A stretch of DNA of 64,000 bases, taken from positions 22,568,001 to 22,632,000 of the forward strand of contig CAIIXF020000001.1 of assembly GCA_903813345.2 (NCBI GenBank). The letters are read 5' to 3'. Positions within the stretch are counted from its first letter, which is position 1; each line of letters starts with the position of its first letter. Of this stretch, positions 1 through 64,000 are shown piece after piece. The notes beneath the pieces are model-generated. The model was not told the DNA's origin and did not search any database. It worked only from the letters and a program-made list of their open reading frames with translations. This DNA comes from Owenia fusiformis (taxonomy: Eukaryota). Made by a program: the position numbers and the translations under genes.

Positions 1-95
1 TGTTTGGATTAGCAAAAATAGGTCTGGGATATTCGGTTATTTTATTGATAACAGCTAGATTTGGACTTTTGAGTCACCAGTCCTGACAGATATAA

Positions 96-1961
96 CAGTC
101 AAGCCAAGTAAGTAAGTCAACATTCGAAAATAAAAATCTCAAAAATCGTACATCTTTGATTTCCAAAATAATTTGTGAGGTGGTTATTTAGATGATAATA
201 CACATTTTAACGCACTAATTTTGAGTACATCTCGAATCCATTCTCAACAAAGCGTTCTCGAAATAAGTATTCGAAATGTTTGAGTTCGGGATGATAAAAG
301 TACGTTAAGATATACCGCTCCTTAACAAACTCCTCTAGGAACAAGATATAGAATCAAATGCATATTCTTCCTATTTATTCCCTGACACATGCCAATGAAT
401 GTTGCATAAGTAAATATCTCCGTTTTAAAAAATTTTGAAAACGTTGTTCTCTGCGGGTGCCATTTTTTATAATTGAAAAACAAAATTGAACAATTTGCAT
501 TTCTAAATTGATAAGTTTCTTGGAATACAACTTAACTGTAAACGATTTAAGTCATTATTAATATTTCCCTTAGTGAACCCATGCTGAATAGACAGTAACT
601 GGGTCAATGTTTTGTGTTCAACCTTGTTTTCATGACTTTTAAACATGAGTCGACGATTATGTAGGAAATTTCATTTTCAAATGGAAGCGTGTCAACTCCT
701 GTTTTTGCACAATATTTAGCCCTTTATAATGATAGATCGCCAAAATATGTATGTACCTCTCAATTAGGCGATATGTTTTTCAATTTATAGATGTAAACTA
801 TAAACTCAAACAAAAATTCAAACCACCCGCTCTATTATTTTGATTACACAAGACGAAATTTCCACTCCCGGGGAGCACTTTGGTATCACTTTGAAGGAGG
901 ATTCTTGAAAAATCGTTCGAATTTTCACAAAAGGTTTCACGTAATTTTATTGCTATGTTTAAGCCTCGACTTATATTATACTCAAATCCGATGCCATAAT
1001 TATGAATCAAAATGAAACATTCAATTCACCAGGTTAAATAATAAACCGTTTTGAGAATTGATGATTTGAGTTAATTGTGGATATTTATATAAATGTAAGT
1101 TGGCATGTATTCGACAGTTAATGTACACACATGATGTATGCATCAACGTGTGACTTTTAATATCAATTCGTGACTATCACATTTGGCTTCAAAAAATTAA
1201 GTTGGAAATTACAGTGGTAGGAGATTAACGAAAACGTCAATCACATCCAAATATACGTACGACGTCAAGTATTAACAAAACACTTTTCGTGCATCTCGAA
1301 CATGGCAAGGTTCCGTTATCCAGGAATGTGCATTTTGAAAGAAAAAATTCACAAATAACAAAAAATTTCATTGAGTAGGATATTACTTTCGAAATCACAA
1401 CTTTCGAATTATTTTTTTTAACCAAGAATTGTAAGAACTTGAAACATGTTGTGAGTTTTTCAAACGGCATATCCTCATTCACGTTCTTTGACAAGGATGA
1501 ATCCATTTGAAAACATGGATTTTCTTGATTATTCTTCAAAACTACCCTTGAGATATAAGTATGTAGGATATTACAGTGTAAATTGACACGCATTTGTTTG
1601 CTCGATATCCTGAACAAATAAATGCAGTACCGTCTTGCAATATTTGAAAACCGAAAGTTCATTCTGTGTGTTAACAAGAAAAAATACATTTATGGTTGGT
1701 TCATAATGAAAAATGACGAATAACGTATATCTTTTGAAGTAGGGGTATACAGGGACACAGTGGAAAATCAGAAATTTAGGTCATATCCCAAAGATTGCTT
1801 CACCAATATGTAACAGAACATCAAAATTATCATTTACACGTTTGCTGATAGGTTTACTGAAAATAATTAACCAGAGGTTTACTTCAATTGTGGCACCATT
1901 CTTAGTAAATATTGATGAACATACGAATATCGAATGTTGACTAAGTTACTTGTCTTGACCG
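96..1961. mobile_element. Non-autonomous TIR DNA transposon with 4-bp TSD (Sola-like, tentative)
   Basis: Left end CAGTCAAGCCAAGTAAGTAAGTCAACATTCGA (from 96) is an imperfect ~32-bp inverted repeat of TCGAATGTTGACTAAGTTACTTGTCTTGACCG (to 1961). ATAA is duplicated on both sides (92-95, 1962-1965). No intact transposase. The superfamily is inferred only from TSD length. Confidence 0.75.
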
Positions 1962-2118
1962 ATAAGCTGAAGTACATTTGTACATGATCTTGGGAATTTT
2001 ATTCATGGGTTTGGTTTACTTTTAACTTATAATTTAATTAGTAACTTGTTTATGTATTCAATAAACCAAACATCCAAATACAAAGACAATAATCTCACTT
2101 TCAGAAATCACTGAGAAA

Positions 2119-5100
2119 ATGTATGATCTTGGCTGTAAAATTAAAGCATATGAAGAAAGTAAAACAGAATCAGAACTAAAGAAACAAGCAGATCTAATGT
2201 GTGAACTGGGTGATGAGTTCATGGAATCAGCTGAAACCTCTCCAACCTGGTATGAACATTATGTCTGGGCGTCTGGTCTCTTTAATGCTGCAAAATGTCG
2301 TCAGCCTACCGAGACATTATGGCTAAAGGTAAAGGATTTAACTTCATCCAGTCCAAGCTCAATTTATAGTCACGATTATATTGACCAAAGAATACAACAA
2401 ATTGACACCAATTTCCTAAATAAACTGTCTAAGAAGAATACGATGTCAACACGTAAACTCACAAAGAAGTACAAAGAGGCACTTGAAACAATACGTAACT
2501 ACTCAGAAAACACTGTGAATAACATCATTGACAATGACATGGTTGTAGATGATGTTACATCAGAGATCAAGCCTGAATATGAAGACAAAACAATAGAACA
2601 TAGTAAGGTCTACTATAATGATCTCACAGAGAAGCTTTTAGAATTTTATAGGTCAATTATCACAAATTGTATGTCTGTTTTAGATCTTCAGAATTGTAAA
2701 TACAGGGTTGCTATTATGGCTTTAGGGTCACTGTCCCGTAAAGAAGTGACAGCTTATTCTGATATAGAGTGGGCAATATTGTATGATCCATTAGGCCAGC
2801 CAGATGCACTAGTTAGAGATGAGTTACGTATGTTAGTTTATTATGTTCATCTCCATGTACTCAATCTAGGTGAGACCATTTTGAACAATCTTGACATTCC
2901 CGTGTTAACAAACTTCAATGACAAATTGCTACCAAGACCCAATATGACTGATGTAGACTTTAGGGACAATGTTACGACAAGAGGTATCTCACTTGATGGA
3001 ACACACCCTTTAGCAAGTAAGACACCAATAGGACGAAAATCAAGAAAGAACCCTACGAAACCAGAAACACTAGAACTTATAATGACATTAGATGAAATGA
3101 CCAAATACCAATTCACTGATGAATCATTAAAAGAGGGGTATCGTCTCAGTGATGTGTTGATGAACTCAGCATTGATTACAGGAGATGACACCCTCTGGCA
3201 TGATTACAATGACAAGGTTCATTCCATATTACAACAAAAACAGTCCAAGAGACCAAACATGTCAATAGGTGCAGAAAGGGCCATGGAAACACTAAATGAT
3301 GACTTAAAGAAATTTCTTGAAAAGCCGCTTACTAGTGAATCATTTAGTATGGCAATGCATACCAAACATGATGTATATAGATTAACAACCATCTCTATAA
3401 ACATCCTTAAGCTACTACACGGTTGTAAATCTTTTGCTCCCTTAGATGTCCTTGATGAGTTATTTGAAAGAAATATCTTAACTGAAAGAGCTAAAAAGGA
3501 TTTGCAACTCATGGTTTGCATTGCAACCAATCTCAGACATATGGTGTACAGTAAATATAAACAACAAAAAGAAAACATATCATTTTTGTTAAGTAAATCT
3601 GATAAAGATTCAATAGACTCGACAAATGTTTTACCTGTTAGAGGATACACTGCAATTATTCAATTTTACACTATATTCAAGCCATGGTCTAATTTTTTGG
3701 TCTCTCAGAAAAACAACACTAAGTCATGGACACATCAAGAAAGGTACATGGAAGATAGCAATGTCGTTAAAGGTGAATTATACAAAGACATGTATTTTTC
3801 AGAAAAGGCAGTATTTGCTTATCAAAGAGAATTAGAAAAGCACAGAAAACTTGCTGAACATGGAAATAAGCAAGTAATAATCTCCCTTCAACTTGAACTT
3901 GGTTTATTATACCAAACACGTGCTGAGTTTAAAGATGCTTTGCAGATTAATAATGAGGCTCTGGTCATTTGTAAGACAATTTATGGAGATAACCCACACA
4001 AAAGTGTAGCAACATCCTTACATAATATAGGTTCTGTGTATGATGACATGGGAGAGTATACCAAAGCAATGAAATATTATGAAGATAGTTTATCAATGGA
4101 AATGAAGATCCATGGAGATAACCCCCACCCAAGTGTAGCATCATCCTTACATAATATAGGTCTTGTGTATGCGAAAATGGGTGAGTACATCAAACCAATG
4201 AAATATTATGAAGATAGTTTATCAATGAATTTGAAGATCCATGGAGATAACCCACACCCAGATGTAGCATCATCCTTACATAATATAGGTCTTGTGTATA
4301 AGAATATGGGAGAGTATACCAAAGCAATGAAATATTATGAAAATAGTTTATCAATGGAGATGAAGATCCATGGAGATAACCCACACCCAGCTATAGCAGC
4401 ATCCTTACATAATATAGGTTCTGTGAATGACAACATGGGAGAGTATACCAAAGCAATGAAATATTATGAAGATAGTTTATCAATGGTAATGAAGATCCAT
4501 GGAGATAACCCACACCCAGCTATAGCAGCATCCTTACATAATATAGGTCTTGTGTATAAGAAAATGGGAGAGTACATCAAAGCAATGAAATATTATGAAG
4601 ATAGTTTATCAATGAGAATGAGGATCCATGGCGATAACCCACACCCAGATGTAGCAACATCCTTACATAATATAGGTTCTGTGTATGACAACATGGGAGA
4701 GTATACCAAAGCAATGAAATATAATGAAGATAGTTTATCAATGAGAATGAGGATCCATGGCGATAACCCACACCCAGATGTAGCAGCATCCTTACATAAT
4801 ATAGGTTCTGTGTATGCCGACATGGGAGAGTATACCAAAGCAATGAAATATTATGAAGATAGTTTATCAATGAAAATGAAGATCCATGGAGATAACCCCC
4901 ACCCAAGTGTAGCATCATCCTTACATAATATAGGTTCTGTGTATGACAACATGGGAGAGTATACCAAAGCAATGAAATATAATGAAGATAGTTTATCAAT
5001 GAGAATGAGGATCCATGGCGATAACCCACACCCAGATGTAGCAGCATCCTTACATAATATAGGTTCTGTGTATGCCGACATGGGAGAGTATACCAAAGCA

Positions 5101-5874
5101 ATGAAATATTATGAAGATAGTTTATCAATGAAAATGAAGATCCATGGAGATAACCCCCACCCAAGTGTAGCATCATCCTTACATAATATAGGTTCTGTGT
5201 ATGACAACATGGGAGAGTATACCAAAGCAATGAAATATTATGAAGATAGTTTATCAATGAACATGAAGATCCATGGAGATAACCCCCACCCAGATGTAGC
5301 AGCATCCTTACATAATATAGGTTCTGTGTATGAGGACATGGGAGAGTATACCAAAGCAATGAAATATTATGAAGATAGTTTATCAATGGAGATGAAGATT
5401 CACGGAGATAACCCACACCCAAGTGTAGCATCATCCTTACATAATATAGGTTCTGTGTATGACGACATGGGAGAGTATACCAAAGCAATGAAATATTATG
5501 AAGATAGTTTATCAATGAAAATGAAAATCCATGGAGATAACCCCCACCCAGATGTAGCAGCATCCTTACATAATATAGGTCTTGTGTATAAGAAACTGGG
5601 AGAGTATACCAAAGCAATGAAATATTATGAAGATAGTTTATCAATGAGGATGAGGATCTATGGAGATAACCCACACCCAAGTGTAGCATCATCCTTACAT
5701 AATATAGGTTCTGTGTATAACAACACAGGAGAGTTTACCAAAGCAATGAAGTACTATAATGAGTGTTTAGCTATTGAAAGGAAGGTATATGGGAGTGATT
5801 CACATCCTGAAGTTGCAAAAACTTTGAGAAATATAGACAGATGTCAAGAAGCTCAGATTAATCAACCAAAATAG
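2119..5874 (+). CDS. Nucleotidyltransferase (Pol-beta superfamily, GlnD/GlnE/DUF294-like) plus helical domain plus TPR array; probably the large terminal exon of a spliced gene
   Basis: Uninterrupted 1251-aa ORF. The motif IMALGSLSRKEVTAYSDIEWAIL fits GS-x-[SA]R-x-E...SD-x-[DE]. A helical region follows (KHDVYRL...LDVLDELFERNIL...LRHMVY), then 14 repeats of SLHNIGxVYxxMGEYTKAMKYYEDSLSMxMKIHGDNPHPxVA. A candidate acceptor CACTTTCAG ends at 2104 and gives an in-frame phase-1 entry at 2105. Confidence 0.9.
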   Translation: MYDLGCKIKAYEESKTESELKKQADLMCELGDEFMESAETSPTWYEHYVWASGLFNAAKCRQPTETLWLKVKDLTSSSPSSIYSHDYIDQRIQQIDTNFLNKLSKKNTMSTRKLTKKYKEALETIRNYSENTVNNIIDNDMVVDDVTSEIKPEYEDKTIEHSKVYYNDLTEKLLEFYRSIITNCMSVLDLQNCKYRVAIMALGSLSRKEVTAYSDIEWAILYDPLGQPDALVRDELRMLVYYVHLHVLNLGETILNNLDIPVLTNFNDKLLPRPNMTDVDFRDNVTTRGISLDGTHPLASKTPIGRKSRKNPTKPETLELIMTLDEMTKYQFTDESLKEGYRLSDVLMNSALITGDDTLWHDYNDKVHSILQQKQSKRPNMSIGAERAMETLNDDLKKFLEKPLTSESFSMAMHTKHDVYRLTTISINILKLLHGCKSFAPLDVLDELFERNILTERAKKDLQLMVCIATNLRHMVYSKYKQQKENISFLLSKSDKDSIDSTNVLPVRGYTAIIQFYTIFKPWSNFLVSQKNNTKSWTHQERYMEDSNVVKGELYKDMYFSEKAVFAYQRELEKHRKLAEHGNKQVIISLQLELGLLYQTRAEFKDALQINNEALVICKTIYGDNPHKSVATSLHNIGSVYDDMGEYTKAMKYYEDSLSMEMKIHGDNPHPSVASSLHNIGLVYAKMGEYIKPMKYYEDSLSMNLKIHGDNPHPDVASSLHNIGLVYKNMGEYTKAMKYYENSLSMEMKIHGDNPHPAIAASLHNIGSVNDNMGEYTKAMKYYEDSLSMVMKIHGDNPHPAIAASLHNIGLVYKKMGEYIKAMKYYEDSLSMRMRIHGDNPHPDVATSLHNIGSVYDNMGEYTKAMKYNEDSLSMRMRIHGDNPHPDVAASLHNIGSVYADMGEYTKAMKYYEDSLSMKMKIHGDNPHPSVASSLHNIGSVYDNMGEYTKAMKYNEDSLSMRMRIHGDNPHPDVAASLHNIGSVYADMGEYTKAMKYYEDSLSMKMKIHGDNPHPSVASSLHNIGSVYDNMGEYTKAMKYYEDSLSMNMKIHGDNPHPDVAASLHNIGSVYEDMGEYTKAMKYYEDSLSMEMKIHGDNPHPSVASSLHNIGSVYDDMGEYTKAMKYYEDSLSMKMKIHGDNPHPDVAASLHNIGLVYKKLGEYTKAMKYYEDSLSMRMRIYGDNPHPSVASSLHNIGSVYNNTGEFTKAMKYYNECLAIERKVYGSDSHPEVAKTLRNIDRCQEAQINQPK
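3985..5790 (+). repeat. Coding tandem repeat, 129-bp unit x14 (TPR)
   Basis: CATAATATAGG recurs every 129 bp from 4021 to 5698. Units 6-7 and 8-9 are almost identical, indicating a recent 258-bp duplication. Confidence 0.95.
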
Positions 5875-6405
5875 CATTTTCAACAGTTTTCTCATCAACT
5901 TCAATCCAACCGAAAATTTGAAGCAAAAAGCAATATTACCACCCACTCCATATTAATAAGCAATAATTACATAAAAATGTCAAACAAAAATAAAAATGTC
6001 ACAATAATTTCACCCAAACCTTGATTATGACACACTGTAATATTTGCATACATTAAAAACATATTTTATTTGATTACATAATCTGACAATGTATAACACA
6101 AAACACATATAATTACTGACTACATACTTGCATTTATAGTCATAAATAACAGTAAGAAAACATGGTAAAGAAACAAACGTTTGACAATGTATCACATACC
6201 AAATGTGAAATATATTTCTAATCAGAGATGGGAACATTGTATCTTTCATCAATGAACTGGTTAATGGACATTCACTGCTGAGTAAGAAGTGGAATTTCCT
6301 ATTAACATTCATTCTGATACTCATAGCATCTCTCTCTGTTGCATCACAGAAGGATAGAGATGGAGAGGGCGTGGGTTACCACGATGATTAACATGATTAA
6401 CATTA

Positions 6406-6840
6406 CCCCAGACAGGTTGAATGAGGCAGTCATGTTTTTACTCTATATTTGCTTTTTTAGGATGTGGCCCAGAGTGACAAGTTTTTCATTTACCTAATGC
6501 ACTGAGATATCATATTATGCCTATTGAACATGACAAAAATGAATAACAATAATCAGTCAATTATTAATATGGCAACAAATATATCTGGAAAGACTTTAGG
6601 CGGCCAAAAATTGAAATAACGTTAAAAGTTCAATTGTTCAAGCAAAAACCTGTATTTTATTGACAGTGAAGTGTTTTTGAAAAAAGTCTGTCAAAATCAT
6701 AAAATTATGAATTTTGTTAAAAAAAATTTTCCATGTTGGAAATGGTCTCTAGAATAAATCTTGAAAATTTCAATAAGAATGGTTGTTCCATTGAACATAT
6801 AGAGTAAAAAACATGACTGCATCATTCAACCTGTCCGGGG
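6406..6840. mobile_element. MITE with ~43-bp TIRs and TA TSD (Tc1/mariner-type)
   Basis: CCCCAGACAGGTTGAATGAGGCAGTCATGTTTTTTACTCTATA pairs with TATAGAGTAAAAAACATGACTGCATCATTCAACCTGTCCGGGG. TA flanks both ends (6404-6405, 6841-6842). Confidence 0.85.
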
Positions 6841-6921
6841 TACTATAGTCTAGGTTGGACATAATAGCTGGAAAAATACTCATTTATGTAGGTGGACTAA
6901 GGGGGAAGTCTGGACAGACAC

Positions 6922-7052
6922 TGAGAAAGATAGATAACCAGTATACAATATGACTGCACTTAATCATTGAGAAAGATAGATAACCAGTATACAATATGAC
7001 TGCACTTAGTTATTGAGAAAGATAGAGGACATACAAATATGACTGTACTTAG
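6922..7052. repeat. Minisatellite, ~46-bp unit, about 2.8 copies
   Basis: TGAGAAAGATAGATAACCAGTATACAATATGACTGCACTTA occurs twice, followed by a degenerate third copy. Confidence 0.8.
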
Positions 7053-7925
7053 TCTAGTGAGAGTGTCTGGAATGACTCTTTGAAAGATGACATGAAATAT
7101 GACTGAACTTGACCATCACAAAATTCTGCACATTTTACTTTCACGTGGTCACTTTTTTAATAAGATGATGTACATGACTTGGTTTAACATATGCAAATAC
7201 ATCTCATGTTTTCTTGTTTTTATGTATTAGACATAGGCTCATTTGAAAATGTGACCAAGGCATAAACTAGTCAAATTTTAGTAAGAGACCAGTCAAATTT
7301 TGCAAAGTCTGTAAAAGAAGAATGTTAAAATTAAAAGTGCAAACCAAATCTAAGAAGAATGCCCACTCTATATCAGAATTTAAAACATGGATTTCATATT
7401 AATGGCCATTAATTGAGGAAGTTTTTGAAAATCACTTTACATATTCCTCTAACCTTGTATCTTAGTTGTGATCTAGTATCTGTTTATTTTCAAGACATTT
7501 TAGTTTACATATTTCTCATGGAATAGCTGTTTATAATTTTAAATTTAAATTGTACATTTTGAAAATTTAAAATTATAAACAGCTGTTGCACATTAGGTTG
7601 TTACGGTGAAAGCTCTTATCCCTGATTCAATAAAAGACTAAAAGATTTCCAAAATGCAACTGCAGCATCTGTTTAGGTGATACGATGAAACCATGTTCAA
7701 TTAATTCATATGATGATATTAAGCTTGACCTAGAGAGAGAATCAAGTGACCCTAGTGCCTTAAAATGGATATTGTATATATAACATAATGTATAGCCCAT
7801 ATTAGTTATTATGTAAAAAGATCTGGATCATACAGGACTATCCTTCTTTCCAGAATCATAGGTATAGATATATAAGTTGGCTAAAAGCCTAGAACAGAAT
7901 TTTTAAGCAGTGGTAAAGAGTGACA

Positions 7926-8211
7926 AACCTGAGGTCCGGGAATGAAGTAATAAATGTATTAAAAAAGAATCGTATTCCCTGTAAAAAGCGCTCAGTGTAC
8001 TTTCGGAATTGAAATTTCCATTGTATCCCAACACAAAGTGTGCCCATGTAGCCCATTGGTTTGAAAAGGTAATTAGAAAGGATTTAGATTAGTATTTCTT
8101 ATCATGTTATGTCAATCATTCATCCATCTTTTTCATCTTTATTCATGTGTTAGTAGGCTAGTGCATACCTAGTTACCTAAACAATTTATTACTACTCCCG
8201 GACCTCAGGTT
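7926..8211. mobile_element. Small MITE-like element
   Basis: AACCTGAGGTCCGGGA..GTAATAAAT pairs with ATTTATTAC..TCCCGGACCTCAGGTT. The TSD is ambiguous. Confidence 0.6.
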
Positions 8212-8517
8212 CAAACAATGTAAGCAGTCCAGAAATATATTTATTCCAAGTTTTATCTAATCTTTTGCAACTACTTTATCTTTACCAAACTAACTGATAA
8301 TCTAAATGTTTTTTTGGTGAATATAAAAGATGGCTTTTACTGATTGGCCATATTGTTTGCATGTCTGTACTGCGTCACCTTTAACCACTGTGGAAAACAG
8401 ATTATTATTTAGTGCATATTATTTATACAGTACATGTATATGAGATCAATAACATTTTTAAGAATGGAAGTGTTCGGTTGTATTTTCCCTTTCCTGCTAG
8501 AAAAAATGAATGAGTCT

Positions 8518-8579
8518 CTGACATGAGTATCTGACATGAATATCTGACATGAGTATTTGACATGAGTATCTGACATGAG
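8518..8579. repeat. 13-bp tandem repeat (TCTGACATGAGTA), ~5 copies
   Basis: Read directly from the sequence. Confidence 0.85.
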
Positions 8580-8713
8580 GCAAACCAAAGTTCTAAAAAA
8601 TATTCATTCAGACATTTTTGTTTCAATTAAAAATGTGAAAACAATGTCTTATGAATTTTCTTTTATCTACTGTCTCACCTATTTATATATGACTTGCCAA
8701 TTTTTAGTTCCTG

Positions 8714-8833
8714 CAGGTCTGTAGCCAAGGGGGGGGGGGGTCATTTTTGACAACTTTGGCTCAGAATGGTGAAAAACTATGATTTTGAAAGAATTTTTGT
8801 CCAGTGTTAGAACCCCCCCTGGCTACGGGCCTG
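8714..8833. mobile_element. 120-bp MITE with 5-bp TSD
   Basis: CAGGTCTGTAGCCAAGGGGG pairs with CCCCCCTGGCTACGGGCCTG. TCCTG is duplicated at 8709-8713 and 8834-8838. A solo matching end CCTGGCTACGGGCCTG lies at ~15546-15561. Confidence 0.75.
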
Positions 8834-10747
8834 TCCTGGTTATGGATTTGAACAATTATTAAATCCTCCAATACTGTATGCTTATTGACTTTTTATGGTA
8901 CATGATATGAATTAGATGAACTTACTGCCTTGAAAGTTCATTGCAAGAAAGATGAAAAGACTAATAAACACTCGCAACAAGTCATCAGTCGATAGAACTG
9001 ATTTTCTTGCATGTCTTACTTAAATGGTTAATAGGAGTTTAAAAACTATCAGTAAAAACAAACATTGTTGTGTAATCTGAAATGTTGAAACTGAATGCTC
9101 TTGTATTGTTTCTTTTTAGTAAACATATCCTGTCCACTGACATGTTTCCCAAGCCTGCAGCCTTTGAAACACATCAGTGGACAGGATATTCCAGTAGGAC
9201 AACAATTTTGCTTAATTTTTCATAATGTGAAAAAGTGTAAACATTTTTCAGATATTTTGTAAACTTGCATATTTTGGCAGTTTGATTTAAATAAACTGGA
9301 TGGCTCATGATAGAATTTCCAAGCACAGGACTCAATGTTTTCTGGGTGATTTATAATTAAACTGAGGCTGACAAGAAAATCCCAAATCATTGAGAACTGT
9401 GGTTAAATTGTTTACACATGGTAAACAGTTTGATAAACATTATGGAAATGAAGGTTATTTTTCATTGTAATCTGGCCAAATACAATCGCATATGTTGATG
9501 GTCAAAAAGCTACTTTATGCACCTCTCATATGTCTAATGCTATGTTTGATGGGCAGTGCCCAGATATTCTTTTAGTACAAAAAACTTATCAGAGAATGCA
9601 TATAAAGGCCAACTGTGTTCTTGAAATTGATCAAAAATTATTTTCACAAAGTGATACAGAATGGTTAGCTATAATATTGCTCAAATGAGCAAAACTTATG
9701 CAAAGCTTTCCAGAATTCAAGGTTACAAACAACATGTAAAAAATATGTTTTCAATTTCTTAACATTTTTCATATTTCAATTTATACAGAACCTGTATAAC
9801 ATAATATTGTATAATATAATACAATGTACACAATAATTACAATATTTAGTTTTGACATAAAAAAGTGAACATTTGTTATATCACAGAGAGACATATGAGT
9901 TTCACTTTCTTGTATTTATACCTATGTTAAGATAGTCTTGTCTTGATTCACTTATATAGGATTTCTTTATCTCTTTAAATTGCTTTATTATCAACGCTCA
10001 CCAAGAATTGACGATCTTGCATGTGTACTTGCTCATGCAAGAACCTCTATATACAATATATTGTATATACACTGTAATATTTACAATTAATTCAATAAAA
10101 TAAATAAATACTTTATACAGCTGTACATGCTCTTATTGTCATAATGTCAAAAAATACTAAAATAAGTACAACATCAAATCTGAATATACAACAATTGTAA
10201 GCTTAAAAATAATGAGTACTCTAGGTAGATCTTGTGTAAAAAATAAATAAAAATATACAATCTGGGCATATGTGATGTATATTACTTTTGAATATGTTCA
10301 GGACGGAAGATATTCTTTACAATATGTTCAACTAAAACATTTTCCCTTTTCTGGCGAAATGTGAGACATTACGTATGTGCAGACTTATTGAATCATAATG
10401 CTACAATTGTTGTCATATTGTAGCATATTGTTCCAGTTATTGTAGCATATTGCTCCTATTGTACAAATTGTAATCAGCTCATCTAGCAAAGATGAAGACA
10501 AGGGACGGTCTTCATATTATAAGGCACTAGCTTATATTATAGGAATATTCTCATGGTAGTCCAAATAACTCAATAGTCATTGAAACATATAAGATATACG
10601 AGTATATCAATGTCAAAATGTTCTATAATACAATAGCTTTTAACCACCTTCACTAACATTAGCTCCCTGAAAAACCACCAATATTTGATAAGTCCCTTAT
10701 GACTATGAGATCATTAAGTGATGTTTTAAATCATCAGTGTATCCACG

Positions 10748-11012
10748 TCATCTTTTCCTTATAAGGGATGCCACATAGACCCATACAGAGAGCACTGAGT
10801 TGGGATACGCATGTACATGCACAGCCAACGCAAACTCCACATCTGACGATTCATTAAACCATACACCTGTAGAGTAGACAGTCTCTATAATGGGTTCAAG
10901 GTCTGTAAAAGGGAGGTTAATAGGGAAGCCTGATAGTTTATAGTTGCTGAGTATGGAGGCAAGCTCTTGTATTGTCTCATCCTGCATTCCTTTGCCTCTT
11001 GTAGCCTCCAGC
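10748..11012 (-). CDS. CC2D2A: Terminal coding exon of CC2D2A (MKS6) homolog
   Basis: Acceptor TATATTCCAG|G. The translation LEATRGKGMQDETIQELASILSNYKLSGFPINLPFTDLEPIIETVYSTGV...VEFALAVHVHAYPNSVLSVWVYVASLIRKR* matches my recollection of the CC2D2A C-terminus (SGFPLHMPY...[30 protein letters not shown]). Confidence 0.9.
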
Positions 11013-11303
11013 CTGGAATATACAATAGCAATTGCATTAGGTCATAATGACACAGAGAATAGACCATCAATTTCTGTTTTAAAAGCATTTGTTAGTCAAT
11101 AATATTTTCTGACAAGTTTACATCATCATAAGTATGTTATAAATCATTTATCATAATATCATTATATCTCAAGGCATATATGACACAATAATGACAAAAC
11201 CTCTAATTACAAATTGCTGTTATACAGTATAGGCCCTTTCCATGCAAATTTTAATTACATAATATGTCAGTTGAGCATTTGTGAATGGAAAATGTCTACC
11301 TAC

Positions 11304-11463
11304 CTTGGTAGAAGAGTTCTGAAGGCCTGCATACAGAATCTGTTCCAACGTGTTATATTCCTGGGGCGCCACTCCATAATCTTTGCCTTAAGGGTCTGCT
11401 CAATCTTTGACTGTATGTCCATCACATTCTGGGGCCTTGTAGGCACATAGATCAGAGCTTCCG
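11304..11463 (-). CDS. CC2D2A: Penultimate exon of CC2D2A homolog, apparently 5'-truncated
   Basis: Minus-strand translation EALIYVPTRPQNVMDIQSKIEQTLKAKIMEWRPRNITRWNRFCMQAFRTLLPR. The donor CCAAG|GTAGGT splices in frame over a 291-bp GT-AG intron (11013-11303). There is no convincing acceptor upstream, and an in-frame TAA lies ~24 nt upstream. Confidence 0.85.
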
Positions 11464-11879
11464 AATGAATTAATAAACAGTTTTAAAGTTTTTTTTACCA
11501 CGGGGAGGCCATGTCAGGTAAAATAACACATGCAGCACAAACATGTGCTAAAATCTTTTAAAGAAATGTTGAAATCAGTTAACTTAAATCTGTCAATACA
11601 GTATTGAGGAGTTTTGATTAAAGAACATGAATGCACTTTGAAAAAATAACTACACTTATTATTCATGTCTTACCCATTATAACAATAACTTGGAAAGAGG
11701 CTATCAGATTTAGCAACCTTATCTGTGAATATTGCCTACAGGCGAGAAAGAGGACATGCTGCCTTTCCCATCCGCCATTTTTTGTTATCGTTACCGCAAA
11801 GTTTGGCAAATCGCCTTGACGTTACCGTCCTGCTATAACACTGTGGTATTGACCTTTTTGTTACTTAAAAGCTAACCAG

Positions 11880-12002
11880 AAACTTCAAGAAGACGTTCAT
11901 TTTTTGCAAAAATACATCAATAAAAGTACAGGTAATTCTGAATGTCTAATATAAAAAAATATTGATGTATTTTTGCAAAAGTGAACGTCTTCTTGAAGTT
12001 TT
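11880..12002. repeat. Inverted repeat with ~43-bp arms
   Basis: AAACTTCAAGAAGACGTTCATTTTTTGCAAAAATACATCAATA pairs with TATTGATGTATTTTTGCAAAAGTGAACGTCTTCTTGAAGTTT. Confidence 0.75.
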
Positions 12003-12163
12003 CAAAAATATGTCAAAACATTTTACTTTCAAGAAAAATGAGCCAAAATCGTACAAAACTTTCAAAATACTCGTTGGTTGTTTTGCCGATGGACAATTTT
12101 GACATTTTGATCAATTTTGATTCGCAACATACTACTCGGACTCTCCGAACATCAGCAACATGT

Positions 12164-13464
12164 CACGGCGCGGTATCCAAACTGCGTGCATACTATGCAC
12201 GCAGTTTGAAACACTGACAAACTGCGCGCATATCAATATTGCATTATACAAGTTAGAGGCTATGTTTTCAAATGTCATTTTAAGACATTTATTCTGCATT
12301 GTTTTATAGTTTCATACATCCATTCGGTGGAGATTACATGATTCTACCATGTAATCGCGAAAGTTATGTTTAGATGAACGTAGGTTTTAAAATATAAGCA
12401 GATTAATAAAAAATTGTCATCGGTTTTCCGATAACCGAGACATAAGTTGATGTCACACTTTTCACAGAAATAGAAAATACTTTGGTTTTGTTTCATAGGT
12501 AAATCTCAACCCAGTTTTCACATACAATACAAAATATTTCGTATTAAATCAGATGAACCTGTATGATCGAGAAAAAGTTAATAAAACACAAACTGCACGC
12601 CCATTTTAGCCAGAAATCACAATCGACGTGCATACTCATACAAACATTACAAATCACGTTAATGGCTTGTAATTGTTCACAATATGTGAAGGTATGAGTA
12701 CCGTAATCCAACACCAAATTCGAAAATTCATATCAATACTTTGCACATATGGCGTTCGTGATCAACTTTAAAACGCTTACCCCCATAGTGTTATATATCA
12801 AAATGTACCTGTTCATATAGGGGTTCGATTGATCTACATCAAATTATATTACTTTTTGAGATATCAGCGTCCATTTATTGTAACTCGCGTTTGCTACCAT
12901 TTCCTCAATTCTGAGATGACGGGCAAACGCGTAGTAAACATGCTCACGTCGGAACTATTTTCGACCTACATCGCTATTTCCGTAACTCAAATGAAAGTTG
13001 AACCCCTCCTCTTTAATTTGATACCAAATAGTGGCATACTAGGTACCCTAGAAGCCAACTATGGTGTTATTTAGAACAATACTACAGGTTTTTAAATGGA
13101 CTATATACCTTTTGGCGGATGGATATGGAACCTCATACCTAAACACAAGGGCTGGATAAACGTTAAACTACGACAAACAGACATTATATGACGCAATACA
13201 TATATTTTGAACACAAAAGCTCCTTGGGAACCTTATATTGAGATAAGTAGATTTATATCCGGAAAAAATCGAGTGCTACTTGTAAAATAAGTTAGTCTCC
13301 ACATAATGGAACTGTCGGATAAAAAAACTAACCTTGTATTTCCAGTACTTTTCATCCTTTTTGGCTTCGTGTCTTCCTCGTCTGCCATTTTTAAATAGGC
13401 GCGCAGTTTGTCACTGTTTCAAACAGCGTGCATATTACGCACGCAGTTTGGATATCGCACCGTG
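12164..13464. mobile_element. Non-autonomous DNA transposon with ~70-bp CAC-initiated TIRs
   Basis: CACGGCGCGGTATCCAAACTGCGTGCATACTATGCACGCAGTTTGAAACACTGACAAACTGCGCGC pairs with GCGCGCAGTTTGTCACTGTTTCAAACAGCGTGCATATTACGCACGCAGTTTGGATATCGCACCGTG. The flanks ATGT/ATGG are an imperfect TSD, so the superfamily is unresolved. Confidence 0.8.
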
Positions 13465-14187
13465 ATGGTTGGGTTGCGATTTTCTATTCGATGAAAGTGC
13501 AGTTTAAAGTATAATTACTGTAATGAATAAAATGTCACAATAGATGTGGATCATACTCACACAACAATGCATAAACAAGACAATGTTTCAGAACCTTTTT
13601 GAAGGTAAAAATGCAACATGTGTTACAGACGCCAAATTGCCAGTCCAAAAAGGTGATTTAAAGAAAGAATCAGATCAAGCGAGGAGCCCTAACAAAAAAT
13701 TGTTCAATTTTAGAATATTTCTGGCTTATGTCATTCCTTCTCATGTCTATTTTCTATAAATCCCCAAAGTGCATGCTTTATTTCAGGAAAACAAGCGATT
13801 TTTACAACAATGTATTATTTTTCTAAAAGAATGGTTACCATTCTTATTATTTGGGAGAATTTAAACATTTTTCACCTATTAGCACTTTGAATCCATTATA
13901 ACATAATAATTTATTACATATCATGAACCTTTTGGGAGATATTGTATTTGAAACTGTAAAGAAAAGATTTGTAGGTCAATTGTACATGTTGCTTGTAATT
14001 TTGTCATCCCCATAGATCTGATTCTGCCTTTAAATAGCGACGTATGTGTCTGGTGGGGTTGTCAACTGTCACAATCGGTGGAGACAACTTAAGACAACTT
14101 TAACAAATCTTAATAAGTCTGTTATCCAGTATGTGTTTGAAATCATACTTGACACATTTGCATCTTGTTCAATGTTCTTCATTGAAA

Positions 14188-14640
14188 CAGGTTTCATTTG
14201 TCTATTCAAAACGGTCACCATTTTGTGGCAATTTTACAAAACATGCTCAAAATGTCGGTCTTGTATTTGGAGGTAAACTTGATCGCACCGGACGTTTTCT
14301 GACTATACGCTCTCAGATATCTTGTAATGACTCCCATTTCCGTCCATATCTCTTGTTTCAACTCTCTGGTACTTCTGCAGTTGTTAATATACACATTTTC
14401 AACGAAATAGCCCCAAAGATTAAATTCTGGGAGTTCGAATTGGGTGGTTTTGATATATTTTGGCATTTGGAGCATTTTTTGTAAAATGGCGATAAAATCG
14501 TGACTGTTGGAAATAGACATATTAGTAGAATGAGAGAACATAAAACAAGGTTCAATAATTGTACCAAATATGACTTAAAACCCATACCGGATAATTAAGT
14601 GATTAGATATGTTTGGGTTACCTTTTTTGGGCTCAACCTG
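14188..14640 (-). mobile_element. Internally deleted Tc1/mariner-type element with a transposase C-terminal remnant
   Basis: Minus-strand FNLWGYFVENVYINNCRSTRELKQEI resembles the D(F/Y)xLWGYxKxxVYxxxPxTxxELKxxI C-terminal motif. The right end is CAACCTG|TA (14640). A degenerate left TIR CAGGTT...AAAACGGTCACC lies at ~14188. Confidence 0.65.
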
Positions 14641-15042
14641 TAGTTTGAAGTATTTGTCATCCATCTTCCGGATATCGTCGATGTGCAAAATGAATAAACT
14701 CACATCGGCCTTCTAAATTGTCCATTTGCTTCTGGGAACTATTAGAGTTTTTAGTTAATAATCCACCAGTAGCTTCTCAGGCTATGAGCGTTTATTTGAC
14801 AAAATATTTTACTAGAAATTACCATTTCCATTCGTTCAACTTCGCTTCTTAAAAGAGAGCTTCGTCTTCATGTAGTTGTTTCTAACTAGACTATGCAAGC
14901 AGCATAACTAGAAATGTAATCGGAAATATATGGATACACTCCACTACAAAAGGCTGGCGACTTCACCTATTGGATCACATGTTGAAACTTTTTTATGTTT
15001 AAAGGACCACGTGCAGTATGGCAAGTGATTTTAGACTATCAG

Positions 15043-15478
15043 TTATTACACGTTTCAGCATGTGATACGGGAAATATTCCACGAAAGTAAAAATTGTATA
15101 ACCACGAAAGCGCAGCTTGAGTGGTGATACTTTTTTACTGAGTGGAATATTTCCCGTATCACATACGCTGAAACGTGTGATGACGATTTTATCACATACT
15201 ATGTAGAAATCTAGTGATTTGATTGGTAGCTTTCTTTGTCGTTCTAACTTCTAGTTCCTCAAATGACGAATTCATCATTTCTAAGAAATAGTAACATAGC
15301 CTATATGTGACGTCATTTTGAATTAGGAAAGAATACAATGAAGTTGTATGACGTCATTTCATTACCATAGACAACGTGTGGTATGTGTGCTCGTATCATA
15401 TGAAATTCATGTGATACGGGAAATACGTCATAGAAAGCAACCAATCAAATCACTAGATTTCTACATAGTATGTGATAA
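15043..15478. mobile_element. Double-hairpin palindromic element
   Basis: A long palindrome at 15043-15184 is followed by a second IR pair (TTATCACATACTATGTAGAAATCTAGTGATTTGATTGG at 15189, and its reverse complement ending at 15478). Confidence 0.7.
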
Positions 15479-16127
15479 TAGTAGTTGTTCCCACATTAAA
15501 CAATAGGAAATGGTTCTTGCAAAAATACAAGTTAAGTAGAAAAATCCTGGCTACGGGCCTGATATGTGTTAGCAAGATTCATATTTGATTTTCGTTGAAT
15601 GTAGAATGATTTAAAACGAAGGATTTTCTAAATTAATAGAGAATACAAGAACAATTCTGAGAACTATCGAGGCCATCGACACATAAAATCAATCGAGTCA
15701 CAAAATATCTTGGGTCAAGTGTCAATGTCAAATTACAATACATTATATATAATACTATGCTTCTTGACGTCTCAATATCTTGAAGTAGAAACGTACTTTT
15801 TTTTATTGATACTTTAAAAGATTTATATGTCGTGTGTGCGTTTTGAAGTCAGTTTATCTTTATTGATCATTTGATTGGTTGGTCAATAGTCGCACATGCC
15901 CAAATATGGTCCCAAAATATGGTTCGAGTATCGTGTGTCTGGGCCTCAGAATGCGTTAAAAGCTTCGGTGCGGGTTTATGAAGTCAAACGTATTCCGGCA
16001 ATCAATGAACAAAGTATCTTAAGAAAACAATTTAGTGTAAATTACAATTGGACAACAGCAAAATAATCGAACCTATCTAATATGCACTATAAAATAGCCT
16101 AATAGGAACAATATCAAAAATACAAAA

Positions 16128-16317
16128 ATGGGGAACAGTTTGAATCAATGGAGAGCCACAATCGGAAAGTTTGAAGGAGGCAAGCCCAGACATATTTTAA
16201 TATGTACTACAGGCTCGGAAAGGTCAGAACATACTGGCACTGTGTTAGTCATCCTCATGATGCTGTTGGTCATCGGCGGAATTGAGATGAACCCTGGACC
16301 AAATCCATCGAAGTCAG
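16128..16317 (+). CDS. Putative first coding exon: hydrophobic leader ending in a 2A/StopGo-like motif
   Basis: MGNSLNQWRATIGKF...VLVILMMLLVIGGIEMNPGPNPSKS, with ATG in an AAAAATGG context. The consensus donor CAG|GTATGT at 16317/16318 is phase 1. Confidence 0.7.
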
Positions 16318-16448
16318 GTATGTTGACATTTTCATCATGCAACGCGCAATTGTAACACTGGAAGAACACATCATAGTCATAGCATAGTAGGCCTAGTCAT
16401 AATTCATGTATTTTTCATTTGAATATAGTTTATTTAAAAGTACATGTT

Positions 16449-19400
16449 CACTGGGGACTATCGTGATGCAACAACACCGTGTTGTTGCATCAAGATGGCC
16501 AGACTTCCGGTGATAGATTTTCGTACGATATTTTGTTTCCCCAATTAAACCCATTTCTAGGACGAGTTGCTCAATAACCATACACGTGCAGTTAGCGCAC
16601 GATCTATATTTAAAGAAACTGTCATTAGTATACATGTACCATCACCAAGAAGCAATAAGTTCACGGTTTTAGTTCCTCACTATTGATGCAACAACACCAA
16701 ACCGAAGATGCAACAACACTCCTCTAGATTTGAGCAATGATGCAGCAACACCAATTAATAGTATAATTTCAGAAGACCATAAATCTCGAGAGGAACAGAT
16801 TTTTAAATGCTACTATTGCAACACCGTTACCCATTACCCATATTTGCGTTCTTCTCAAGACATTCAAAATACATGTCCTGCGGGCAAAGATCCTTTATAT
16901 GTATTTTCAAAAAATTATACTTTTAAATATTATAATGTACTGGACGTTGTTCTATAACATAGTTCTAACATGGCAAGCTTTAGTAACCCAATCTATTTTC
17001 ATAAACCTCTGTTCCACAGCTTGATGACCCTGACTCCAGTTAGTATCATTCAAAATGGTGGACAAACATCTTTCGTTCTCGGTAAACATGATGAGCTATT
17101 GGAAATTATCTGTCATCCATCTGTGGAACAGTGATAAACTAGTAGATGTACGTTACCACTGTTTATCAAATTATAACTAAAACAGTTTAACTGTGACATT
17201 CGTGAGCTTATGTTGATGGGATGATTGCTTCATCTATGATATAATATGATATGATTCTTTATTTCCTCTAATTTGGGGAGCCAACGTGTAAAAACGTCTA
17301 ATTGACTTTATTAGAGAGGCCGTTTAGTTACACGTTTAATGGAAATCTTGCACGACGCACGTGTAGAATTATTGCTCTCTTTGGATTCCTTCTCTCCGAC
17401 AGAGTAAAAAGGTAAACAAAAGTGATAAGATTAAGGGCCCAAAAAGGTAAATTGATAGGGGTACAGTTATCCCAGATATCCCGGGCCCTCGGGAAATATC
17501 ATATTGTCTCTCGGAATAAGACCAATATTGAAACCCTCTCAGTAAATAACCTTTATATAATAGCATTGTATAACTGCAATATCATTAAACCAACACTCAT
17601 CCTATACAACTCTCGAGAACGATGTACAACTCCTGAGCAGCGTATACAACTCTTCAACTTGACATCATACTTTGGGTGGGATAACAAAGGATATACAATA
17701 TACAATTGTAGAGCTCTCTTGAGGTCAACTGGCAAAATTGTATACCGATACTGTAATCCTTGAAAGTTCGGAGGTCGAGGTCAACAGTACTCTCAGGGTT
17801 TACGGTTGAGGTATACACTTTGGCCAGTTGACCGAAATAGAGAGGTTAACAATTGTTTGTTAGTCCGAAGAATATAATAATTTGAAGGATATAATATACA
17901 ATTGTAGACCTCTCTTAAGGTCAACTTGCAAAATTGTATACCGATACTGTAAACCTTGAAAGTACTGTTGATCAAGACCAGATGTCGAGGACACTTTTGC
18001 CAGTTGACCGAAAAGAGAGGTTAACAATTGTTCTGTTAGTCCAAATAATATAATAATTGGACGAATATATAATCGAATAACACGTGAACATATTTGATAA
18101 GTAAAGGTATCATATTTTAGCAAAAAATCCCCAAACCATCGAATACTTGTAATTTTTTACACAACTTATTTTTTCAAAATTAAAAAATTTCAACATTAAA
18201 AAAACAATTTTTCAAAAATAGGGGTCAACAGTACCTAGCAGTGGTCAACAGTTTACAATTGTTGACCTCCTAAGAGGTCAACCGTCAAAATTGCATACCG
18301 AGACTGAAACTGAAAAACTACTGTTGACAGAGACCGAAGGTCGAGGTCAACAGTAGTTTCAAGGTTTACAATCGAAGTATATAATTTTAACGGTTGATCG
18401 AATGGAGAGGTCTACAATTGTTTTGTTGGTCCGAGTAAAGTAATAATACACATATAGACGACAATCATCAATCGTCATGGCTTCATTTCACAACCTTTTC
18501 TCCGAACCACGTTAGCAATATTTTTTAGAAAATCTGGAGACAGTGCAAGTAGCTTAACTCTGTATTTGGCAAATCATAGCGTACTCGTTAGTGAATTAAT
18601 GTTAATTTTAAGTTTCTATTTGTATTTTTCCTATACTTGTCGCCTAGTAAAGTCATTTTCATCAACGTTAACAAAACGTCCGTCTTCCATGTTTTTTGTG
18701 ACGTCATGAAACTTTTTTTCAGAAGTAGCGGTCAACAGTACCTAGTAGCGGCCAACAGTACATAATTTTGACCGCTAATCACCCAATCAGAATCGAGTAT
18801 TTCAGTTGAGGTACTAACAATACATTTTGTTGACCGCTCATCAACCAATCAGAATTGAGTATTTCAATTGAGGTACTAACAACACAAAATGACTGATATC
18901 TGTTGTCTTTCCAAAATTATATTAGTTATTTGTAAGCAATTTCCATACGGTAAATCAAGGGCATTTAATTTAGAAAATGTATAATCTTTATTTTTCAGAT
19001 ACAATATCAATGAGATTGCCTCCCGGGGATTCTGTACTTTATTTAGTTTGCCTTGTATATCCTTTTAACTTTGATATAGACAAAGAAACCAAACAAAATA
19101 CGTTTCGTCCATGGACCACTGACTCGTTTTATTCATGTCCAGACCTACACCTGTAAACAGAACATAAAACAGTTTCTCTTGTCGTTCAATGATACATTAT
19201 ATTGGCGTTTTTGCATCAGCACATTGGTGTTGTTGCATCATCGATTAGAAACAGAGTGGTGTTGTTGCATCAATAGTGAGGAATTAAAACCACGAATTTA
19301 TCGCTTCTTGATGATGCTACATGTATACCAATGACAGTTTTTTAAAATATAGATCATGCGCTAACTGCATGTGTATGATTATTGAGCAACTCGTCCCAGA

Positions 19401-19508
19401 AATTGGTGTAAATTGGGAAAACAAAACATCGTACGAAAATCTATCACCGGAAGTCTGGCCATCTTGATGCAACAACACGGTGTTGTTGCATCACGATACC
19501 CCCCAGTG
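16449..19508. mobile_element. 3.06-kb non-autonomous transposon with ~260-bp TIRs starting CACTGGGG and a 5-bp TSD (Transib-like)
   Basis: 16449-~16705 is the reverse complement of ~19255-19508. ATGTT is duplicated at 16444-16448 and 19509-19513. The TIRs carry reiterated GATGCAACAACAC motifs. Confidence 0.85.
17690..18885. repeat. Cluster of degenerate GAGGTCAAC/GTTGACC palindromic repeats inside the TIR element
   Basis: Three related fold-back units at ~17697, ~17893 and ~18255. The segment ACCAATCAGAAT(C/T)GAGTATTTCA.TTGAGGTACTAACAA is duplicated at ~18782 and ~18844. Confidence 0.6.
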
Positions 19509-20207
19509 ATGTTGTAAAAGAAGATAGTAAAAATTCTAAATGAAAGTGAACTGTGAATTGTTCAATAACACAAGTTTCGCTGTAAAGCCTGAACGTCAGA
19601 AAGCAGATTGATCCAATAAAATGTCCCCTCTCCCTCTTTAGGTATCTAGATTATTACAGACTATGGATCCTAATAGATTTAATAATATATAATACCATTG
19701 GAATAAATATTCTGTTTCCAATACAAAGATAATAAGCAAATATTTCATTCTATGGAGGGCAATACCTGTTCATCTTTCAATGATTTTTGCGGTATGTATT
19801 GCCCGCAGCCCGTAGGGCGAGGGAACATAGAATGAAATATTTGTTTTATTATATCATTGTTAGACATTCTTTACGATCACTCTGCATTTCAAAAAAATAT
19901 AGAATATTTGTTTTAACCCGTAAACATATATTTTAATCAATAAATATGTCATAAACCCATCAGTTAACATAATTATGTACAATTATCATTGTATGGTACA
20001 CTTTTATTATACGTTTTTTATAATCCAATAATTGAGGGAGCTGTGAAATACGCTTTGGTAGTTTTGATCTCATGGTACCAAATCAGCCAATCAAAGCACA
20101 TTATTTCTAGCAATGATATAATACTATTTATTACACTGGCACTAAAGTTCCACTTTATTTTCAACAAGGGTGTATTTGCTAATATCAAAATAATGTTACA
20201 ATAGTAC

Positions 20208-20309
20208 AATAATGTCATTTCTAAGGGCAATATAGTGAAATATTGGACCGAGGGCCGAAGGCCCAAGGTCCAATATTTCACTATATTGCTCGCAGAAATG
20301 ACGTTATTA
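20208..20309. repeat. Palindrome with GC-rich apex
   Basis: GCAATATAGTGAAATATTGGACC-GAGGGCCGAAGGCCCAA-GGTCCAATATTTCACTATATTGC. Confidence 0.8.
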
Positions 20310-20480
20310 GTATTATTACCACCGTTCTCACCGTTAACGACCAGGACTGAAACAGCAAGAAAATCTTACGCATTGAACGATATCTAATTTCCCGGGGAAA
20401 ATTGCCGGTCCAGAATATATTCTAGACCGGTCCATATGGACCACCACTATGACGTCACACATTTCTCAGGTCGATATTGT

Positions 20481-20964
20481 ACAAATAGTGACTGCCATTG
20501 AGGGAAATAGTGCAAAATATTTTCCTCAAGGGAATATCCTGTCCACTGACATGTTCCCGAGGCTGCAGGCCGAGGGAACAAGTCAGTGGACAGGATATTC
20601 CCGAGAGGAAAATTTTTACACTATTTCCCGAAAATGTGGCAGTCACTATTTGTTTTATTATATACCTGATAAGTACTCTGTAAACAAAAATAAAATGAGA
20701 AGTCTTTTCATTTCAATATCAAATGGTCACAGGTTCTTATTGGCATTTAAAGGCATTTTACCTTTCAACTCCTATAATCTCAGATTTGGGGGAAGATAAA
20801 ACGTACTATTGACTGGTCACATGACCTAACTGGTGATTAGCACAATTCATCTTCCCTGAAAGCAGGGATTTAGGACTTTCCAGGGAATTAGTTCATCTAT
20901 TCCATGTCATGTGACCATGAATAAGCCAATGAGCATCTAGAATACATTTGAGGTATATAATAAA
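20481..20964. mobile_element. Double-hairpin palindromic element
   Basis: A ~170-bp palindrome at 20481-20653 (apex CCGAGGCTGCAGGCCGAGG), then the IR TTATTATATACCT (~20656) / AGGTATATAATAA (~20951-20963). A decayed copy of the hairpin core lies at 9125-9190. Confidence 0.7.
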
Positions 20965-22116
20965 GTAAAATAAACGCCTTCTAAACTAGCACTAAAACCC
21001 CTAGAACTGGCCCGGCAAGGTGGTAATAATTTGTATTAACTATTCAATCATAATTTCAATGCTGTGGAATTTGTCATCTAACTTCCCTTCCTACTATTTA
21101 GTACTATTATGGTTTGACTGGCTTGAACTTCATTCTATTATACTATCTCTGTCTTACTTCCATTACTCCCCCGATTGTTACTGTCAAGTCATCCTGGGAT
21201 GCTCTAATTACCTGAACATATTCTGCTTTCTATTTGAAGAATTTTTCGCTTGTTAAAGGCCATGTGTAAAATGCACTGGCTTATAATAGAAATAAAAGTA
21301 CATTTTGTAACCCTATACCATCACAATTGTATTTATAAATCTATAAAATCTAATATGCATAAAAATGAATGATTGAAATAGTCTAACCTGAGACGTATAA
21401 TAAATATATGTGTCTGGTCTAACTCACAAATTATGTGTATAATTTATATTGTTGTGTTTTTAATGATATAGATATAAAACTTTTGCAAATAAAATGATGG
21501 GAAATCAAATATTTGAGAATTAAGAAACCAACACATTTTTAGATAATTTTTATAGAATAATGCCTCAAACAATTTTTTCATGACATGACACCAAGCCCTC
21601 CTTTAAAGTATCATACTAGGGATGTTTTGGTATTGGATTCTAGTATTATATTTGGGACTTTTTTGTTTTTATATAAATCTTGTTTTCATATGAATAGTTT
21701 CCCTATTATTTGACTAAAATGATATACAGGATCAAAAGTGTTTGTGAAATGACTGTCAAAATTGATAGAATAATCTTGATTTTTCAGAAATAAATCAATT
21801 ATTTAATGGAGCAAACATCAGCTTTTTGTCAACTACAATTGAATTTTAAAATTTTGCCACAACAAACCAATTTTGTAATACTTTCATAAACATTATTTTC
21901 TTATACCCCACATACAAGTTCTAGTTTAGGGATTTAGAGAAACATAATTCTATCCCTCAAATGTTGGAATTATCAAAAGTAGGTCTGGGAGATTCGGTTA
22001 TTTTATTAGACTCCAGATGAAAATCTGGAGTCTATTGCTTTTGCCAGTTTTCTTTATTATTAGACTCCAGATGTCAATCTGGAGTCTATTGTTTTTGCCA
22101 GTATTCTTCTTATTAT

Positions 22117-23615
22117 TAGACTCTAGATGTCAATCTGGAGTCTATTGTTTTTGCCAGTATTCTTCTTCTTCTTCTTCTTCTTATTATTTTTCTTTAAGAG
22201 TTTTTTCAATAACTATAAGGTATCCAGTAAAGACCATTATACAGTTCATTTAGGTTCAGTATCTAGTTGGTGGGAAATTGGGTCAAATTTTTATCTAGGT
22301 CAAAGGTCAAGAACTAGGTCAAATCTTACATTTTCAGTCTTCTGTCTATTATCTTCGTCGTTATTTCTCGAAACGTCTTCTTCTTTTTTTCATCCTGTAG
22401 CTTACAAACAGCCCTTTCATAAGTGTGCCATCCGTTTTTTGATTACTCTTACCGATTTTGAAATATGGCGTCCGGAAAGTAGGTCACACCAAAACGTGCT
22501 CCAAATTCAATGTGTGAGTTATGAATTAGGAGTAGAATTTTGTCAGGAATCCGAATCTGCAAACCAAATTTCGATCAGATTTTTGGTTCGGAAGTTATGG
22601 CGTTTTAAAAGCTCAAAATTTGGTGCCCATGTTAAGTCAATGGGAAAAAAGATTTTTTTGAAGTGAAAAATTCGAAATATAGACTGAGTTCAGCTTAATT
22701 TAGTGAAAGCCTTCAAAAGAAGGGGACCTAAAAAGCCATCTAGCTTCAAAATTTGGACCCCAAAATGCCTAGGTCAAAATCTAGGTCAAATTCAGAGGTT
22801 TTCCTTATTTTTGCGATTCTGACACTACACTTCAATTATATTCTTCGAAATTGTATATACATGTAGCCAAGAGTGTGCTTATAGTGTTAGCCTTTTGCCG
22901 TCAGAAAGTATTTTGACCCACTTTTGAGATATGGTGTCCGAAAAGTAGGTCAAAATAAAAAATTCTCCAAATTAAACGTATGAGTTATGAATTAGGAGAA
23001 GAATTTTGTCGGGAATCCGAATCTGCAAACCAAATTTCGATCCGATTTCCGGTTCGGAAGTTATGGCGTGTCCAAAAAGTAGGTCAAAATAAAAAGTTTC
23101 CAAATTTAACGTATGAGTTATGAATTAGGGGTAGAATTTTGTCAGGAATCCGAATCTGCAAACCAAATTTCGATCTGACTTCCGGTTCGGAAATTATGGC
23201 GTTTTGAAATTTCGAGAAAAATCGATCTGATGATATCCTGATAGAAAGTCAAGAATAGCAAAGAAAATATTGAAAAATCCATCCTACCTTCCATCCATCA
23301 TTCCTACCCTATCTGATCCTATCCTATCCTTCCTATCTATCCTTCTTTCATATTTTTTACTTCCTATCCTCCATATCCTATCCTTTCTTCCTATTCTATC
23401 CTATCCTTCTTTTCTATTCTATCCTATCGTTCCTTCCTATTCTATCCTATTCTTCCTTCCTATTCAATCCGCCCATCAATCTTTTTCTGGATGACTCAGC
23501 TTATTTTGGATGACTCAGCTTATTCTGGATGACTCGGCTTATTCTGGATGACTGGGCTTAAAAAAGTCTAGATCTGGAGTCTGAAATTGAACTTCGTTCA
23601 ATTTCCTAAGTCTAG
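22117..23615 (+). mobile_element. Intact HINE-like copy
   Basis: Head at 22117 is contiguous with its body and ends at hairpin+CTAG (23615). Confidence 0.85.
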
Positions 23616-25052
23616 TTATTATTTTTCTTTAAGAGTTTTTTCAATAACTATAAGGTATCCAGTAAAGATCATAATACAGTATATTTAGGTTCAGTATCTA
23701 GTTGGTGGGAAATTGGGTCAAATTTTTATCTAGGTCAAAGGTCAAGAACTAGGTCAAATCCAGTACTTTGTCACTTTTTTCGATTTTCTCAGTCGTCCTT
23801 CAATATTTTCGATCCGGTTTTTTTTTTCATTGTGTTCCTCATAAAAAAGTAGTATGAAGAAACACGATTTAGATTTTTGATATCTCGAACCGATTTCGAG
23901 ATATCAGTGTCCGAAGACGAGGTCCAAAAAAAAATTCTCCGAATCAAATGTCCAGGATATTAGTCTTATAGGAAATTTTCTCAGGATTCCGAATCTGAAA
24001 ACCAAATTTGGATTGGACTTCCGGTTCAGAAGTTATGGCGTTTTGAAAGCTCAAAAATCGCTAAATTTGGTGCCCATGTTAAGTCAATGGGAAAAAATAT
24101 TTTTTTGAAGTGAAAAATACGAAATATAGACTGAGTTCAGCTTAATATAATGATAGCTTTTAAAAAAATGGGACCTCAAAAGCCATCTAGCTTCAAAATT
24201 TGGACCCCAAAATGCCTAGGTCAAAATCTAGGTCAAATTCAAGGTTTTTCCTTATTTTTGCGATTCTGACACTACAGATTAATTATATTCTTCGAAATTT
24301 TGTATACATGTAGACAAGAGTGTGCTAATAGTGTTAGCCTTTTGCCGTCAGGAAGTATTTTGCCCCACTTTTGAGATATGGTGTCCAAAAGTAGGTTAAA
24401 ATAAAAAATTCTCCAAATTTAACGTTTGAGTTATGAAGTAAGTATAGAATTTTCTCAGGAATCCGAATCTACAAACCAAATTTCGATCCGACTTCCGGTT
24501 CAGAAGTTATGGCGTGTCCGAAAAGTAGGTCAAAATAAAAATTTGCCAAATTTAACGTATGAGTTATGAATTAGGGGTAGAATTTTGTCAGGAATCCGAA
24601 TCTTTAAATCAAATTTCGATTTGACTCCTGGTTCGGAAGTTATGGCGTTTTGAAATTTCGGAAAATCGATCTGATGGTATCCTGATAGAAAGTCAAGAGT
24701 AGAGAACAAAATATTGAAAAATTCATCCATCCTTCCTATCTGATCTTACCCTATCCTATCCTATCCTTCCTATCTATCCTTCCTTCGTATCATTTCCTTC
24801 CTATCCTTCCTATCCTCTCCTATCATATCCTTTCTTCCTATTCTGTTCTATCCTATCCTTCTTTCTTATTCTATCCTATCGTTCCTTCCTATTCTATCCT
24901 ATCCTACCTTCCTATTTTATCCATCCATCTTTTTCTGGATGACTCAGCTTATTTTGGATGACTCGGCTTATTCTGGATGACTCGGCTAAAAAAAAGTCTA
25001 GATCTGGAGTCTGAAATTGAACTTCGTTCAATTTCCAAAGTCTAGTTATTAT

Positions 25053-25420
25053 TAGACTCCAGATGAAAATCTGGAGTCTATTGCTTTCGTCAGTTTTCTT
25101 TATTATTAGACTCCAGATGTCAATCTGGAGTCTATTGTTTTTGCCAGTATTCTTATTCTTCTTCTTATTCTTATTAGACTCCAGATGTCAATCTGGAGTC
25201 TATTGTTTTTGCCAGTATTCTTCTTATTATTAGACTCCAGATGTCAATCTGGAGTCTATTGTTTTTGCCAGTATTCTTCTTCTTCTTCTTCTTCTTCTTA
25301 TTAGACTCCAGATTTCATCTGGAGTCTATTGCTTTTGCCAGTTTTCTTATTATTAGACTCCAGATTGAAAATCTGGAGTCTATTGTTTTTGCCAGTATTC
25401 TTCTTCTTCTTCTTATTATT
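25053..25420 (+). repeat. Stack of six consecutive element 5' heads
   Basis: AGACTCCAGAT starts at 25054, 25108, 25176, 25232, 25303 and 25355, separated only by TTA/TTC microsatellite. Confidence 0.95.
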
Positions 25421-27168
25421 TTTCTTTAAGAGTTTTTTCAATAACTATAAGGTATCCAGTAAAGACCATTATACAGTTCATTTAGGTTCAGTATCTAGTT
25501 GGTGGGAAATTGGGTCAAATTTTTATCTAGGTCAAAGGTCAAGAACTAGGTCAAATCCAGTACTTTGTCACTTTTTTCGATTTTCTCGGTCGTCCTTCAA
25601 TATTTTTGATCCGGGTTTTTTTCATTGTGTTCCTCATAAAAAAGTAGAAAATCTAGGGTCGATTTAGTTTTTTAATATCTCAAACCAATTTCGAGATATC
25701 AGTGTCCGAAAACGAGGTCCAAAAAAAGTTCTCCGAATCCAATGTCCAGGATATCAGTCTTATAGGAGATTTTCTCAGGATTCCGAATCTGAAAACCAAA
25801 TTTCGATTTGACTTCCGGTTCAGAAGTTATGGCGTTTTGAAAATTCAAAAATCGCTAAATTTGGTACCCCATGTTAATTCAATGGGAAAAAATATTTTTT
25901 TGAAGTGTAAAATACGAGATACAGACTAAGCACAGCTAAACATAATGGAAGCCCATAAAAGAAAGGGACCTCAAAACCTTCTTTTCATAAAAATTTGGAC
26001 ACCAAAATGCCTAGGTCAAAATCTAGGTCAAATTCAAAGTTTTTCCTTATTTTTGCGATTCTGACACTACAGATTAATTATATTCTTCAAAATTTTGTAT
26101 ACATGTAGCCAAGAGTGTGCTAATAGTGTTAGCCTTTTGCCGTCAGAAAGTATTATGCCCCACTTTTGAGATATGGTGTCCGAAAAGTAGGTCAAAATAA
26201 AAAAATTCTCCAAATTTAACGTTTGAGTTATGAATTAAGTATAGAATTTTCTCAGAAATCCGAATCTGCAAATCAAAATTCGATCCGACTTCCTGTTCGG
26301 AAGTTATGACATTTTGAAAGCTCAAAAATCGCTAAATTTGGTGCCCCATGTTATGTCAATGGGAAAAAAGATTTTTTGAAGTGTAAAATTCGAGATATAG
26401 ACTAAGTACAGCTTAAAATAATGAAAGCCTATGAAAGAAAGGGACCTCGAAGGCTACCTAACTTCAAAATTTGGACACCAAAATCCCCAGGTCAAAATCT
26501 AGGTCAAATTCATAGTTTTTCCTTATTTTTGCGATTCTGACACTATGTTTAAATGATTTGCTTCAAAATTTTGTATACAGGTAGGAAAAAGTGTGCTAAT
26601 AGTGTTAGCCTTTTGCCGTCATAAAGTATTCCTACCCACTTTTGAGATATGGTGTCCGAAAAGTAGGTCAAAATAAAAAGTTCTCCAAATTTAGCATATG
26701 AGTTATGAATTAAGGGTAGAATTTTCTCAGGAATCCGAGTCTGCAAACCAAATTTCGATCCGACATCCGATTCGAAAGTTATGGCGTTTTGAAATTTCGA
26801 GAAAAATCGATCTGATGGTATCCTGATAGAAAGTCAAGAATAGAGAAGAAAATATTGAAAAATGCATCCATCCTTCCTTTGTGATCCTATCGTATCCTTC
26901 TTATCTACCTTTCCTTCATATCCCCTCCTTCCTATCCTTCCTATTCTATTCCTTCTTCATATTCTATTCTATCATTCTTTCCTATTCTATCCTATCGTTC
27001 CCTCCTATTCTAGCCTATCCTTCCTTCCTTTTTCATCCATCCATCCATCCATCTTTTTCTGGATGACTCAGCTTATTTTGGATGACTCGGCTTATTCTGG
27101 ATGACTCGGCCAAAAAAAGTCTAGATCTGGAGTCTGAAATTGAACTTTGTTCAATTTCCAAAGTCTAG
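25354..27168 (+). mobile_element. Intact HINE-like copy
   Basis: Head, body with ~476-bp internal repeats, CCTAT-rich block, and tail ending CTAG at 27168. Confidence 0.85.
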
Positions 27169-27175
27169 TTATTAT

Positions 27176-27222
27176 TAGACTCCAGATTGAAAATCTGGAG
27201 TCTATTGTTTTCGTCAGTTTTC

Positions 27223-27255
<33 letters not shown>

Positions 27256-28650
27256 CAGGCACGTTTTCTCAATAACCATAGGGTCTTCAGTAAAGTCAAT
27301 CGGTTGGTCAATTTAGGTTCAGAATCTAGTTCCTCGGAAATTGGGTCAAATTTTTATCTAGGTCAAAGGTCAAGAACTAGGTCAAATCCAGTACTTTGTC
27401 ACTTTTTTCGATTTTCTCGGTCGTCCTTCAATATTTTCGATCCGGGTTTTTTTCATTGTGTTCCTTATAAAAAAGTAGGAAACCTAGGGTCGATTTAGTT
27501 TTTTGATATCTCAAACCGATTTCGAGGTATCAGTGTCCGAAAACGAGGTCCAAAAAAAGTTCTCCGAATCAAATGTCCAGGATATCAATCTTATAGGAAA
27601 TTTTCCCAGGGTTCCGAATCAGAAAACGGAATTTCGATCCGACTACCGGTTCGGAAGTTATGGCGTTTTGAAAACTCAAAAATCGCTAAATTTGGTGCCC
27701 ATGTTAAGTCAATGGGAAAAAATATTTTTTTGAAGTGAAAAATACGGAATAAAGACTGAGTTCAGCTTCATATAATCAAAGCCTTTAAAAGAAGGGGACC
27801 TCAAAAGCCATCTAGCTTTAAAATTTGGACACCGAAATGCCTAGGTCAAAATCTAGGTCAAATTCATAGGTTTTCCTTATTTTTTCGATTCTGACACTAC
27901 ACTCTAATTATATTCTTCGAAATTGTGTATACATGTAGCCAAGAATATGCTTATAGTGTTAGCCTTTTGCCGCCAGAAAGTATTTTGACCCACTTTTGAG
28001 ATATGGTGTCCGAAAAGTAGGTCAAAATAAAAAGTTCTCCAAATTTAATATATGAGTTATGAATTAAGGGTACAATTCTGTCAGGAATCCGAATCTGCAA
28101 ACCAAATTTCGATCCGACTTCCGGTTCGGAAGTTATGGCGTGTCCGAAAAGTAGGTCAAAATAAAAAATCTCCAAATTTAACGTATGAGTTATGAATTAG
28201 GGGTAGAATTTTGTCAGGAATCCGAATCTTTCAATCGAATTTCGATCCGACTTCCGGTTCGGAAGTTATGGTGTTTTGAAATTTCGGAAAATCGATCTGA
28301 TGGTATCCTGATAGAAAGTCAAGAGTAGAGAAGAATATGTTGAAAAATTCATCCATCCTTCCTATCTGATCTTATCCTATCCTTCCTTTCTATCATTTCT
28401 TCGTATCTTTTCCTTCCTATCCTTCTTATCCTATCCTTTCTTCCTATTCTATTCTATCCTATCCTTCTTTCTTATTCTATCCTATCGTTCTTTCCTATTC
28501 TATCCTATCCTACCTTCCTATTTTATTTATCCATCTCTTTCTAGATGACTCAGCTTATTCTGGATGACTCGGCTTATTCTGGATGACTCGGCTAAAAAAA
28601 GTCTAGATCTGGAGTCTGAAATTGAACTTCGTTCAATTTCCAAAATCTAG
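27176..28650 (+). mobile_element. Intact HINE-like copy (TTTTCGTCAG head subfamily)
   Basis: Head at 27177; tail CTAG at 28650. Confidence 0.85.
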
Positions 28651-31600
28651 TTATTATTATTATTATTATTTTTCTTTCTTTGCCAGTTTTCTCAGCTACT
28701 AGAAGGACTTACTAAAATCTGCTAACATAATCAGCTGGGTAATGAGACCTAGTTTCTGGGAAATTAGGTCAAATGTTTATCTAGGTCAAAGGTCAAGAAC
28801 TAGGTCAAATCGTGTGTTTTCACTATTTTACAAGTTTTCTCAGTCGTCCTTCGGTATTTTGGCTCCGGGTTTTTTTCATCATGTTCCTTAGAAAAAAAGC
28901 TAATTCCGTAAGGCAAATCGTTTTTTGATTACTCCTACCGATTTTGAGATATGGCGTCCGAAAAGTAGGTCAGAACATAAAAAGTTCTCCAAAGTCAACG
29001 TGTGAGTTATCAAATAAGTGTAGAATTATCTCAGGAATCCGAATCTGCAAACAAAAATCTGATCCGACATCCGGTTCGGAAGTTATAGCCTTTTGAAATC
29101 TCAAAAATCGCTAAATTTGGTGCCTATGTTAAGTCAATGGGAAAAAAGACTTTTTCGAAGTGTAAAATACAAGATGTAGACTGAGTACAGCTTAACATAA
29201 TGAATGCTTATAAAACAAGGGGACCTCAAAAGCTACATAGCTTCAAAATTTGGACACCAAAATGCCTAGGTCAAAATCTAGGTCAAATTCATAGTTTTTC
29301 CTTATTTTTGCGATTCTGGCACTACACTTTTAGGATTTGCTTCAAAATTTTGTATACAGGTAGCAAAGAGTGTGCTAATAGTGTTAGCCTTTTGCCGTCA
29401 AAAAGTATTTTGACCCACTTTTGAGATATGGTGTCCGTAAAGTAGGTCAAAATAAAAATTTCTCATAATTTAACTTATGAGTTATGAATTAAGGGTAGAA
29501 TTTTCTCAGGAATCCGAATCTGCAAACCAAATTTCAATCCGACTTTTCGTTGGGAAGTTATGGCGTTTTGAAAGCTCAAAAATCGCTAATTTTGGTGCCC
29601 CATGTTATGTCAATGAGAAAAAAGATTTTTTTGAAGTGTAAAATACCAGATAAAGACTGAGTACAGCTTAAGATTCTGAAAGTCTATAAAAGAAGGGGAC
29701 CTCGAAGGCTATCTAGCTTTAAAATTTGGACACCAAAATCCCTAGGTCAAAATCTAGGTCAAATACATAGTTTTTCCTTATTTTTGCGATTCTGGCACTA
29801 CACCTTTAGGATTTGCTTCAAAATTTTGTATACAGGTAGCAAAGAGTGGGCTTATAGTGTTAGCCTTTTGCCGTCAGAGAGTATTTTGACCCACTTTTGA
29901 GATATGGTGTCCGAAAAGTAGGTCAAAATAAAAGTTCTCCGAATTTAGCATATGAGTTATGAAATAAGGATAGAATTTTCTGAGGAATCTGAATCTGCAA
30001 ACCAAATTTCGATCCGACTTTCTGTTTGAAAGTTATAGCGTTTTGAAAGCTCAAAAATTGCTAAATTTGGTGCCCCATGTTATGTCAATAGGGAAAAAGA
30101 TTTTTTTGAAGTCTAAAAGACCAAATATAGACTGAGTACAGCTTAACATTCTGAAAGCCTTTAAAAGAAGGGGACTTCGAAGGCTATCTAGCTTTAAAAT
30201 TTGGACACCAAAATGCCAAGGTCAAAATCTAGGGCAAATTCATAATTTTCCTTATTTTTGCGATTCTGACATTACACTTTAATGATTTGCTTCGAAATTT
30301 TGTATACAGGTAGCAAAGAGTGTGCTTATAGTGATAGCCTTTTGCCGTCAGAAAGTATTTTGACCCACTTTTGAGATATGGTGTCCAAAAAGTAGGTCAA
30401 AATAAAAAAATCTCCAAATTTAATGTATGAGTTATGAATTAAGGGTAGAATTTTCTCAGGAGTCCGAATCTTTAAACCAAAATACAATCTAACTTCTGGT
30501 TAGATAGTTATAGCGGTTTGAAGTCTCGAAAAGTCGATATGATGATATCCCCATGTTAAGCCAATGGAGTCGAAGATAAAAAATGGAGAGTTGTCTAAAT
30601 GTCTAAATTCTAGCTGACTCGATCAGCTTATTCTGGATGACTCAGCTTACAAGTATTCTGGATGACTCAGCTTAAAAAAAGAATTAAATCTGGAGTCTTA
30701 AATTGAACTTGTTCAATTTACATGTCTAGTTATTATTTTTCTTTAAGAGTTTTTTCAATAACTATAAGGTATCCAGTAAAGACCATTATACAGTTCATTT
30801 AGGTTCAGTATCTAGTTGGTGGGAAATTGGGTCAAATTTTTATCTAGGTCAAAGGTCAAGAACTAGGTCAAATCCAGTACTTTGTCACTTTTTTCGATTT
30901 TCTCGGTCGTCCTTCAATATTTTTGATCCGGGTTTTTTTCATTGTGTTCCTCATAAAAAAGTAGAAAATCTAGCGTCGATTTAGTTTTTTGGTATCTCAA
31001 ACCAATTTCGAGATATCAGTGTCCGAAAACGAGGTCCAAAAAAAAATTCTCCGAATCCAATGTCCAGGATATCAGTATTATAGGAGATTTTCTCAGGATT
31101 CCGAATCTGAAAACCAAATTTCGATCTGACTTCCGGTTCAGAAGTTATGGCGTTTTGAAAATTCAAAAATCGCTAAATTTGGTACCCCATGTTAATTCAA
31201 TGGGAAAAAATATTTTTTTGAAGTGTAAAATACGAGATACAGACTAAGTACAGCTTAAAATAATGAAAGTCTATGAAAGAAGGGAACCTCGAAGGCTTCC
31301 TTATTTCAAAATTTGGACACCAAAATGCCTAGGTCAAAAATTGGTCAAATTCATAGTTTATCCTTATTTTTGCGATTCTGACACTACACTTTAATTATAT
31401 TCCTCGAAATTGTGTATACATGTAGCCAAGAGTGTGCTAATAGCGTTAGCCTTTTGCCGTCAGGAAGTATTTTGACCCACTTTTGAGATACGGTGTCCGA
31501 AAAATAGGTCAAAAAAAAAGTTCTCCAAATTTAACGTTTGAGTTATGAATTAAGAATAGAATTTTCTCAGAAATCCGAATCTGCCAACCAAATTTTGATA

Positions 31601-32255
31601 CGACTTCTGGTTCAGAAGTTATGGCGTGTCCGAAAAGTAGGTCAAAATAAAAATTCGCCAAATTTAATGTATGAGTTATGAATTAGAGGTAGAATTTTGT
31701 CAGGAATCCGAATCTGCAAATCAAATTTCGATTCGACTTCCGGTTCGGAAGTTATGGCGTTTTGAAATTTCAAGAAAAATCGATCTGATGGTATCCTGAT
31801 AGAAAGTCAAGAGTAGAGAAGAAAATATTGAAAAATGCATCCATCCTTCCTTTCTGATCCTATCCTATCCTTCCTATTTACCCTTGCTTCGTATCCTCTC
31901 CTTCCTATCCTTCCTATTCTATCCCTTCTTCCTATTCTATTCTATCCTTCTTTCCTATTCTATCCTATCGTTCCTTCCTATTCTATCCTATCCTTCCTTC
32001 CTTTTTCATCCATCCATCTTTTGCTGGATGACTTAGCTTATTTTGGATGACTTGGCTTATTCTGGATGACTCGGCTAAAAAAAGTCTAGATCTGGAGTCT
32101 GAAATTGAACTCGTTCAATTTCCAAAATCTAGTTATTAGACTCCAGATGTCAATCTGGAGTCTATTGTTTTTGCCAGTATTCTTCTTCTTCTTCTTCTTC
32201 TTATTAGACTCCAGATTGAAAATCTGGAGTCTATTGCTTTTGCCAGTTTTCTTAT

Positions 32256-33575
32256 TAGACTCCAGATTGAAAATCTGGAGTCTATTGTTTTTGCCAGTAT
32301 TCTTCTTATTATTCTTCTTTATTATTCTTTAGACGTTTTTTCTATAACTATAAGGTATCCAGTAAAGACCATTATACAGTTCATTTAGGTTGAGAATCTA
32401 GTTGGTGGGAAATTGGGTCAATTTTTTATCTAGGTCAAAGGTCAAGAACTAGGTCAAATCTTACATTTTCAACCTTCTGTCTATTATCTTCGTCGTTATT
32501 TATCGAAACGTCTTCCTATTTTTTTCATTATGTAGCTTAGAAACAGCCCTTTCACTAGTGTGCCATCAGATTTTTGATTACTGTTACTGATTTTGAGATA
32601 TGGCGTCCGGAAAGTAGGTCAGAACAAAAAGTTCTCCAAATTCAACATGTGAGTTATGAAATAAGTGTAGAATGATCTCAGGAATCCAAATCTGCAAATC
32701 AAATTTGGATCAGACTTCCGGTTCGGAAGTTATGGCGTTTTGAAAGCTCAAAAATCGCTAAATTTGGTGCCCATGTTAAGTCAATAGGAAAAAATGTTTT
32801 TTTTGAAGTGAAAAATACGAAATAAAGACTGAGTTCAGCTAAATATAATGAAAGCTTTTAAAAGAATGGGACCTCAAAAGCCATCTAGCTTCAAAATTTG
32901 GACACCAAAATGCCTAGGTCAAAATCTAGGTCAAATTCAAAGTTTTTCCTTAGTTTTGCGATTCTGACACTACACTTTAATTATATTCTTCGAAATTGTG
33001 TATACATGTAGCCAAGAGTGTGCTTATAGTGTTAGCCTTTTGCCGTCAGAGAGTATTTTGACCCACTTTTGAGATATGGTGTCCGAAAAGTAGGTGAAAA
33101 TAAAAAGTTCTCCAAATTTAACATATGAGTTATGAATTAAGGGTAGAATTTCCTCAGGATTCCGAGTCTGCAAATCAAATTTCGATCCAACTTCCGGTTT
33201 GAAAGTTATGGTGTTTTGAAATTTCGAGAAAAATCGATCTGATGGTATCCTGATAGAAAGTCAAGAGTAGAGAAGAAAATATTGGAAAATGCATCCATCC
33301 TTCTTTTGTGATCCTATCATATCCTTCCTATCTACCTTTTTGTATCCTCTCCTTCCTATTCTATCCCTTCTTCCTATTCTATTCTATCCTTCTTTCCTAT
33401 TCTATCCTATCGTTCCTTCCTATTCTAGCCTATCCTTCCTTCCTTTTTCATCCATCCATCTTTTTCTGGATGACTCAGCTTATTTTGGATGACTCGTCTT
33501 ATTCTGGATGACTCGGCTAAAAAAAAGTCTAGATCTGGAGTCTGAAATTGAACTTGTTCAATTTCCAAAGTCTAG
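32256..33575 (+). mobile_element. Intact HINE-like copy
   Basis: Innermost of three heads (32138, 32206, 32257); tail CTAG at 33575. Confidence 0.85.
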
Positions 33576-36500
33576 TTATTATTATTCTTTCTTTGCGCGT
33601 TTTCTCAGCAACTAGAGGGACTTTCTGAAATCTGCTTACATGGTTAAATAGGTAATGAGACCTAGTTTCTGGGAAATTAGGTCAAATTTTTATCTAGGTC
33701 AAAGGTCAAAATCTAGGTCAAATTATCATTTTGTCAATTATCTCTGTCATTTTTCAATATTTTTTCAAAATTTTTTTTTCAACGTGTAGCCAAGAAAAAG
33801 ACAATTCGACGGTGAGTAATCAATTTTTTGATTACTTTTACCGATTTTGAGATATTGCGTCCGGAAAGTAGGTCGAACGAAAAAGTTCTCCAAATTCAAC
33901 GTATGAGTTATGAAATAAGTGTAAAATTTCCTCAGGAATCTAAATCTGCAAACCAAATTTCGATCTGACTTCCGGTTCGGAAGCTATAGCGTTTTGAAAT
34001 TGCTAAATTTGGTGCCCATGTAAAGCCAATGGGAAAAAAGACTTTTTCGAAGTGTAAAATACAAGATATAGACTGAGCACAGCTTAACATAATGAATGCC
34101 CATAAAAGAAATGGACCTCAAAAGCTACCTAGCTTCAAAATTTGGACACCAAAATGCCTAGGTCAAAATCTAGGTCAAATTCATAGTTTTTCCTTATTTT
34201 TGCGAATCTGGCACTACACTTTTAGGATTTGCTTCAAAATTTTGTATACAGGTAGCAAAGAGTGTGCTAATAGTGAGAGCCTTTTGCCGTCAGAAAGTAT
34301 TTTGACCCACTTTTGAGATATGGTGTCCGTAAAGTAGGTCAAAATAAAAATTTCTCATAATTTAACTTATGAGTTATGAATTAAGGGTAGAATTTTCTCA
34401 GGAATCCGAATCTGCAAACCAAATTTCAATCCGACTTCCGGTTCGAAAGTTATGGCGTTTTGAAAGCTCAAAAATCACGAAATTTGTGTCCAATGTTAAG
34501 TCAATGGGAAAAAATATTTTTTTGAAGTGTAAAATACGAGATATAGACTGCGTATAGCTTAGCATAATGAATGCCTAAACAAGAAGGGGACCTCAAAAGC
34601 TACCTAGCATCAAAATTTGGACACCAAAATGCCTAGGTCAAAATCTAGGTCAAATTCATAGTTTTTCCTTATTTTTGCGATTCTGACACTACACTTTAAT
34701 AATTTACTTCAAAATTTTGTATACAGGTAGCAAAGAGTGTGCTAATAGTGTTAGCCTTTTGCCGTCAGAAAGTATTTTGACCCACTTTTGAGATATGGTG
34801 TCCGAAAAGTAGGTCAAAATAAAAAGTTCTCCAAATTTAACATGTGAGCCATGAATTAAGGGTAGAATTTTCCCAGGAATCCGAATGTGTAAACCAAATT
34901 TCAATCCGACTTTCGGTTCGGAAGTTATGGCGTTTTGAAAGCTCAAAAATCGCTAAATTTGGTGCCCTATGTTATGTCAATGAGAAAAAATATTTTTTTG
35001 AAGTGTAAAATACCAGATATAAACTGAGTACAGCTTAACATTCTGAAAGCCTATAAAAGAAGGAGACCTCGAAGGCTATCTAGCTTTAAAATTTGGACAC
35101 CAAAATGCCTAGGTCAAAATCTAGGTCAAATTCGTAGTTTTTCCTTATTTTTGCGATTCTGACATTACACTTTAATGATTTGCTTCGAAGTTTTGTATAC
35201 AGGTAGCAAAGAGTGGGCTTATAGTGTTAGCCTTCTGCCGTCTGAAAGTATTTTGACCCACTTTTGAGATATGGTGTCTGAAAAGTAGGTCAAAATAAAA
35301 AGTTCTCCAAATTTAACGTATGAGTTATGAATTAAGGGTAGAATTTTCTCAGGAATCAGAATCTTTAAACCAAATTTCGATCCAACTTCTGATTAGAAAG
35401 TTATAGCGGTTTGAAGTCTCGAAAAGTCGATATGATGATATCCCCATGTTAAGCCAATGGAGTCGAAGATAACATCGTCTAAATGTCTATATTCTAGCTG
35501 ACTCAGCTTATTCTGCATGACTCAGCTTACAGTTTTTCGGATGACTCACCTTAAAAAAAGTTTGAAATCTGGAGTCTTAAATTGAACTTGTTCAATTTAC
35601 ATGTCTAGTTATTATTATTATTTTTCTTTAAGAGTTTTTTCAATAACTATAAGGTATCCAGTAAAGACCATTATACAGTTCATTTAGGTTCAGTATCTAG
35701 TTGGTGGGAAATTGGGTCAAATTTTTATCTAGGTCAAAGGTCAAGAACTAGGTCAAATCTTACATTTTCAACCTTCTGTCTATTATCTTCGTCGTTATTT
35801 CTCGAAACTTCTTCATCTTTTTTTCATCCTGTAGCTTACAAACAGCCCTTTCATAAGTGTGCCATCCGTTTTTTGATTACTCTTACCGATTTTGAAATAT
35901 GGCGTCCGGAAAGTAGGTCACACCAAAACGTGCTCCAAATTCAATGTATGAGTTATGAATTAGGAGTAGAATTTTGTCAGGAATCCAAATTTGCAAACCA
36001 AATTTCGATCCGACTTCCGGTTCGGAAGTTATGGCGTTTTAAAAGCTCAAAAATCGCTAAATTTGGTGCCCATGTTAAGTCAATGGGAAAAAAGATTTTT
36101 TTGAAGTGAAAAATTCGAAATATAGACTGAGTTCAGCTTAATTTAATGAAAGCCTTCAAAAGAAGGGGACCTCAAAAGCCATCTAGCTTCAAAATTTGGA
36201 CACCAAAATGCCTAGGTCAAAATCTAGGTCAAATTCAAAGGTTTTCCTTATTTTTGCGATTCTGACACTACACTTCAATTATATTCTTTGAAATTGTGTA
36301 TACATGTAGCCAAGAGTGTGCTAATAGTGTAAGCCTTTTGCCGTCAGAAAGTATTTTGACCCACTTTTGAGATATGGTGTCCGAAAAGTAGGTCAAAATA
36401 AAAAGTTCTCCAAATTTAACATATGAGTTATGAATTAGGGGTAGAATTTTGTCAGGAATCCGAATCTGCAAACCAAATTTCGATCTGACTTCCGGTTCGG

Positions 36501-39061
36501 AAGTAATGGCGCGTCCGAAAAGTAGGTCAAAATAAAAGGTTTCCAAATTTAACGTTTGAGTTACAAATTAAGAATAGAATTTTCTCAGAAATCCGAATCT
36601 GCAAACCAAATTTCGATCCGACTTCCGGTTCCGAAGTTATGGCGTGTCCAAAAAGTAGGTCAAAATAAAAATTCGCCAAATTTAACGTATGAGTTATGAA
36701 TTAGGGGTAGAATTTTGTCAGGAATATGAATCTTTAAATCAAATTTAGATCCGACTTCTGGTTCGGAAGTTATGGCGTTTTGAAATTTCGGAAAATCGAT
36801 CTGATGGTATCCTGATAGAAAGTCAAGAGTAGAAAAGAAAATATTGAAAAATTCATCCATCCTTCCTATCTGGTCCTATCCTATCCTATCCTATCCTTCC
36901 TATCTATCCTTCCTTCGTATCCTTTCCTTCCTATCCTCTCCTATCATATCCTTTCTTCCTATTCTGTTCTATCCTATCCTTCTTTCTTATTCTATCCTAT
37001 CGTTCCTTCTCATTCTATCCTACCTTTCTATTTTATCCATCCATCTTATTCTGGATGACTCAGCTTATTCTGGATGACTCGGCTTATTTTAGATGACTGG
37101 GCTTAAAAAAGTCTAGATCTGGAGTCTGAAATTGAACTTCGTTCAATTTCCAAAGTCTAGTTATTATTATTTTTCTTTAAGAGTTTTTTCAATAACTATA
37201 AGGTATCCAGTAAAGACCATTATACAGTTCATTTAGGTTCAGTATCTAGTTGGTGGGAAATTGGGTCAAATTTTTATCTAGGTCAAAGGTCAAGAACTAG
37301 GTCAAATCCAGTACTTTGTCACTTTTTTCGATTTTCTCGGTCGTCCTTCAATATTTTTGATCCGGGTTTTTTTCATTGTGTTCCTCATAAAAAAGTAGAA
37401 AATCTAGGATCGATTTAGTTTTTTGGTATCTCAAACCGATTTCGAGATATCAGTGTCCGAAAACGAGGTCCAAAAAAAAGTTCTTCGAATCCAATGTCCA
37501 GGATATCAGTCTTATAGAAACTTTTCTCAGAATTCCGAATCTGAAAACAAAATTTCGATTTGACTCCCGGTTCAGAAGTTATGGCGTTTTGAAAATTCAA
37601 AAATCGCTAAATTTGGTGCCCCATGTTAATTCAATGGGAAAAAATATTTTTTTGAAGTGTAAAGTACGAGATATAGACTAAGCACAGCTAAACATAATGA
37701 AAGCCCATAAAAGAAAGGGACCTCAAAACCTTCTTTTCATAAAAATTTGGACACCAAAATGCCTAGGTCAAAATCTAGGTCAAATTCAAAGTTTTTCCTT
37801 ATTTTTGCGATTCTGACACTACAGATTAATTATATTCTTCGAAATTTTGTATACATGTAGCCAAGAGTGTGCTAATAGTGTTAGCCTTTTGCCGTCAGCA
37901 AGTATTTTGACCCACTTTTGAGATATGGTGTCCGAAAAGTAGGTCAAAATAAAAAATTCTCGAAATTTAACGTTTGAGTTATGAATTAAGTATAGAATTT
38001 TCTCAGGAATCCGAATCTGCAAATCAAATTTCGATCCGACTTCCGGTTCGGAAGTTATGACATTTTGAAAGCTCAAAAATCGCTAAATTTGGTGCCCCAT
38101 ATTATGTCAATGGGAAAAAGGATTTTTTTGAAGTGTAAAATACGAGATATAGACAAGGTACAGCTTATAATAATGAAAGCCTTTGAAAGAAGGGGACCTC
38201 GAAGGCTACCTAACTTCAAAATTTGGACACCAAAATCTCTAGGTCAATATCCAGGTCAAATTCATAGTTTTTCCTTATTTTTGCGATTCTGACACTATGT
38301 TTAAATGATTTGCTTCAAAATTTTGTATACAGGTAGGAAAGAGTGTGCTTATAGTGTTAGCCTTTGCCGTCAGAAAATATTTCGACCCACTTTTGAGATA
38401 TTGTGTCCGAAAAGTAGGTCAAAATAAAAAGTCCTCCAAATTTAACATATGAGTTATGAATTAAGGGTAGAATTTTCTCAGGAATCCGAGTCTGCAAATC
38501 AAATTTCGATCCCACTTCCGGTTTGTAAGTTATGGCGTTTTGAAAGCTTAATTTCGGAAAATCGATCTGATGGTATCCTGATAGAAAGTCTAGAGTAGAG
38601 AAGTCGAAAATATTGAAAAATTTATCAATCCATCTGATCTTATCCTATCCTATCCTTCCTATCTATCCTTCCCTCGTATCTTTTCCTTCCTATCCTCTCC
38701 TATCATATCCTTTCTTCCTATTCTGTTCTATCCTATCCTTCTTTCTTATTCTATCCTATCGTTCCTTCCTATACTATCCTATCCTACCTTCCTATTCTAT
38801 TCATCCATCTCTTTCTGGATGACTCAGCTTATTCTGGATGACTCGGCTAAAAATGGTCTAAATCTGGAGTCTGAAATTGAACTTCGTTCAATTTCCCAAG
38901 TCTAGTTATTAGACTCCAGATGAAATCTGGAGTCTATTGTTTTCGTCAGTTTTCTTATTAGACTCCAGATGTCAATCTGGAGTCTATTGTTTTTGCCAGT
39001 ATTCTTCTTATTAGACTCCAGATGTAAATCTGGAGTCTATTGTTTTCGTCAGTATTCTTAT

Positions 39062-40425
39062 TAGACTCCAGATGTCAATCTGGAGTCTATTGTTTTTGCC
39101 AGTATTCTTCTTCTTCTTCTTCTTCTTATTATTTTTCTTTAAGAGTTTTTTCAATAACTATAAGGTATCCAGTAAAGACCATTATACAGTTCATTTAGGT
39201 TCAGTATCTAGTTGGTGGGAAATTGGGTCAAATTTTTATCTAGGTCAAAGGTCAAGAACTAGGTCAAATCTTACATTTTCAGTCTTCTGTCTATTATCTT
39301 CGTCGTTATTTCTCGAAACGTCTTCTTCTTTTTTTTCATCCTGTAGCTTACAAACAGCCCTTTCATAAGTGTGCCATCCGTTTAATGATTACTCTTACCG
39401 ATTTTGAAATATGGCGTCCGGAAAGTAGGTCACACCAAAACGTGCCCATGTTAAGTCAATGGGAAAAAAGATTTTTTTGAAGTGTAAAATTCGAAATATA
39501 GACTGAGTTCAGCTTAATTTAATGAAAGCTCTCAAAAGAAGGGGACCTCAAAAGCCATCTAGCTTCAAAATTTGGACACCAAAATGCCTAGGTCAAAATC
39601 TAGGTCAAATTCAAAGGTTTTCCTTATTTTGGCGATTCTGACACTACACTTCAATTATATTCTTCAAAATTGTGTATACATGTAGCCAAGAGTGTGCTTA
39701 TAGTGTTAGCCTTTTGCCGTCAGAAAGTAATTTGACCCACTTTTGAGATATGGTGTCCGAAAAGTAGGTCAAAATAAAAAATTCTCAAAATTAAATGTAT
39801 GAGTTATGAATTAGGAGTAGAATTTTGTCAGGAATCCGAATCTGCAAACTAAATTTCGATCCGACTTCCGGTTCGGAAGTTATGGCGTGTCCAAAAAGTA
39901 GGTCAAAATAAAAAGTTTCCAAATTTAACGTATGAGTTATGAATTAGGGGTAGAATTTTGTCAGGAATCCGAATCTGCAAACCAAATTGCGATCCGACTT
40001 CCGGTTCGGAAGTGATAGCGTTTTGAAATTTCGAGAAAAATCGATCTGATGATATCCTGATAGAAAGTCAAGGATAGCAAAGAAAATATTGAAAAATCCA
40101 TCCATCATTCCTACCCTATCTGATCCTATCCTATCTTATCCTTCCAATCTATACTTCTTTCATATTTTTTACCCTATCCTCCATATCCTATCCTTTCTTC
40201 CTATTCTATCCTATCCTTCTTTTCTATTCTATCCTATCGTTCCTTCCTATTCTATCCTATTCTTCCTTCCTATTCAATCCGCCCATCAATCTTTTTCTGG
40301 ATGACTCAGCTTATTTTTGATGACTCAGCTTATTCTGGATGACTCGGCTTATTCTGGATGACTGGGCTTAAAAAAGTCTAGATCTGGAGTCTGAAATTGA
40401 ACTTCGTTCAATTTCCAAAGTCTAG
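39062..40425 (+). mobile_element. HINE-like copy with an internal deletion
   Basis: Innermost of four heads (38911, 38960, 39013, 39063). It is a near copy of 22117-23615 with a GTGC-microhomology deletion at ~39445. Confidence 0.85.
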
Positions 40426-41797
40426 TTATTATTATTCTTTATTATTCTTCTTTCCCAGTTTTCTCGTTAACTAGAAGATATTGAGTAAAGTCGTATATAT
40501 GGTCCATTTAGGTCCTAGATCTAGTTTCTCGGAAATTGGGTCAAATTTTTATCTAGGTCAAAGGTCAAGAACTAGGTCAAATCCAGTACTTTGTCACTTT
40601 TTTCGATTTTCTCGGTCATCCTTCAGTATTTTCGATCCGGGTTTTTTTCATTGTATTCCTTATAAAAAAGTAGGAAACCTAGGGTCGATTTAGTTTTTTG
40701 ATATCTCAAACCGATTTCGAGATATCAGTGTCCGAAAACGAGGTCAAAAAAAAAGTTCTTCGAATCAAATGTCCAGGATATTAGTCTTATAGGAAATTTT
40801 CTCAGGATTCTGAATCTGAAAACGAAATTTGGATCTGACTTCCAGTTCGGAAGTTATGGCGTTTTGAAAACTCAAAAATCGCTAAATTTGGTGCCCATGT
40901 TAAGTCAATGGGAAAAAATATTTTTTTGAAGTGAAAAATACGGAATATAGACTGAGTTCAGCTTCATATAATCAAAGCCTTTAAAAGAAGGGGACCTCAA
41001 AAGCCATCTAGCTTCACAATTTGGACACCGAAATGCCTAGGTCAAAATCTAGGTCAAATTCATAGGTTTTCCTTATTTTTTCGATTCTGACACTACACTT
41101 TAATTATATTCTTCGAAATTGTGTATACATGTAGCCAAGAATATGCTAATAGTGTTAGCCTTTTGCCGTCAGAAAGTATTTTGACCCACTTTTGAGATAT
41201 GGTGTCCGAAAAGTAGGTCAAAATAAAAAGTTCTCCAAATTGAATATATGAGTTATGAATTAAGGGTGGAATTTTGTCAGGAATCCGAATCTGCAAACCA
41301 AATTTCGATCCGACTTCCGGTTCGGAAGTGATAGCGTTTTGAAATTTCGAGAAAAATCGATCTGATGGTATCCTGATAGAAAGTCAAGAGTAGAGAAGAA
41401 AATATTGAAAAATTCATCCATCCTTCCTATCTCATCTTATCCTATCCTTCCTATCTATCCTTTCTTCATATCTTTTCCTTCCTATCCTTCCTATCCTATC
41501 CTATCCTTTCTTCCTATTCTATTCTATCCTATCCTATCCTTCTTTCTTATTCTATCCTATCGTTCTTTCCTATTCTATCCTATCCTACCTTCCCTTTTTA
41601 TTTATCCATCTCTTTCTAGATGACTCAGCTTATTCTGGATGACTCGGCTTATTCTGGATGACTCGGCTAAAAAAAGTCTAGATCTGGAGTCTGAAATTGA
41701 ACTTCGTTCAATTTCCAAAATCTAGTTATTAGACTCCAGATGTCAATCTGGAGTCTATTGTTTTTGCCAGTATTCTTCTTCTTCTTCTTCTTCTTAT

Positions 41798-43559
41798 TAG
41801 ACTCCAGATGTCAATCTGGAGTCTATTGTTTTTGCCAGTATTCTTATTCTTCTTATTCTTATTATTCTTTGGGAGTTTTTTCAATAACTATGAGGTATCC
41901 AGTAAGAACCATAATACAGTTGATTTAGGTTCAGTATCTAGTTGGTGGGAAATTGGGTCAAAATTTTATCTAGGTCAAAGGTCAAGAACTAGGTCAAATC
42001 CAGTACTTTGTCACTTTTTTTGATTTTCTCGGTCGTCCTTCAATATTTTTGATCCGTTTTTTTTTCATTGTGTTCCTCATAAAAAAGTAGAAAATCTAGG
42101 GTCGATTTAGTTTTTTGGTATCTCAAACCGATTTCGAGATATTAGTGTCCGAAAACGAGGTCCAAAAAAAAGTTCTCCGAATCCAATGTCCAGGATATCA
42201 GTCTTATGGGAGACTTTCTCAGGATTCCGAATCTGAAAACCAAATTTCGATTTGACTCCCGGTTCAGAAGTTATGGCGTTTTGAAAATTCAAAAATCGCT
42301 AAATTTGGTGCCCCATGTTAATTCAATGGGAAAAAATATTTTTTTGAAGTGTAAAATACGAGATACAGACTAATCACAGCTAAACATAATGGAAGCCCAT
42401 AAAAGAAAGGGACCTCAAAACCTTCTTTTCATAAAAATTTGGACACCAAAATGCCTAGGTCAAAATCTAGGTCAAATTCAAAGTTTTTCCTTATTTTTGC
42501 GATTCTGACACTACAGATTAATTATATTCTTCAAAATTGTGTATACATGTAGCCAAGAGTGTGAATATAGTGTTAGCCTTTTGCCGTCAGAAAGTATTTT
42601 GCCCCACTTTTGAGATATGGTGTCCGAAAAGTAGGTCAAAATAAAAAATTCTCAAAATTTAACGTTTGAGTTATGAATTAAGTATAGAATTTTCTCAGGA
42701 ATCCGAATCTGCAAATCAAATTTCGATCCGACTTCCTGTTCGGAAGTTATGACATTTTGAAAGCTCAAAAATCGCTAAATTTGGTGCCCCGTGTTATGTC
42801 AATGGGAAAAAAGATTTTTTTGAAGTGTAAAATTCGAGATATAGACTAAGTACAGCTTAAAATAATGAAAGCCTATGAAAGAAGGGGACCTCGAAGGCTA
42901 CCTAACTTCAAAATTTGGACACCAAAATCCCCAGGTCAAAATCTAGGTCAAATTCATAGTTTTTCCTTATTTTTGCGATTCTGACACTATGTTTAAATGA
43001 TTTGCTTCAAAATTTTGTATACAGGTAGGAAAAAGTGTGCTAATAGTGTTAGCCTTTTGCCGTAAGAAAGTATTTCTACCCACTTTTGAGATATGGTGTC
43101 CGAAAAGTAGGTCAAAATAAAAAGTTCTCCAAATTTAACATATGAGTTATGAATTAAGGGAAGAATTTTCTCAGGAATCCGAGTCTGCAAACCAAATTTC
43201 GATCCGACTTCCGATTCGAAAGTTATGGCGTTTTGAAATTTCGAGAAAAATCGATCTGATGGTATCCTGATAGAAAGTCAAGAGTAGAGAAGAAAATATT
43301 GAAAAATGCATCCATCCTTCCTTTGTGATCCTATCGTATCCTTCTTATCTACCTTTCCTTCATATCCTCTCCTTCCTATCCTTCCTATTCTATTCCTATT
43401 CTAGCCTATCCTTCCTTCCTTTTTCATCCATCCATCCATCCATCTTTTTCTGGATGACTCAGCTTATTTTGGATGACTCGGCTTATTCTGGATGACTCGG
43501 CCAAAAAAAGTCTAGATCTGGAGTCTGAAATTGAACTTTGTTCAATTTCCAAAGTCTAG
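41798..43559 (+). mobile_element. Intact HINE-like copy
   Basis: Head at 41799; tail CTAG at 43559. The body closely resembles 25420-27168. Confidence 0.85.
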
Positions 43560-43569
43560 TTATTATTAT

Positions 43570-44751
43570 TAGACTCCAGATTGAAAATCTGGAGTCTATT
43601 GCTTTTGCCAGTTTTCTTCTTATTATTTTTCTTTCAGAATCTTCCTCCTTACAAGATTTCTCACCAACTAGAAGAGCTTACTTTAAGCTGCTTACATGAT
43701 CAACTAGAGAATGTATCTGGGATGATGGGAAATTAGGTCAAATTTTTATCTAGGTCAAAGGTCAAGAACTAGGTCAAATTTAGGTCAAATCAACATTCTG
43801 TCAATTATCTTCGTTGTTGTTTGTCGTTACTCCTTCATCTTTTTTTCATCATGTAGCTTAGAAAAAAACAAATCGAGAGTGTGCCATCCGTTTTTTGATT
43901 ACTCTTAGTGATTTTGAGATATTGCGTCCGGAAAGTAGGTCAAACTAAAAAGTTAACCAAATTTAATATATGAGCTATGAAATAAAGATAGAATTTTCTC
44001 AGGAATCCGAATCTGCAAACCAAATTTCGATCCGACCTCCCGTTCGGAAGTTATGGCGTTTTGAAATTTCGAGAAAAATCGATCTGATGGTATCCTGATA
44101 GAAAGTCAAGGAAAAAAGTTTTTTTTGAAGTGTAAAATACGAGATATAGACTGAGTACAGCTTAAGATAATGAATTCCTATAAAAGAAGGGGACCTCAAA
44201 AGCTACCTAGTTTCAATATTTGGACACCAAAATGCCTAGGTCAAAATCTAGGTCAAATTCATAGTTTTTCCTTATTTTTACGATTCTGGCACTACACTTT
44301 TAGGATTTGCTTCAAAATTTTGTATACAGGTAGAAAAGAGTGTGCTAATAGTGATAGCCTTTTGCCGTCAGAAAGTATTTTGACCCATTTTTGAGATATG
44401 GCGTCCTAAAAGTGGGTCAAAATAAAAAAATCTCCAAATTTAATGTATGAGTTATGAAATAAGGGTAGAATTTTCCCAGGAATCTGAATCTGCAAACCAA
44501 ATTTCAATCCGACTTTCGGTCAAAAATTCCTACTTACCTACCTACCTACCTACATACCTACTCGGCTACCTACTTAGCTACCTACTTCTCGGCTACCTAC
44601 TCAGCTACTTACTCAGCTACCTACTCAGCTACTCACTCAATTACTTAATCATCTACTTACTCAGCTTGCTACTCAGTTACTTACTCAGCTACCTACTCAA
44701 GTAAATCAATCTGGAGTCTTAAATTGAACTTTGTTCAATTTACCAATCTAG
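43570..44751 (+). mobile_element. Intact HINE-like copy with a CTACTCAG-type 3' repeat block
   Basis: Head at 43571; CTAC(C/T)TACTCAG repeats at ~44530-44700; tail CTAG at 44751. Confidence 0.85.
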
Positions 44752-47700
44752 TGATTTTTGCTTTCGTATGTGCAAAAAGCAAAAATCCTCCTCACACACG
44801 TTCTCACCAACGAGAGATATTTGGACAAATCTACTCATACACGTTGTTAGGGGGCTAGGCGTAGTTGCTCGGAAATTAGGTCAAATCCTTATCTGGGTCA
44901 AAGGTCGAAATCTAGGTCGAAATCTGCATTTCCGCTATTTTGGCCTCTCGAGCCTCCTTAAGAAGTCAGAATCGGAGGAAAACTAGCTGGTCGGAAAGAC
45001 AGTTTTCCGAGCATTAAAAAAACAGTGAACCAAATTTCAATCCGACCATTAGTTATCGAGATATACGCGTTTGAAGTTCGCGTACGGGCCACCGTTGCCG
45101 TATATCTAGACGACACCTGGTATACACGATGTATACGTATCTCTGCGAACAACAGACATTTGAAAGAAAATAGGCCCGGACGATGACTAGAGCATTTCAA
45201 AAACAACGTTTCCCTTCGTCCAACTAACGATTGCGGAATGTAGAACGATACGTACGCTGCTCGAATCTACGTCGAAAGCCCTATATGGACGTCTGGAAGG
45301 CCTGTTTTTTGAAGGACTATTTTTTGACCTCGACGGATCCGCGAAGCACGAGCCAGGCATTCTCCCCAACTACCTCCCTAGATTCCCCGACCTTTAATCG
45401 ACCATTATAGGCCCTCAGAGCGTCCGTAGAGCCATTTCCCTCTATACGCGTATGGGCAAATCCTATTATGATTTTTGCTTTCGTATGTGCAAAAAGCAAA
45501 AATCCTCCTCACACACGTTCTCACCAACGAGAGATATTTGGACAAATCTACTCATACACGTTGTTAGGGGGCTAGGCGTAGTTGCTCGGAAATTAGGTCA
45601 AATCCTTATCTGGGTCAAAGGTCGAAATCTAGGTCGAAATCTGCATTTCCGCTATTTTGGCCTCTCGAGCCTCCTTAAGAAGTCAGAATCGGAGGAAAAC
45701 TAGCTGGTCGGAAAGACAGTTTTCCGAGCATTAAAAAAACAGTGAACCAAATTTCAATCCGACCATTAGTTATCGAGATATACGCGTTTGAAGTTCGCGT
45801 ACGGGCCACCGTTGCCGTATATCTAGACGACACCTGGTATACACGATGTATACGTATCTCTGCGAACAACAGACATTTGAAAGAAAATAGGCCCGGACGA
45901 TGACTAGAGCATTTCAAAAACAACGTTTCCCTTCGTCCAACTAACGATTGCGGAATGTAGAACGATACGTACGCTGCTCGAATCTACGTCGAAAGCCCTA
46001 TATGGACGTCTGGAAGGCCTGTTTTTTGAAGGACTATTTTTTGACCTCGACGGATCCGCGAAGCACGAGCCAGGCATTCTCCCCAACTACCTCCCTAGAT
46101 TCCCCGACCTTTAATCGACCATTATAGGCCCTCAGAGCGTCCGTAGAGCCATTTCCCTCTATACGCGTATGGGCAAATCCTATTATGATTTTTGCTTTCG
46201 TATGTGCAAAAAGCAAAAATCCTCCTCACACACGTTCTCACCAACGAGAGATATTTGGACAAATCTACTCATACACGTTGTTAGGGGGCTAGGCGTAGTT
46301 GCTCGGAAATTAGGTCAAATCCTTATCTGGGTCAAAGGTCGAAATCTAGGTCGAAATCTGCATTTCCGCTATTTTGGCCTCTCGAGCCTCCTTAAGAAGT
46401 CAGAATCGGAGGAAAACTAGCTGGTCGGAAAGACAGTTTTCCGAGCATTAAAAAAACAGTGAACCAAATTTCAATCCGACCATTAGTTATCGAGATATAC
46501 GCGTTTGAAGTTCGCGTACGGGCCACCGTTGCCGTATATCTAGACGACACCTGGTATACACGATGTATACGTATCTCTGCGAACAACAGACATTTGAAAG
46601 AAAATAGGCCCGGACGATGACTAGAGCATTTCAAAAACAACGTTTCCCTTCGTCCAACTAACGATTGCGGAATGTAGAACGATACGTACGCTGCTCGAAT
46701 CTACGTCGAAAGCCCTATATGGACGTCTGGAAGGCCTGTTTTTTGAAGGACTATTTTTTGACCTCGACGGATCCGCGAAGCACGAGCCAGGCATTCTCCC
46801 CAACTACCTCCCTAGATTCCCCGACCTTTAATCGACCATTATAGGCCCTCAGAGCGTCCGTAGAGCCATTTCCCTCTATACGCGTATGGGCAAATCCTAT
46901 TATGATTTTTGCTTTCGTATGTGCAAAAAGCAAAAATCCTCCTCACACACGTTCTCACCAACGAGAGATATTTGGACAAATCTACTCATACACGTTGTTA
47001 GGGGGCTAGGCGTAGTTGCTCGGAAATTAGGTCAAATCCTTATCTGGGTCAAAGGTCGAAATCTAGGTCGAAATCTGCATTTCCGCTATTTTGGCCTCTC
47101 GAGCCTCCTTAAGAAGTCAGAATCGGAGGAAAACTAGCTGGTCGGAAAGACAGTTTTCCGAGCATTAAAAAAACAGTGAACCAAATTTCAATCCGACCAT
47201 TAGTTATCGAGATATACGCGTTTGAAGTTCGCGTACGGGCCACCGTTGCCGTATATCTAGACGACACCTGGTATACACGATGTATACGTATCTCTGCGAA
47301 CAACAGACATTTGAAAGAAAATAGGCCCGGACGATGACTAGAGCATTTCAAAAACAACGTTTCCCTTCGTCCAACTAACGATTGCGGAATGTAGAACGAT
47401 ACGTACGCTGCTCGAATCTACGTCGAAAGCCCTATATGGACGTCTGGAAGGCCTGTTTTTTGAAGGACTATTTTTTGACCTCGACGGATCCGCGAAGCAC
47501 GAGCCAGGCATTCTCCCCAACTACCTCCCTAGATTCCCCGACCTTTAATCGACCATTATAGGCCCTCAGAGCGTCCGTAGAGCCATTTCCCTCTATACGC
47601 GTATGGGCAAATCCTATTATGATTTTTGCTTTCGTATGTGCAAAAAGCAAAAATCCTCCTCACACACGTTCTCACCAACGAGAGATATTTGGACAAATCT

Positions 47701-50700
47701 ACTCATACACGTTGTTAGGGGGCTAGGCGTAGTTGCTCGGAAATTAGGTCAAATCCTTATCTGGGTCAAAGGTCGAAATCTAGGTCGAAATCTGCATTTC
47801 CGCTATTTTGGCCTCTCGAGCCTCCTTAAGAAGTCAGAATCGGAGGAAAACTAGCTGGTCGGAAAGACAGTTTTCCGAGCATTAAAAAAACAGTGAACCA
47901 AATTTCAATCCGACCATTAGTTATCGAGATATACGCGTTTGAAGTTCGCGTACGGGCCACCGTTGCCGTATATCTAGACGACACCTGGTATACACGATGT
48001 ATACGTATCTCTGCGAACAACAGACATTTGAAAGAAAATAGGCCCGGACGATGACTAGAGCATTTCAAAAACAACGTTTCCCTTCGTCCAACTAACGATT
48101 GCGGAATGTAGAACGATACGTACGCTGCTCGAATCTACGTCGAAAGCCCTATATGGACGTCTGGAAGGCCTGTTTTTTGAAGGACTATTTTTTGACCTCG
48201 ACGGATCCGCGAAGCACGAGCCAGGCATTCTCCCCAACTACCTCCCTAGATTCCCCGACCTTTAATCGACCATTATAGGCCCTCAGAGCGTCCGTAGAGC
48301 CATTTCCCTCTATACGCGTATGGGCAAATCCTATTATGATTTTTGCTTTCGTATGTGCAAAAAGCAAAAATCCTCCTCACACACGTTCTCACCAACGAGA
48401 GATATTTGGACAAATCTACTCATACACGTTGTTAGGGGGCTAGGCGTAGTTGCTCGGAAATTAGGTCAAATCCTTATCTGGGTCAAAGGTCGAAATCTAG
48501 GTCGAAATCTGCATTTCCGCTATTTTGGCCTCTCGAGCCTCCTTAAGAAGTCAGAATCGGAGGAAAACTAGCTGGTCGGAAAGACAGTTTTCCGAGCATT
48601 AAAAAAACAGTGAACCAAATTTCAATCCGACCATTAGTTATCGAGATATACGCGTTTGAAGTTCGCGTACGGGCCACCGTTGCCGTATATCTAGACGACA
48701 CCTGGTATACACGATGTATACGTATCTCTGCGAACAACAGACATTTGAAAGAAAATAGGCCCGGACGATGACTAGAGCATTTCAAAAACAACGTTTCCCT
48801 TCGTCCAACTAACGATTGCGGAATGTAGAACGATACGTACGCTGCTCGAATCTACGTCGAAAGCCCTATATGGACGTCTGGAAGGCCTGTTTTTTGAAGG
48901 ACTATTTTTTGACCTCGACGGATCCGCGAAGCACGAGCCAGGCATTCTCCCCAACTACCTCCCTAGATTCCCCGACCTTTAATCGACCATTATAGGCCCT
49001 CAGAGCGTCCGTAGAGCCATTTCCCTCTATACGCGTATGGGCAAATCCTATTATGATTTTTGCTTTCGTATGTGCAAAAAGCAAAAATCCTCCTCACACA
49101 CGTTCTCACCAACGAGAGATATTTGGACAAATCTACTCATACACGTTGTTAGGGGGCTAGGCGTAGTTGCTCGGAAATTAGGTCAAATCCTTATCTGGGT
49201 CAAAGGTCGAAATCTAGGTCGAAATCTGCATTTCCGCTATTTTGGCCTCTCGAGCCTCCTTAAGAAGTCAGAATCGGAGGAAAACTAGCTGGTCGGAAAG
49301 ACAGTTTTCCGAGCATTAAAAAAACAGTGAACCAAATTTCAATCCGACCATTAGTTATCGAGATATACGCGTTTGAAGTTCGCGTACGGGCCACCGTTGC
49401 CGTATATCTAGACGACACCTGGTATACACGATGTATACGTATCTCTGCGAACAACAGACATTTGAAAGAAAATAGGCCCGGACGATGACTAGAGCATTTC
49501 AAAAACAACGTTTCCCTTCGTCCAACTAACGATTGCGGAATGTAGAACGATACGTACGCTGCTCGAATCTACGTCGAAAGCCCTATATGGACGTCTGGAA
49601 GGCCTGTTTTTTGAAGGACTATTTTTTGACCTCGACGGATCCGCGAAGCACGAGCCAGGCATTCTCCCCAACTACCTCCCTAGATTCCCCGACCTTTAAT
49701 CGACCATTATAGGCCCTCAGAGCGTCCGTAGAGCCATTTCCCTCTATACGCGTATGGGCAAATCCTATTATGATTTTTGCTTTCGTATGTGCAAAAAGCA
49801 AAAATCCTCCTCACACACGTTCTCACCAACGAGAGATATTTGGACAAATCTACTCATACACGTTGTTAGGGGGCTAGGCGTAGTTGCTCGGAAATTAGGT
49901 CAAATCCTTATCTGGGTCAAAGGTCGAAATCTAGGTCGAAATCTGCATTTCCGCTATTTTGGCCTCTCGAGCCTCCTTAAGAAGTCAGAATCGGAGGAAA
50001 ACTAGCTGGTCGGAAAGACAGTTTTCCGAGCATTAAAAAAACAGTGAACCAAATTTCAATCCGACCATTAGTTATCGAGATATACGCGTTTGAAGTTCGC
50101 GTACGGGCCACCGTTGCCGTATATCTAGACGACACCTGGTATACACGATGTATACGTATCTCTGCGAACAACAGACATTTGAAAGAAAATAGGCCCGGAC
50201 GATGACTAGAGCATTTCAAAAACAACGTTTCCCTTCGTCCAACTAACGATTGCGGAATGTAGAACGATACGTACGCTGCTCGAATCTACGTCGAAAGCCC
50301 TATATGGACGTCTGGAAGGCCTGTTTTTTGAAGGACTATTTTTTGACCTCGACGGATCCGCGAAGCACGAGCCAGGCATTCTCCCCAACTACCTCCCTAG
50401 ATTCCCCGACCTTTAATCGACCATTATAGGCCCTCAGAGCGTCCGTAGAGCCATTTCCCTCTATACGCGTATGGGCAAATCCTATTATGATTTTTGCTTT
50501 CGTATGTGCAAAAAGCAAAAATCCTCCTCACACACGTTCTCACCAACGAGAGATATTTGGACAAATCTACTCATACACGTTGTTAGGGGGCTAGGCGTAG
50601 TTGCTCGGAAATTAGGTCAAATCCTTATCTGGGTCAAAGGTCGAAATCTAGGTCGAAATCTGCATTTCCGCTATTTTGGCCTCTCGAGCCTCCTTAAGAA

Positions 50701-53700
50701 GTCAGAATCGGAGGAAAACTAGCTGGTCGGAAAGACAGTTTTCCGAGCATTAAAAAAACAGTGAACCAAATTTCAATCCGACCATTAGTTATCGAGATAT
50801 ACGCGTTTGAAGTTCGCGTACGGGCCACCGTTGCCGTATATCTAGACGACACCTGGTATACACGATGTATACGTATCTCTGCGAACAACAGACATTTGAA
50901 AGAAAATAGGCCCGGACGATGACTAGAGCATTTCAAAAACAACGTTTCCCTTCGTCCAACTAACGATTGCGGAATGTAGAACGATACGTACGCTGCTCGA
51001 ATCTACGTCGAAAGCCCTATATGGACGTCTGGAAGGCCTGTTTTTTGAAGGACTATTTTTTGACCTCGACGGATCCGCGAAGCACGAGCCAGGCATTCTC
51101 CCCAACTACCTCCCTAGATTCCCCGACCTTTAATCGACCATTATAGGCCCTCAGAGCGTCCGTAGAGCCATTTCCCTCTATACGCGTATGGGCAAATCCT
51201 ATTATGATTTTTGCTTTCGTATGTGCAAAAAGCAAAAATCCTCCTCACACACGTTCTCACCAACGAGAGATATTTGGACAAATCTACTCATACACGTTGT
51301 TAGGGGGCTAGGCGTAGTTGCTCGGAAATTAGGTCAAATCCTTATCTGGGTCAAAGGTCGAAATCTAGGTCGAAATCTGCATTTCCGCTATTTTGGCCTC
51401 TCGAGCCTCCTTAAGAAGTCAGAATCGGAGGAAAACTAGCTGGTCGGAAAGACAGTTTTCCGAGCATTAAAAAAACAGTGAACCAAATTTCAATCCGACC
51501 ATTAGTTATCGAGATATACGCGTTTGAAGTTCGCGTACGGGCCACCGTTGCCGTATATCTAGACGACACCTGGTATACACGATGTATACGTATCTCTGCG
51601 AACAACAGACATTTGAAAGAAAATAGGCCCGGACGATGACTAGAGCATTTCAAAAACAACGTTTCCCTTCGTCCAACTAACGATTGCGGAATGTAGAACG
51701 ATACGTACGCTGCTCGAATCTACGTCGAAAGCCCTATATGGACGTCTGGAAGGCCTGTTTTTTGAAGGACTATTTTTTGACCTCGACGGATCCGCGAAGC
51801 ACGAGCCAGGCATTCTCCCCAACTACCTCCCTAGATTCCCCGACCTTTAATCGACCATTATAGGCCCTCAGAGCGTCCGTAGAGCCATTTCCCTCTATAC
51901 GCGTATGGGCAAATCCTATTATGATTTTTGCTTTCGTATGTGCAAAAAGCAAAAATCCTCCTCACACACGTTCTCACCAACGAGAGATATTTGGACAAAT
52001 CTACTCATACACGTTGTTAGGGGGCTAGGCGTAGTTGCTCGGAAATTAGGTCAAATCCTTATCTGGGTCAAAGGTCGAAATCTAGGTCGAAATCTGCATT
52101 TCCGCTATTTTGGCCTCTCGAGCCTCCTTAAGAAGTCAGAATCGGAGGAAAACTAGCTGGTCGGAAAGACAGTTTTCCGAGCATTAAAAAAACAGTGAAC
52201 CAAATTTCAATCCGACCATTAGTTATCGAGATATACGCGTTTGAAGTTCGCGTACGGGCCACCGTTGCCGTATATCTAGACGACACCTGGTATACACGAT
52301 GTATACGTATCTCTGCGAACAACAGACATTTGAAAGAAAATAGGCCCGGACGATGACTAGAGCATTTCAAAAACAACGTTTCCCTTCGTCCAACTAACGA
52401 TTGCGGAATGTAGAACGATACGTACGCTGCTCGAATCTACGTCGAAAGCCCTATATGGACGTCTGGAAGGCCTGTTTTTTGAAGGACTATTTTTTGACCT
52501 CGACGGATCCGCGAAGCACGAGCCAGGCATTCTCCCCAACTACCTCCCTAGATTCCCCGACCTTTAATCGACCATTATAGGCCCTCAGAGCGTCCGTAGA
52601 GCCATTTCCCTCTATACGCGTATGGGCAAATCCTATTATGATTTTTGCTTTCGTATGTGCAAAAAGCAAAAATCCTCCTCACACACGTTCTCACCAACGA
52701 GAGATATTTGGACAAATCTACTCATACACGTTGTTAGGGGGCTAGGCGTAGTTGCTCGGAAATTAGGTCAAATCCTTATCTGGGTCAAAGGTCGAAATCT
52801 AGGTCGAAATCTGCATTTCCGCTATTTTGGCCTCTCGAGCCTCCTTAAGAAGTCAGAATCGGAGGAAAACTAGCTGGTCGGAAAGACAGTTTTCCGAGCA
52901 TTAAAAAAACAGTGAACCAAATTTCAATCCGACCATTAGTTATCGAGATATACGCGTTTGAAGTTCGCGTACGGGCCACCGTTGCCGTATATCTAGACGA
53001 CACCTGGTATACACGATGTATACGTATCTCTGCGAACAACAGACATTTGAAAGAAAATAGGCCCGGACGATGACTAGAGCATTTCAAAAACAACGTTTCC
53101 CTTCGTCCAACTAACGATTGCGGAATGTAGAACGATACGTACGCTGCTCGAATCTACGTCGAAAGCCCTATATGGACGTCTGGAAGGCCTGTTTTTTGAA
53201 GGACTATTTTTTGACCTCGACGGATCCGCGAAGCACGAGCCAGGCATTCTCCCCAACTACCTCCCTAGATTCCCCGACCTTTAATCGACCATTATAGGCC
53301 CTCAGAGCGTCCGTAGAGCCATTTCCCTCTATACGCGTATGGGCAAATCCTATTATGATTTTTGCTTTCGTATGTGCAAAAAGCAAAAATCCTCCTCACA
53401 CACGTTCTCACCAACGAGAGATATTTGGACAAATCTACTCATACACGTTGTTAGGGGGCTAGGCGTAGTTGCTCGGAAATTAGGTCAAATCCTTATCTGG
53501 GTCAAAGGTCGAAATCTAGGTCGAAATCTGCATTTCCGCTATTTTGGCCTCTCGAGCCTCCTTAAGAAGTCAGAATCGGAGGAAAACTAGCTGGTCGGAA
53601 AGACAGTTTTCCGAGCATTAAAAAAACAGTGAACCAAATTTCAATCCGACCATTAGTTATCGAGATATACGCGTTTGAAGTTCGCGTACGGGCCACCGTT

Positions 53701-54789
53701 GCCGTATATCTAGACGACACCTGGTATACACGATGTATACGTATCTCTGCGAACAACAGACATTTGAAAGAAAATAGGCCCGGACGATGACTAGAGCATT
53801 TCAAAAACAACGTTTCCCTTCGTCCAACTAACGATTGCGGAATGTAGAACGATACGTACGCTGCTCGAATCTACGTCGAAAGCCCTATATGGACGTCTGG
53901 AAGGCCTGTTTTTTGAAGGACTATTTTTTGACCTCGACGGATCCGCGAAGCACGAGCCAGGCATTCTCCCCAACTACCTCCCTAGATTCCCCGACCTTTA
54001 ATCGACCATTATAGGCCCTCAGAGCGTCCGTAGAGCCATTTCCCTCTATACGCGTATGGGCAAATCCTATTATGATTTTTGCTTTCGTATGTGCAAAAAG
54101 CAAAAATCCTCCTCACACACGTTCTCACCAACGAGAGATATTTGGACAAATCTACTCATACACGTTGTTAGGGGGCTAGGCGTAGTTGCTCGGAAATTAG
54201 GTCAAATCCTTATCTGGGTCAAAGGTCGAAATCTAGGTCGAAATCTGCATTTCCGCTATTTTGGCCTCTCGAGCCTCCTTAAGAAGTCAGAATCGGAGGA
54301 AAACTAGCTGGTCGGAAAGACAGTTTTCCGAGCATTAAAAAAACAGTGAACCAAATTTCAATCCGACCATTAGTTATCGAGATATACGCGTTTGAAGTTC
54401 GCGTACGGGCCACCGTTGCCGTATATCTAGACGACACCTGGTATACACGATGTATACGTATCTCTGCGAACAACAGACATTTGAAAGAAAATAGGCCCGG
54501 ACGATGACTAGAGCATTTCAAAAACAACGTTTCCCTTCGTCCAACTAACGATTGCGGAATGTAGAACGATACGTACGCTGCTCGAATCTACGTCGAAAGC
54601 CCTATATGGACGTCTGGAAGGCCTGTTTTTTGAAGGACTATTTTTTGACCTCGACGGATCCGCGAAGCACGAGCCAGGCATTCTCCCCAACTACCTCCCT
54701 AGATTCCCCGACCTTTAATCGACCATTATAGGCCCTCAGAGCGTCCGTAGAGCCATTTCCCTCTATACGCGTATGGGCAAATCCTATTA
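44752..54789 (+). repeat. Head-to-tail tandem array, 717-bp unit x exactly 14
   Basis: The unit runs TGATTTTTGCTTTCG...GGGCAAATCCTATTA, and 14 x 717 = 10038 bp. The ORF track repeats identically every 717 bp, and I saw no differences between copies by eye. Confidence 0.97.
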
Positions 54790-54908
54790 TTAGACTCCAG
54801 ATTGAAAATCTGGAGTCTATTGTTTTTGCCTGTTTTCTTTATTATTATTATTATTATTAGACTCCAGATGAAAATCTGGAGTCTATTGCTTTTGCCAGTT
54901 TTCTTTAT

Positions 54909-56385
54909 TAGACTCCAGATTGAAAATCTGGAGTCTATTGTTTTTGCCAGTATTCTTCTTCTTATTATTATTATTATTATTATTTTTCTTTAAGAGTTTT
55001 TTCAATAACTATAAGGTATCCAGTAAAGACCATTATACAGTTCATTTAGGTTCAGTATCTAGTTGGTGGGAAATTGGGTCAAATTTTTATCTAGGTCAAA
55101 GGTCAAGAATTAGGTCAAATCCAGTACTTTGTCACTTTTTTCGATTTTCTCGGTCGTCCTTCAATATTTTTGATCCGGTTTTTTTCATTGTGTTCCTCAT
55201 AAAAAAGTAGGAAATCTAGGGTCGATTTAGTTTTTTGATATCTCAAACCGATTTTGAGATATGGCGTCCAGAAAGTAGGTCACACCAAAAAGTGCTCCAA
55301 ATTCAATGTATGAGTTATGAATTAGGGGTAGAATTTTGTCAGGAATCGGAATCTACAAACCAAAGTTCGATCCGACTTCTGGTTCGGAAGTTATGGCGTT
55401 TTGAAAACTCAAAAATCGCTAAATTTTGTGCCCATGTTAAGTCAATGGGAAAAAGATATTTTTTGAAGTGAAAAATACGAAATATAGACTGAGTTCAGCT
55501 TAATTTAATGAAAGCCTTCAAAAGAAGGGGACCTCAAAAGCCATCTAGCTTCAGAATTTGGACACCAAAATTCCTAGGTCAAAATCTAGGTCAAATTCAA
55601 AGTTTTTTCTTATTTTTGCGATTCTGACACTACACTTTAATTATATTCTTCGAAATTGTGTATACACGTAGTCAAGAGTGTGCTAATAACGTTAGCCTTT
55701 TGCCGTCATAAAGAATTTTGACCCACTTTTGAGATATGTTGTCCGAAAAGTAGGTCAAAATAAAAAGTTCTCCAAATTTAACGTTTGAGTTATGAATTAA
55801 GAATAGAATTTTCTCAGAAATCCGAATCTGCAAACCAAATTTCGATCCGACTTCCGGTTCCGAAGTTATGGCGTGTCCAAAAAGTAGGTCAAAATAAAAA
55901 TTCGCCAAATTTAATGTATGAGTTATGAATTAGGGGTAGAATTTTGTCAGGAATCCGAATCTTTAAATCAAATTTCGATCCGACTTCCGGTTCGGAAGTT
56001 ATGGCGTTTTGAAATTTCGGAAAATCGATCTGATGGTATCCTGATAGAAAGTCAAGAGTAGAGAAGAAAATATTGAAAAATTCATCCATCCTTCATATCT
56101 GATCCTATCATATCCTATCCTTCCTTCGTATCCTTTCCTTCCTATCCTTTCTATCCTCTCCTATCATATCCTTTCTTCCTATTTTGTTCTATCCTATCCT
56201 TCTTTCTTATTCTATCCTATCGTTCCTTCCCATTCTATCCTATCCTACCTTCCTGTTTTATCCATCCATCTTATTCTGGATGACTCAGCTTATTCTGGAT
56301 GACTCGGCTTATTTTAGATGACTGGGCTTAAAAAAGTCTGGATCTGGAGTCTGAAATTGAACTTCGTTCAATTTCCCAAGTCTAG
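54909..56385 (+). mobile_element. Intact HINE-like copy
   Basis: Innermost of three heads (54792, 54859, 54910); tail CTAG at 56385. Confidence 0.85.
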
Positions 56386-59300
56386 TTATTATTCTTTCAG
56401 AATCTTCCTCCTTCCCAGATTTCTCACCAACTAGAAGAGCTTACTTTAAGCTGCTTACATGATTAACTAGGGAATGTATCTGGGATGATGGGAAATTAGG
56501 TCAAATTTTTATCTAGGTCAAAGGTCAAGAACTAGGTCAAATCCAGTACTTTGTCACTTTTTCCCATTATCTCGGTCGTCCTTCAATATTTTTGATCTTG
56601 GTTTTTTTCATTGTGTTCCTCATAAAAAAGTAGAAAACCTAGGGTCGATTTAGTTTTTTGGTATCTCAAACCGATTTCGAGATATCAGTGTCCGAAAACG
56701 AGGTTCAAAAAAAATTTCACCGAATCCAATGTCCGGGATATCAGTCTTATAGGAAATCTTCTCAGGATTCCGAATCTGAAAACCAAATTTCGATCTGACT
56801 TCCGGTTGAGAAGTTATGGCGTTTTGAAAATTCAAAATCGCTAAATTTGGTGCCCCATGTTAATTCAATGGGAAAAAATATTTTTTTGAAGTGTAAAATA
56901 CGAGATATAGACTAAGCACAGCTAAACATAATGGAAGCCCATAAAAGAAAGGGACCATAAGACCTTCTTTTCATAAAAATTTGGACACCAAAATGCCTAG
57001 TTCAAAATCTAGGTCAAATTCAAAGTTTTTCCTTATTTTTGCGATTTTGACACTACAGATTAATTATATTCTTCGAAAATTTGTATACATGTAGCCAAGA
57101 GTGTGCTAATAGTGTTAGCCTTTTGCCGTCAGAAAGTATTTTGACCCACTTTTGAGATATGGTGTCCGAAAAGTAGGTCAAACTAAAAAATTCTCCAAAT
57201 TTAACGTATGAGTTATGAATTAGGGGTAGAATTTTATCAGGAATCTGAATCTGCAAACCAAATTTTGATTCGAACTCCTGTTCGGAAGTTATGGCGTTTT
57301 GAAAGCTCAAAAATCGCTAAATTTGCTGCCCCATGTTATGTCAATGGGAAAAAAGATTTTTTTGAAGTGTAAAATACGAGATATAAACTGAGTACAGCTT
57401 AATATAATGAAAGCCTATGAAAGAAGGGGACCTCGAAGGCTACTTAGCTTCAAAATTTGGACACCAAAATCCCTAGGTTAAAATCTAGGTCAAATTCATA
57501 GTTTTTCCTTATTTTTGCGATTCTGACACTATATTCAAATGATTTGCTTTAAAATTTTGTATACAGGTAGCAAAGAGTATGCTCATAGTGTTAGCCTTTT
57601 GCCGTCAGAAAGTATTTTGACCCACTTTTGAGATATGGTGTCCGAAAAGTAGGTCAAAATAAAAACTATCCAAATTTAATGTGTGAGTTATGAATTAAAG
57701 GTAAAACTTTCTCAGGAATCCAAATCTGCAAACCAAATTTCGATCCGACTTCTTGTTCTGAAGTTATGGCGTTTTGAAATCTCAAAAATCGCTAAATTTG
57801 GTGCCCCATGTTAAATCAATGGGACCGAATAATTTTTTGAAGTGTAAAAATACGAGATATAGAATGAGTACAGCTAAACATAATGAAAGCCCATAAAAGA
57901 AGGGGACCTCAAAAGCTACTTTCCTTCAAAATTTGGACACCAAAATACCTAGTTCAAAATCTAGGTCAAATTCTTAGTTTTTTCTTATTGTTGCAATTCG
58001 GACACTACACTTCAATGATATTCTTCGAAATTTTGTATACATGTAGCAAAGAGTGTGCTCATAATGTTAACTTGTTGCCGTCAAGAAGTGTTTTGACCCA
58101 CTTTTGAGATATGGTGATCGAAATGTATGTCAAAATAAAAAGTTCTCCAAATTTAACGTATGAGTTATGAATTAGGGGTAGAATTTCCTAAGGAATCCGG
58201 ATCTGAAATTAAAATTGCGATCCGACCCCCGGTTAAGATTCTAAGCCATTTTGAAGTTTGAAATTCGCACTTGCCAGTATTCACGATGCAGATAGATCAA
58301 ATATACTTTCAAAAATTCCTACATACCCTACTTTACCTCCCTACCTACTCAGCTACTTATTTGACTACTTACTCAATTGCTTAATTAGTTATTACTTACT
58401 TAGCTACTTACTCAGCTACTAACTCAGGTACTTACTCAGCTACTTACTCAGCTACCTACTCAGCTTTTTACCCAGTTACTTACTCAGCTACTTACTCAAC
58501 TACTACTAAGGTACTTACTCAGCTAATTACTCAGTTAATTACTCAGCTCTTTACTGATCTATCTAGGTAAAATAAATCTGGAGTCTTAAATTGAACTTGT
58601 TCAATTTCACAAATCTAGTTATTCTTATTTTTCTTTTTGAGTTTTCTCAATAACTATAAGGTATCCAGTAAAGACCATAATACAGTTTGTTTAGGTTCAG
58701 TCTCTAGTTGGTGGGAAATTGGGTCAAATTTTTATCTAGGTCAAAGGTCAAGAACTAGGTCAAATCCAGTACTTTGTCACTTTTTTTGATTTTCTCGGTC
58801 GTTCTTCAATATTTTCGATCCGTTTTTTTTTCATTGTGTTCCTTATAAAAAAGTAGGAAACCTAGGATCGATTTAGTTTTTTGATATCTCAAACCGATTT
58901 CGAGATATCAGTGTCCGAAAACGAGGTCCAAAAAAAAGTTCTCCGAATCAAATGTCCAGGATATTGGTCTTATAGGAAATTTTCTCAGGATTCCGAATCT
59001 GAAAACGAAATTTGGATCGGACTTCCGGTTCTGAAGTTATGGCGTTTTGAAAGCTCAAAAATCGCTAAATTTGGAGCCCATGTTAAGTCAATGGGAAAAA
59101 AGATTTTATTGAAGTGAAAAATACGAAATATAGACTGAGTTCAGCTAAATATAATGAAAGCCTTTAAAAGAATGGGACCTCAAAAGCCATCTAGCTTTAA
59201 AATTTGGACACCAAAATGCCTAGGTCAAAATCTAGGTCAAATTCAAAGTTTTTCCTTATTTTTGCGATTCTGACACTACAGATTGATTATATTCTTCAAA

Positions 59301-61387
59301 ATTTTGTATACATGTAGCCAAGAGTGTGCTTATAGTGTTAGCATTTTGCCGTCAGAAAGTATTTTGCCCCACTTTTGAGATATGGTGTCCGAAAAGTAGG
59401 TCAAAATAAAAAGTTCTCCAAATTTGACGTTTGAGTTATGAATTAAGAATAGAATTTTCTCAGAAATCCGAATCTGCAAACCAAATTTCGATCCGACTTC
59501 CGGTTCCGAAGTAATGGTGTGTCCAAAAAGTAGGTCAAAATAAAAATTCGCCAAATTTAATGTATGAGTTATGAATTAGGGGTAGAATTTTGTCAGGAAT
59601 CCGAATCTTTAAATCAAATTTATATCCGACTTCCGGTTCGGAAGTTATGGCGTTTTGAAGTTTCGGAAAATCGATCTGATGGTATCCTGATAGAAAGTCA
59701 AGAGTAGAGAAGAAAATATTGAAAAATTCATCCATCCGTCCAATCTGATCCTATCCTATCCTTCCTATCTATCCTTCATTCATATCCTTTCCTTCCTATC
59801 CTTCCTATCCTCTCCTACCATATCCTTTCTTCCTATTCTGTCCTATCCTATCCTTCTTTCTTATTCTATCCTATCGATCCTTCCCATTCTATTCTATCCT
59901 ACCTTCCTATGTTATCCATCCATCTTATTCTGGATGACTCGGCTTATTTAAGATGACTGGGCTTAAAAAAGTCTAGATCTGGAGTCTGAAATTGAACTTC
60001 GTTCAATTTCCAAAGTCTAGTTATTTTTCTTTAAGAGTTTTTTCAATAACTATAAGGTATCCAGTAAAGACCATTATACAGTTCATTTAGGTTCAGTATC
60101 TAGTTGGTGGGAAATTGGGTCAAATTTTTATCTAGGTCAAAGGTCAAGAACTAGGTCAAATCTTACATTTTCAGTCTTCTGTCTATTATCTTTGTCGTTA
60201 TTTCTCGAAACGTCTTCTTCTTTTTTCCATCCTGTAGCTTACAAACAGCCCTTTCATAAGTGTGCCATCCGTTTTTTGATTACTCTTACTGATTTTGAAA
60301 TATGGCGTCCGGAAAGTAGGTCACACCAAAACTTGCTCCAAATTCAATGTATGAGTTATGAATTAGGAGTACAATTTTGTCAGGAATCCGAATCTGCAAA
60401 CCAAATTTCAATCAGATTTCCGGTTCGGAAGTTAAGGCGTTTTAAAAGCTCAAAATTTGGTGCCCATGTTAAGTCAATGCGAAAAAAGATTTTTTTGAAG
60501 TGAAAAATTCTAAATATAGACTGAGTTCAGCTTAATTTAATGAAAGCTTTCAAAAGAAGGGGACCTCAAAAGCCATCTAGCTTCAAAATTTGGACACCAA
60601 AATGCCTAGGTCAAAATCTAGGTCAAATTCAAAGGTTTTCCTTATTTTTGCGATTCTGACACTACACTTCAATTATATTCTTCGAAATTGTGTATACATG
60701 TAGCCAAGAGTCTGCTAATAGTGTTAGCCTTTTGCCGTCAGAAAGTATTTTGACCCACTTTTGAGATATGGTGTCCGAAAAGTAGGTCAAAATAAAAAGT
60801 TCTCCAAATTTAAGGTTTGAGTTATGAATTAGGGGTAGAATTTTGTCAGGAATCCGAATCTGCAAACCAAATTTCGATCCGACTTACAGTTCCGAAGTTA
60901 TGGCGTGTCCAAAAAGTAGGTCAAAATAAAAATTCGCCAAATTTAACGTATGAGTTATGAATTAGGGGTAGAATTTTGTCAGGAATCCGAATCTTTAAAT
61001 CAAATTTAGATCCGACTTCCGGTTCGGAAGTTATGGCGATTTGAAATTTCGGAAAATCGATCTGATGGTATCCTGATAGAAAGTCAAGAGTAGAGAAGAA
61101 AATATTGAAAAATTCATCCATCCTTCCTATCTGATCCTATCCTATCCTTCCTATCTATCCTTCCTTCGTATCCTTTCCTTCCTATCCTTCCTATCCTCTC
61201 CTATCATATCCTTCTTCCTATTCTGTTCTATCCTATCCTTCTTTCTTTTTCTATCCTATCGTTCCTTCCCATTCTATCCTATCCTACCTTCCTATTTAAA
61301 CCATCCATCTTATTCTGGATGACTCAGCTTATTCTGGATGACTCGGCTTATTTTAGATGACTGGGCTTAAAAAAGTCTAGTTATTAT

Positions 61388-63709
61388 TAGACTCCAGATT
61401 TCATCTGGAGTCTATTGCTTTTGCCAGTTTTCTTATTATTATTCTTTCTTTCTTTCTTTCTGAACACTTTTTCTCAGCAACTAGAAGGACTTACTTAAAT
61501 CTGCTAACATAGTCAACTAGGTAATGAAACCTAGTTTCTGGGAAATTAGGTCAAATGTTTATCTAGGTCAAAGGTCAAGAACTAGGTCAAATCGTTGGTT
61601 TTCACTATTTTACAAGTTTTCTCAGTCGTCCTTTGGTATTTTTGCTCCGGGTTTTTTTCATCATGTTCCTTAGAAAAAAAGCTAATTCCGAAAGGCAAAT
61701 CGTTTTTTGATTACTCTTACAGATTTTGAGAAATGACGTCCGAAAAGTAGGTCAGAACATAAAAAGTTCTCCAAATTCAACGTGCAAATTATAAAATAAG
61801 TGTAGAATTATCTCAGGAATCCGAATCTGCAAACAAAATTTCGATCCGACTTCCGGTTAGGAAGTTATAGCATTTTGAAATCTCAAAATCGCTAAATTTG
61901 GTGCCCCATGTTAAGTCAATGGGGAAAAAGACTTCTTCGAAGTGTAAAATGCGAGATATAGACTGAGTACAGCTTAACATAATGAAAGCCTATAAAAGAA
62001 GGGGACCTCTAAGGCTATCTAGCTTTAAAATTTGGACAGCAAAATGCCTAGGTCAAAATCTAGGTCAAATTTATAGTTTTTTCTTATTTTTGCGATTCTG
62101 ACACTACACTTTAATAATTTGCTTCAGAATTTTGTATACAGGTAGCCAAGAGTGTGCTAATAGTGTTAGCCTTTTGCCGTCAGAAAGTATTTCTACCCAC
62201 TTTTGAGATATGGTGTCCGAAAAGTAGGTCAAAATGAAAAATTCTCCAAATTTAACATATGAGCTATGGAATAAGGGTAGAATTTCCTCAGGAATCCGAA
62301 TCTGCAAACCATATTTCGATCCGACTTCCCGTTTGAAAGTTATGGCGTTTTGAAATTTCGAGAAAAATCAATCTGATGTTATCCTGATAGAAAGTCAAGG
62401 AAAAAAGATTTTTTTGAAGTGTAAAATACGAGATATAGATTGAGTACAGCTTAAGATAATGAATTCCTATAAAAGAAGGGGACCTCAAAAGCTACCTAGT
62501 TTCAATATTTGGACACCAAAATGCCTAGGTCAAAATCTAGGTCAAATTCATAGTTTTTCCTTATTTTTGCGATTCTGACACTACACTTTTAGGATTTGCT
62601 TCAAAATTTTGTATACAGGTAGCAAAGAGTGTGTTTATAGTGTTAGCCTTTTGCCGTCAGAGAGTATTTTGACCCACTTTTGAGATATGGTGTCCGAAAA
62701 GTAGGTCAAAATAAAAAATTCTCGAAATTTAACATATGAGTTATGAATTAAGAGTAGAATTTTCTCAGGAATCCGAATCTGCAAACCAAATTTCGATCCG
62801 ACTTCCGGTTCTAAAGTTATGGCGTGTCCGAAAAGTAGGTCAAAATAACAATTCGCCAAATTTAACGTATGAGTTATGAATTAGGGGTAAAATTTTGTCA
62901 GGAATCCGAATCTTTAAATCAAATTTCGATCTGACTTCCGGTTTGGAAGTTATGGCGTTTTGAAATTTCGGAAAATCGATCTGATGGTATCCTGATAGAA
63001 AGTCAAGGAAAAAAGATTTTTTTGAAGTGTAAAATACGAGATATAGATTGAGTACAGCTTAAGATAATGAATTCCTATAAAAGATGGGGACCTCAAAAGC
63101 TACCTAGTTTCAATATTTGGACACCAAAATGCCTAGGTCAAAATCTAGGTCAAATTCATAGTTTTTCCTTATTTTTGCGATTCTTGCACTACACTTTTAG
63201 GATTTGCTTCAACATTTTGTATACAGGTAGCAAAGAGTGTGCTAATAGTGAGAGCCTTTTGCCGTCAGAAAGTATTTTGACCCACTTTTGAGATTTGGTG
63301 TCCGTAAAGTAGGTCAAAATAAAAAGTTCTCATAATTTAACTTATGAGTTATGAATTAAGGGTAGAATTTTCTCAGGAATCCAAATCTGCAAACCAAATT
63401 TCAATCCGACTTCCGGTCAAAAATTCCTACTTACCTACCTACTTACCTACTCGGCTACCTACTTAGCTACCTACTCAGCTACCTACTCAGCTACTTACTC
63501 AGCTACCTACTCAGCTACTTACTCAGCTACCTACTCAGCTACTTACTCAGCTACCTACTCAGCTGCTTACTCAGCTACCTACTCAGCTACTTACTCAATT
63601 ACTTAATCATCTACTTACACAGCTTCCTACTCAGTTACTTACTCAGCTCTTTACTCAAGTAAATCAATCTGGAGTCTTAAATTGAACTTTGTTCAATTTA
63701 CCAATCTAG
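61388..63709 (+). mobile_element. Intact HINE-like copy (GATTTCATC head subfamily)
   Basis: Head at 61389; 12-bp CTACTCAG repeats at ~63430-63655; tail CTAG at 63709. Confidence 0.85.
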
Positions 63710-64000
63710 TTATTATTCATTCTTTCTTTCTTTCTTTCTTTCTTTCCGAACACTTTTTCTCAGCAACTAGAAGAACTTACTTTAACCTACTTACATGGCT
63801 AACATAGCCCATCAACCTAGTTTCTGGGAAATTAGGTCAAATTTTTATCTAGGTCAAAGGTCAAGAACTAGGTCAAATTTAGGTCAATCAACATTCTGTC
63901 AATTATCTTCGTTGTTACTTGTGGTAACTCCTTCATCTTTTTTTCAACATGTAGCTTAGAAAAAAACAAATCGAGAATGTGCCATCCGTTTTTTGATTAC

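What the first reader, a model, noticed from the sequence alone, without database searches (positions are those of the whole stretch)
22007..64000. A >42-kb 'matryoshka' of self-targeting Helentron-like elements that parses as balanced parentheses
Seen: heads come in stacks at 22008(x3), 25054(x6), 27177, 32138(x3), 38911(x4), 41731(x2), 43571, 54792(x3) and 61389, 24 in total. Tails end at 23615, 25045, 27168, 28650, 30729, 32132, 33575, 35608, 37160, 38905, 40425, 41725, 43559, 44751, 56385, 58618, 60020, 61380 and 63709, 19 in total. Every junction lies in the (TTA/TTC)n tract about 45 bp inside an element. Running depth (heads minus tails) never falls below 1, peaks at 9, and is 5 at the window end. 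Known: 5' subTIR with IR, microsatellite, central repeats, 3' subTIR, stem-loop and no TSD is the DINE-1/HINE architecture of non-autonomous Helentrons. Inference: each element carries its own preferred target, so every insertion creates a new landing pad. The result is a self-growing transposon sink whose nesting records insertion order.
Basis: partly seen in the sequence, partly recalled or inferred. Interest (0 to 1): 0.9.

Follow-up and report, generated by a model that had tools for sequence, protein, structure and literature searches.

The report
Self-nesting rolling-circle transposon stack
A 42-kb stretch is built almost entirely from one family of small non-coding rolling-circle transposons that kept landing in the short T-rich repeat just inside each other's front end, giving a Russian-doll stack up to nine deep.

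Summary
All 24 heads lie at the stated coordinates. There are 19 tails: 18 complete, and one (61380) lacking 43 nt. All are on the + strand. A stack parse gives depth 1 to 9, with 5 elements open at the window end.

In-silico excision rebuilds 19 collinear elements of 1.2-2.3 kb with no foreign sequence. In the 10 split elements the head subtype matches the body subtype that last-in-first-out pairing assigns, over up to 18 kb (8 of 10 exact, permutation P about 0.009).

The anatomy is HINE/DINE-1-like: 5' subTIR plus IR hairpin, T-rich microsatellite, core, central repeats, 3' subTIR, 3' hairpin. The 3' end is Helitron-like (CTAG). All 23 nested insertions sit 49-74 nt inside the host, at T^TATT in its (TTA/TTC)n tract.

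A metagenome contig carries a related four-head stack.

Caveats:
- One head-body mismatch sits beside the truncated tail.
- The age-order test was inconclusive.
- No empty sites or autonomous partner could be checked.

Verdict: sequential self-targeted nesting, a new variant of a known kind.

The parts
22003..64000 (+). E1, the outermost element. Head is 22003-22056, of the hC type (CTTTTGCCAGTTTT). Still open at the window end. The left flank is non-family DNA ending ...CGGTTATTT.
22057..25045 (+). E2, split. Head 22057-22112, body and tail 23616-25045. A-type. Hosts E3.
22113..23615 (+). E3, an uninterrupted A-type element of 1503 bp.
25049..25102 (+). E4, head only (CTTTCGTCAGTTTT). Open at the window end.
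25103..25170 (+). E5, head only (hA type). Open at the window end.
25171..38905 (+). E6, split. Head 25171-25226, body and tail 37161-38905. A-type. Hosts E7 and E11.
25227..32132 (+). E7, split. Head 25227-25297, body and tail 30730-32132. A-type. Hosts E8.
25298..30729 (+). E8, split. Head 25298-25349, TTA at 27169-27171, body and tail 28651-30729. hC head with a C/E-type body. Hosts E9 and E10 side by side.
25350..27168 (+). E9, an uninterrupted A-type element of 1819 bp, used as the reference anatomy. TTATT 25350-25354. 5' subTIR 25355-25365. IR 25371-25381. Microsatellite 25398-25418. Conserved core about 25496-25557. Central 476-bp repeats 25769-26794. 3' subTIR 27125-27135. 3' palindrome 27136-27158. 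Terminal CAAAGTCTAG 27159-27168.
27172..28650 (+). E10, an uninterrupted B-type element (head TTTTCGTCAGTTTT).
32133..37160 (+). E11, split. Head 32133-32200, body and tail 35609-37160. A-type. Hosts E12.
32201..35608 (+). E12, split. Head 32201-32251, body and tail 33576-35608. hC head with a C/E-type body. Hosts E13.
32252..33575 (+). E13, an uninterrupted A'-type element.
38906..38954 (+). E14, head only (TTTTCGTCAGTTTT). Open at the window end.
38955..39007 (+). E15, head only (hA type). Open. The stack parse gives it the E-type body at 63710-64000, which does not match its head type. This is the one anomaly.
39008..41725 (+). E16, split. Head 39008-39057, body and tail 40426-41725. CGTCAG head. 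Over a 300-nt window around the core its body is closest to B-type E10 (89%).
39058..40425 (+). E17, an uninterrupted A-type element.
41726..61380 (+). E18, split. Head 41726-41793, TTATTA at 43560-43565, body 60021-61380 ending in the truncated tail. A-type. Hosts E19, E20, the S array and E21. Its head and body lie 18 kb apart.
41794..43559 (+). E19, an uninterrupted A''-type element.
43566..44751 (+). E20, an uninterrupted D-type element. It has a (TACTTACTCAGC)n tract and a variant tail.
44752..54786 (+). S array: 14 tandem units of 717 bp with 0 differences between units, GC 0.46. Each unit opens with a 12-bp-stem hairpin (GATTTTTGCTTT...AAAGCAAAAATC). Each carries the same 65-80 nt core as the HINE-like bodies at the same offset. 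The array lies between the E20 tail and the TTATT of E21, inside the E18 microsatellite. Boundaries are ambiguous by 1-3 nt.
54787..60020 (+). E21, split. Head 54787-54853, body and tail 58619-60020. Unique head variant GCCTGTTTT with an A-like body. Hosts E22.
54854..58618 (+). E22, split. Head 54854-54904, body and tail 56386-58618. hC head with a D-type body (96% to E20 upstream of the core). Hosts E23.
54905..56385 (+). E23, an uninterrupted A-type element. It sits at the maximum depth of 9.
61384..63709 (+). E24, an uninterrupted E-type element of 2326 bp.
63710..64000 (+). Microsatellite remainder and the start of an E-type body with no matching head on top of the stack. I infer that it belongs to an element ('X') whose head was lost in the same deletion that truncated the tail at 61380.
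   Evidence: inference

Best explanation
The region is a nest of at least 24 copies of one family of non-autonomous rolling-circle transposons. Their structure is HINE/DINE-1-like. The copies fall into several subfamilies, which I labelled A, B/F and C/D/E.

Each copy carries a T-rich (TTA/TTC)n microsatellite about 45 nt from its 5' end, just after the 5' subTIR/IR hairpin. The family inserts in one orientation at T^TATT, and this tract supplies that site in multiple copies. New copies therefore landed again and again in the microsatellite of a resident copy, splitting it into a roughly 50-70 nt head and a headless body plus tail.

Under the phase TATT-AGACTCC...CTAGT, each insertion also recreates T^TATT at both of its own borders and brings a fresh microsatellite. 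The number of landing sites therefore grows with each hit. The result is siblings that abut directly and nests up to nine deep.

Shown:
- the positions and orientation of all ends;
- the parse;
- restoration of intact elements on excision;
- head-to-body type concordance;
- the junction motif.

Inferred:
- that the events were separate transpositions by a Helentron-type Rep/helicase supplied in trans;
- that target choice is by sequence;
- that one deletion of roughly 100 nt at 61380 removed a tail hairpin and a 25th head.
For: Ends and orientation.
- There are 24 heads and 19 tails, all on the + strand, at the stated positions.

Parse.
- Depth runs from 1 to 9, with 19 elements closed and 5 open.

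Excision.
- Removing inner elements gives 10 split elements whose microsatellite and body join exactly as in the 9 uninterrupted ones.
- All 19 are covered end to end by family sequence, with no unmatched segment of 40 nt or more.

Head-to-body concordance.
- I compared a 14-nt head signature with the best-matching uninterrupted body.
- Using the 95-nt pre-core body segment, 8 of 10 split elements match exactly; E16 and E21, which have unique head variants, are off by 2. With the 300-nt segment, 7 of 10 match exactly, E16 is off by 1, and E21 and E22 are off by 2.
- Total mismatches were 4-5 against a permuted mean of 12-13, P = 0.0086 in two variants of the test.
- The partners lie up to 18 kb apart. 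E18 spans the S array.

Junction motif.
- 24 of 24 heads are preceded by T-TATT. 19 of 19 tails are followed by T, and 18 of 19 by TTATT.
- Interruptions lie 49-74 nt into the host.
- The window holds 24 (TT[AC])>=4 runs. All are on the + strand and all are in element microsatellites.
- Bare TTATT sites are as common outside the microsatellite zones as inside (81 against 77), yet none outside was hit.

Source of the copies.
- Elements are 76-96% identical overall and stacks mix three head classes, so they are not copies of their neighbours.

Anatomy.
- The head hairpin folds at -12 kcal/mol, z = -6.4.
- The anatomy matches the published HINE description (passages read in PMC4067079, and PMC7492417).

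Independent support.
- Metagenome contig L001 shows a tail end, then TTATT, then four stacked heads each preceded by TTATT, then one body and a tail. It belongs to a diverged relative.
- 161 raw reads of another sample continue an E1-type head into uninterrupted microsatellite rather than into a second head (table 7).
Against: - Open element E15 has an hA head but is followed by an E-type body. An extra assumed deletion is needed to explain this.
- The predicted age order, outer older than inner, is not seen. Private substitutions were counted in 486 aligned columns of 12 A-type copies, giving 5 pairs as predicted and 6 reversed. The test is confounded by subfamily differences.
- The depth criterion alone has P = 0.116.
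- TTATT on both flanks could equally be a 5-bp target-site duplication, which would not fit a Helentron.
- No empty site, no autonomous partner and no sequence beyond the window could be examined.
- Long-range assembly correctness could not be verified. The Logan contigs laid were about 75-250 nt long.
- TRF reports a 103-bp period at 38906-39112 with 98% matches, the head pairs [E14 E15][E16 E17]. This could mean that a composite was mobilised or that two heads were duplicated locally.
Confidence: 0.8

Rival explanations
1. Rolling-circle amplification of truncated templates, as proposed by Xiong, Dooner and Du (2016). I saw that model only as described in reviews. A circular template loses its 3' terminator by recombination between internal repeats. 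Further replication then yields tandem arrays with many 5' ends and one 3' end, and these integrate as a block. On this view the head stacks are such amplified 5' ends, not nested hosts.
For: Arrays with multiple 5' ends and a single 3' end are a reported Helitron phenomenon (passages in PMC12628747, and PMC8268682). Each stack here is followed by one full body and tail. The S array of 14 identical units shows that tandem amplification of a related unit did occur at this locus.
Against: - Units within a stack are not copies of one template. They mix three head classes and several loop variants, and their lengths range from 49 to 71 nt.
- The model does not predict the 10 headless 'microsatellite remainder + body + tail' units.
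- It does not predict the near balance of 19 tails to 24 heads.
- It does not predict last-in-first-out matching of head and body types.
Confidence: 0.05
2. Unequal crossing-over or replication slippage between the microsatellites of elements that were originally arranged in tandem or side by side. This would shuffle 'head + microsatellite' units and 'body + tail' units without any nested transposition.
For: Every unit is bounded by similar (TTA/TTC)n/TTATT sequence, which could support misaligned exchange. The head pairs [E14 E15][E16 E17] form a 103-bp repeat with 98% matches. The truncated tail at 61380 shows that small deletions between short repeats do occur here.
Against: - Exchange gives no reason for the order to stay a legal parenthesis string.
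- It gives no reason for head subtype to match the body subtype assigned by stack pairing across 1.5-18 kb (P about 0.009).
- First-in-first-out pairing fails at once by inspection: the hC head E1 would get an A body and the CGTCAG head E4 would get an A body.
- Elements differ by 4-24% overall and are not more alike when adjacent.
Confidence: 0.08
3. Part of the nesting was imported ready-made. A host element with inner elements already inside it was mobilised as one composite unit, because its outer head and tail are intact. The number of insertion events at this locus would then be smaller than 24, and nesting would not strictly record local order.
For: Outer ends of split elements are intact. 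Several host-insert junctions recur at the same host position: E1|E2 and E4|E5 after CAGTTTTCTTTA, and E14|E15 and E16|E17 after CAGT(T/A)TTC. The Logan contigs and reads include tail-to-head joints other than those in the window (tables 5c and 7), and L001 has a stack.
Against: Recurrent positions are also expected if the first T^TATT after the head is simply the preferred site. The recurrent pairs have different microsatellite lengths, and their host bodies, where visible, belong to different subfamilies, as with E12 against E22. No two composites in the window could be shown to be copies of each other.
Confidence: 0.15
4. Assembly artefact. The order of units, and the 14-copy S array, were produced or distorted by mis-assembly of a highly repetitive region.
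For: The family is high-copy. Its contigs have word depth in the hundreds to thousands, against about 30-75 for contigs in the least repeated flank stretches (19501-20186, 21364-21815) (table 8). Fourteen units with zero differences is what consensus polishing of a collapsed repeat can give. Raw reads of another sample cover several locus-specific bins below the flank depth (table 2), although multi-mapping reads were skipped there.
Against: A random mis-join would not preserve the parenthesis order, microsatellite continuity and head-to-body concordance. A related stack occurs in an independent metagenome assembly.
Confidence: 0.05

Closest known systems
HINE / DINE-1-like non-autonomous Helentrons (Thomas et al. 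2014, PMC4067079; Yang and Barbash 2008, PMC2374699; oyster Cg_HINE, PMC7492417). Passages read.
   Same: An 11-nt 5' subTIR a few nt from the 5' end with a complementary IR just downstream. A microsatellite after the IR. A conserved core. Central tandem repeats of variable copy number (133 and 476 bp). A 3' subTIR followed by a stem-loop. No coding capacity. T-rich/TT insertion context.
   Different: The microsatellite here is itself T-rich, (TTA/TTC)n. In DINE-1 and several Cg_HINEs it is GTCY-type. Here the element therefore carries its own target. The 3' end is CTAG with a hairpin 10 nt from the end, which is a canonical-Helitron trait. Deep self-nesting is not described in the passages I read. 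The partner element was not seen.
SaTar microsatellite-targeted MULE arrays in guayule and rice (PMC5907723). Abstract and section 19 read.
   Same: Non-autonomous elements associated with microsatellites insert into microsatellites. In doing so they build multimeric arrays of family members.
   Different: SaTars are Mutator-like cut-and-paste elements with terminal microsatellites. Their arrays are explicitly non-nested, with no element interrupted. Here the microsatellite is internal, about 45 nt in, so the same logic yields nesting. The element class here is rolling-circle.
Helitron arrays with multiple 5' ends, tandem Helitron arrays, and adjacent Helitron insertions (Xiong et al. 2016 as described in PMC12628747 and PMC8268682; Thomas 2014 discussion). 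Passages read.
   Same: Stacks of 5' ends ahead of a single body. Tandem arrays of whole units, as in the S array. Helitrons found directly next to one another.
   Different: The stacks here are heterogeneous in subtype and are balanced by headless bodies in last-in-first-out order. That fits nesting rather than amplification of one truncated template. Only the S array fits the amplification model.
TE dimers formed through insertion-site preference (McGurk and Barbash, known to me only from the passage in review PMC12628747)
   Same: Self-insertion driven by target preference creates multi-copy structures of one family.
   Different: Those are mostly dimers of other TE classes in Drosophila. 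Here there are at least 24 copies, up to nine deep, all in one orientation.

Membership tests
HINE / DINE-1-like (non-autonomous Helentron) | 5' subterminal inverted repeat of about 11-15 nt, located 2-4 nt from the 5' terminus | tested here: met
   AGACTCCAGAT is present in 24 of 24 heads with at most 1 mismatch. It lies 4-5 nt from the terminus if the element starts at TATT or TTATT. Its reverse complement ATCTGGAGTCT is present in 18 of 19 tails.
HINE / DINE-1-like (non-autonomous Helentron) | Short inverted repeat complementary to the 5' subTIR, 1-22 nt downstream | tested here: met
   ATCTGGAGTCT follows after a 4-6 nt loop in 24 of 24 heads. The DNA fold gives a 13-bp stem at -12 kcal/mol, z = -6.4.
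HINE / DINE-1-like (non-autonomous Helentron) | Microsatellite downstream of the IR, followed by central tandem repeats | tested here: met
   A (TTA/TTC)n or (TTA)n(CTTT)n tract starts 41-47 nt after the head start. Central repeats of 133 and about 476 bp vary in copy number.
HINE / DINE-1-like (non-autonomous Helentron) | 3' subTIR about 38-60 nt from the 3' end, and a palindrome 8-35 nt from the 3' end | tested here: met
   In E9 the subTIR is 27125-27135, starting 44 nt from the end. The 10-bp-stem palindrome is 27136-27158 and ends 10 nt from the end.
HINE / DINE-1-like (non-autonomous Helentron) | Insertion between T and T in T-rich DNA without target-site duplication | tested here: inconclusive
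   T precedes TATT-AGACTCC in 24 of 24 heads, and T follows CTAG in 19 of 19 tails. The phase TATT...CTAGT gives T^T with no duplication and fits the S junction. A 5-bp TTATT duplication fits the same data. No empty site was available.
HINE / DINE-1-like (non-autonomous Helentron) | An autonomous partner with the same termini encoding Rep/helicase and an endonuclease | not testable with these tools
   No genome is held for this window. There is no ORF of 150 aa or more in 44700-54850. The only ORF of 90 aa or more that reaches the array is a 101-aa stop-to-stop frame at 21948-22253 over the first head stack, with no sign of coding. ORFs in the rest of the array were not listed. Its reconstituted elements consist only of family repeat sequence.
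Canonical Helitron | 5' TC terminus and insertion between A and T | tested here: not met
   The 5' end is (T)TATTAGACTCC. The base before TTATT is A in 11 of 24 heads, C in 8, G in 3 and T in 2.
Canonical Helitron | 3' CTRR terminus with a hairpin about 11 nt upstream | tested here: met
   All 19 tails end in CTAG. In the 18 complete tails the hairpin ends 10 nt before it. This mix of features resembles the 'intermediate' elements noted for oyster (passage in PMC7992393) and the 5'-TT/3'-CTAG proto-Helentron (passage in PMC4067079).
SaTar-type microsatellite-targeted arrays | MULE termini with 8-11 bp TSDs, and strictly non-nested end-to-end arrays | tested here: not met
   The elements have subTIR and hairpin ends, not MULE TIRs. 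Fourteen of the 24 elements are interrupted by another family member.

The most novel reading that the evidence does not exclude
The family practises autocatalytic homing. Its transposase, possibly held by the resident 5' hairpin, integrates at T^TATT next to that hairpin. Every insertion regenerates the site at both of its borders and imports a new tract, so one founder copy grows into an orientation-locked 'safe-haven' sink that keeps new copies out of genes.

The 14 identical 717-bp units lodged at the same site would then be a single rolling-circle concatemer integrated in one event. That would be a natural footprint of multimeric rolling-circle products in an animal genome.
Probability: 0.25. 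Interest if true: 0.75.

Novelty: new variant of a known kind. Interest (0 to 1): 0.55.

Why it matters
The structure is a clean natural record of how a Helentron-type element chooses its targets. There are 23 nested insertions of one family, plus one of a related unit. All are in one orientation and at one pentanucleotide context inside the element's own microsatellite.

It shows how the placement of a microsatellite decides array shape. An internal microsatellite here gives nesting. A terminal one, as in SaTar MULEs, gives end-to-end arrays.

It gives falsifiable predictions for the unseen right flank.

It offers a locus where relative insertion order, target regeneration and the birth of satellite-like arrays from rolling-circle elements can be studied with long reads and population data.

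It also warns annotators that runs of roughly 50-nt 'heads' and headless bodies may be split hosts rather than fragments.

Tried and rejected
- **Whole-genome search.** It was not possible because no genome is held. The Rep/helicase partner, solo copies and the contig extension therefore could not be examined.
- **Age-order test.** I counted private substitutions in 12 A-type copies over 486 columns. Of 11 outer/inner pairs, 5 were as predicted and 6 reversed. I regard it as uninformative, because divergent subfamily members (E13, E19) dominate the counts.
- **Read laying on 19501-39500 with one raw-read run and three contig runs.**
  - The contigs are too short (about 75-250 nt) to test long-range order.
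  - 96% of the laid raw reads run on into unlike sequence, so they come from other copies.
  - Low depth in some bins cannot be interpreted, because multi-mapping reads were skipped.
  - I use only the indication of high copy number and one loose-end row.
- **Run search.** The organism name is coded. One marine plankton metagenome holds 0.21 of the words. I draw no habitat conclusion beyond 'probably marine'.
- **Rfam scan of the whole window.** No hits.
- **Viral-contig scans** with the head pattern and the core pattern. No hits.
- **Earlier-findings look-ups.** Nothing found.
- **Literature search for the subTIR motif.** It returned only unrelated primer matches.
- **Coates et al. 2010** on Helitron-like elements disrupting (GAAA)n microsatellites is not held. 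I know only its title, from reference lists.
- **Homologous recombination of a circular intermediate into the microsatellite.** This was suggested for SaTars in PMC5907723 section 19. I rejected it by reasoning: it would give head1-body2-tail2-head2-body1-tail1 alternation with swapped partners, not head stacks.
- **Searches for prior descriptions of deep self-nesting of Helitron or HINE elements.** I found no such description in the listings and passages I read. Supplements were closed and may hold relevant element maps, for example the Cg_HINE tables.

Full report
**What is in the sequence**

From 22003 to the window end the DNA is about 35% GC. The exception is a 10-kb block of 46% GC at 44752-54786.

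A regex for the head (AGACTCCAGAT, a short loop, then ATCTGGAGTCTATTG) finds 24 sites. The 'minus-strand' matches are the same palindromic sites.

A complete tail is GTCTAG, ATCTGGAGTCT, a 10-bp-stem palindrome, then about 10 nt ending in CTAG. The 19th tail, at 61380, is truncated. 'AAAAAAGTCTAG' runs directly into TTATTATT plus the next head, so 43 nt between two GTCTAG repeats are missing.

No family sequence occurs in window 1-22002.

**The parse**

I treated heads as opening brackets and tails as closing brackets. Depth is then 1 to 9, never 0, and 5 at the window end.

Nineteen elements close. Nine of them are uninterrupted: E3, E9, E10, E13, E17, E19, E20, E23, E24. Ten are split by inner elements: E2, E6, E7, E8, E11, E12, E16, E18, E21, E22. 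Five remain open: E1, E4, E5, E14, E15.

For 24 heads and 19 tails in random order, the chance of never dropping below 1 is 0.116. The parse alone is therefore not strong evidence.

**Excision test**

Removing inner elements and joining the pieces of each split element restores a continuous microsatellite followed by the normal body. One example is E2...GCCAGTATTCTTCTTA|TTATTATTTTTCTTTAAGAG..., which matches uninterrupted E3, E9 and E17.

All 19 reconstituted elements are 1186-2326 nt long. All are covered throughout by matches to other family members, with no unmatched segment of 40 nt or more. Length differences reflect the copy number of the 133-bp and about 476-bp central repeats.

**Head-body concordance, the strongest test**

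Heads differ in the 14 nt after ...GGAGTCTATTG. I distinguish three classes:
- hA: TTTTTGCCAGTATT
- hC: CTTTTGCCAGTTTT
- hB: TTTTCGTCAGT(T/A)TT

Bodies differ in the roughly 95 nt between the microsatellite and the conserved core.

In the 9 uninterrupted elements the classes pair as follows:
- hA goes with A bodies (6 of 6).
- hC goes with D/E bodies (2 of 2).
- hB goes with a B body (1 of 1).

For the 10 split elements, I compared the head that the stack assigns with the head of the most similar uninterrupted body:
- With the 95-nt pre-core body segment, 8 match exactly and E16 and E21, which have unique head variants, differ by 2 nt.
- With the 300-nt segment, 7 match exactly, E16 differs by 1, and E21 and E22 differ by 2.
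- Total mismatches were 4 or 5, against a permuted mean of about 12-13.
- P = 0.0086 in both variants.
- The partners lie up to 18 kb apart. E18's head is at 41726 and its body at 60021, on the far side of the 10-kb S array.

First-in-first-out pairing fails immediately by inspection: hC head E1 and CGTCAG head E4 would both receive A bodies.

**Junctions and target**

- All 24 heads are preceded by TTATT, and the base before TATT is always T.
- All 19 tails are followed by T, and 18 of 19 by TTATT. The exception is the E20 tail, which runs into the S array.
- Interruptions lie 49-74 nt from the host's TTATT start.
- The window contains 24 runs of (TT[AC])>=4. All are on the + strand and all are in element microsatellites or their remainders. 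None is in the 22-kb flank or in the bodies.
- Bare TTATT is as frequent outside the microsatellite zones of the elements as inside (81 sites against 77), yet none outside was hit. On a bare-TTATT model that has a chance of about 7e-8.

The window therefore cannot separate preference for the tract from proximity to the resident 5' hairpin.

Only two phases for the termini fit the S junction: TTATT-AGACTCC...CTAG and TATT-AGACTCC...CTAGT. The second gives insertion between T and T with no duplication, as reported for Helentrons/HINEs (passages in PMC4067079, and PMC7492417). A 5-bp TTATT duplication fits equally well, and no empty site was available.

Under the T^T phase each insertion recreates T^TATT at both of its borders. 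Three sibling junctions (32132, 38905, 41725) have no host bases between one element's end and the next element's start.

**Anatomy and classification**

Using E9 as the reference:
- TTATT 25350-25354
- 5' subTIR 25355-25365
- IR 25371-25381; the hairpin folds at -12 kcal/mol, z = -6.4
- microsatellite 25398-25418
- a 65-80 nt core shared by all subfamilies and by the S unit
- central repeats 25769-26794
- 3' subTIR 27125-27135
- palindrome 27136-27158
- terminal CAAAGTCTAG

This is the DINE-1/HINE plan described in PMC4067079 and PMC2374699 (passages).

The 3' CTAG with a hairpin 10 nt upstream is a canonical-Helitron feature. The 5' end is not TC. Elements with mixed Helitron and Helentron features are mentioned for oyster (passage in PMC7992393), and a 5'-TT/3'-CTAG proto-Helentron is described in PMC4067079.

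There is no ORF of 150 aa or more in 44700-54850, and no Rfam family matches anywhere in the window. The partner element could not be sought.

**The S array**

The block 44752-54786 consists of 14 units of exactly 717 bp with zero differences among them. Each unit begins with a 12-bp-stem hairpin. Each carries the family core at the same offset, 82-87% identical to every element. It has no T-rich microsatellite and no 3' copy of its subTIR.

The array starts directly after the E20 tail and ends at the TTATT of E21, so it occupies the same kind of site inside E18's microsatellite.

Tandem arrays of rolling-circle elements are attributed to terminator bypass or amplification of circular templates (passages in PMC4067079, and PMC12628747). 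Zero divergence fits one recent amplification event, but polishing of a collapsed repeat cannot be excluded.

**Independent evidence**

One metagenome contig (L001, 1463 nt) begins with a tail end and TTATT. It then carries four stacked heads, each preceded by TTATT, then one body with the core, a (GATT)n tract and a degenerate tail. Its heads are 82-93% identical to the window's elements and the first ~240 nt of its body 76-81%, so it is a diverged relative. Stacking is therefore a property of the lineage, not of this assembly.

In laid reads and contigs the family is high-copy. Contig word depths are in the hundreds to thousands, against about 30-75 for contigs in the least repeated flank stretches. 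In addition, 161 reads continue an E1-type head into uninterrupted microsatellite. Nothing longer-range could be learnt from that call.

**What does not fit**

Open element E15 has an hA head but is followed, after E24, by an E-type body. The misfit sits exactly at the truncated tail at 61380. A single deletion of roughly 100 nt removing E18's terminal hairpin and the head of a further E-type host would explain both. This is inference. If it is right, true depth at the window end is 6.

The age-order prediction was not borne out: 5 pairs were as predicted and 6 were reversed. I consider that test confounded by subfamily differences.

The 98%-matching 103-bp repeat of head pairs [E14 E15][E16 E17] leaves room for composite mobilisation or a local duplication.

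**Rivals**

- Rolling-circle amplification of truncated templates predicts uniform head units and no headless bodies. The stacks here mix three head classes with unit lengths of 49-71 nt.
- Unequal exchange between microsatellites predicts neither the legal bracket order nor the type concordance.
- Recombination of a circular copy into the microsatellite would swap partners and give alternation, not stacks (reasoning prompted by PMC5907723 section 19).
- An assembly artefact would not preserve these regularities.

**Comparison and novelty**

The architecture is known. The T-rich target preference is known. Helitrons lying next to one another and arrays with multiple 5' ends are known. Microsatellite-targeted array building is known for MULE SaTars, whose arrays are explicitly non-nested (abstract of PMC5907723).

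I found no description of deep, orientation-locked self-nesting of a HINE-type family into its own internal microsatellite. That rests on the listings and passages returned by five searches. Supplements were closed, and subscription papers such as Coates 2010 and Xiong 2016 were not seen.

I rate this a new variant of a known kind, with interest 0.55.

Noticed in passing
window 44752-54786: Fourteen tandem 717-bp units with zero differences, GC 0.46 against about 0.35 around them. Each unit has a 5' hairpin and the family core, but no microsatellite and no 3' subTIR. The array may be a single rolling-circle concatemer, or its copy number may be an assembly or polishing effect.
   Followed up: partly
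window 2065-5871 (+): A 1269-aa open frame without stops. It encodes many TPR_10/TPR_12 repeats (NPHP3-like TPR domain) after an N-terminal region of about 600 aa that has no strong Pfam match. It is probably an intronless gene 16 kb upstream of the nest.
   Followed up: partly
window 20168-21501: The flank just left of the nest is itself high-copy in the laid contigs. Summed word depth is about 80,000-235,000, against about 20,000 in the bin before it. It has no similarity to the HINE-like family, so it is probably another repeat family.
   Followed up: no
window 38906-39112: The head pairs [E14 E15][E16 E17] form a 103-bp tandem repeat with 98% matches. This could be a duplicated two-head unit or two copies of one composite.
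   Followed up: partly
window 58341-58555, 63444-63648, and about 44600-44700: D/E-type elements carry a (TACTTACTCAGC)n 12-bp minisatellite just before the tail. A-type elements carry a pyrimidine-rich (CCTAT)-like tract and three copies of about 19 nt (GGATGACTCRGCTTATTCT) at that position. The subfamilies therefore differ in their 3' internal repeats as well.
   Followed up: no
L001 1020-1400: The related metagenome element carries long (GATT)n/(GTCT)n microsatellites in its 3' half in place of the window family's repeats. Its tail lacks a recognisable 3' subTIR.
   Followed up: no

Follow-up and report, generated by a model that had tools for sequence, protein, structure and literature searches.

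The window analysed here, a stretch of 64,000 nucleotides of Owenia fusiformis DNA, carries from position 22004 onwards a cluster that, read from its sequence, most likely consists of ca. 25 small non-coding rolling-circle transposons, each inserted just behind the start of the previous copy. Nested self-insertion by an HLE2 (Helentron, Helitron2) family, with later editing in a minority of pairs, is the explanation that we favour for this stack, with a probability of about 85%. The cluster ends ca. 11.1 kb past the window, at extended coordinate 75127 (C1 ~22643127), and is followed by unique DNA. Parsing of the window together with this extension gave 24 heads (one with a substitution) and 25 bodies, 20 of the bodies lying inside the window and the extension contributing five bodies and zero heads.

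Layout of the cluster and class of its elements

Each head is composed of TT, an 11-bp subterminal inverted repeat (subTIR), a loop of 3-5 nt, the inverted repeat of the subTIR, ATTG, a 12-nt suffix that marks the subfamily and a TTA/TTC microsatellite. Bodies begin with a variable 5' stretch that is followed by a conserved GGTCAAAGGTC region, repeats of 476 and 133 bp, a pyrimidine-rich repeat, the 3' subTIR, a palindrome and CTAG. A genome-wide search gave 2,668 exact matches to the head pattern and 0 to its control, which indicates at least 2,668 heads. All of the heads and bodies named in an earlier note on this DNA were found in place; the parts of the cluster are as follows.

22004 to 64000 in the window, plus strand: nested cluster of putative non-autonomous Helentron-like elements, strict stack depth up to 9
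22006 to 22160, plus strand: head stack 1, with heads 22008 (GAAA loop, outermost), 22062 and 22118
22160 to 25045, plus strand: bodies 1 and 2, TTAAGAG type, body 2 being 23616-25045
25001 to 25045, plus strand: example of a 3' end, with subTIR ATCTGGAGTCT, palindrome AAATTGAAC-TTC-GTTCAATTT and terminal CTAG, then TT
25052 to 25400, plus strand: head stack 2, with six heads (25054, 25108, 25176, 25232, 25303 and 25355)
Within 25400 to 32132, plus strand: body 3, then a contiguous element with head 27177
28651 to 30729, plus strand: body, stack partner of head 25303
30730 to 32132, plus strand: body, stack partner of head 25232
32136 to 38905, plus strand: head stack 3 (32138, 32206 and 32257) and four bodies ending at 33575, 35608, 37160 and 38905
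From 38909, plus strand: head stack 4, with heads 38911, 38960, 39013 and 39063, and bodies to 40425 and 41725
Part of 38909 to 44751, plus strand: heads 41731 and 41799, a body to 43559 and the contiguous element 43571-44751
44752 to 54789, plus strand: 14 identical head-to-tail copies of a 717-bp element, second family
54790 to 61382, plus strand: head stack 5 (54792, 54859 and 54910) and four bodies ending at 56385, 58618, 60020 and ~61382
Part of 61387 to 64000, plus strand: contiguous element with head 61389, to 63709
63710 onward, plus strand: body without a fitting head

The tail of body 60021 (61370-61382) has neither the subTIR nor the hairpin/palindrome, as if a deletion had taken place between two AAAGTCTAG repeats. 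Elsewhere in the window, a single open frame of 1269 aa at 2065-5874 contains 14 TPR_10 repeats encoded by a 129-bp tandem array, its N-terminal half having no Pfam match; an inverted pair with 88% identity occupies 16448-16719 and 19227-19509, and a separate high-copy repeat is found upstream of the cluster at 20600-21030.

For the assignment of the elements, features of HINEs and of non-autonomous HLE2 elements were taken from parts of PMC4067079 and PMC11417382. Subterminal inverted repeats, which measure 11-18 bp in HINEs, occur at both ends (AGACTCCAGAT in the head and ATCTGGAGTCT ca. 44 nt from the 3' end), and the 5' subTIR forms a hairpin with its near inverted repeat (12-bp stem, -11.4 kcal/mol, z=-8 for head 25303). 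Past the 3' subTIR, where a palindrome is expected 8-35 nt from the end, AAATTGAAC-TTC-GTTCAATTT lies 11 nt before the end. The TTA/TTC runs supply the microsatellite and the 476- and 133-bp repeats the central tandem repeats, and the cluster has only three stop-to-stop frames of 160-179 aa. Judged on these features, we class the family of the cluster as non-autonomous Helentron-like (HINE/HLE2). A canonical Helitron (HLE1, with a 5' TC, A/T insertion and no inverted repeats) was rejected on account of the TT-AG starts, the TT flanks and the presence of subTIRs, the CTAG end and the 3' hairpin being the only HLE1-like features. As for structured RNA, neither the window nor the 717-bp unit gave an Rfam match.

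A block of AGGTCA direct repeats that includes TAGGTCAAAGGTCA is conserved in every body (e.g. 22275-22320), in the 717-bp unit and in locus L286; it looks similar to nuclear-receptor DR1/RORE sites.

Head-body linkage and the order of the stack

The association between heads and bodies was learned from 149 contiguous head-body pairs at 145 loci, all outside the window. Overall, 280 loci gathered by place and by head type were merged into 153 stretches, and a stretch of 78 nt from the 5' part of each body was used for clustering, blind to the heads. The training pairs are solo copies and innermost nested copies selected by head type, and a pair was called concordant when its combination had been seen at least once in training, which is lenient. 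Linkage was strong, with 2.39 bits of mutual information vs. a maximum of 1.08 in 2000 shuffles; when one locus at a time was left out, 130 of the 149 contiguous pairs were seen in the remainder, which sets the ceiling of the test.

Strict stack parsing recovered the last-in-first-out pairings proposed in the earlier note. Nine of the 11 separated pairs in the window are known from elsewhere vs. a permutation mean of 4.2 (p=0.002 on the count, 0.0006 on the log-likelihood), so that the concordance it had claimed beats chance; all three separated pairs of head stack 3 are concordant. First-in-first-out pairing was rejected, as it gave 2/11 in the window and 14/34 in other clusters. Outside the window, in 18 clusters with separated pairs, most of the large clusters being covered short of their ends, 24 of 34 pairs were concordant vs. 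16.2 when permuted (p=0.0005), several two-head clusters among them allowing a single possible pairing and therefore adding no power. Combinations unseen in training make up the discordant pairs, two of 11 in the window and 10 of 34 outside. For one locus (L207) a prediction written before the sequence was fetched was right for both pairs in range; for another (L124), in which seven heads close with only three bodies, a prediction written beforehand was right for one pair of two.

With the extension included, the strict parse gave 11 concordant pairs out of 15 (p=0.004) and one body left over. When heads are counted up and bodies down along the stack, the tally first drops below zero at the last body, a situation that by our own arithmetic from the ballot theorem arises in 1 of 49 random orders. 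When body 63710 was dropped post hoc, 13 of 15 pairs were concordant and the three outermost open heads (25108, 25054 and 22008) were met, in reverse order, by bodies of a fitting type at a distance of 43-51 kb; the final two bodies beyond the window match the two outermost heads, 45-51 kb distant. For the last eight bodies, several parses with one orphan do about equally well (12 or 13 of 15, by hand), and thus no single parse is claimed.

These counts bear on a composite-copying scenario, in which a transposase would start at an outer head and run on until a tail, the first or a later one, stops it. Multi-head units would then spread as such, and few stacks would be a record of insertion on site. 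Such a route is drawn in Figure 7 of PMC5148889, in the part of that paper used here, and is in line with a locus that has two heads and one body (L004) and with clusters that have heads (L015, L124, L011) or bodies (L012, L014, L017, L040) in excess. As the main builder it is nonetheless improbable, since it presupposes nesting, does not predict reverse-order matching over 45-51 kb, and predicts imbalance as the rule, yet the window cluster stands at 24 to 25 and, among 13 multi-element clusters whose end was seen, seven are balanced, four off by one and two short of several bodies.

Three of the individual pairings had been presented as diagnostic. In the first, the rare TTC-loop head at 25303 (74 copies of this type vs. 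2,668 heads overall) is paired with body 28651-30729 and recurs directly on the same body type at 61389. The two bodies agree at 90% over 120 nt and 92% over 600 nt, and seven of the eight contiguous TTC-loop heads elsewhere sit on this body type or its sister type. The pair is compatible but not uniquely diagnostic because the body type more often carries a GAAA-loop head (7/12 contiguous copies). The second pairing, of head 39013 with the body to 41725, holds in that this body type has a GTAA head in five of eight contiguous copies; the copy at 27177, which had been placed in the same subfamily, has another 5' type and another loop, with 78% agreement over 120 nt and 94.5% over the whole body. 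Support for the third (head 54859 with the body to 58618) comes from 13 of 25 contiguous copies, and this body does start like the copy at 43571 (96.7% over 120 nt but 76% over 600 nt). The proposal that GTCA heads go with TTAAGAG-type bodies is borne out by five of the six separated pairs of that kind in the window.

A single exception had been reported, the last body, which indeed lacks a fit, but a second mismatch was overlooked, between head 54792 and body 58619-60020. The sole contiguous copy among 11 others of the latter body type has a GTCA head. The loss of a body near 61380, offered to explain the exception, goes in the wrong direction: bodies exceed heads by one beyond the window (25 vs. 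24), which means that a head is missing and not a body. The other ten of the 11 copies of the 58619 body type (L287-L297) are preceded by a tail and not by a head, suggesting an older, often interrupted subfamily.

Target site, neighbouring families and candidate partner

The 5' flank is TT at 122 of 122 first heads (93 TTATT, 19 TAATT) and the 3' flank is TT at 24 of 24 last tails (19 TTAT); these TT flanks come without a longer target duplication, as looked for in HINEs. Head-head spacers end in TTATT in 226 of 228 cases. The target motif, T(T/A)A^TT(A/G), is also carried in the elements' own 5' TTA/TTC microsatellite, an uninterrupted head spacer containing 2.9 motifs on average, and the empty site would read T(T/A)ATT(A/G)T. 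Two Ts are gained per insertion, ATTTTA occurring in only 1 of 159 uninterrupted spacers, and these would be either the element's own or a TT duplication. No reverse-strand element was found in the 153 merged loci. A public contig (run X3) covers 21852-21944, and its further 363 letters are not among the matches listed on the stack.

MITEs of the PIF/Harbinger type have a 3-bp TWA target duplication, insert in either orientation and possess true terminal inverted repeats. This class was rejected on the basis of unequal 5' and 3' flanks in four loci (L004, L023, L027 and L033) and of the fixed orientation; copies with a 5' TAATT have a 3' TTAT, so that the 3-bp duplication is absent.

We propose that non-autonomous HLE2 elements would be moved in trans, inserting in fixed orientation at T(T/A)A^TT(A/G), with about three such sites offered by each element in the microsatellite that directly follows its 5' hairpin. 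On landing at one of them, a new copy would split the resident into a head of 45-50 bp and a body of 1.2-2.9 kb, and repeated insertion would yield runs of heads, trailed by their bodies in the opposite order. The orphans and the mismatches seen in a minority of pairs may stem from recombination or gene conversion at a later stage, or from copies that span from an outer head to an inner tail, and the bracket order would be an order in time.

Among the first 100 heads listed on C1, 32 of the 77 that lie outside the window are within 100 bp of another head, and we estimate from motif density in 200 kb of flanking DNA that ca. 1-3% of target motifs are located behind heads. This excess of head-adjacent insertions could reflect active targeting, survival of harmless insertions or composite copying. 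A broader proposal, to which we give less than even odds, is that in this animal the 5' hairpin is followed, in several HLE2 families, by a target of their own to which they are actively steered, e.g. by a transposase bound at the resident hairpin/subTIR. They would thereby build shared, self-renewing landing pads of tens of kb, in which bracket order would directly record the order of subfamily activity.

Other families take part in the stacks. The 717-bp element has its own 5' hairpin and the shared GGTCAAAGGTC region, lacks a TTA run behind the hairpin and is found at tail-head junctions in the window and in three other loci (L069, L124 and L212). In these four places its first copy comes after the tail of the cluster family as CTAG-T, and in four of the six head stacks listed behind 717-bp copies the first head is of the TGAAA/TTTTTGCCTG type, which is that of the mismatched head 54792. 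Two more families, which have CTAG ends and TTA runs but whose 5' hairpins are unrelated, share the target site (L020, L031, L049, L124 and L199; L008 and L135). They build head stacks of their own and nest with the HINE family of the window, one bracketing it in L020 and L031 and the other lying behind its head in L008.

As for an autonomous partner, the genome has 63 matches to PF14214 (RepHel), many in frames longer than 2,500 aa (2,500-3,300 aa). Two loci were probed and contain DUF6570, Herpes_teg_N (below cut-off in one) or OTU domains, the first two being near-exclusive to HLE2 according to part of PMC11417382. Upstream of these two of the 63 loci (3.3 and 4.1 kb) the head of the cluster family is absent, the 5' end of the C5 element possibly lying beyond that range; in one of them a hairpin with this layout, but of different sequence, precedes the frame by 3.4 kb. 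We infer rolling-circle movement from structure, since the mobilising partner was not among the RepHel loci probed (2/63). A TTATT-A...T-ATTG hairpin and GGTCA-rich tandem repeats precede a long RepHel frame, itself with domains of HLE2 type, in L286 (690-740) and L283 (C6 ~5172.6-5179.6 kb); this hairpin may mark where an autonomous element of a different family starts.

Editing of the stack, precedents and significance

The earlier note had ascribed the stack to nested insertion by several subfamilies rather than to unequal crossing-over. The first part is well supported as the main builder; the exclusion is too strong because orphan heads and bodies occur and because two bodies are identical over 1430 bases. 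These are body 23616-25045 and the body at extended 67175-68606 (L001), 43.5 kb downstream, in which 1430 of 1430 aligned bases agree; the pair may result from conversion, a very recent local copy or assembly. Together with the imbalanced clusters, it indicates that conversion, unequal exchange or composite copying edit the stacks. Heads 22062 and 25176 have the same spacer.

Had slippage and unequal crossing-over instead multiplied the heads (as a minisatellite) and the bodies (as a satellite) locally and separately, such an identical pair would be expected, as would the six of 25 bodies with their nearest relative within the cluster and the orphan bodies that are often of the same type as the preceding body (L014, L017, L040). 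For the remaining 19 of 25, the nearest relative was found among 184 bodies outside the cluster, a result at odds with local amplification as the principal source; adjacent heads moreover belong to different genome-wide types, the stack order is significant and unrelated families are bracketed. We therefore consider this origin highly improbable, slippage and unequal crossing-over being likely secondary processes only.

Were the assembly wrong about the order, the 717-bp array or the pair of identical bodies, this would agree with the perfect identity of the 14 monomers and of two distant bodies, at a locus that short-read contigs are unable to span. The same head-body grammar is nevertheless present at more than 100 loci on many contigs, and misassembly would not create reverse-order matching of subfamilies, which leaves such an artefact a very slight probability, although assembly error may affect the copy number of the 717-bp array.

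Nested self-insertion of this kind can be set against four precedents, described here from parts of the cited papers. DINE-1/HINE non-autonomous Helentrons (Thomas, Vadnagara and Pritham 2014, PMC4067079) have in common with the Owenia elements the subTIRs, an inverted repeat pairing with the 5' subTIR, a microsatellite behind it, central repeats, a 3' palindrome, TT flanks and a non-coding nature, the comparison being one of layout and not of core sequence; head stacks and insertion into the own microsatellite are not described in the part used, and the Owenia target is wider than TT. In Fusarium oxysporum, self-insertion was proposed as the source of several short 5' ends in FoHeli (Helitron2; Chellapan et al. 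2016, PMC5148889), which likewise shows multiple short 5' termini and composite copies with two heads and one tail, the target of FoHeli1/2 being TNAT^A. That proposal drew on one nested case and on copies with multiple 5' ends, whereas in the Owenia stack the displaced bodies are present, depth reaches 9 and the pairing was tested statistically. Cg_HINE of Crassostrea gigas, also a lophotrochozoan host (Vojvoda Zeljko et al. 2020, PMC7492417), resembles the present family by an 11-12 bp subTIR, an inverted repeat 1-12 bp away, a microsatellite, central tandem repeats and a 3' palindrome, but its repeats are of a 140-180 bp class vs. 476 and 133 bp in Owenia; 'nested' and 'self' have 0 occurrences in the main text of that paper. 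Finally, Xenopus HelenXT233 (Li et al. 2024, HELIANO, PMC11417382) has two left termini, in direct repeat but not identical, each of them the mark of a subfamily, and HLE2 insertion between T and T; it differs in being an autonomous element with two heads, nested bodies not being described in the part used. Beyond these four, the literature covered returned no description of deep bracket-matched stacks, and the supplements of PMC5148889 and PMC11417382 may hold more nested cases.

The present finding is a deep, quantified variant of an already proposed behaviour and not a new kind of system, and new biochemistry is not indicated. A preprint (10.1101/158386) reportedly deals with tandem insertions. 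The presence of displaced bodies in the Owenia stack makes self-insertion pairing testable, unlike the earlier proposal based on copies with multiple 5' ends. As a caution, repeat annotation will break such stacks into a minisatellite and a satellite. If true, nested self-insertion would make the choice of target by HLE2 elements testable with one defined site and would provide a relative chronology of subfamilies. It would also explain the stacked termini and offer a route from dispersed elements to satellite-like arrays in which unequal exchange is not the first step.

Follow-up and report, generated by a model that had tools for sequence, protein, structure and literature searches.

In the genome of the annelid Owenia fusiformis we found an array of 14 identical 717-bp units, set within a head-to-tail cluster of older rolling-circle transposons. 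The reading that we consider most likely, although we hold it only tentatively, is that the array represents a very young instance of an established route by which rolling-circle transposons seed satellite DNA. The 717-bp unit is best explained as a terminator-less derivative, with putative termini, of a Helentron/Helitron2-type non-autonomous element (HINE). We somewhat favour, at less than even confidence, an origin of the array as a rolling-circle concatemer of this derivative, inserted at a T^T site. All positions refer to the 64,000-nt stretch of DNA analysed here (the window); the features are listed in Table 1.

The array spans 10,038 bp (14 x 717 bp). A first-pass annotation of this DNA had counted 14.0 identical copies, and alignment of the units bore this out: comparison of units 2-14 with unit 1 gave 0 differences in all 13 cases. 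The exact 717-bp periodicity extends beyond the array by 0 nt on the left and by 1 nt (T) on the right. TRF was run with a longest period of 500, so the 717-bp period was beyond its reach; it recorded a 15-bp motif inside the unit with 14 occurrences at 717-bp spacing. The left edge lies directly behind the terminal CTAG of the upstream element and the right edge directly ahead of the next 5' head, and these coordinates confirm the earlier statement that the array starts after a CTAG (44751) and ends in phase before the next head. Each unit runs from T-GATTTTTGC to CCTATTA, and the unit-to-unit junction (..CCTATTA|TGATT..) is seen 13 times. Because TATTAT also occurs at the right edge of the array, the inserted DNA could equally comprise 13 x 717 + 711 nt. 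The GC content of the array (0.45-0.46) exceeds that of its surroundings (0.33-0.36), and a BLAST search revealed no further copy of the unit in the window outside the array. The exact identity and the copy number are those of the assembly; if this is the published one, read correction and short-read polishing may have contributed to the identity.

Table 1. Features of the array and of the adjoining elements (positions within the window; features of the unit are given for unit 1).
Feature	Position	Strand	Remarks
Head-to-tail cluster of HINE-type elements	22003..64000	+	at least 19 elements, 1.2-2.3 kb long and uniformly in + orientation; continues past the right end of the window
Upstream HINE-type element	43560..44751	+	3' subTIR at 44709-44719, 9-bp-stem palindrome, terminal CTAG at 44748-44751 adjoining the array
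Non-coding tandem array (14 x 717 bp, units identical)	44752..54789	+	0 mismatches; longest stop-to-stop frame 102 aa; no Rfam, tRNA or Pfam assignment
5' hairpin, GATTTTTGCTTT / 11-nt loop / AAAGCAAAAATC	44753..44787	+	repeats every 717 bp
Left region, unit 37-110, including CCTCC and TTCTCACCAAC	44788..44861	+	weak ungapped homology to the left regions of neighbours
Conserved core, unit 111-190, four RGGTCRAA repeats	44862..44941	+	only block strongly common to neighbours
Unit 274-303, briefly matching the ACCAAATTTCRATCCGAC motif found in the central repeats (133/476 bp) of neighbours	45025..45054	+	BLAST
CpG-rich unrelated 3' part, unit 296-717 (~420 bp)	45047..45468	+	Smith-Waterman z of 0.6 or less; CpG o/e 1.52 in unit 301-717
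10-bp palindrome ATACGCGTAT, unit 693-702	45444..45453	.	15 nt short of the 3' boundary of the unit; candidate weak terminator
Downstream HINE-type element	54790..56385	+	three tandem 5' heads (54790-54960), body, first canonical 3' end past the array

Judged by their anatomy, the neighbouring elements are Helentron/HINE-type rolling-circle transposons, a class to which the first-pass annotation gave no name. The features used for comparison were those set out for HINEs in parts of Thomas, Vadnagara and Pritham 2014 (PMC4067079) and of the report on the oyster element Cg_HINE (PMC7492417). As in HINEs and DINE-1-like non-autonomous Helentrons, in which a 5' subTIR of 11-15 nt lies a few nt from the 5' end, the 5' end of the neighbours consists of an 11-nt subTIR (AGACTCCAGAT) followed, after 3-5 nt, by a complementary IR (ATCTGGAGTCT). 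The resulting head hairpin begins at nt 2 of TTAGACTCC and is strongly predicted (z -8.2 and -7.9; for the downstream element, dG -12 kcal/mol with z -8.2). The 3' end typical of HINEs, a subTIR with a short palindrome behind it, is present as well: 18 tails carry ATCTGGAGTCT, which begins ~43 nt from the end, then a palindrome with a 9-bp stem (AAATTGAAC/GTTCAATTT) and ~11 nt ending in CTAG. Further likenesses are the central tandem repeats accompanied by a microsatellite (TRF detected 133/476-bp repeats, microsatellites made of (ATCCT)n or of 12-mers, and 19-bp repeats) and the T-rich joints, which bear no sign of target duplication. HINEs are characterised by a TT target that is not duplicated on insertion. 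The neighbours differ from the HINEs of those accounts in their CTAG end with a palindrome 11 nt upstream, i.e. a canonical Helitron 3' end, and in the placement of the microsatellite to the right of the central repeats rather than in the left flank. No autonomous Helentron partner, encoding Rep/helicase (plus endonuclease) between matching termini, is present in the 64-kb window; Helentron proteins have been reported in Annelida, according to a part of Thomas 2014 (PMC4067079). On a small scale, the cluster elements share with the array the habit of stacking 5' ends, as nine of the 19 contain a total of 24 head modules, with 1-6 tandem heads followed by one body and one 3' end.

The neighbours had been described as visibly diverged from each other, and pairwise comparison of the 19 elements supports this description (342 HSPs with a length of 300 bp or more; median identity 85.9%, range 76.5-95.4%). 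Exact repeats reach at most 323 bp outside the array, and at most 266 bp inside the element cluster. With 0 differences between its units, against a median of ~14% between neighbours, the array is far younger than they are.

Each unit opens with a perfect 12-bp stem closed by an 11-nt loop (unit 2-36), whose predicted fold as ssDNA (dG -9.9 kcal/mol, z -5.05) was equalled by 0 of 200 shuffles. No other perfect hairpin in the unit has a stem of 8 bp or more. In its geometry (12-nt arms, 11 nt apart, beginning at nt 2 of the 5' terminus) it is the structural counterpart of the 5' subTIR and IR of HINEs, as these are described in the sources above, while its sequence is unrelated to the subTIR of the neighbours. 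The opposite end is different. The unit lacks the 3' subTIR, the CTAG end, the microsatellite and the central array of HINE-type elements, and the terminator hairpin of the local family is absent too. No 3' subTIR complementary to the 5' subTIR was found in the last 60 nt of the unit, where the best edit distance of 5 was matched by 1656 of 2000 shuffles. The string GGGCAAATCC at the 3' end, which by eye resembles the 3' arm of the hairpin, was considered as a hidden subTIR and discarded as chance-level. When one mismatch was allowed, none of the 24 AGACTCCAGAT and none of the 42 ATCTGGAGTCT sites of the window fell in the array, in agreement with the earlier remark that the unit is without the termini of its neighbours. 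All other motifs named in the first-pass annotation (the core, TTCTCACCAAC at unit 50, ACCAAATTTCAATCCGAC at unit 278, the hairpin, the palindrome and the junction) were recovered in the unit. Of the hairpin and the palindrome named there, the former is statistically well supported. The palindrome ATACGCGTAT lies 15 nt from the 3' boundary, the span expected of a HINE palindrome being 8-35 nt from the 3' end, but statistically it is indistinguishable from chance: the last 50 nt give a non-significant fold (z -1.35), which 22 of 200 shuffles equalled. The reported CpG richness was likewise evident: CpG o/e is 1.35 in the unit and 1.52 in unit 301-717 (GC 0.48), compared with 0.76-0.79 in the flanking elements. 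This CpG-rich 3' part is possibly captured DNA, or else internal DNA of the progenitor.

The kinship of the unit with its neighbours, which it resembles in the left region and the core, is confined to ~150 bp. The core (unit 111-190) gave 20 HSPs of 51-81 bp, with 81-87% identity, at 20 neighbour sites (BLAST), and its first 63 bp (unit 111-173) are 78-87% identical to seven neighbours. The preceding left region (unit 37-110) is 41-54% identical to the same number of neighbours over 74 ungapped columns. Local alignment of unit 1-110 gave z values of 4.8, 3.2 and 2.2 for three of six neighbours and below 0 for the remaining three; with the head-bearing element at 54790 the value was -0.6, and the 5' hairpin shows no sequence similarity to the heads of the neighbours. 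Unit 274-303 produced five HSPs of 19-27 bp (89-100% identity) with the ACCAAATTTCRATCCGAC motif. Apart from this segment and the colinear stretch 37-190, no part of the unit matches the local elements, and the progenitor is absent from the window. Smith-Waterman z values for unit 296-717 did not exceed 0.6 against any of six neighbours; over half of the unit has no relationship to the local family. The view of the unit as a divergent relative of the neighbouring family is therefore sustained by the colinear segment and its core, whereas its designation as "a second family" is not, since a single locus was examined and the unit lacks one defining terminal feature, the 3' subTIR. An alternative phase, with the true start ~28 nt upstream, was suggested by a MAFFT alignment that placed the 3' end of the unit over the head hairpin of the neighbours; this idea was dropped because unit 1-110 and unit 500-717 align with head-bearing neighbours only at background level.

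The array occupies the T-rich joint that comes after the CTAG end of every neighbour. Its removal in silico leaves CTAGT^TATTATTAGACTCC, which is identical, letter for letter, to the junctions behind the tails at 25045 and 27168, two of the 17 others. The site thus reads T^T, with no duplication, and a T^T site within a (TTA)n joint is a better description than the "TAT" target proposed earlier. The unit boundary, which is fixed only by the periodicity and by the CTAG of the neighbour, lies 1 nt ahead of the sole strong hairpin of the unit, and an arbitrary breakpoint would be expected within 2 nt of this spot at ~5 of 717 positions. This coincidence of unit boundaries with the putative element termini argues for a unit made by a transposase.

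Taking these features into account, we propose that the array was formed by the following chain of events. The derivative would have kept its 5' module, composed of the terminal hairpin, the left region and the RGGTCRAA core, the last of these being a candidate cis site for recognition by Rep/helicase. The 3' subTIR, terminator hairpin and CTAG end of the family would have been lost and replaced by ~420 bp of CpG-rich DNA with a new 3' end. Following a Rep nick at the 5' end, the element may have been closed into a 717-nt circle, its 3' end joined to its 5' end at what is now the ..CCTATTA|TGATT.. junction. An efficient terminator being absent, many rounds of rolling-circle synthesis could have ensued, and the resulting linear concatemer would have been integrated, without target duplication, at T^T in the T-rich stretch where two older elements meet. 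The expected outcome is 14 identical 5' ends upstream of the single canonical 3' end of the next element. At this locus, 14 unit 5' ends and three heads precede the single canonical tail at 56385. The last unit is complete to within 6 nt instead of ending at a random phase, and the terminator-less model therefore needs a weak 3' signal, for which the palindrome ATACGCGTAT, with its non-significant fold, is a candidate. A bolder version, to which we assign only a small chance, is that the unit is an active extrachromosomal Helentron mini-replicon: its circle would be maintained by the Rep/helicase of the transposon and would re-enter chromosomes as concatemers, and the RGGTCRAA core, next to the 5' hairpin, would serve as an origin of iteron-like type. 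If so, the locus would be a satellite at birth, and the CpG-rich half would mark a recent capture or horizontal arrival.

Tandem arrays of rolling-circle elements are known from several systems. They have been ascribed to terminator bypass in a part of Thomas 2014 (PMC4067079), where arrays of bat and Bombyx Helitrons are also cited, and Xenopus Helitron arrays comprise 2-7 repeats (PMC12001565), compared with 14 copies of zero divergence here. In the model of Xiong 2016, as outlined in a section of a review (PMC12628747), loss of the 3' terminator from a circular template leads to concatemers in which many 5' ends share a single 3' end; units that retain a 5' end, are devoid of a 3' terminator and are lined up ahead of one 3' end are what we observe. 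The array described here resembles the truncated-Helitron arrays of Xiong, Dooner and Du 2016, in so far as that account describes them, in its head-to-tail units with a retained 5' end and a missing 3' terminator. It differs in residing in an animal (an annelid) and deriving from a Helentron-like element rather than a plant element of Helitron1 type, in that DNA without kinship to the local family makes up over half of the unit, and in being nested in an older head-to-tail cluster of full elements. The proposed mechanism also has parallels in Helraiser (Grabundzija et al. 2016, PMC4778049, in the parts concerning its ends): the 5' end is essential, the 3' hairpin acts as terminator, and read-through makes new 3' ends with captured DNA. 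Helraiser, however, is a Helitron1 element that inserts at AT, concatemer integration is not among the steps described in those parts of the paper, and the mechanism suggested here is deduced from sequence. Compared with TE-derived satellite DNA (reviewed in PMC12628747), the array likewise consists of a whole TE-derived unit that has been tandemised and could seed a satellite, but it is a single locus of 10 kb, is not known to be dispersed, and shows as yet neither divergence nor higher-order structure. The word "Helitron" does not occur in the main text of the O. fusiformis genome paper (PMC9977687), and two of its supplementary files contain none of the terms "Helitron", "satellite" and "rolling".

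The array could also have been born in place: a single 717-bp element, or else the entire stretch from one neighbour to the other, would have been duplicated in situ, and unequal sister-chromatid exchange or replication slippage would then have raised the copy number to 14, either recently or with identity kept by gene conversion. Any tandem duplication of a fixed segment yields an integer copy number, which is therefore weak as evidence; integer count and perfect identity are likewise expected from a young in-situ duplication. An integer count is thus no evidence for the circular template of the first-pass annotation, while both of its explanations, a multimer from a circular template and very recent amplification, stay alive. 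In-situ expansion is also in keeping with the 1-nt microhomology (T) at both breakpoints, with the well-documented conversion of TEs into satellites by local tandemisation (PMC12628747), and with a cluster already full of local tandem duplication (heads and 133/476-bp repeats). It would nevertheless have to start 0-1 nt from the CTAG of the neighbour and 1 nt before the sole strong hairpin, and to end inside the 6-nt T-rich filler ahead of the next head, and breakpoints independent of a transposase have no reason to fall at those spots. Moreover, the repeat contains neither a partial unit nor neighbour sequence, and flanking direct repeats that could start a duplication are at most 1 nt long. 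We thus judge in-situ birth unlikely, though well worth keeping in view. Somewhat less probable still, in our estimate, is that the array is real and its perfection partly a product of assembly, variant copies or a different copy number having been homogenised by correction or polishing. According to a part of the genome paper (PMC9977687), the published O. fusiformis assembly was built from PacBio Sequel continuous long reads with Canu and one Arrow round, and was finally polished by Racon with Illumina reads mapped by bwa. Short reads have no definite placement inside a near-identical array of 10 kb; if the window stems from this assembly, rare copy-specific variants would, by established polishing behaviour, have been voted away. 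The same part of the paper, however, gives a read N50 of 25-30 kb at very high depth; many reads should thus span 10 kb and be anchored in distinct flanks, so that the gross copy number should be sound. Differences of ~2% between adjacent short repeats have, besides, survived elsewhere (the heads at 38906-39112, with 98% matches), and both junctions with the neighbours are clean and biologically sensible.

Serial insertion of 14 single copies, each exactly at the end of the previous one and guided by a transposase that strongly prefers its own terminus, is in our opinion very unlikely. Insertion-site preference has been proposed as the main source of Drosophila TE dimers (McGurk and Barbash, as quoted in a passage of PMC12628747), and all 19 neighbours are likewise arranged head to tail; yet 14 events at one joint would contrast with 0 at the 17 other equivalent CTAG|TTATT joints in the window, and zero divergence demands that all of them took place within a very short time. 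Most improbable of all appears a foreign or non-transposon replicon, such as a small circular virus or satellite, a retrozyme-like ribozyme repeat, or contaminant or vector DNA. Such an origin is hinted at by the base composition (GC 45.5% and CpG o/e 1.35, compared with 35% and 0.6-0.8 in the host) and by a hairpin adjacent to iteron-like RGGTCRAA repeats. It is opposed by the ~150 bp clearly homologous, in the same orientation, to the elements of the host itself, and by the outcome of database searches. No ORF exceeds 102 aa, a protein search with the 102-aa frame gave no match, and none of the seven unit ORFs contains a Pfam family above cut-off (the sole match, Ctf19_RWD1, scored 17.8 bits against a cut-off of 26). 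At gathering score, Rfam yielded 0 matches in the whole window; at E up to 5, the region 44400-46400 gave five chance-level matches, the best being to an unrelated sRNA model (E 0.15). ARAGORN predicted 0 tRNAs. The unit had no blastn match among plasmids and phages, and a 25-mer from its CpG-rich half was absent from 185,579 bacterial and archaeal genomes, a weak test limited to exact matches. Several specific candidates were considered and rejected: a retrozyme or viroid-like repeat (no self-cleaving ribozyme motif of Rfam in the unit), a viroid-like rod (folded as circular ssDNA, the unit gives an unremarkable z of -1.7), a nick-in-loop origin spanning the joint of adjacent units (-2.3 kcal/mol, a value equalled by 71 of 300 shuffles), and an integrated small circular Rep-encoding virus or satellite (neither a Rep gene nor a significant origin stem-loop in the unit).

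Whether rolling-circle transposons give rise to satellites through integrated concatemers or through later local expansion is a debate that rests mostly on old, decayed arrays. If the perfection of the array proved to be a polishing artefact, the locus would be merely another TE-derived tandem repeat. The zero divergence, the clean junctions at element termini and the visibly lost terminator make it, as assembled, a nearly ideal natural test case. The array would extend Helentron-type tandemisation to annelids, and it draws attention to the core, a short conserved block, as a candidate site acting in cis.

The 10,038-bp stretch at window positions 44752-54789 consists of 14 tandem units of 717 bp, and in all 13 comparisons units 2-14 differed from unit 1 at no position. 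Since the longest exact repeat outside the array is 323 bp in the whole window and 266 bp in the surrounding element cluster, a perfect periodicity over 10 kb is exceptional here. TRF was run with periods of up to 500 bp and so does not list the 717-bp array itself, although it reports an internal 15-bp motif that occurs 14 times at a spacing of 717 bp. The exact periodicity overruns the array by 0 nt leftward and by 1 nt (T) rightward. All motifs named in the first-pass annotation were found where it had placed them, and its count of exactly 14.0 copies holds for the periodicity, though not necessarily for the inserted DNA: the unit ends in TATTA and the following base is T, which makes the right edge of the array ambiguous by up to 6 nt. 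Taken at face value, the lack of differences over 10,038 bp dates the amplification to within roughly 3x10^4 to 3x10^5 generations (95% Poisson bound, with assumed mutation rates of 10^-8 to 10^-9 per site). The array also stands out in composition, with a GC content of 0.45-0.46 against 0.33-0.36 in its surroundings, and a CpG observed/expected ratio of 1.35 (1.52 for unit positions 301-717), where the flanking repeats have 0.76-0.79 and the leftmost 22 kb of the window 0.60. Such CpG richness is compatible with a young age as well as with an origin from unmethylated or foreign DNA, and does not discriminate between them.

The array resides among at least 19 elements of 1.2-2.3 kb, arranged head to tail on the plus strand from position 22003 to the right end of the window. 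This cluster (22003-64000) fills the right two-thirds of the window and continues past its end, with only (TTA)n/(TTC)n filler as spacers; it is in effect a macro-satellite of complete transposons. Pairwise identity among the 19 elements has a median of 85.9% (range 76.5-95.4%; 342 HSPs of at least 300 bp), and the neighbours are thus old relative to the array. Their anatomy (see table) is that published for HINEs, i.e. DINE-1-like, non-autonomous Helentrons: on the 5' side, a subterminal signal (subTIR) and a complementary inverted repeat (IR) close to it; on the 3' side, a subTIR and behind it a palindrome; and, besides these, central repeats, microsatellites and T-rich sites of insertion (Thomas 2014, PMC4067079; oyster Cg_HINE, PMC7492417). 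In addition, their terminal CTAG, preceded at 11 nt by a hairpin, corresponds to the 3' end reported as canonical for Helitrons. Together, the HINE anatomy and the Helitron-type terminus identify the neighbours as broadly defined rolling-circle transposons of the Helentron/Helitron2 style.

Annotated features of the window and component parts of the HINE-type elements
Feature	Position	Strand	Description
Intronless TPR-protein ORF	2065-5874	+	1,269 aa
CEP76 C-terminal exon-sized frame	10751-11041	-	Pfam PF24652, E 5e-07, above cut-off
Tandem heads	22003-22170		
Tandem heads	25046-25420		
Tandem heads	32133-32310		
Tandem heads	38906-39112		
Tandem heads	41726-41866		
Tandem heads	54790-54960		
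Element part: 5' head (optional)			T-TAGACTCCAGAT, 3-5 nt, ATCTGGAGTCTA; hairpin dG -12 kcal/mol, z about -8
Element part: left region			conserved core rich in TAGGTCAAA
Element part: central tandem repeats			133 or about 476 bp
Element part: microsatellite			(ATCCT)n or 12-mer
Element part: 19-bp repeats			two to four
Element part: tail			ATCTGGAGTCT, 9-bp-stem palindrome, about 11 nt ending CTAG; 18 tails

The heads are 50-70-bp modules (subTIR hairpin plus ATTGYTTTTGCCAGT) present in 1-6 tandem copies ahead of a single body; 24 of them are distributed over 9 of the 19 elements, the other 10 being headless. At 17 of the 18 tails CTAG is followed by TTATT..., the sole exception being the tail at 44751, where the array comes next. 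One element lacks the 3' subTIR, the palindrome and the terminal CTAG (61369-61389): its first GTCTAG, which normally just precedes the subTIR, runs directly into TTATTATTAGACTCC. This arrangement suggests either loss of the DNA between the tail's two GTCTAG direct repeats or early termination at these repeats. There is also a sub-family (43560-44751, 56386-58618, 61389-63709) in which a (TACYTACTCAGC)n 12-mer microsatellite replaces (ATCCT)n and the tail is of a variant type (..GAGTCTTAAATTGAAC..ACCAATCTAG). The element directly upstream of the array (43560-44751) belongs to it, and its left region is the closest to the 717-bp unit (z 4.8).

Judged from its predicted proteins, the window is most probably a piece of annelid chromosome, with ordinary genes to the left of the cluster. 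All 13 best matches of the TPR protein are from O. fusiformis (closest paralogue 87% identical), which has many paralogues, some with an OTU-domain fusion. In the TPR protein itself, the N-terminal region, which in paralogues is annotated as a protein-PII uridylyltransferase N-terminal domain, gives way to about 14 almost identical TPR repeats of 43 aa, with an exact internal repeat of 323 bp in their DNA; the CpG ratio of the ORF is 0.19-0.3. The CEP76 frame points to a putative host gene of the ordinary kind in the interval that separates the TPR gene from the transposons.

BLAST comparison of the unit with the rest of the window gave 25 HSPs, of which 20 (81-87% identity) fall on unit positions 111-190, one for each neighbour core, and five short ones on positions 274-303, which correspond to a motif, ACCAAATTTCRATCCGAC, in the central repeats of the neighbours. 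In a multiple alignment with seven neighbours the unit is colinear without gaps starting at position 37, with 41-54% identity over positions 37-110 and 78-87% over 111-173, decaying beyond, while over 296-717 similarity to six neighbours is undetectable (z at most 0.6 in each). The unit is thus made up of four parts: it has a hairpin of its own at the 5' end, then a HINE left region that has diverged, a core that is well kept, and about 420 bp of CpG-rich, unrelated DNA. The core carries four RGGTCRAA repeats. The RGGTCRAA/TAGGTCAAA run (44862-44925; in neighbours e.g. 43728-43790) is the only block about 80-87% identical between unit and neighbours, and the TAGGTCAAA word recurs in the neighbours' central repeats. 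This core is a candidate protein-binding site; GGTCAAAGGTC within it resembles a direct-repeat pair of nuclear-receptor half-sites. The unit contains no frame longer than 102 aa, and a Pfam scan of 7 unit frames gave no family above cut-off; no relative was found in the protein search, no Rfam family, no tRNA, and no match in plasmids, in phages or, by an exact 25-mer test only, in prokaryotic genomes.

Periodicity and the neighbour's CTAG, two independent markers, set the left boundary of the unit. Starting 1 nt past it is a hairpin with a perfect 12-bp stem (dG -9.9 kcal/mol, z -5.05; none of 200 shuffles did as well), just as the neighbours' head hairpin starts at nucleotide 2 of the module. 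Nowhere else does the unit form a perfect hairpin with 8 or more stem base pairs, and the arm length (12) and spacing (11) of this one lie within the subTIR/IR ranges published for HINEs. At the 3' end there is no CTAG, no 3' copy of the hairpin arm was found (best edit distance 5, matched by 1656 of 2000 shuffles), and the only candidate signal, a palindrome of 10 bp lying 15 nt short of the boundary, folds no better than chance. Having a HINE-type 5' terminus without the 3' one, the unit is best described as a terminator-less derivative and not as a HINE member in good standing. Excision of 13 x 717 + 711 nt restores CTAGT^TATTATTAGACTCC, identical to the junction at tails 25045 and 27168. 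The array therefore occupies the T^T position of an otherwise ordinary joint without a duplicated target, in agreement with insertions reported for Helentrons.

The reading that we tentatively favour is that rolling-circle copying of a 717-nt circle may have produced a concatemer, which would then have integrated at the joint between two neighbours. In Helraiser the 5' end is reported to be required and the 3' end dispensable, the 3' hairpin acting as a terminator whose failure creates new 3' ends with captured DNA (PMC4778049), and tandem Helitron arrays of bat and silkworm have been ascribed to terminator bypass (PMC4067079). In plants, truncated Helitrons form arrays in which many 5' ends go with one 3' end, and these were explained by a circular template that loses its terminator before the concatemer integrates (Xiong et al. 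2016, as reviewed in PMC12628747). The present locus shows this pattern, since 14 terminator-less units with 5' ends and three neighbour heads precede one body and one canonical tail (56385), and the tandem heads, up to six, repeat it in miniature within the cluster. It is this fit that favours a rolling-circle concatemer. Its weakest point is the place where the array stops: a process with no terminator at all should stop at a random phase, and since the array does not, either there is a weak 3' signal or the match arose by luck.

Unequal exchange or plain local duplication in situ, which we consider less probable, accounts equally well for the identity of the copies and their integer number. 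The main counter-argument is positional: without a transposase, breakpoints have no reason to coincide with termini, yet the left one lies within 1 nt of both the neighbour's terminus and the only hairpin of the unit, and the right one in the 6-nt filler that precedes the next head. Homogenisation by assembly is a real concern, if a rather improbable explanation: the published genome was built from Canu-corrected continuous long reads polished with Arrow and then with short reads in Racon (PMC9977687), and, if the window derives from that assembly, rare copy-specific variants were possibly lost, whereas a read N50 of 25-30 kb (PMC9977687) should make the copy number safe. Serial self-targeted insertion is very unlikely, as it demands 14 hits at a single joint against none at 17 equivalent ones. 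Least credible is a foreign replicon, given that the unit is clearly homologous to host elements and contains no gene or ribozyme.

Tandem repeats carried by, or arising from, Helitrons and Helentrons are well documented, with examples from Drosophila, bivalves, plants, Xenopus and Hydractinia (e.g. PMC12628747, PMC7492417), and no annelid Helentron array of such kind is described in the literature searched. The array presented here, unusually clean and young, would extend the phenomenon to this phylum.
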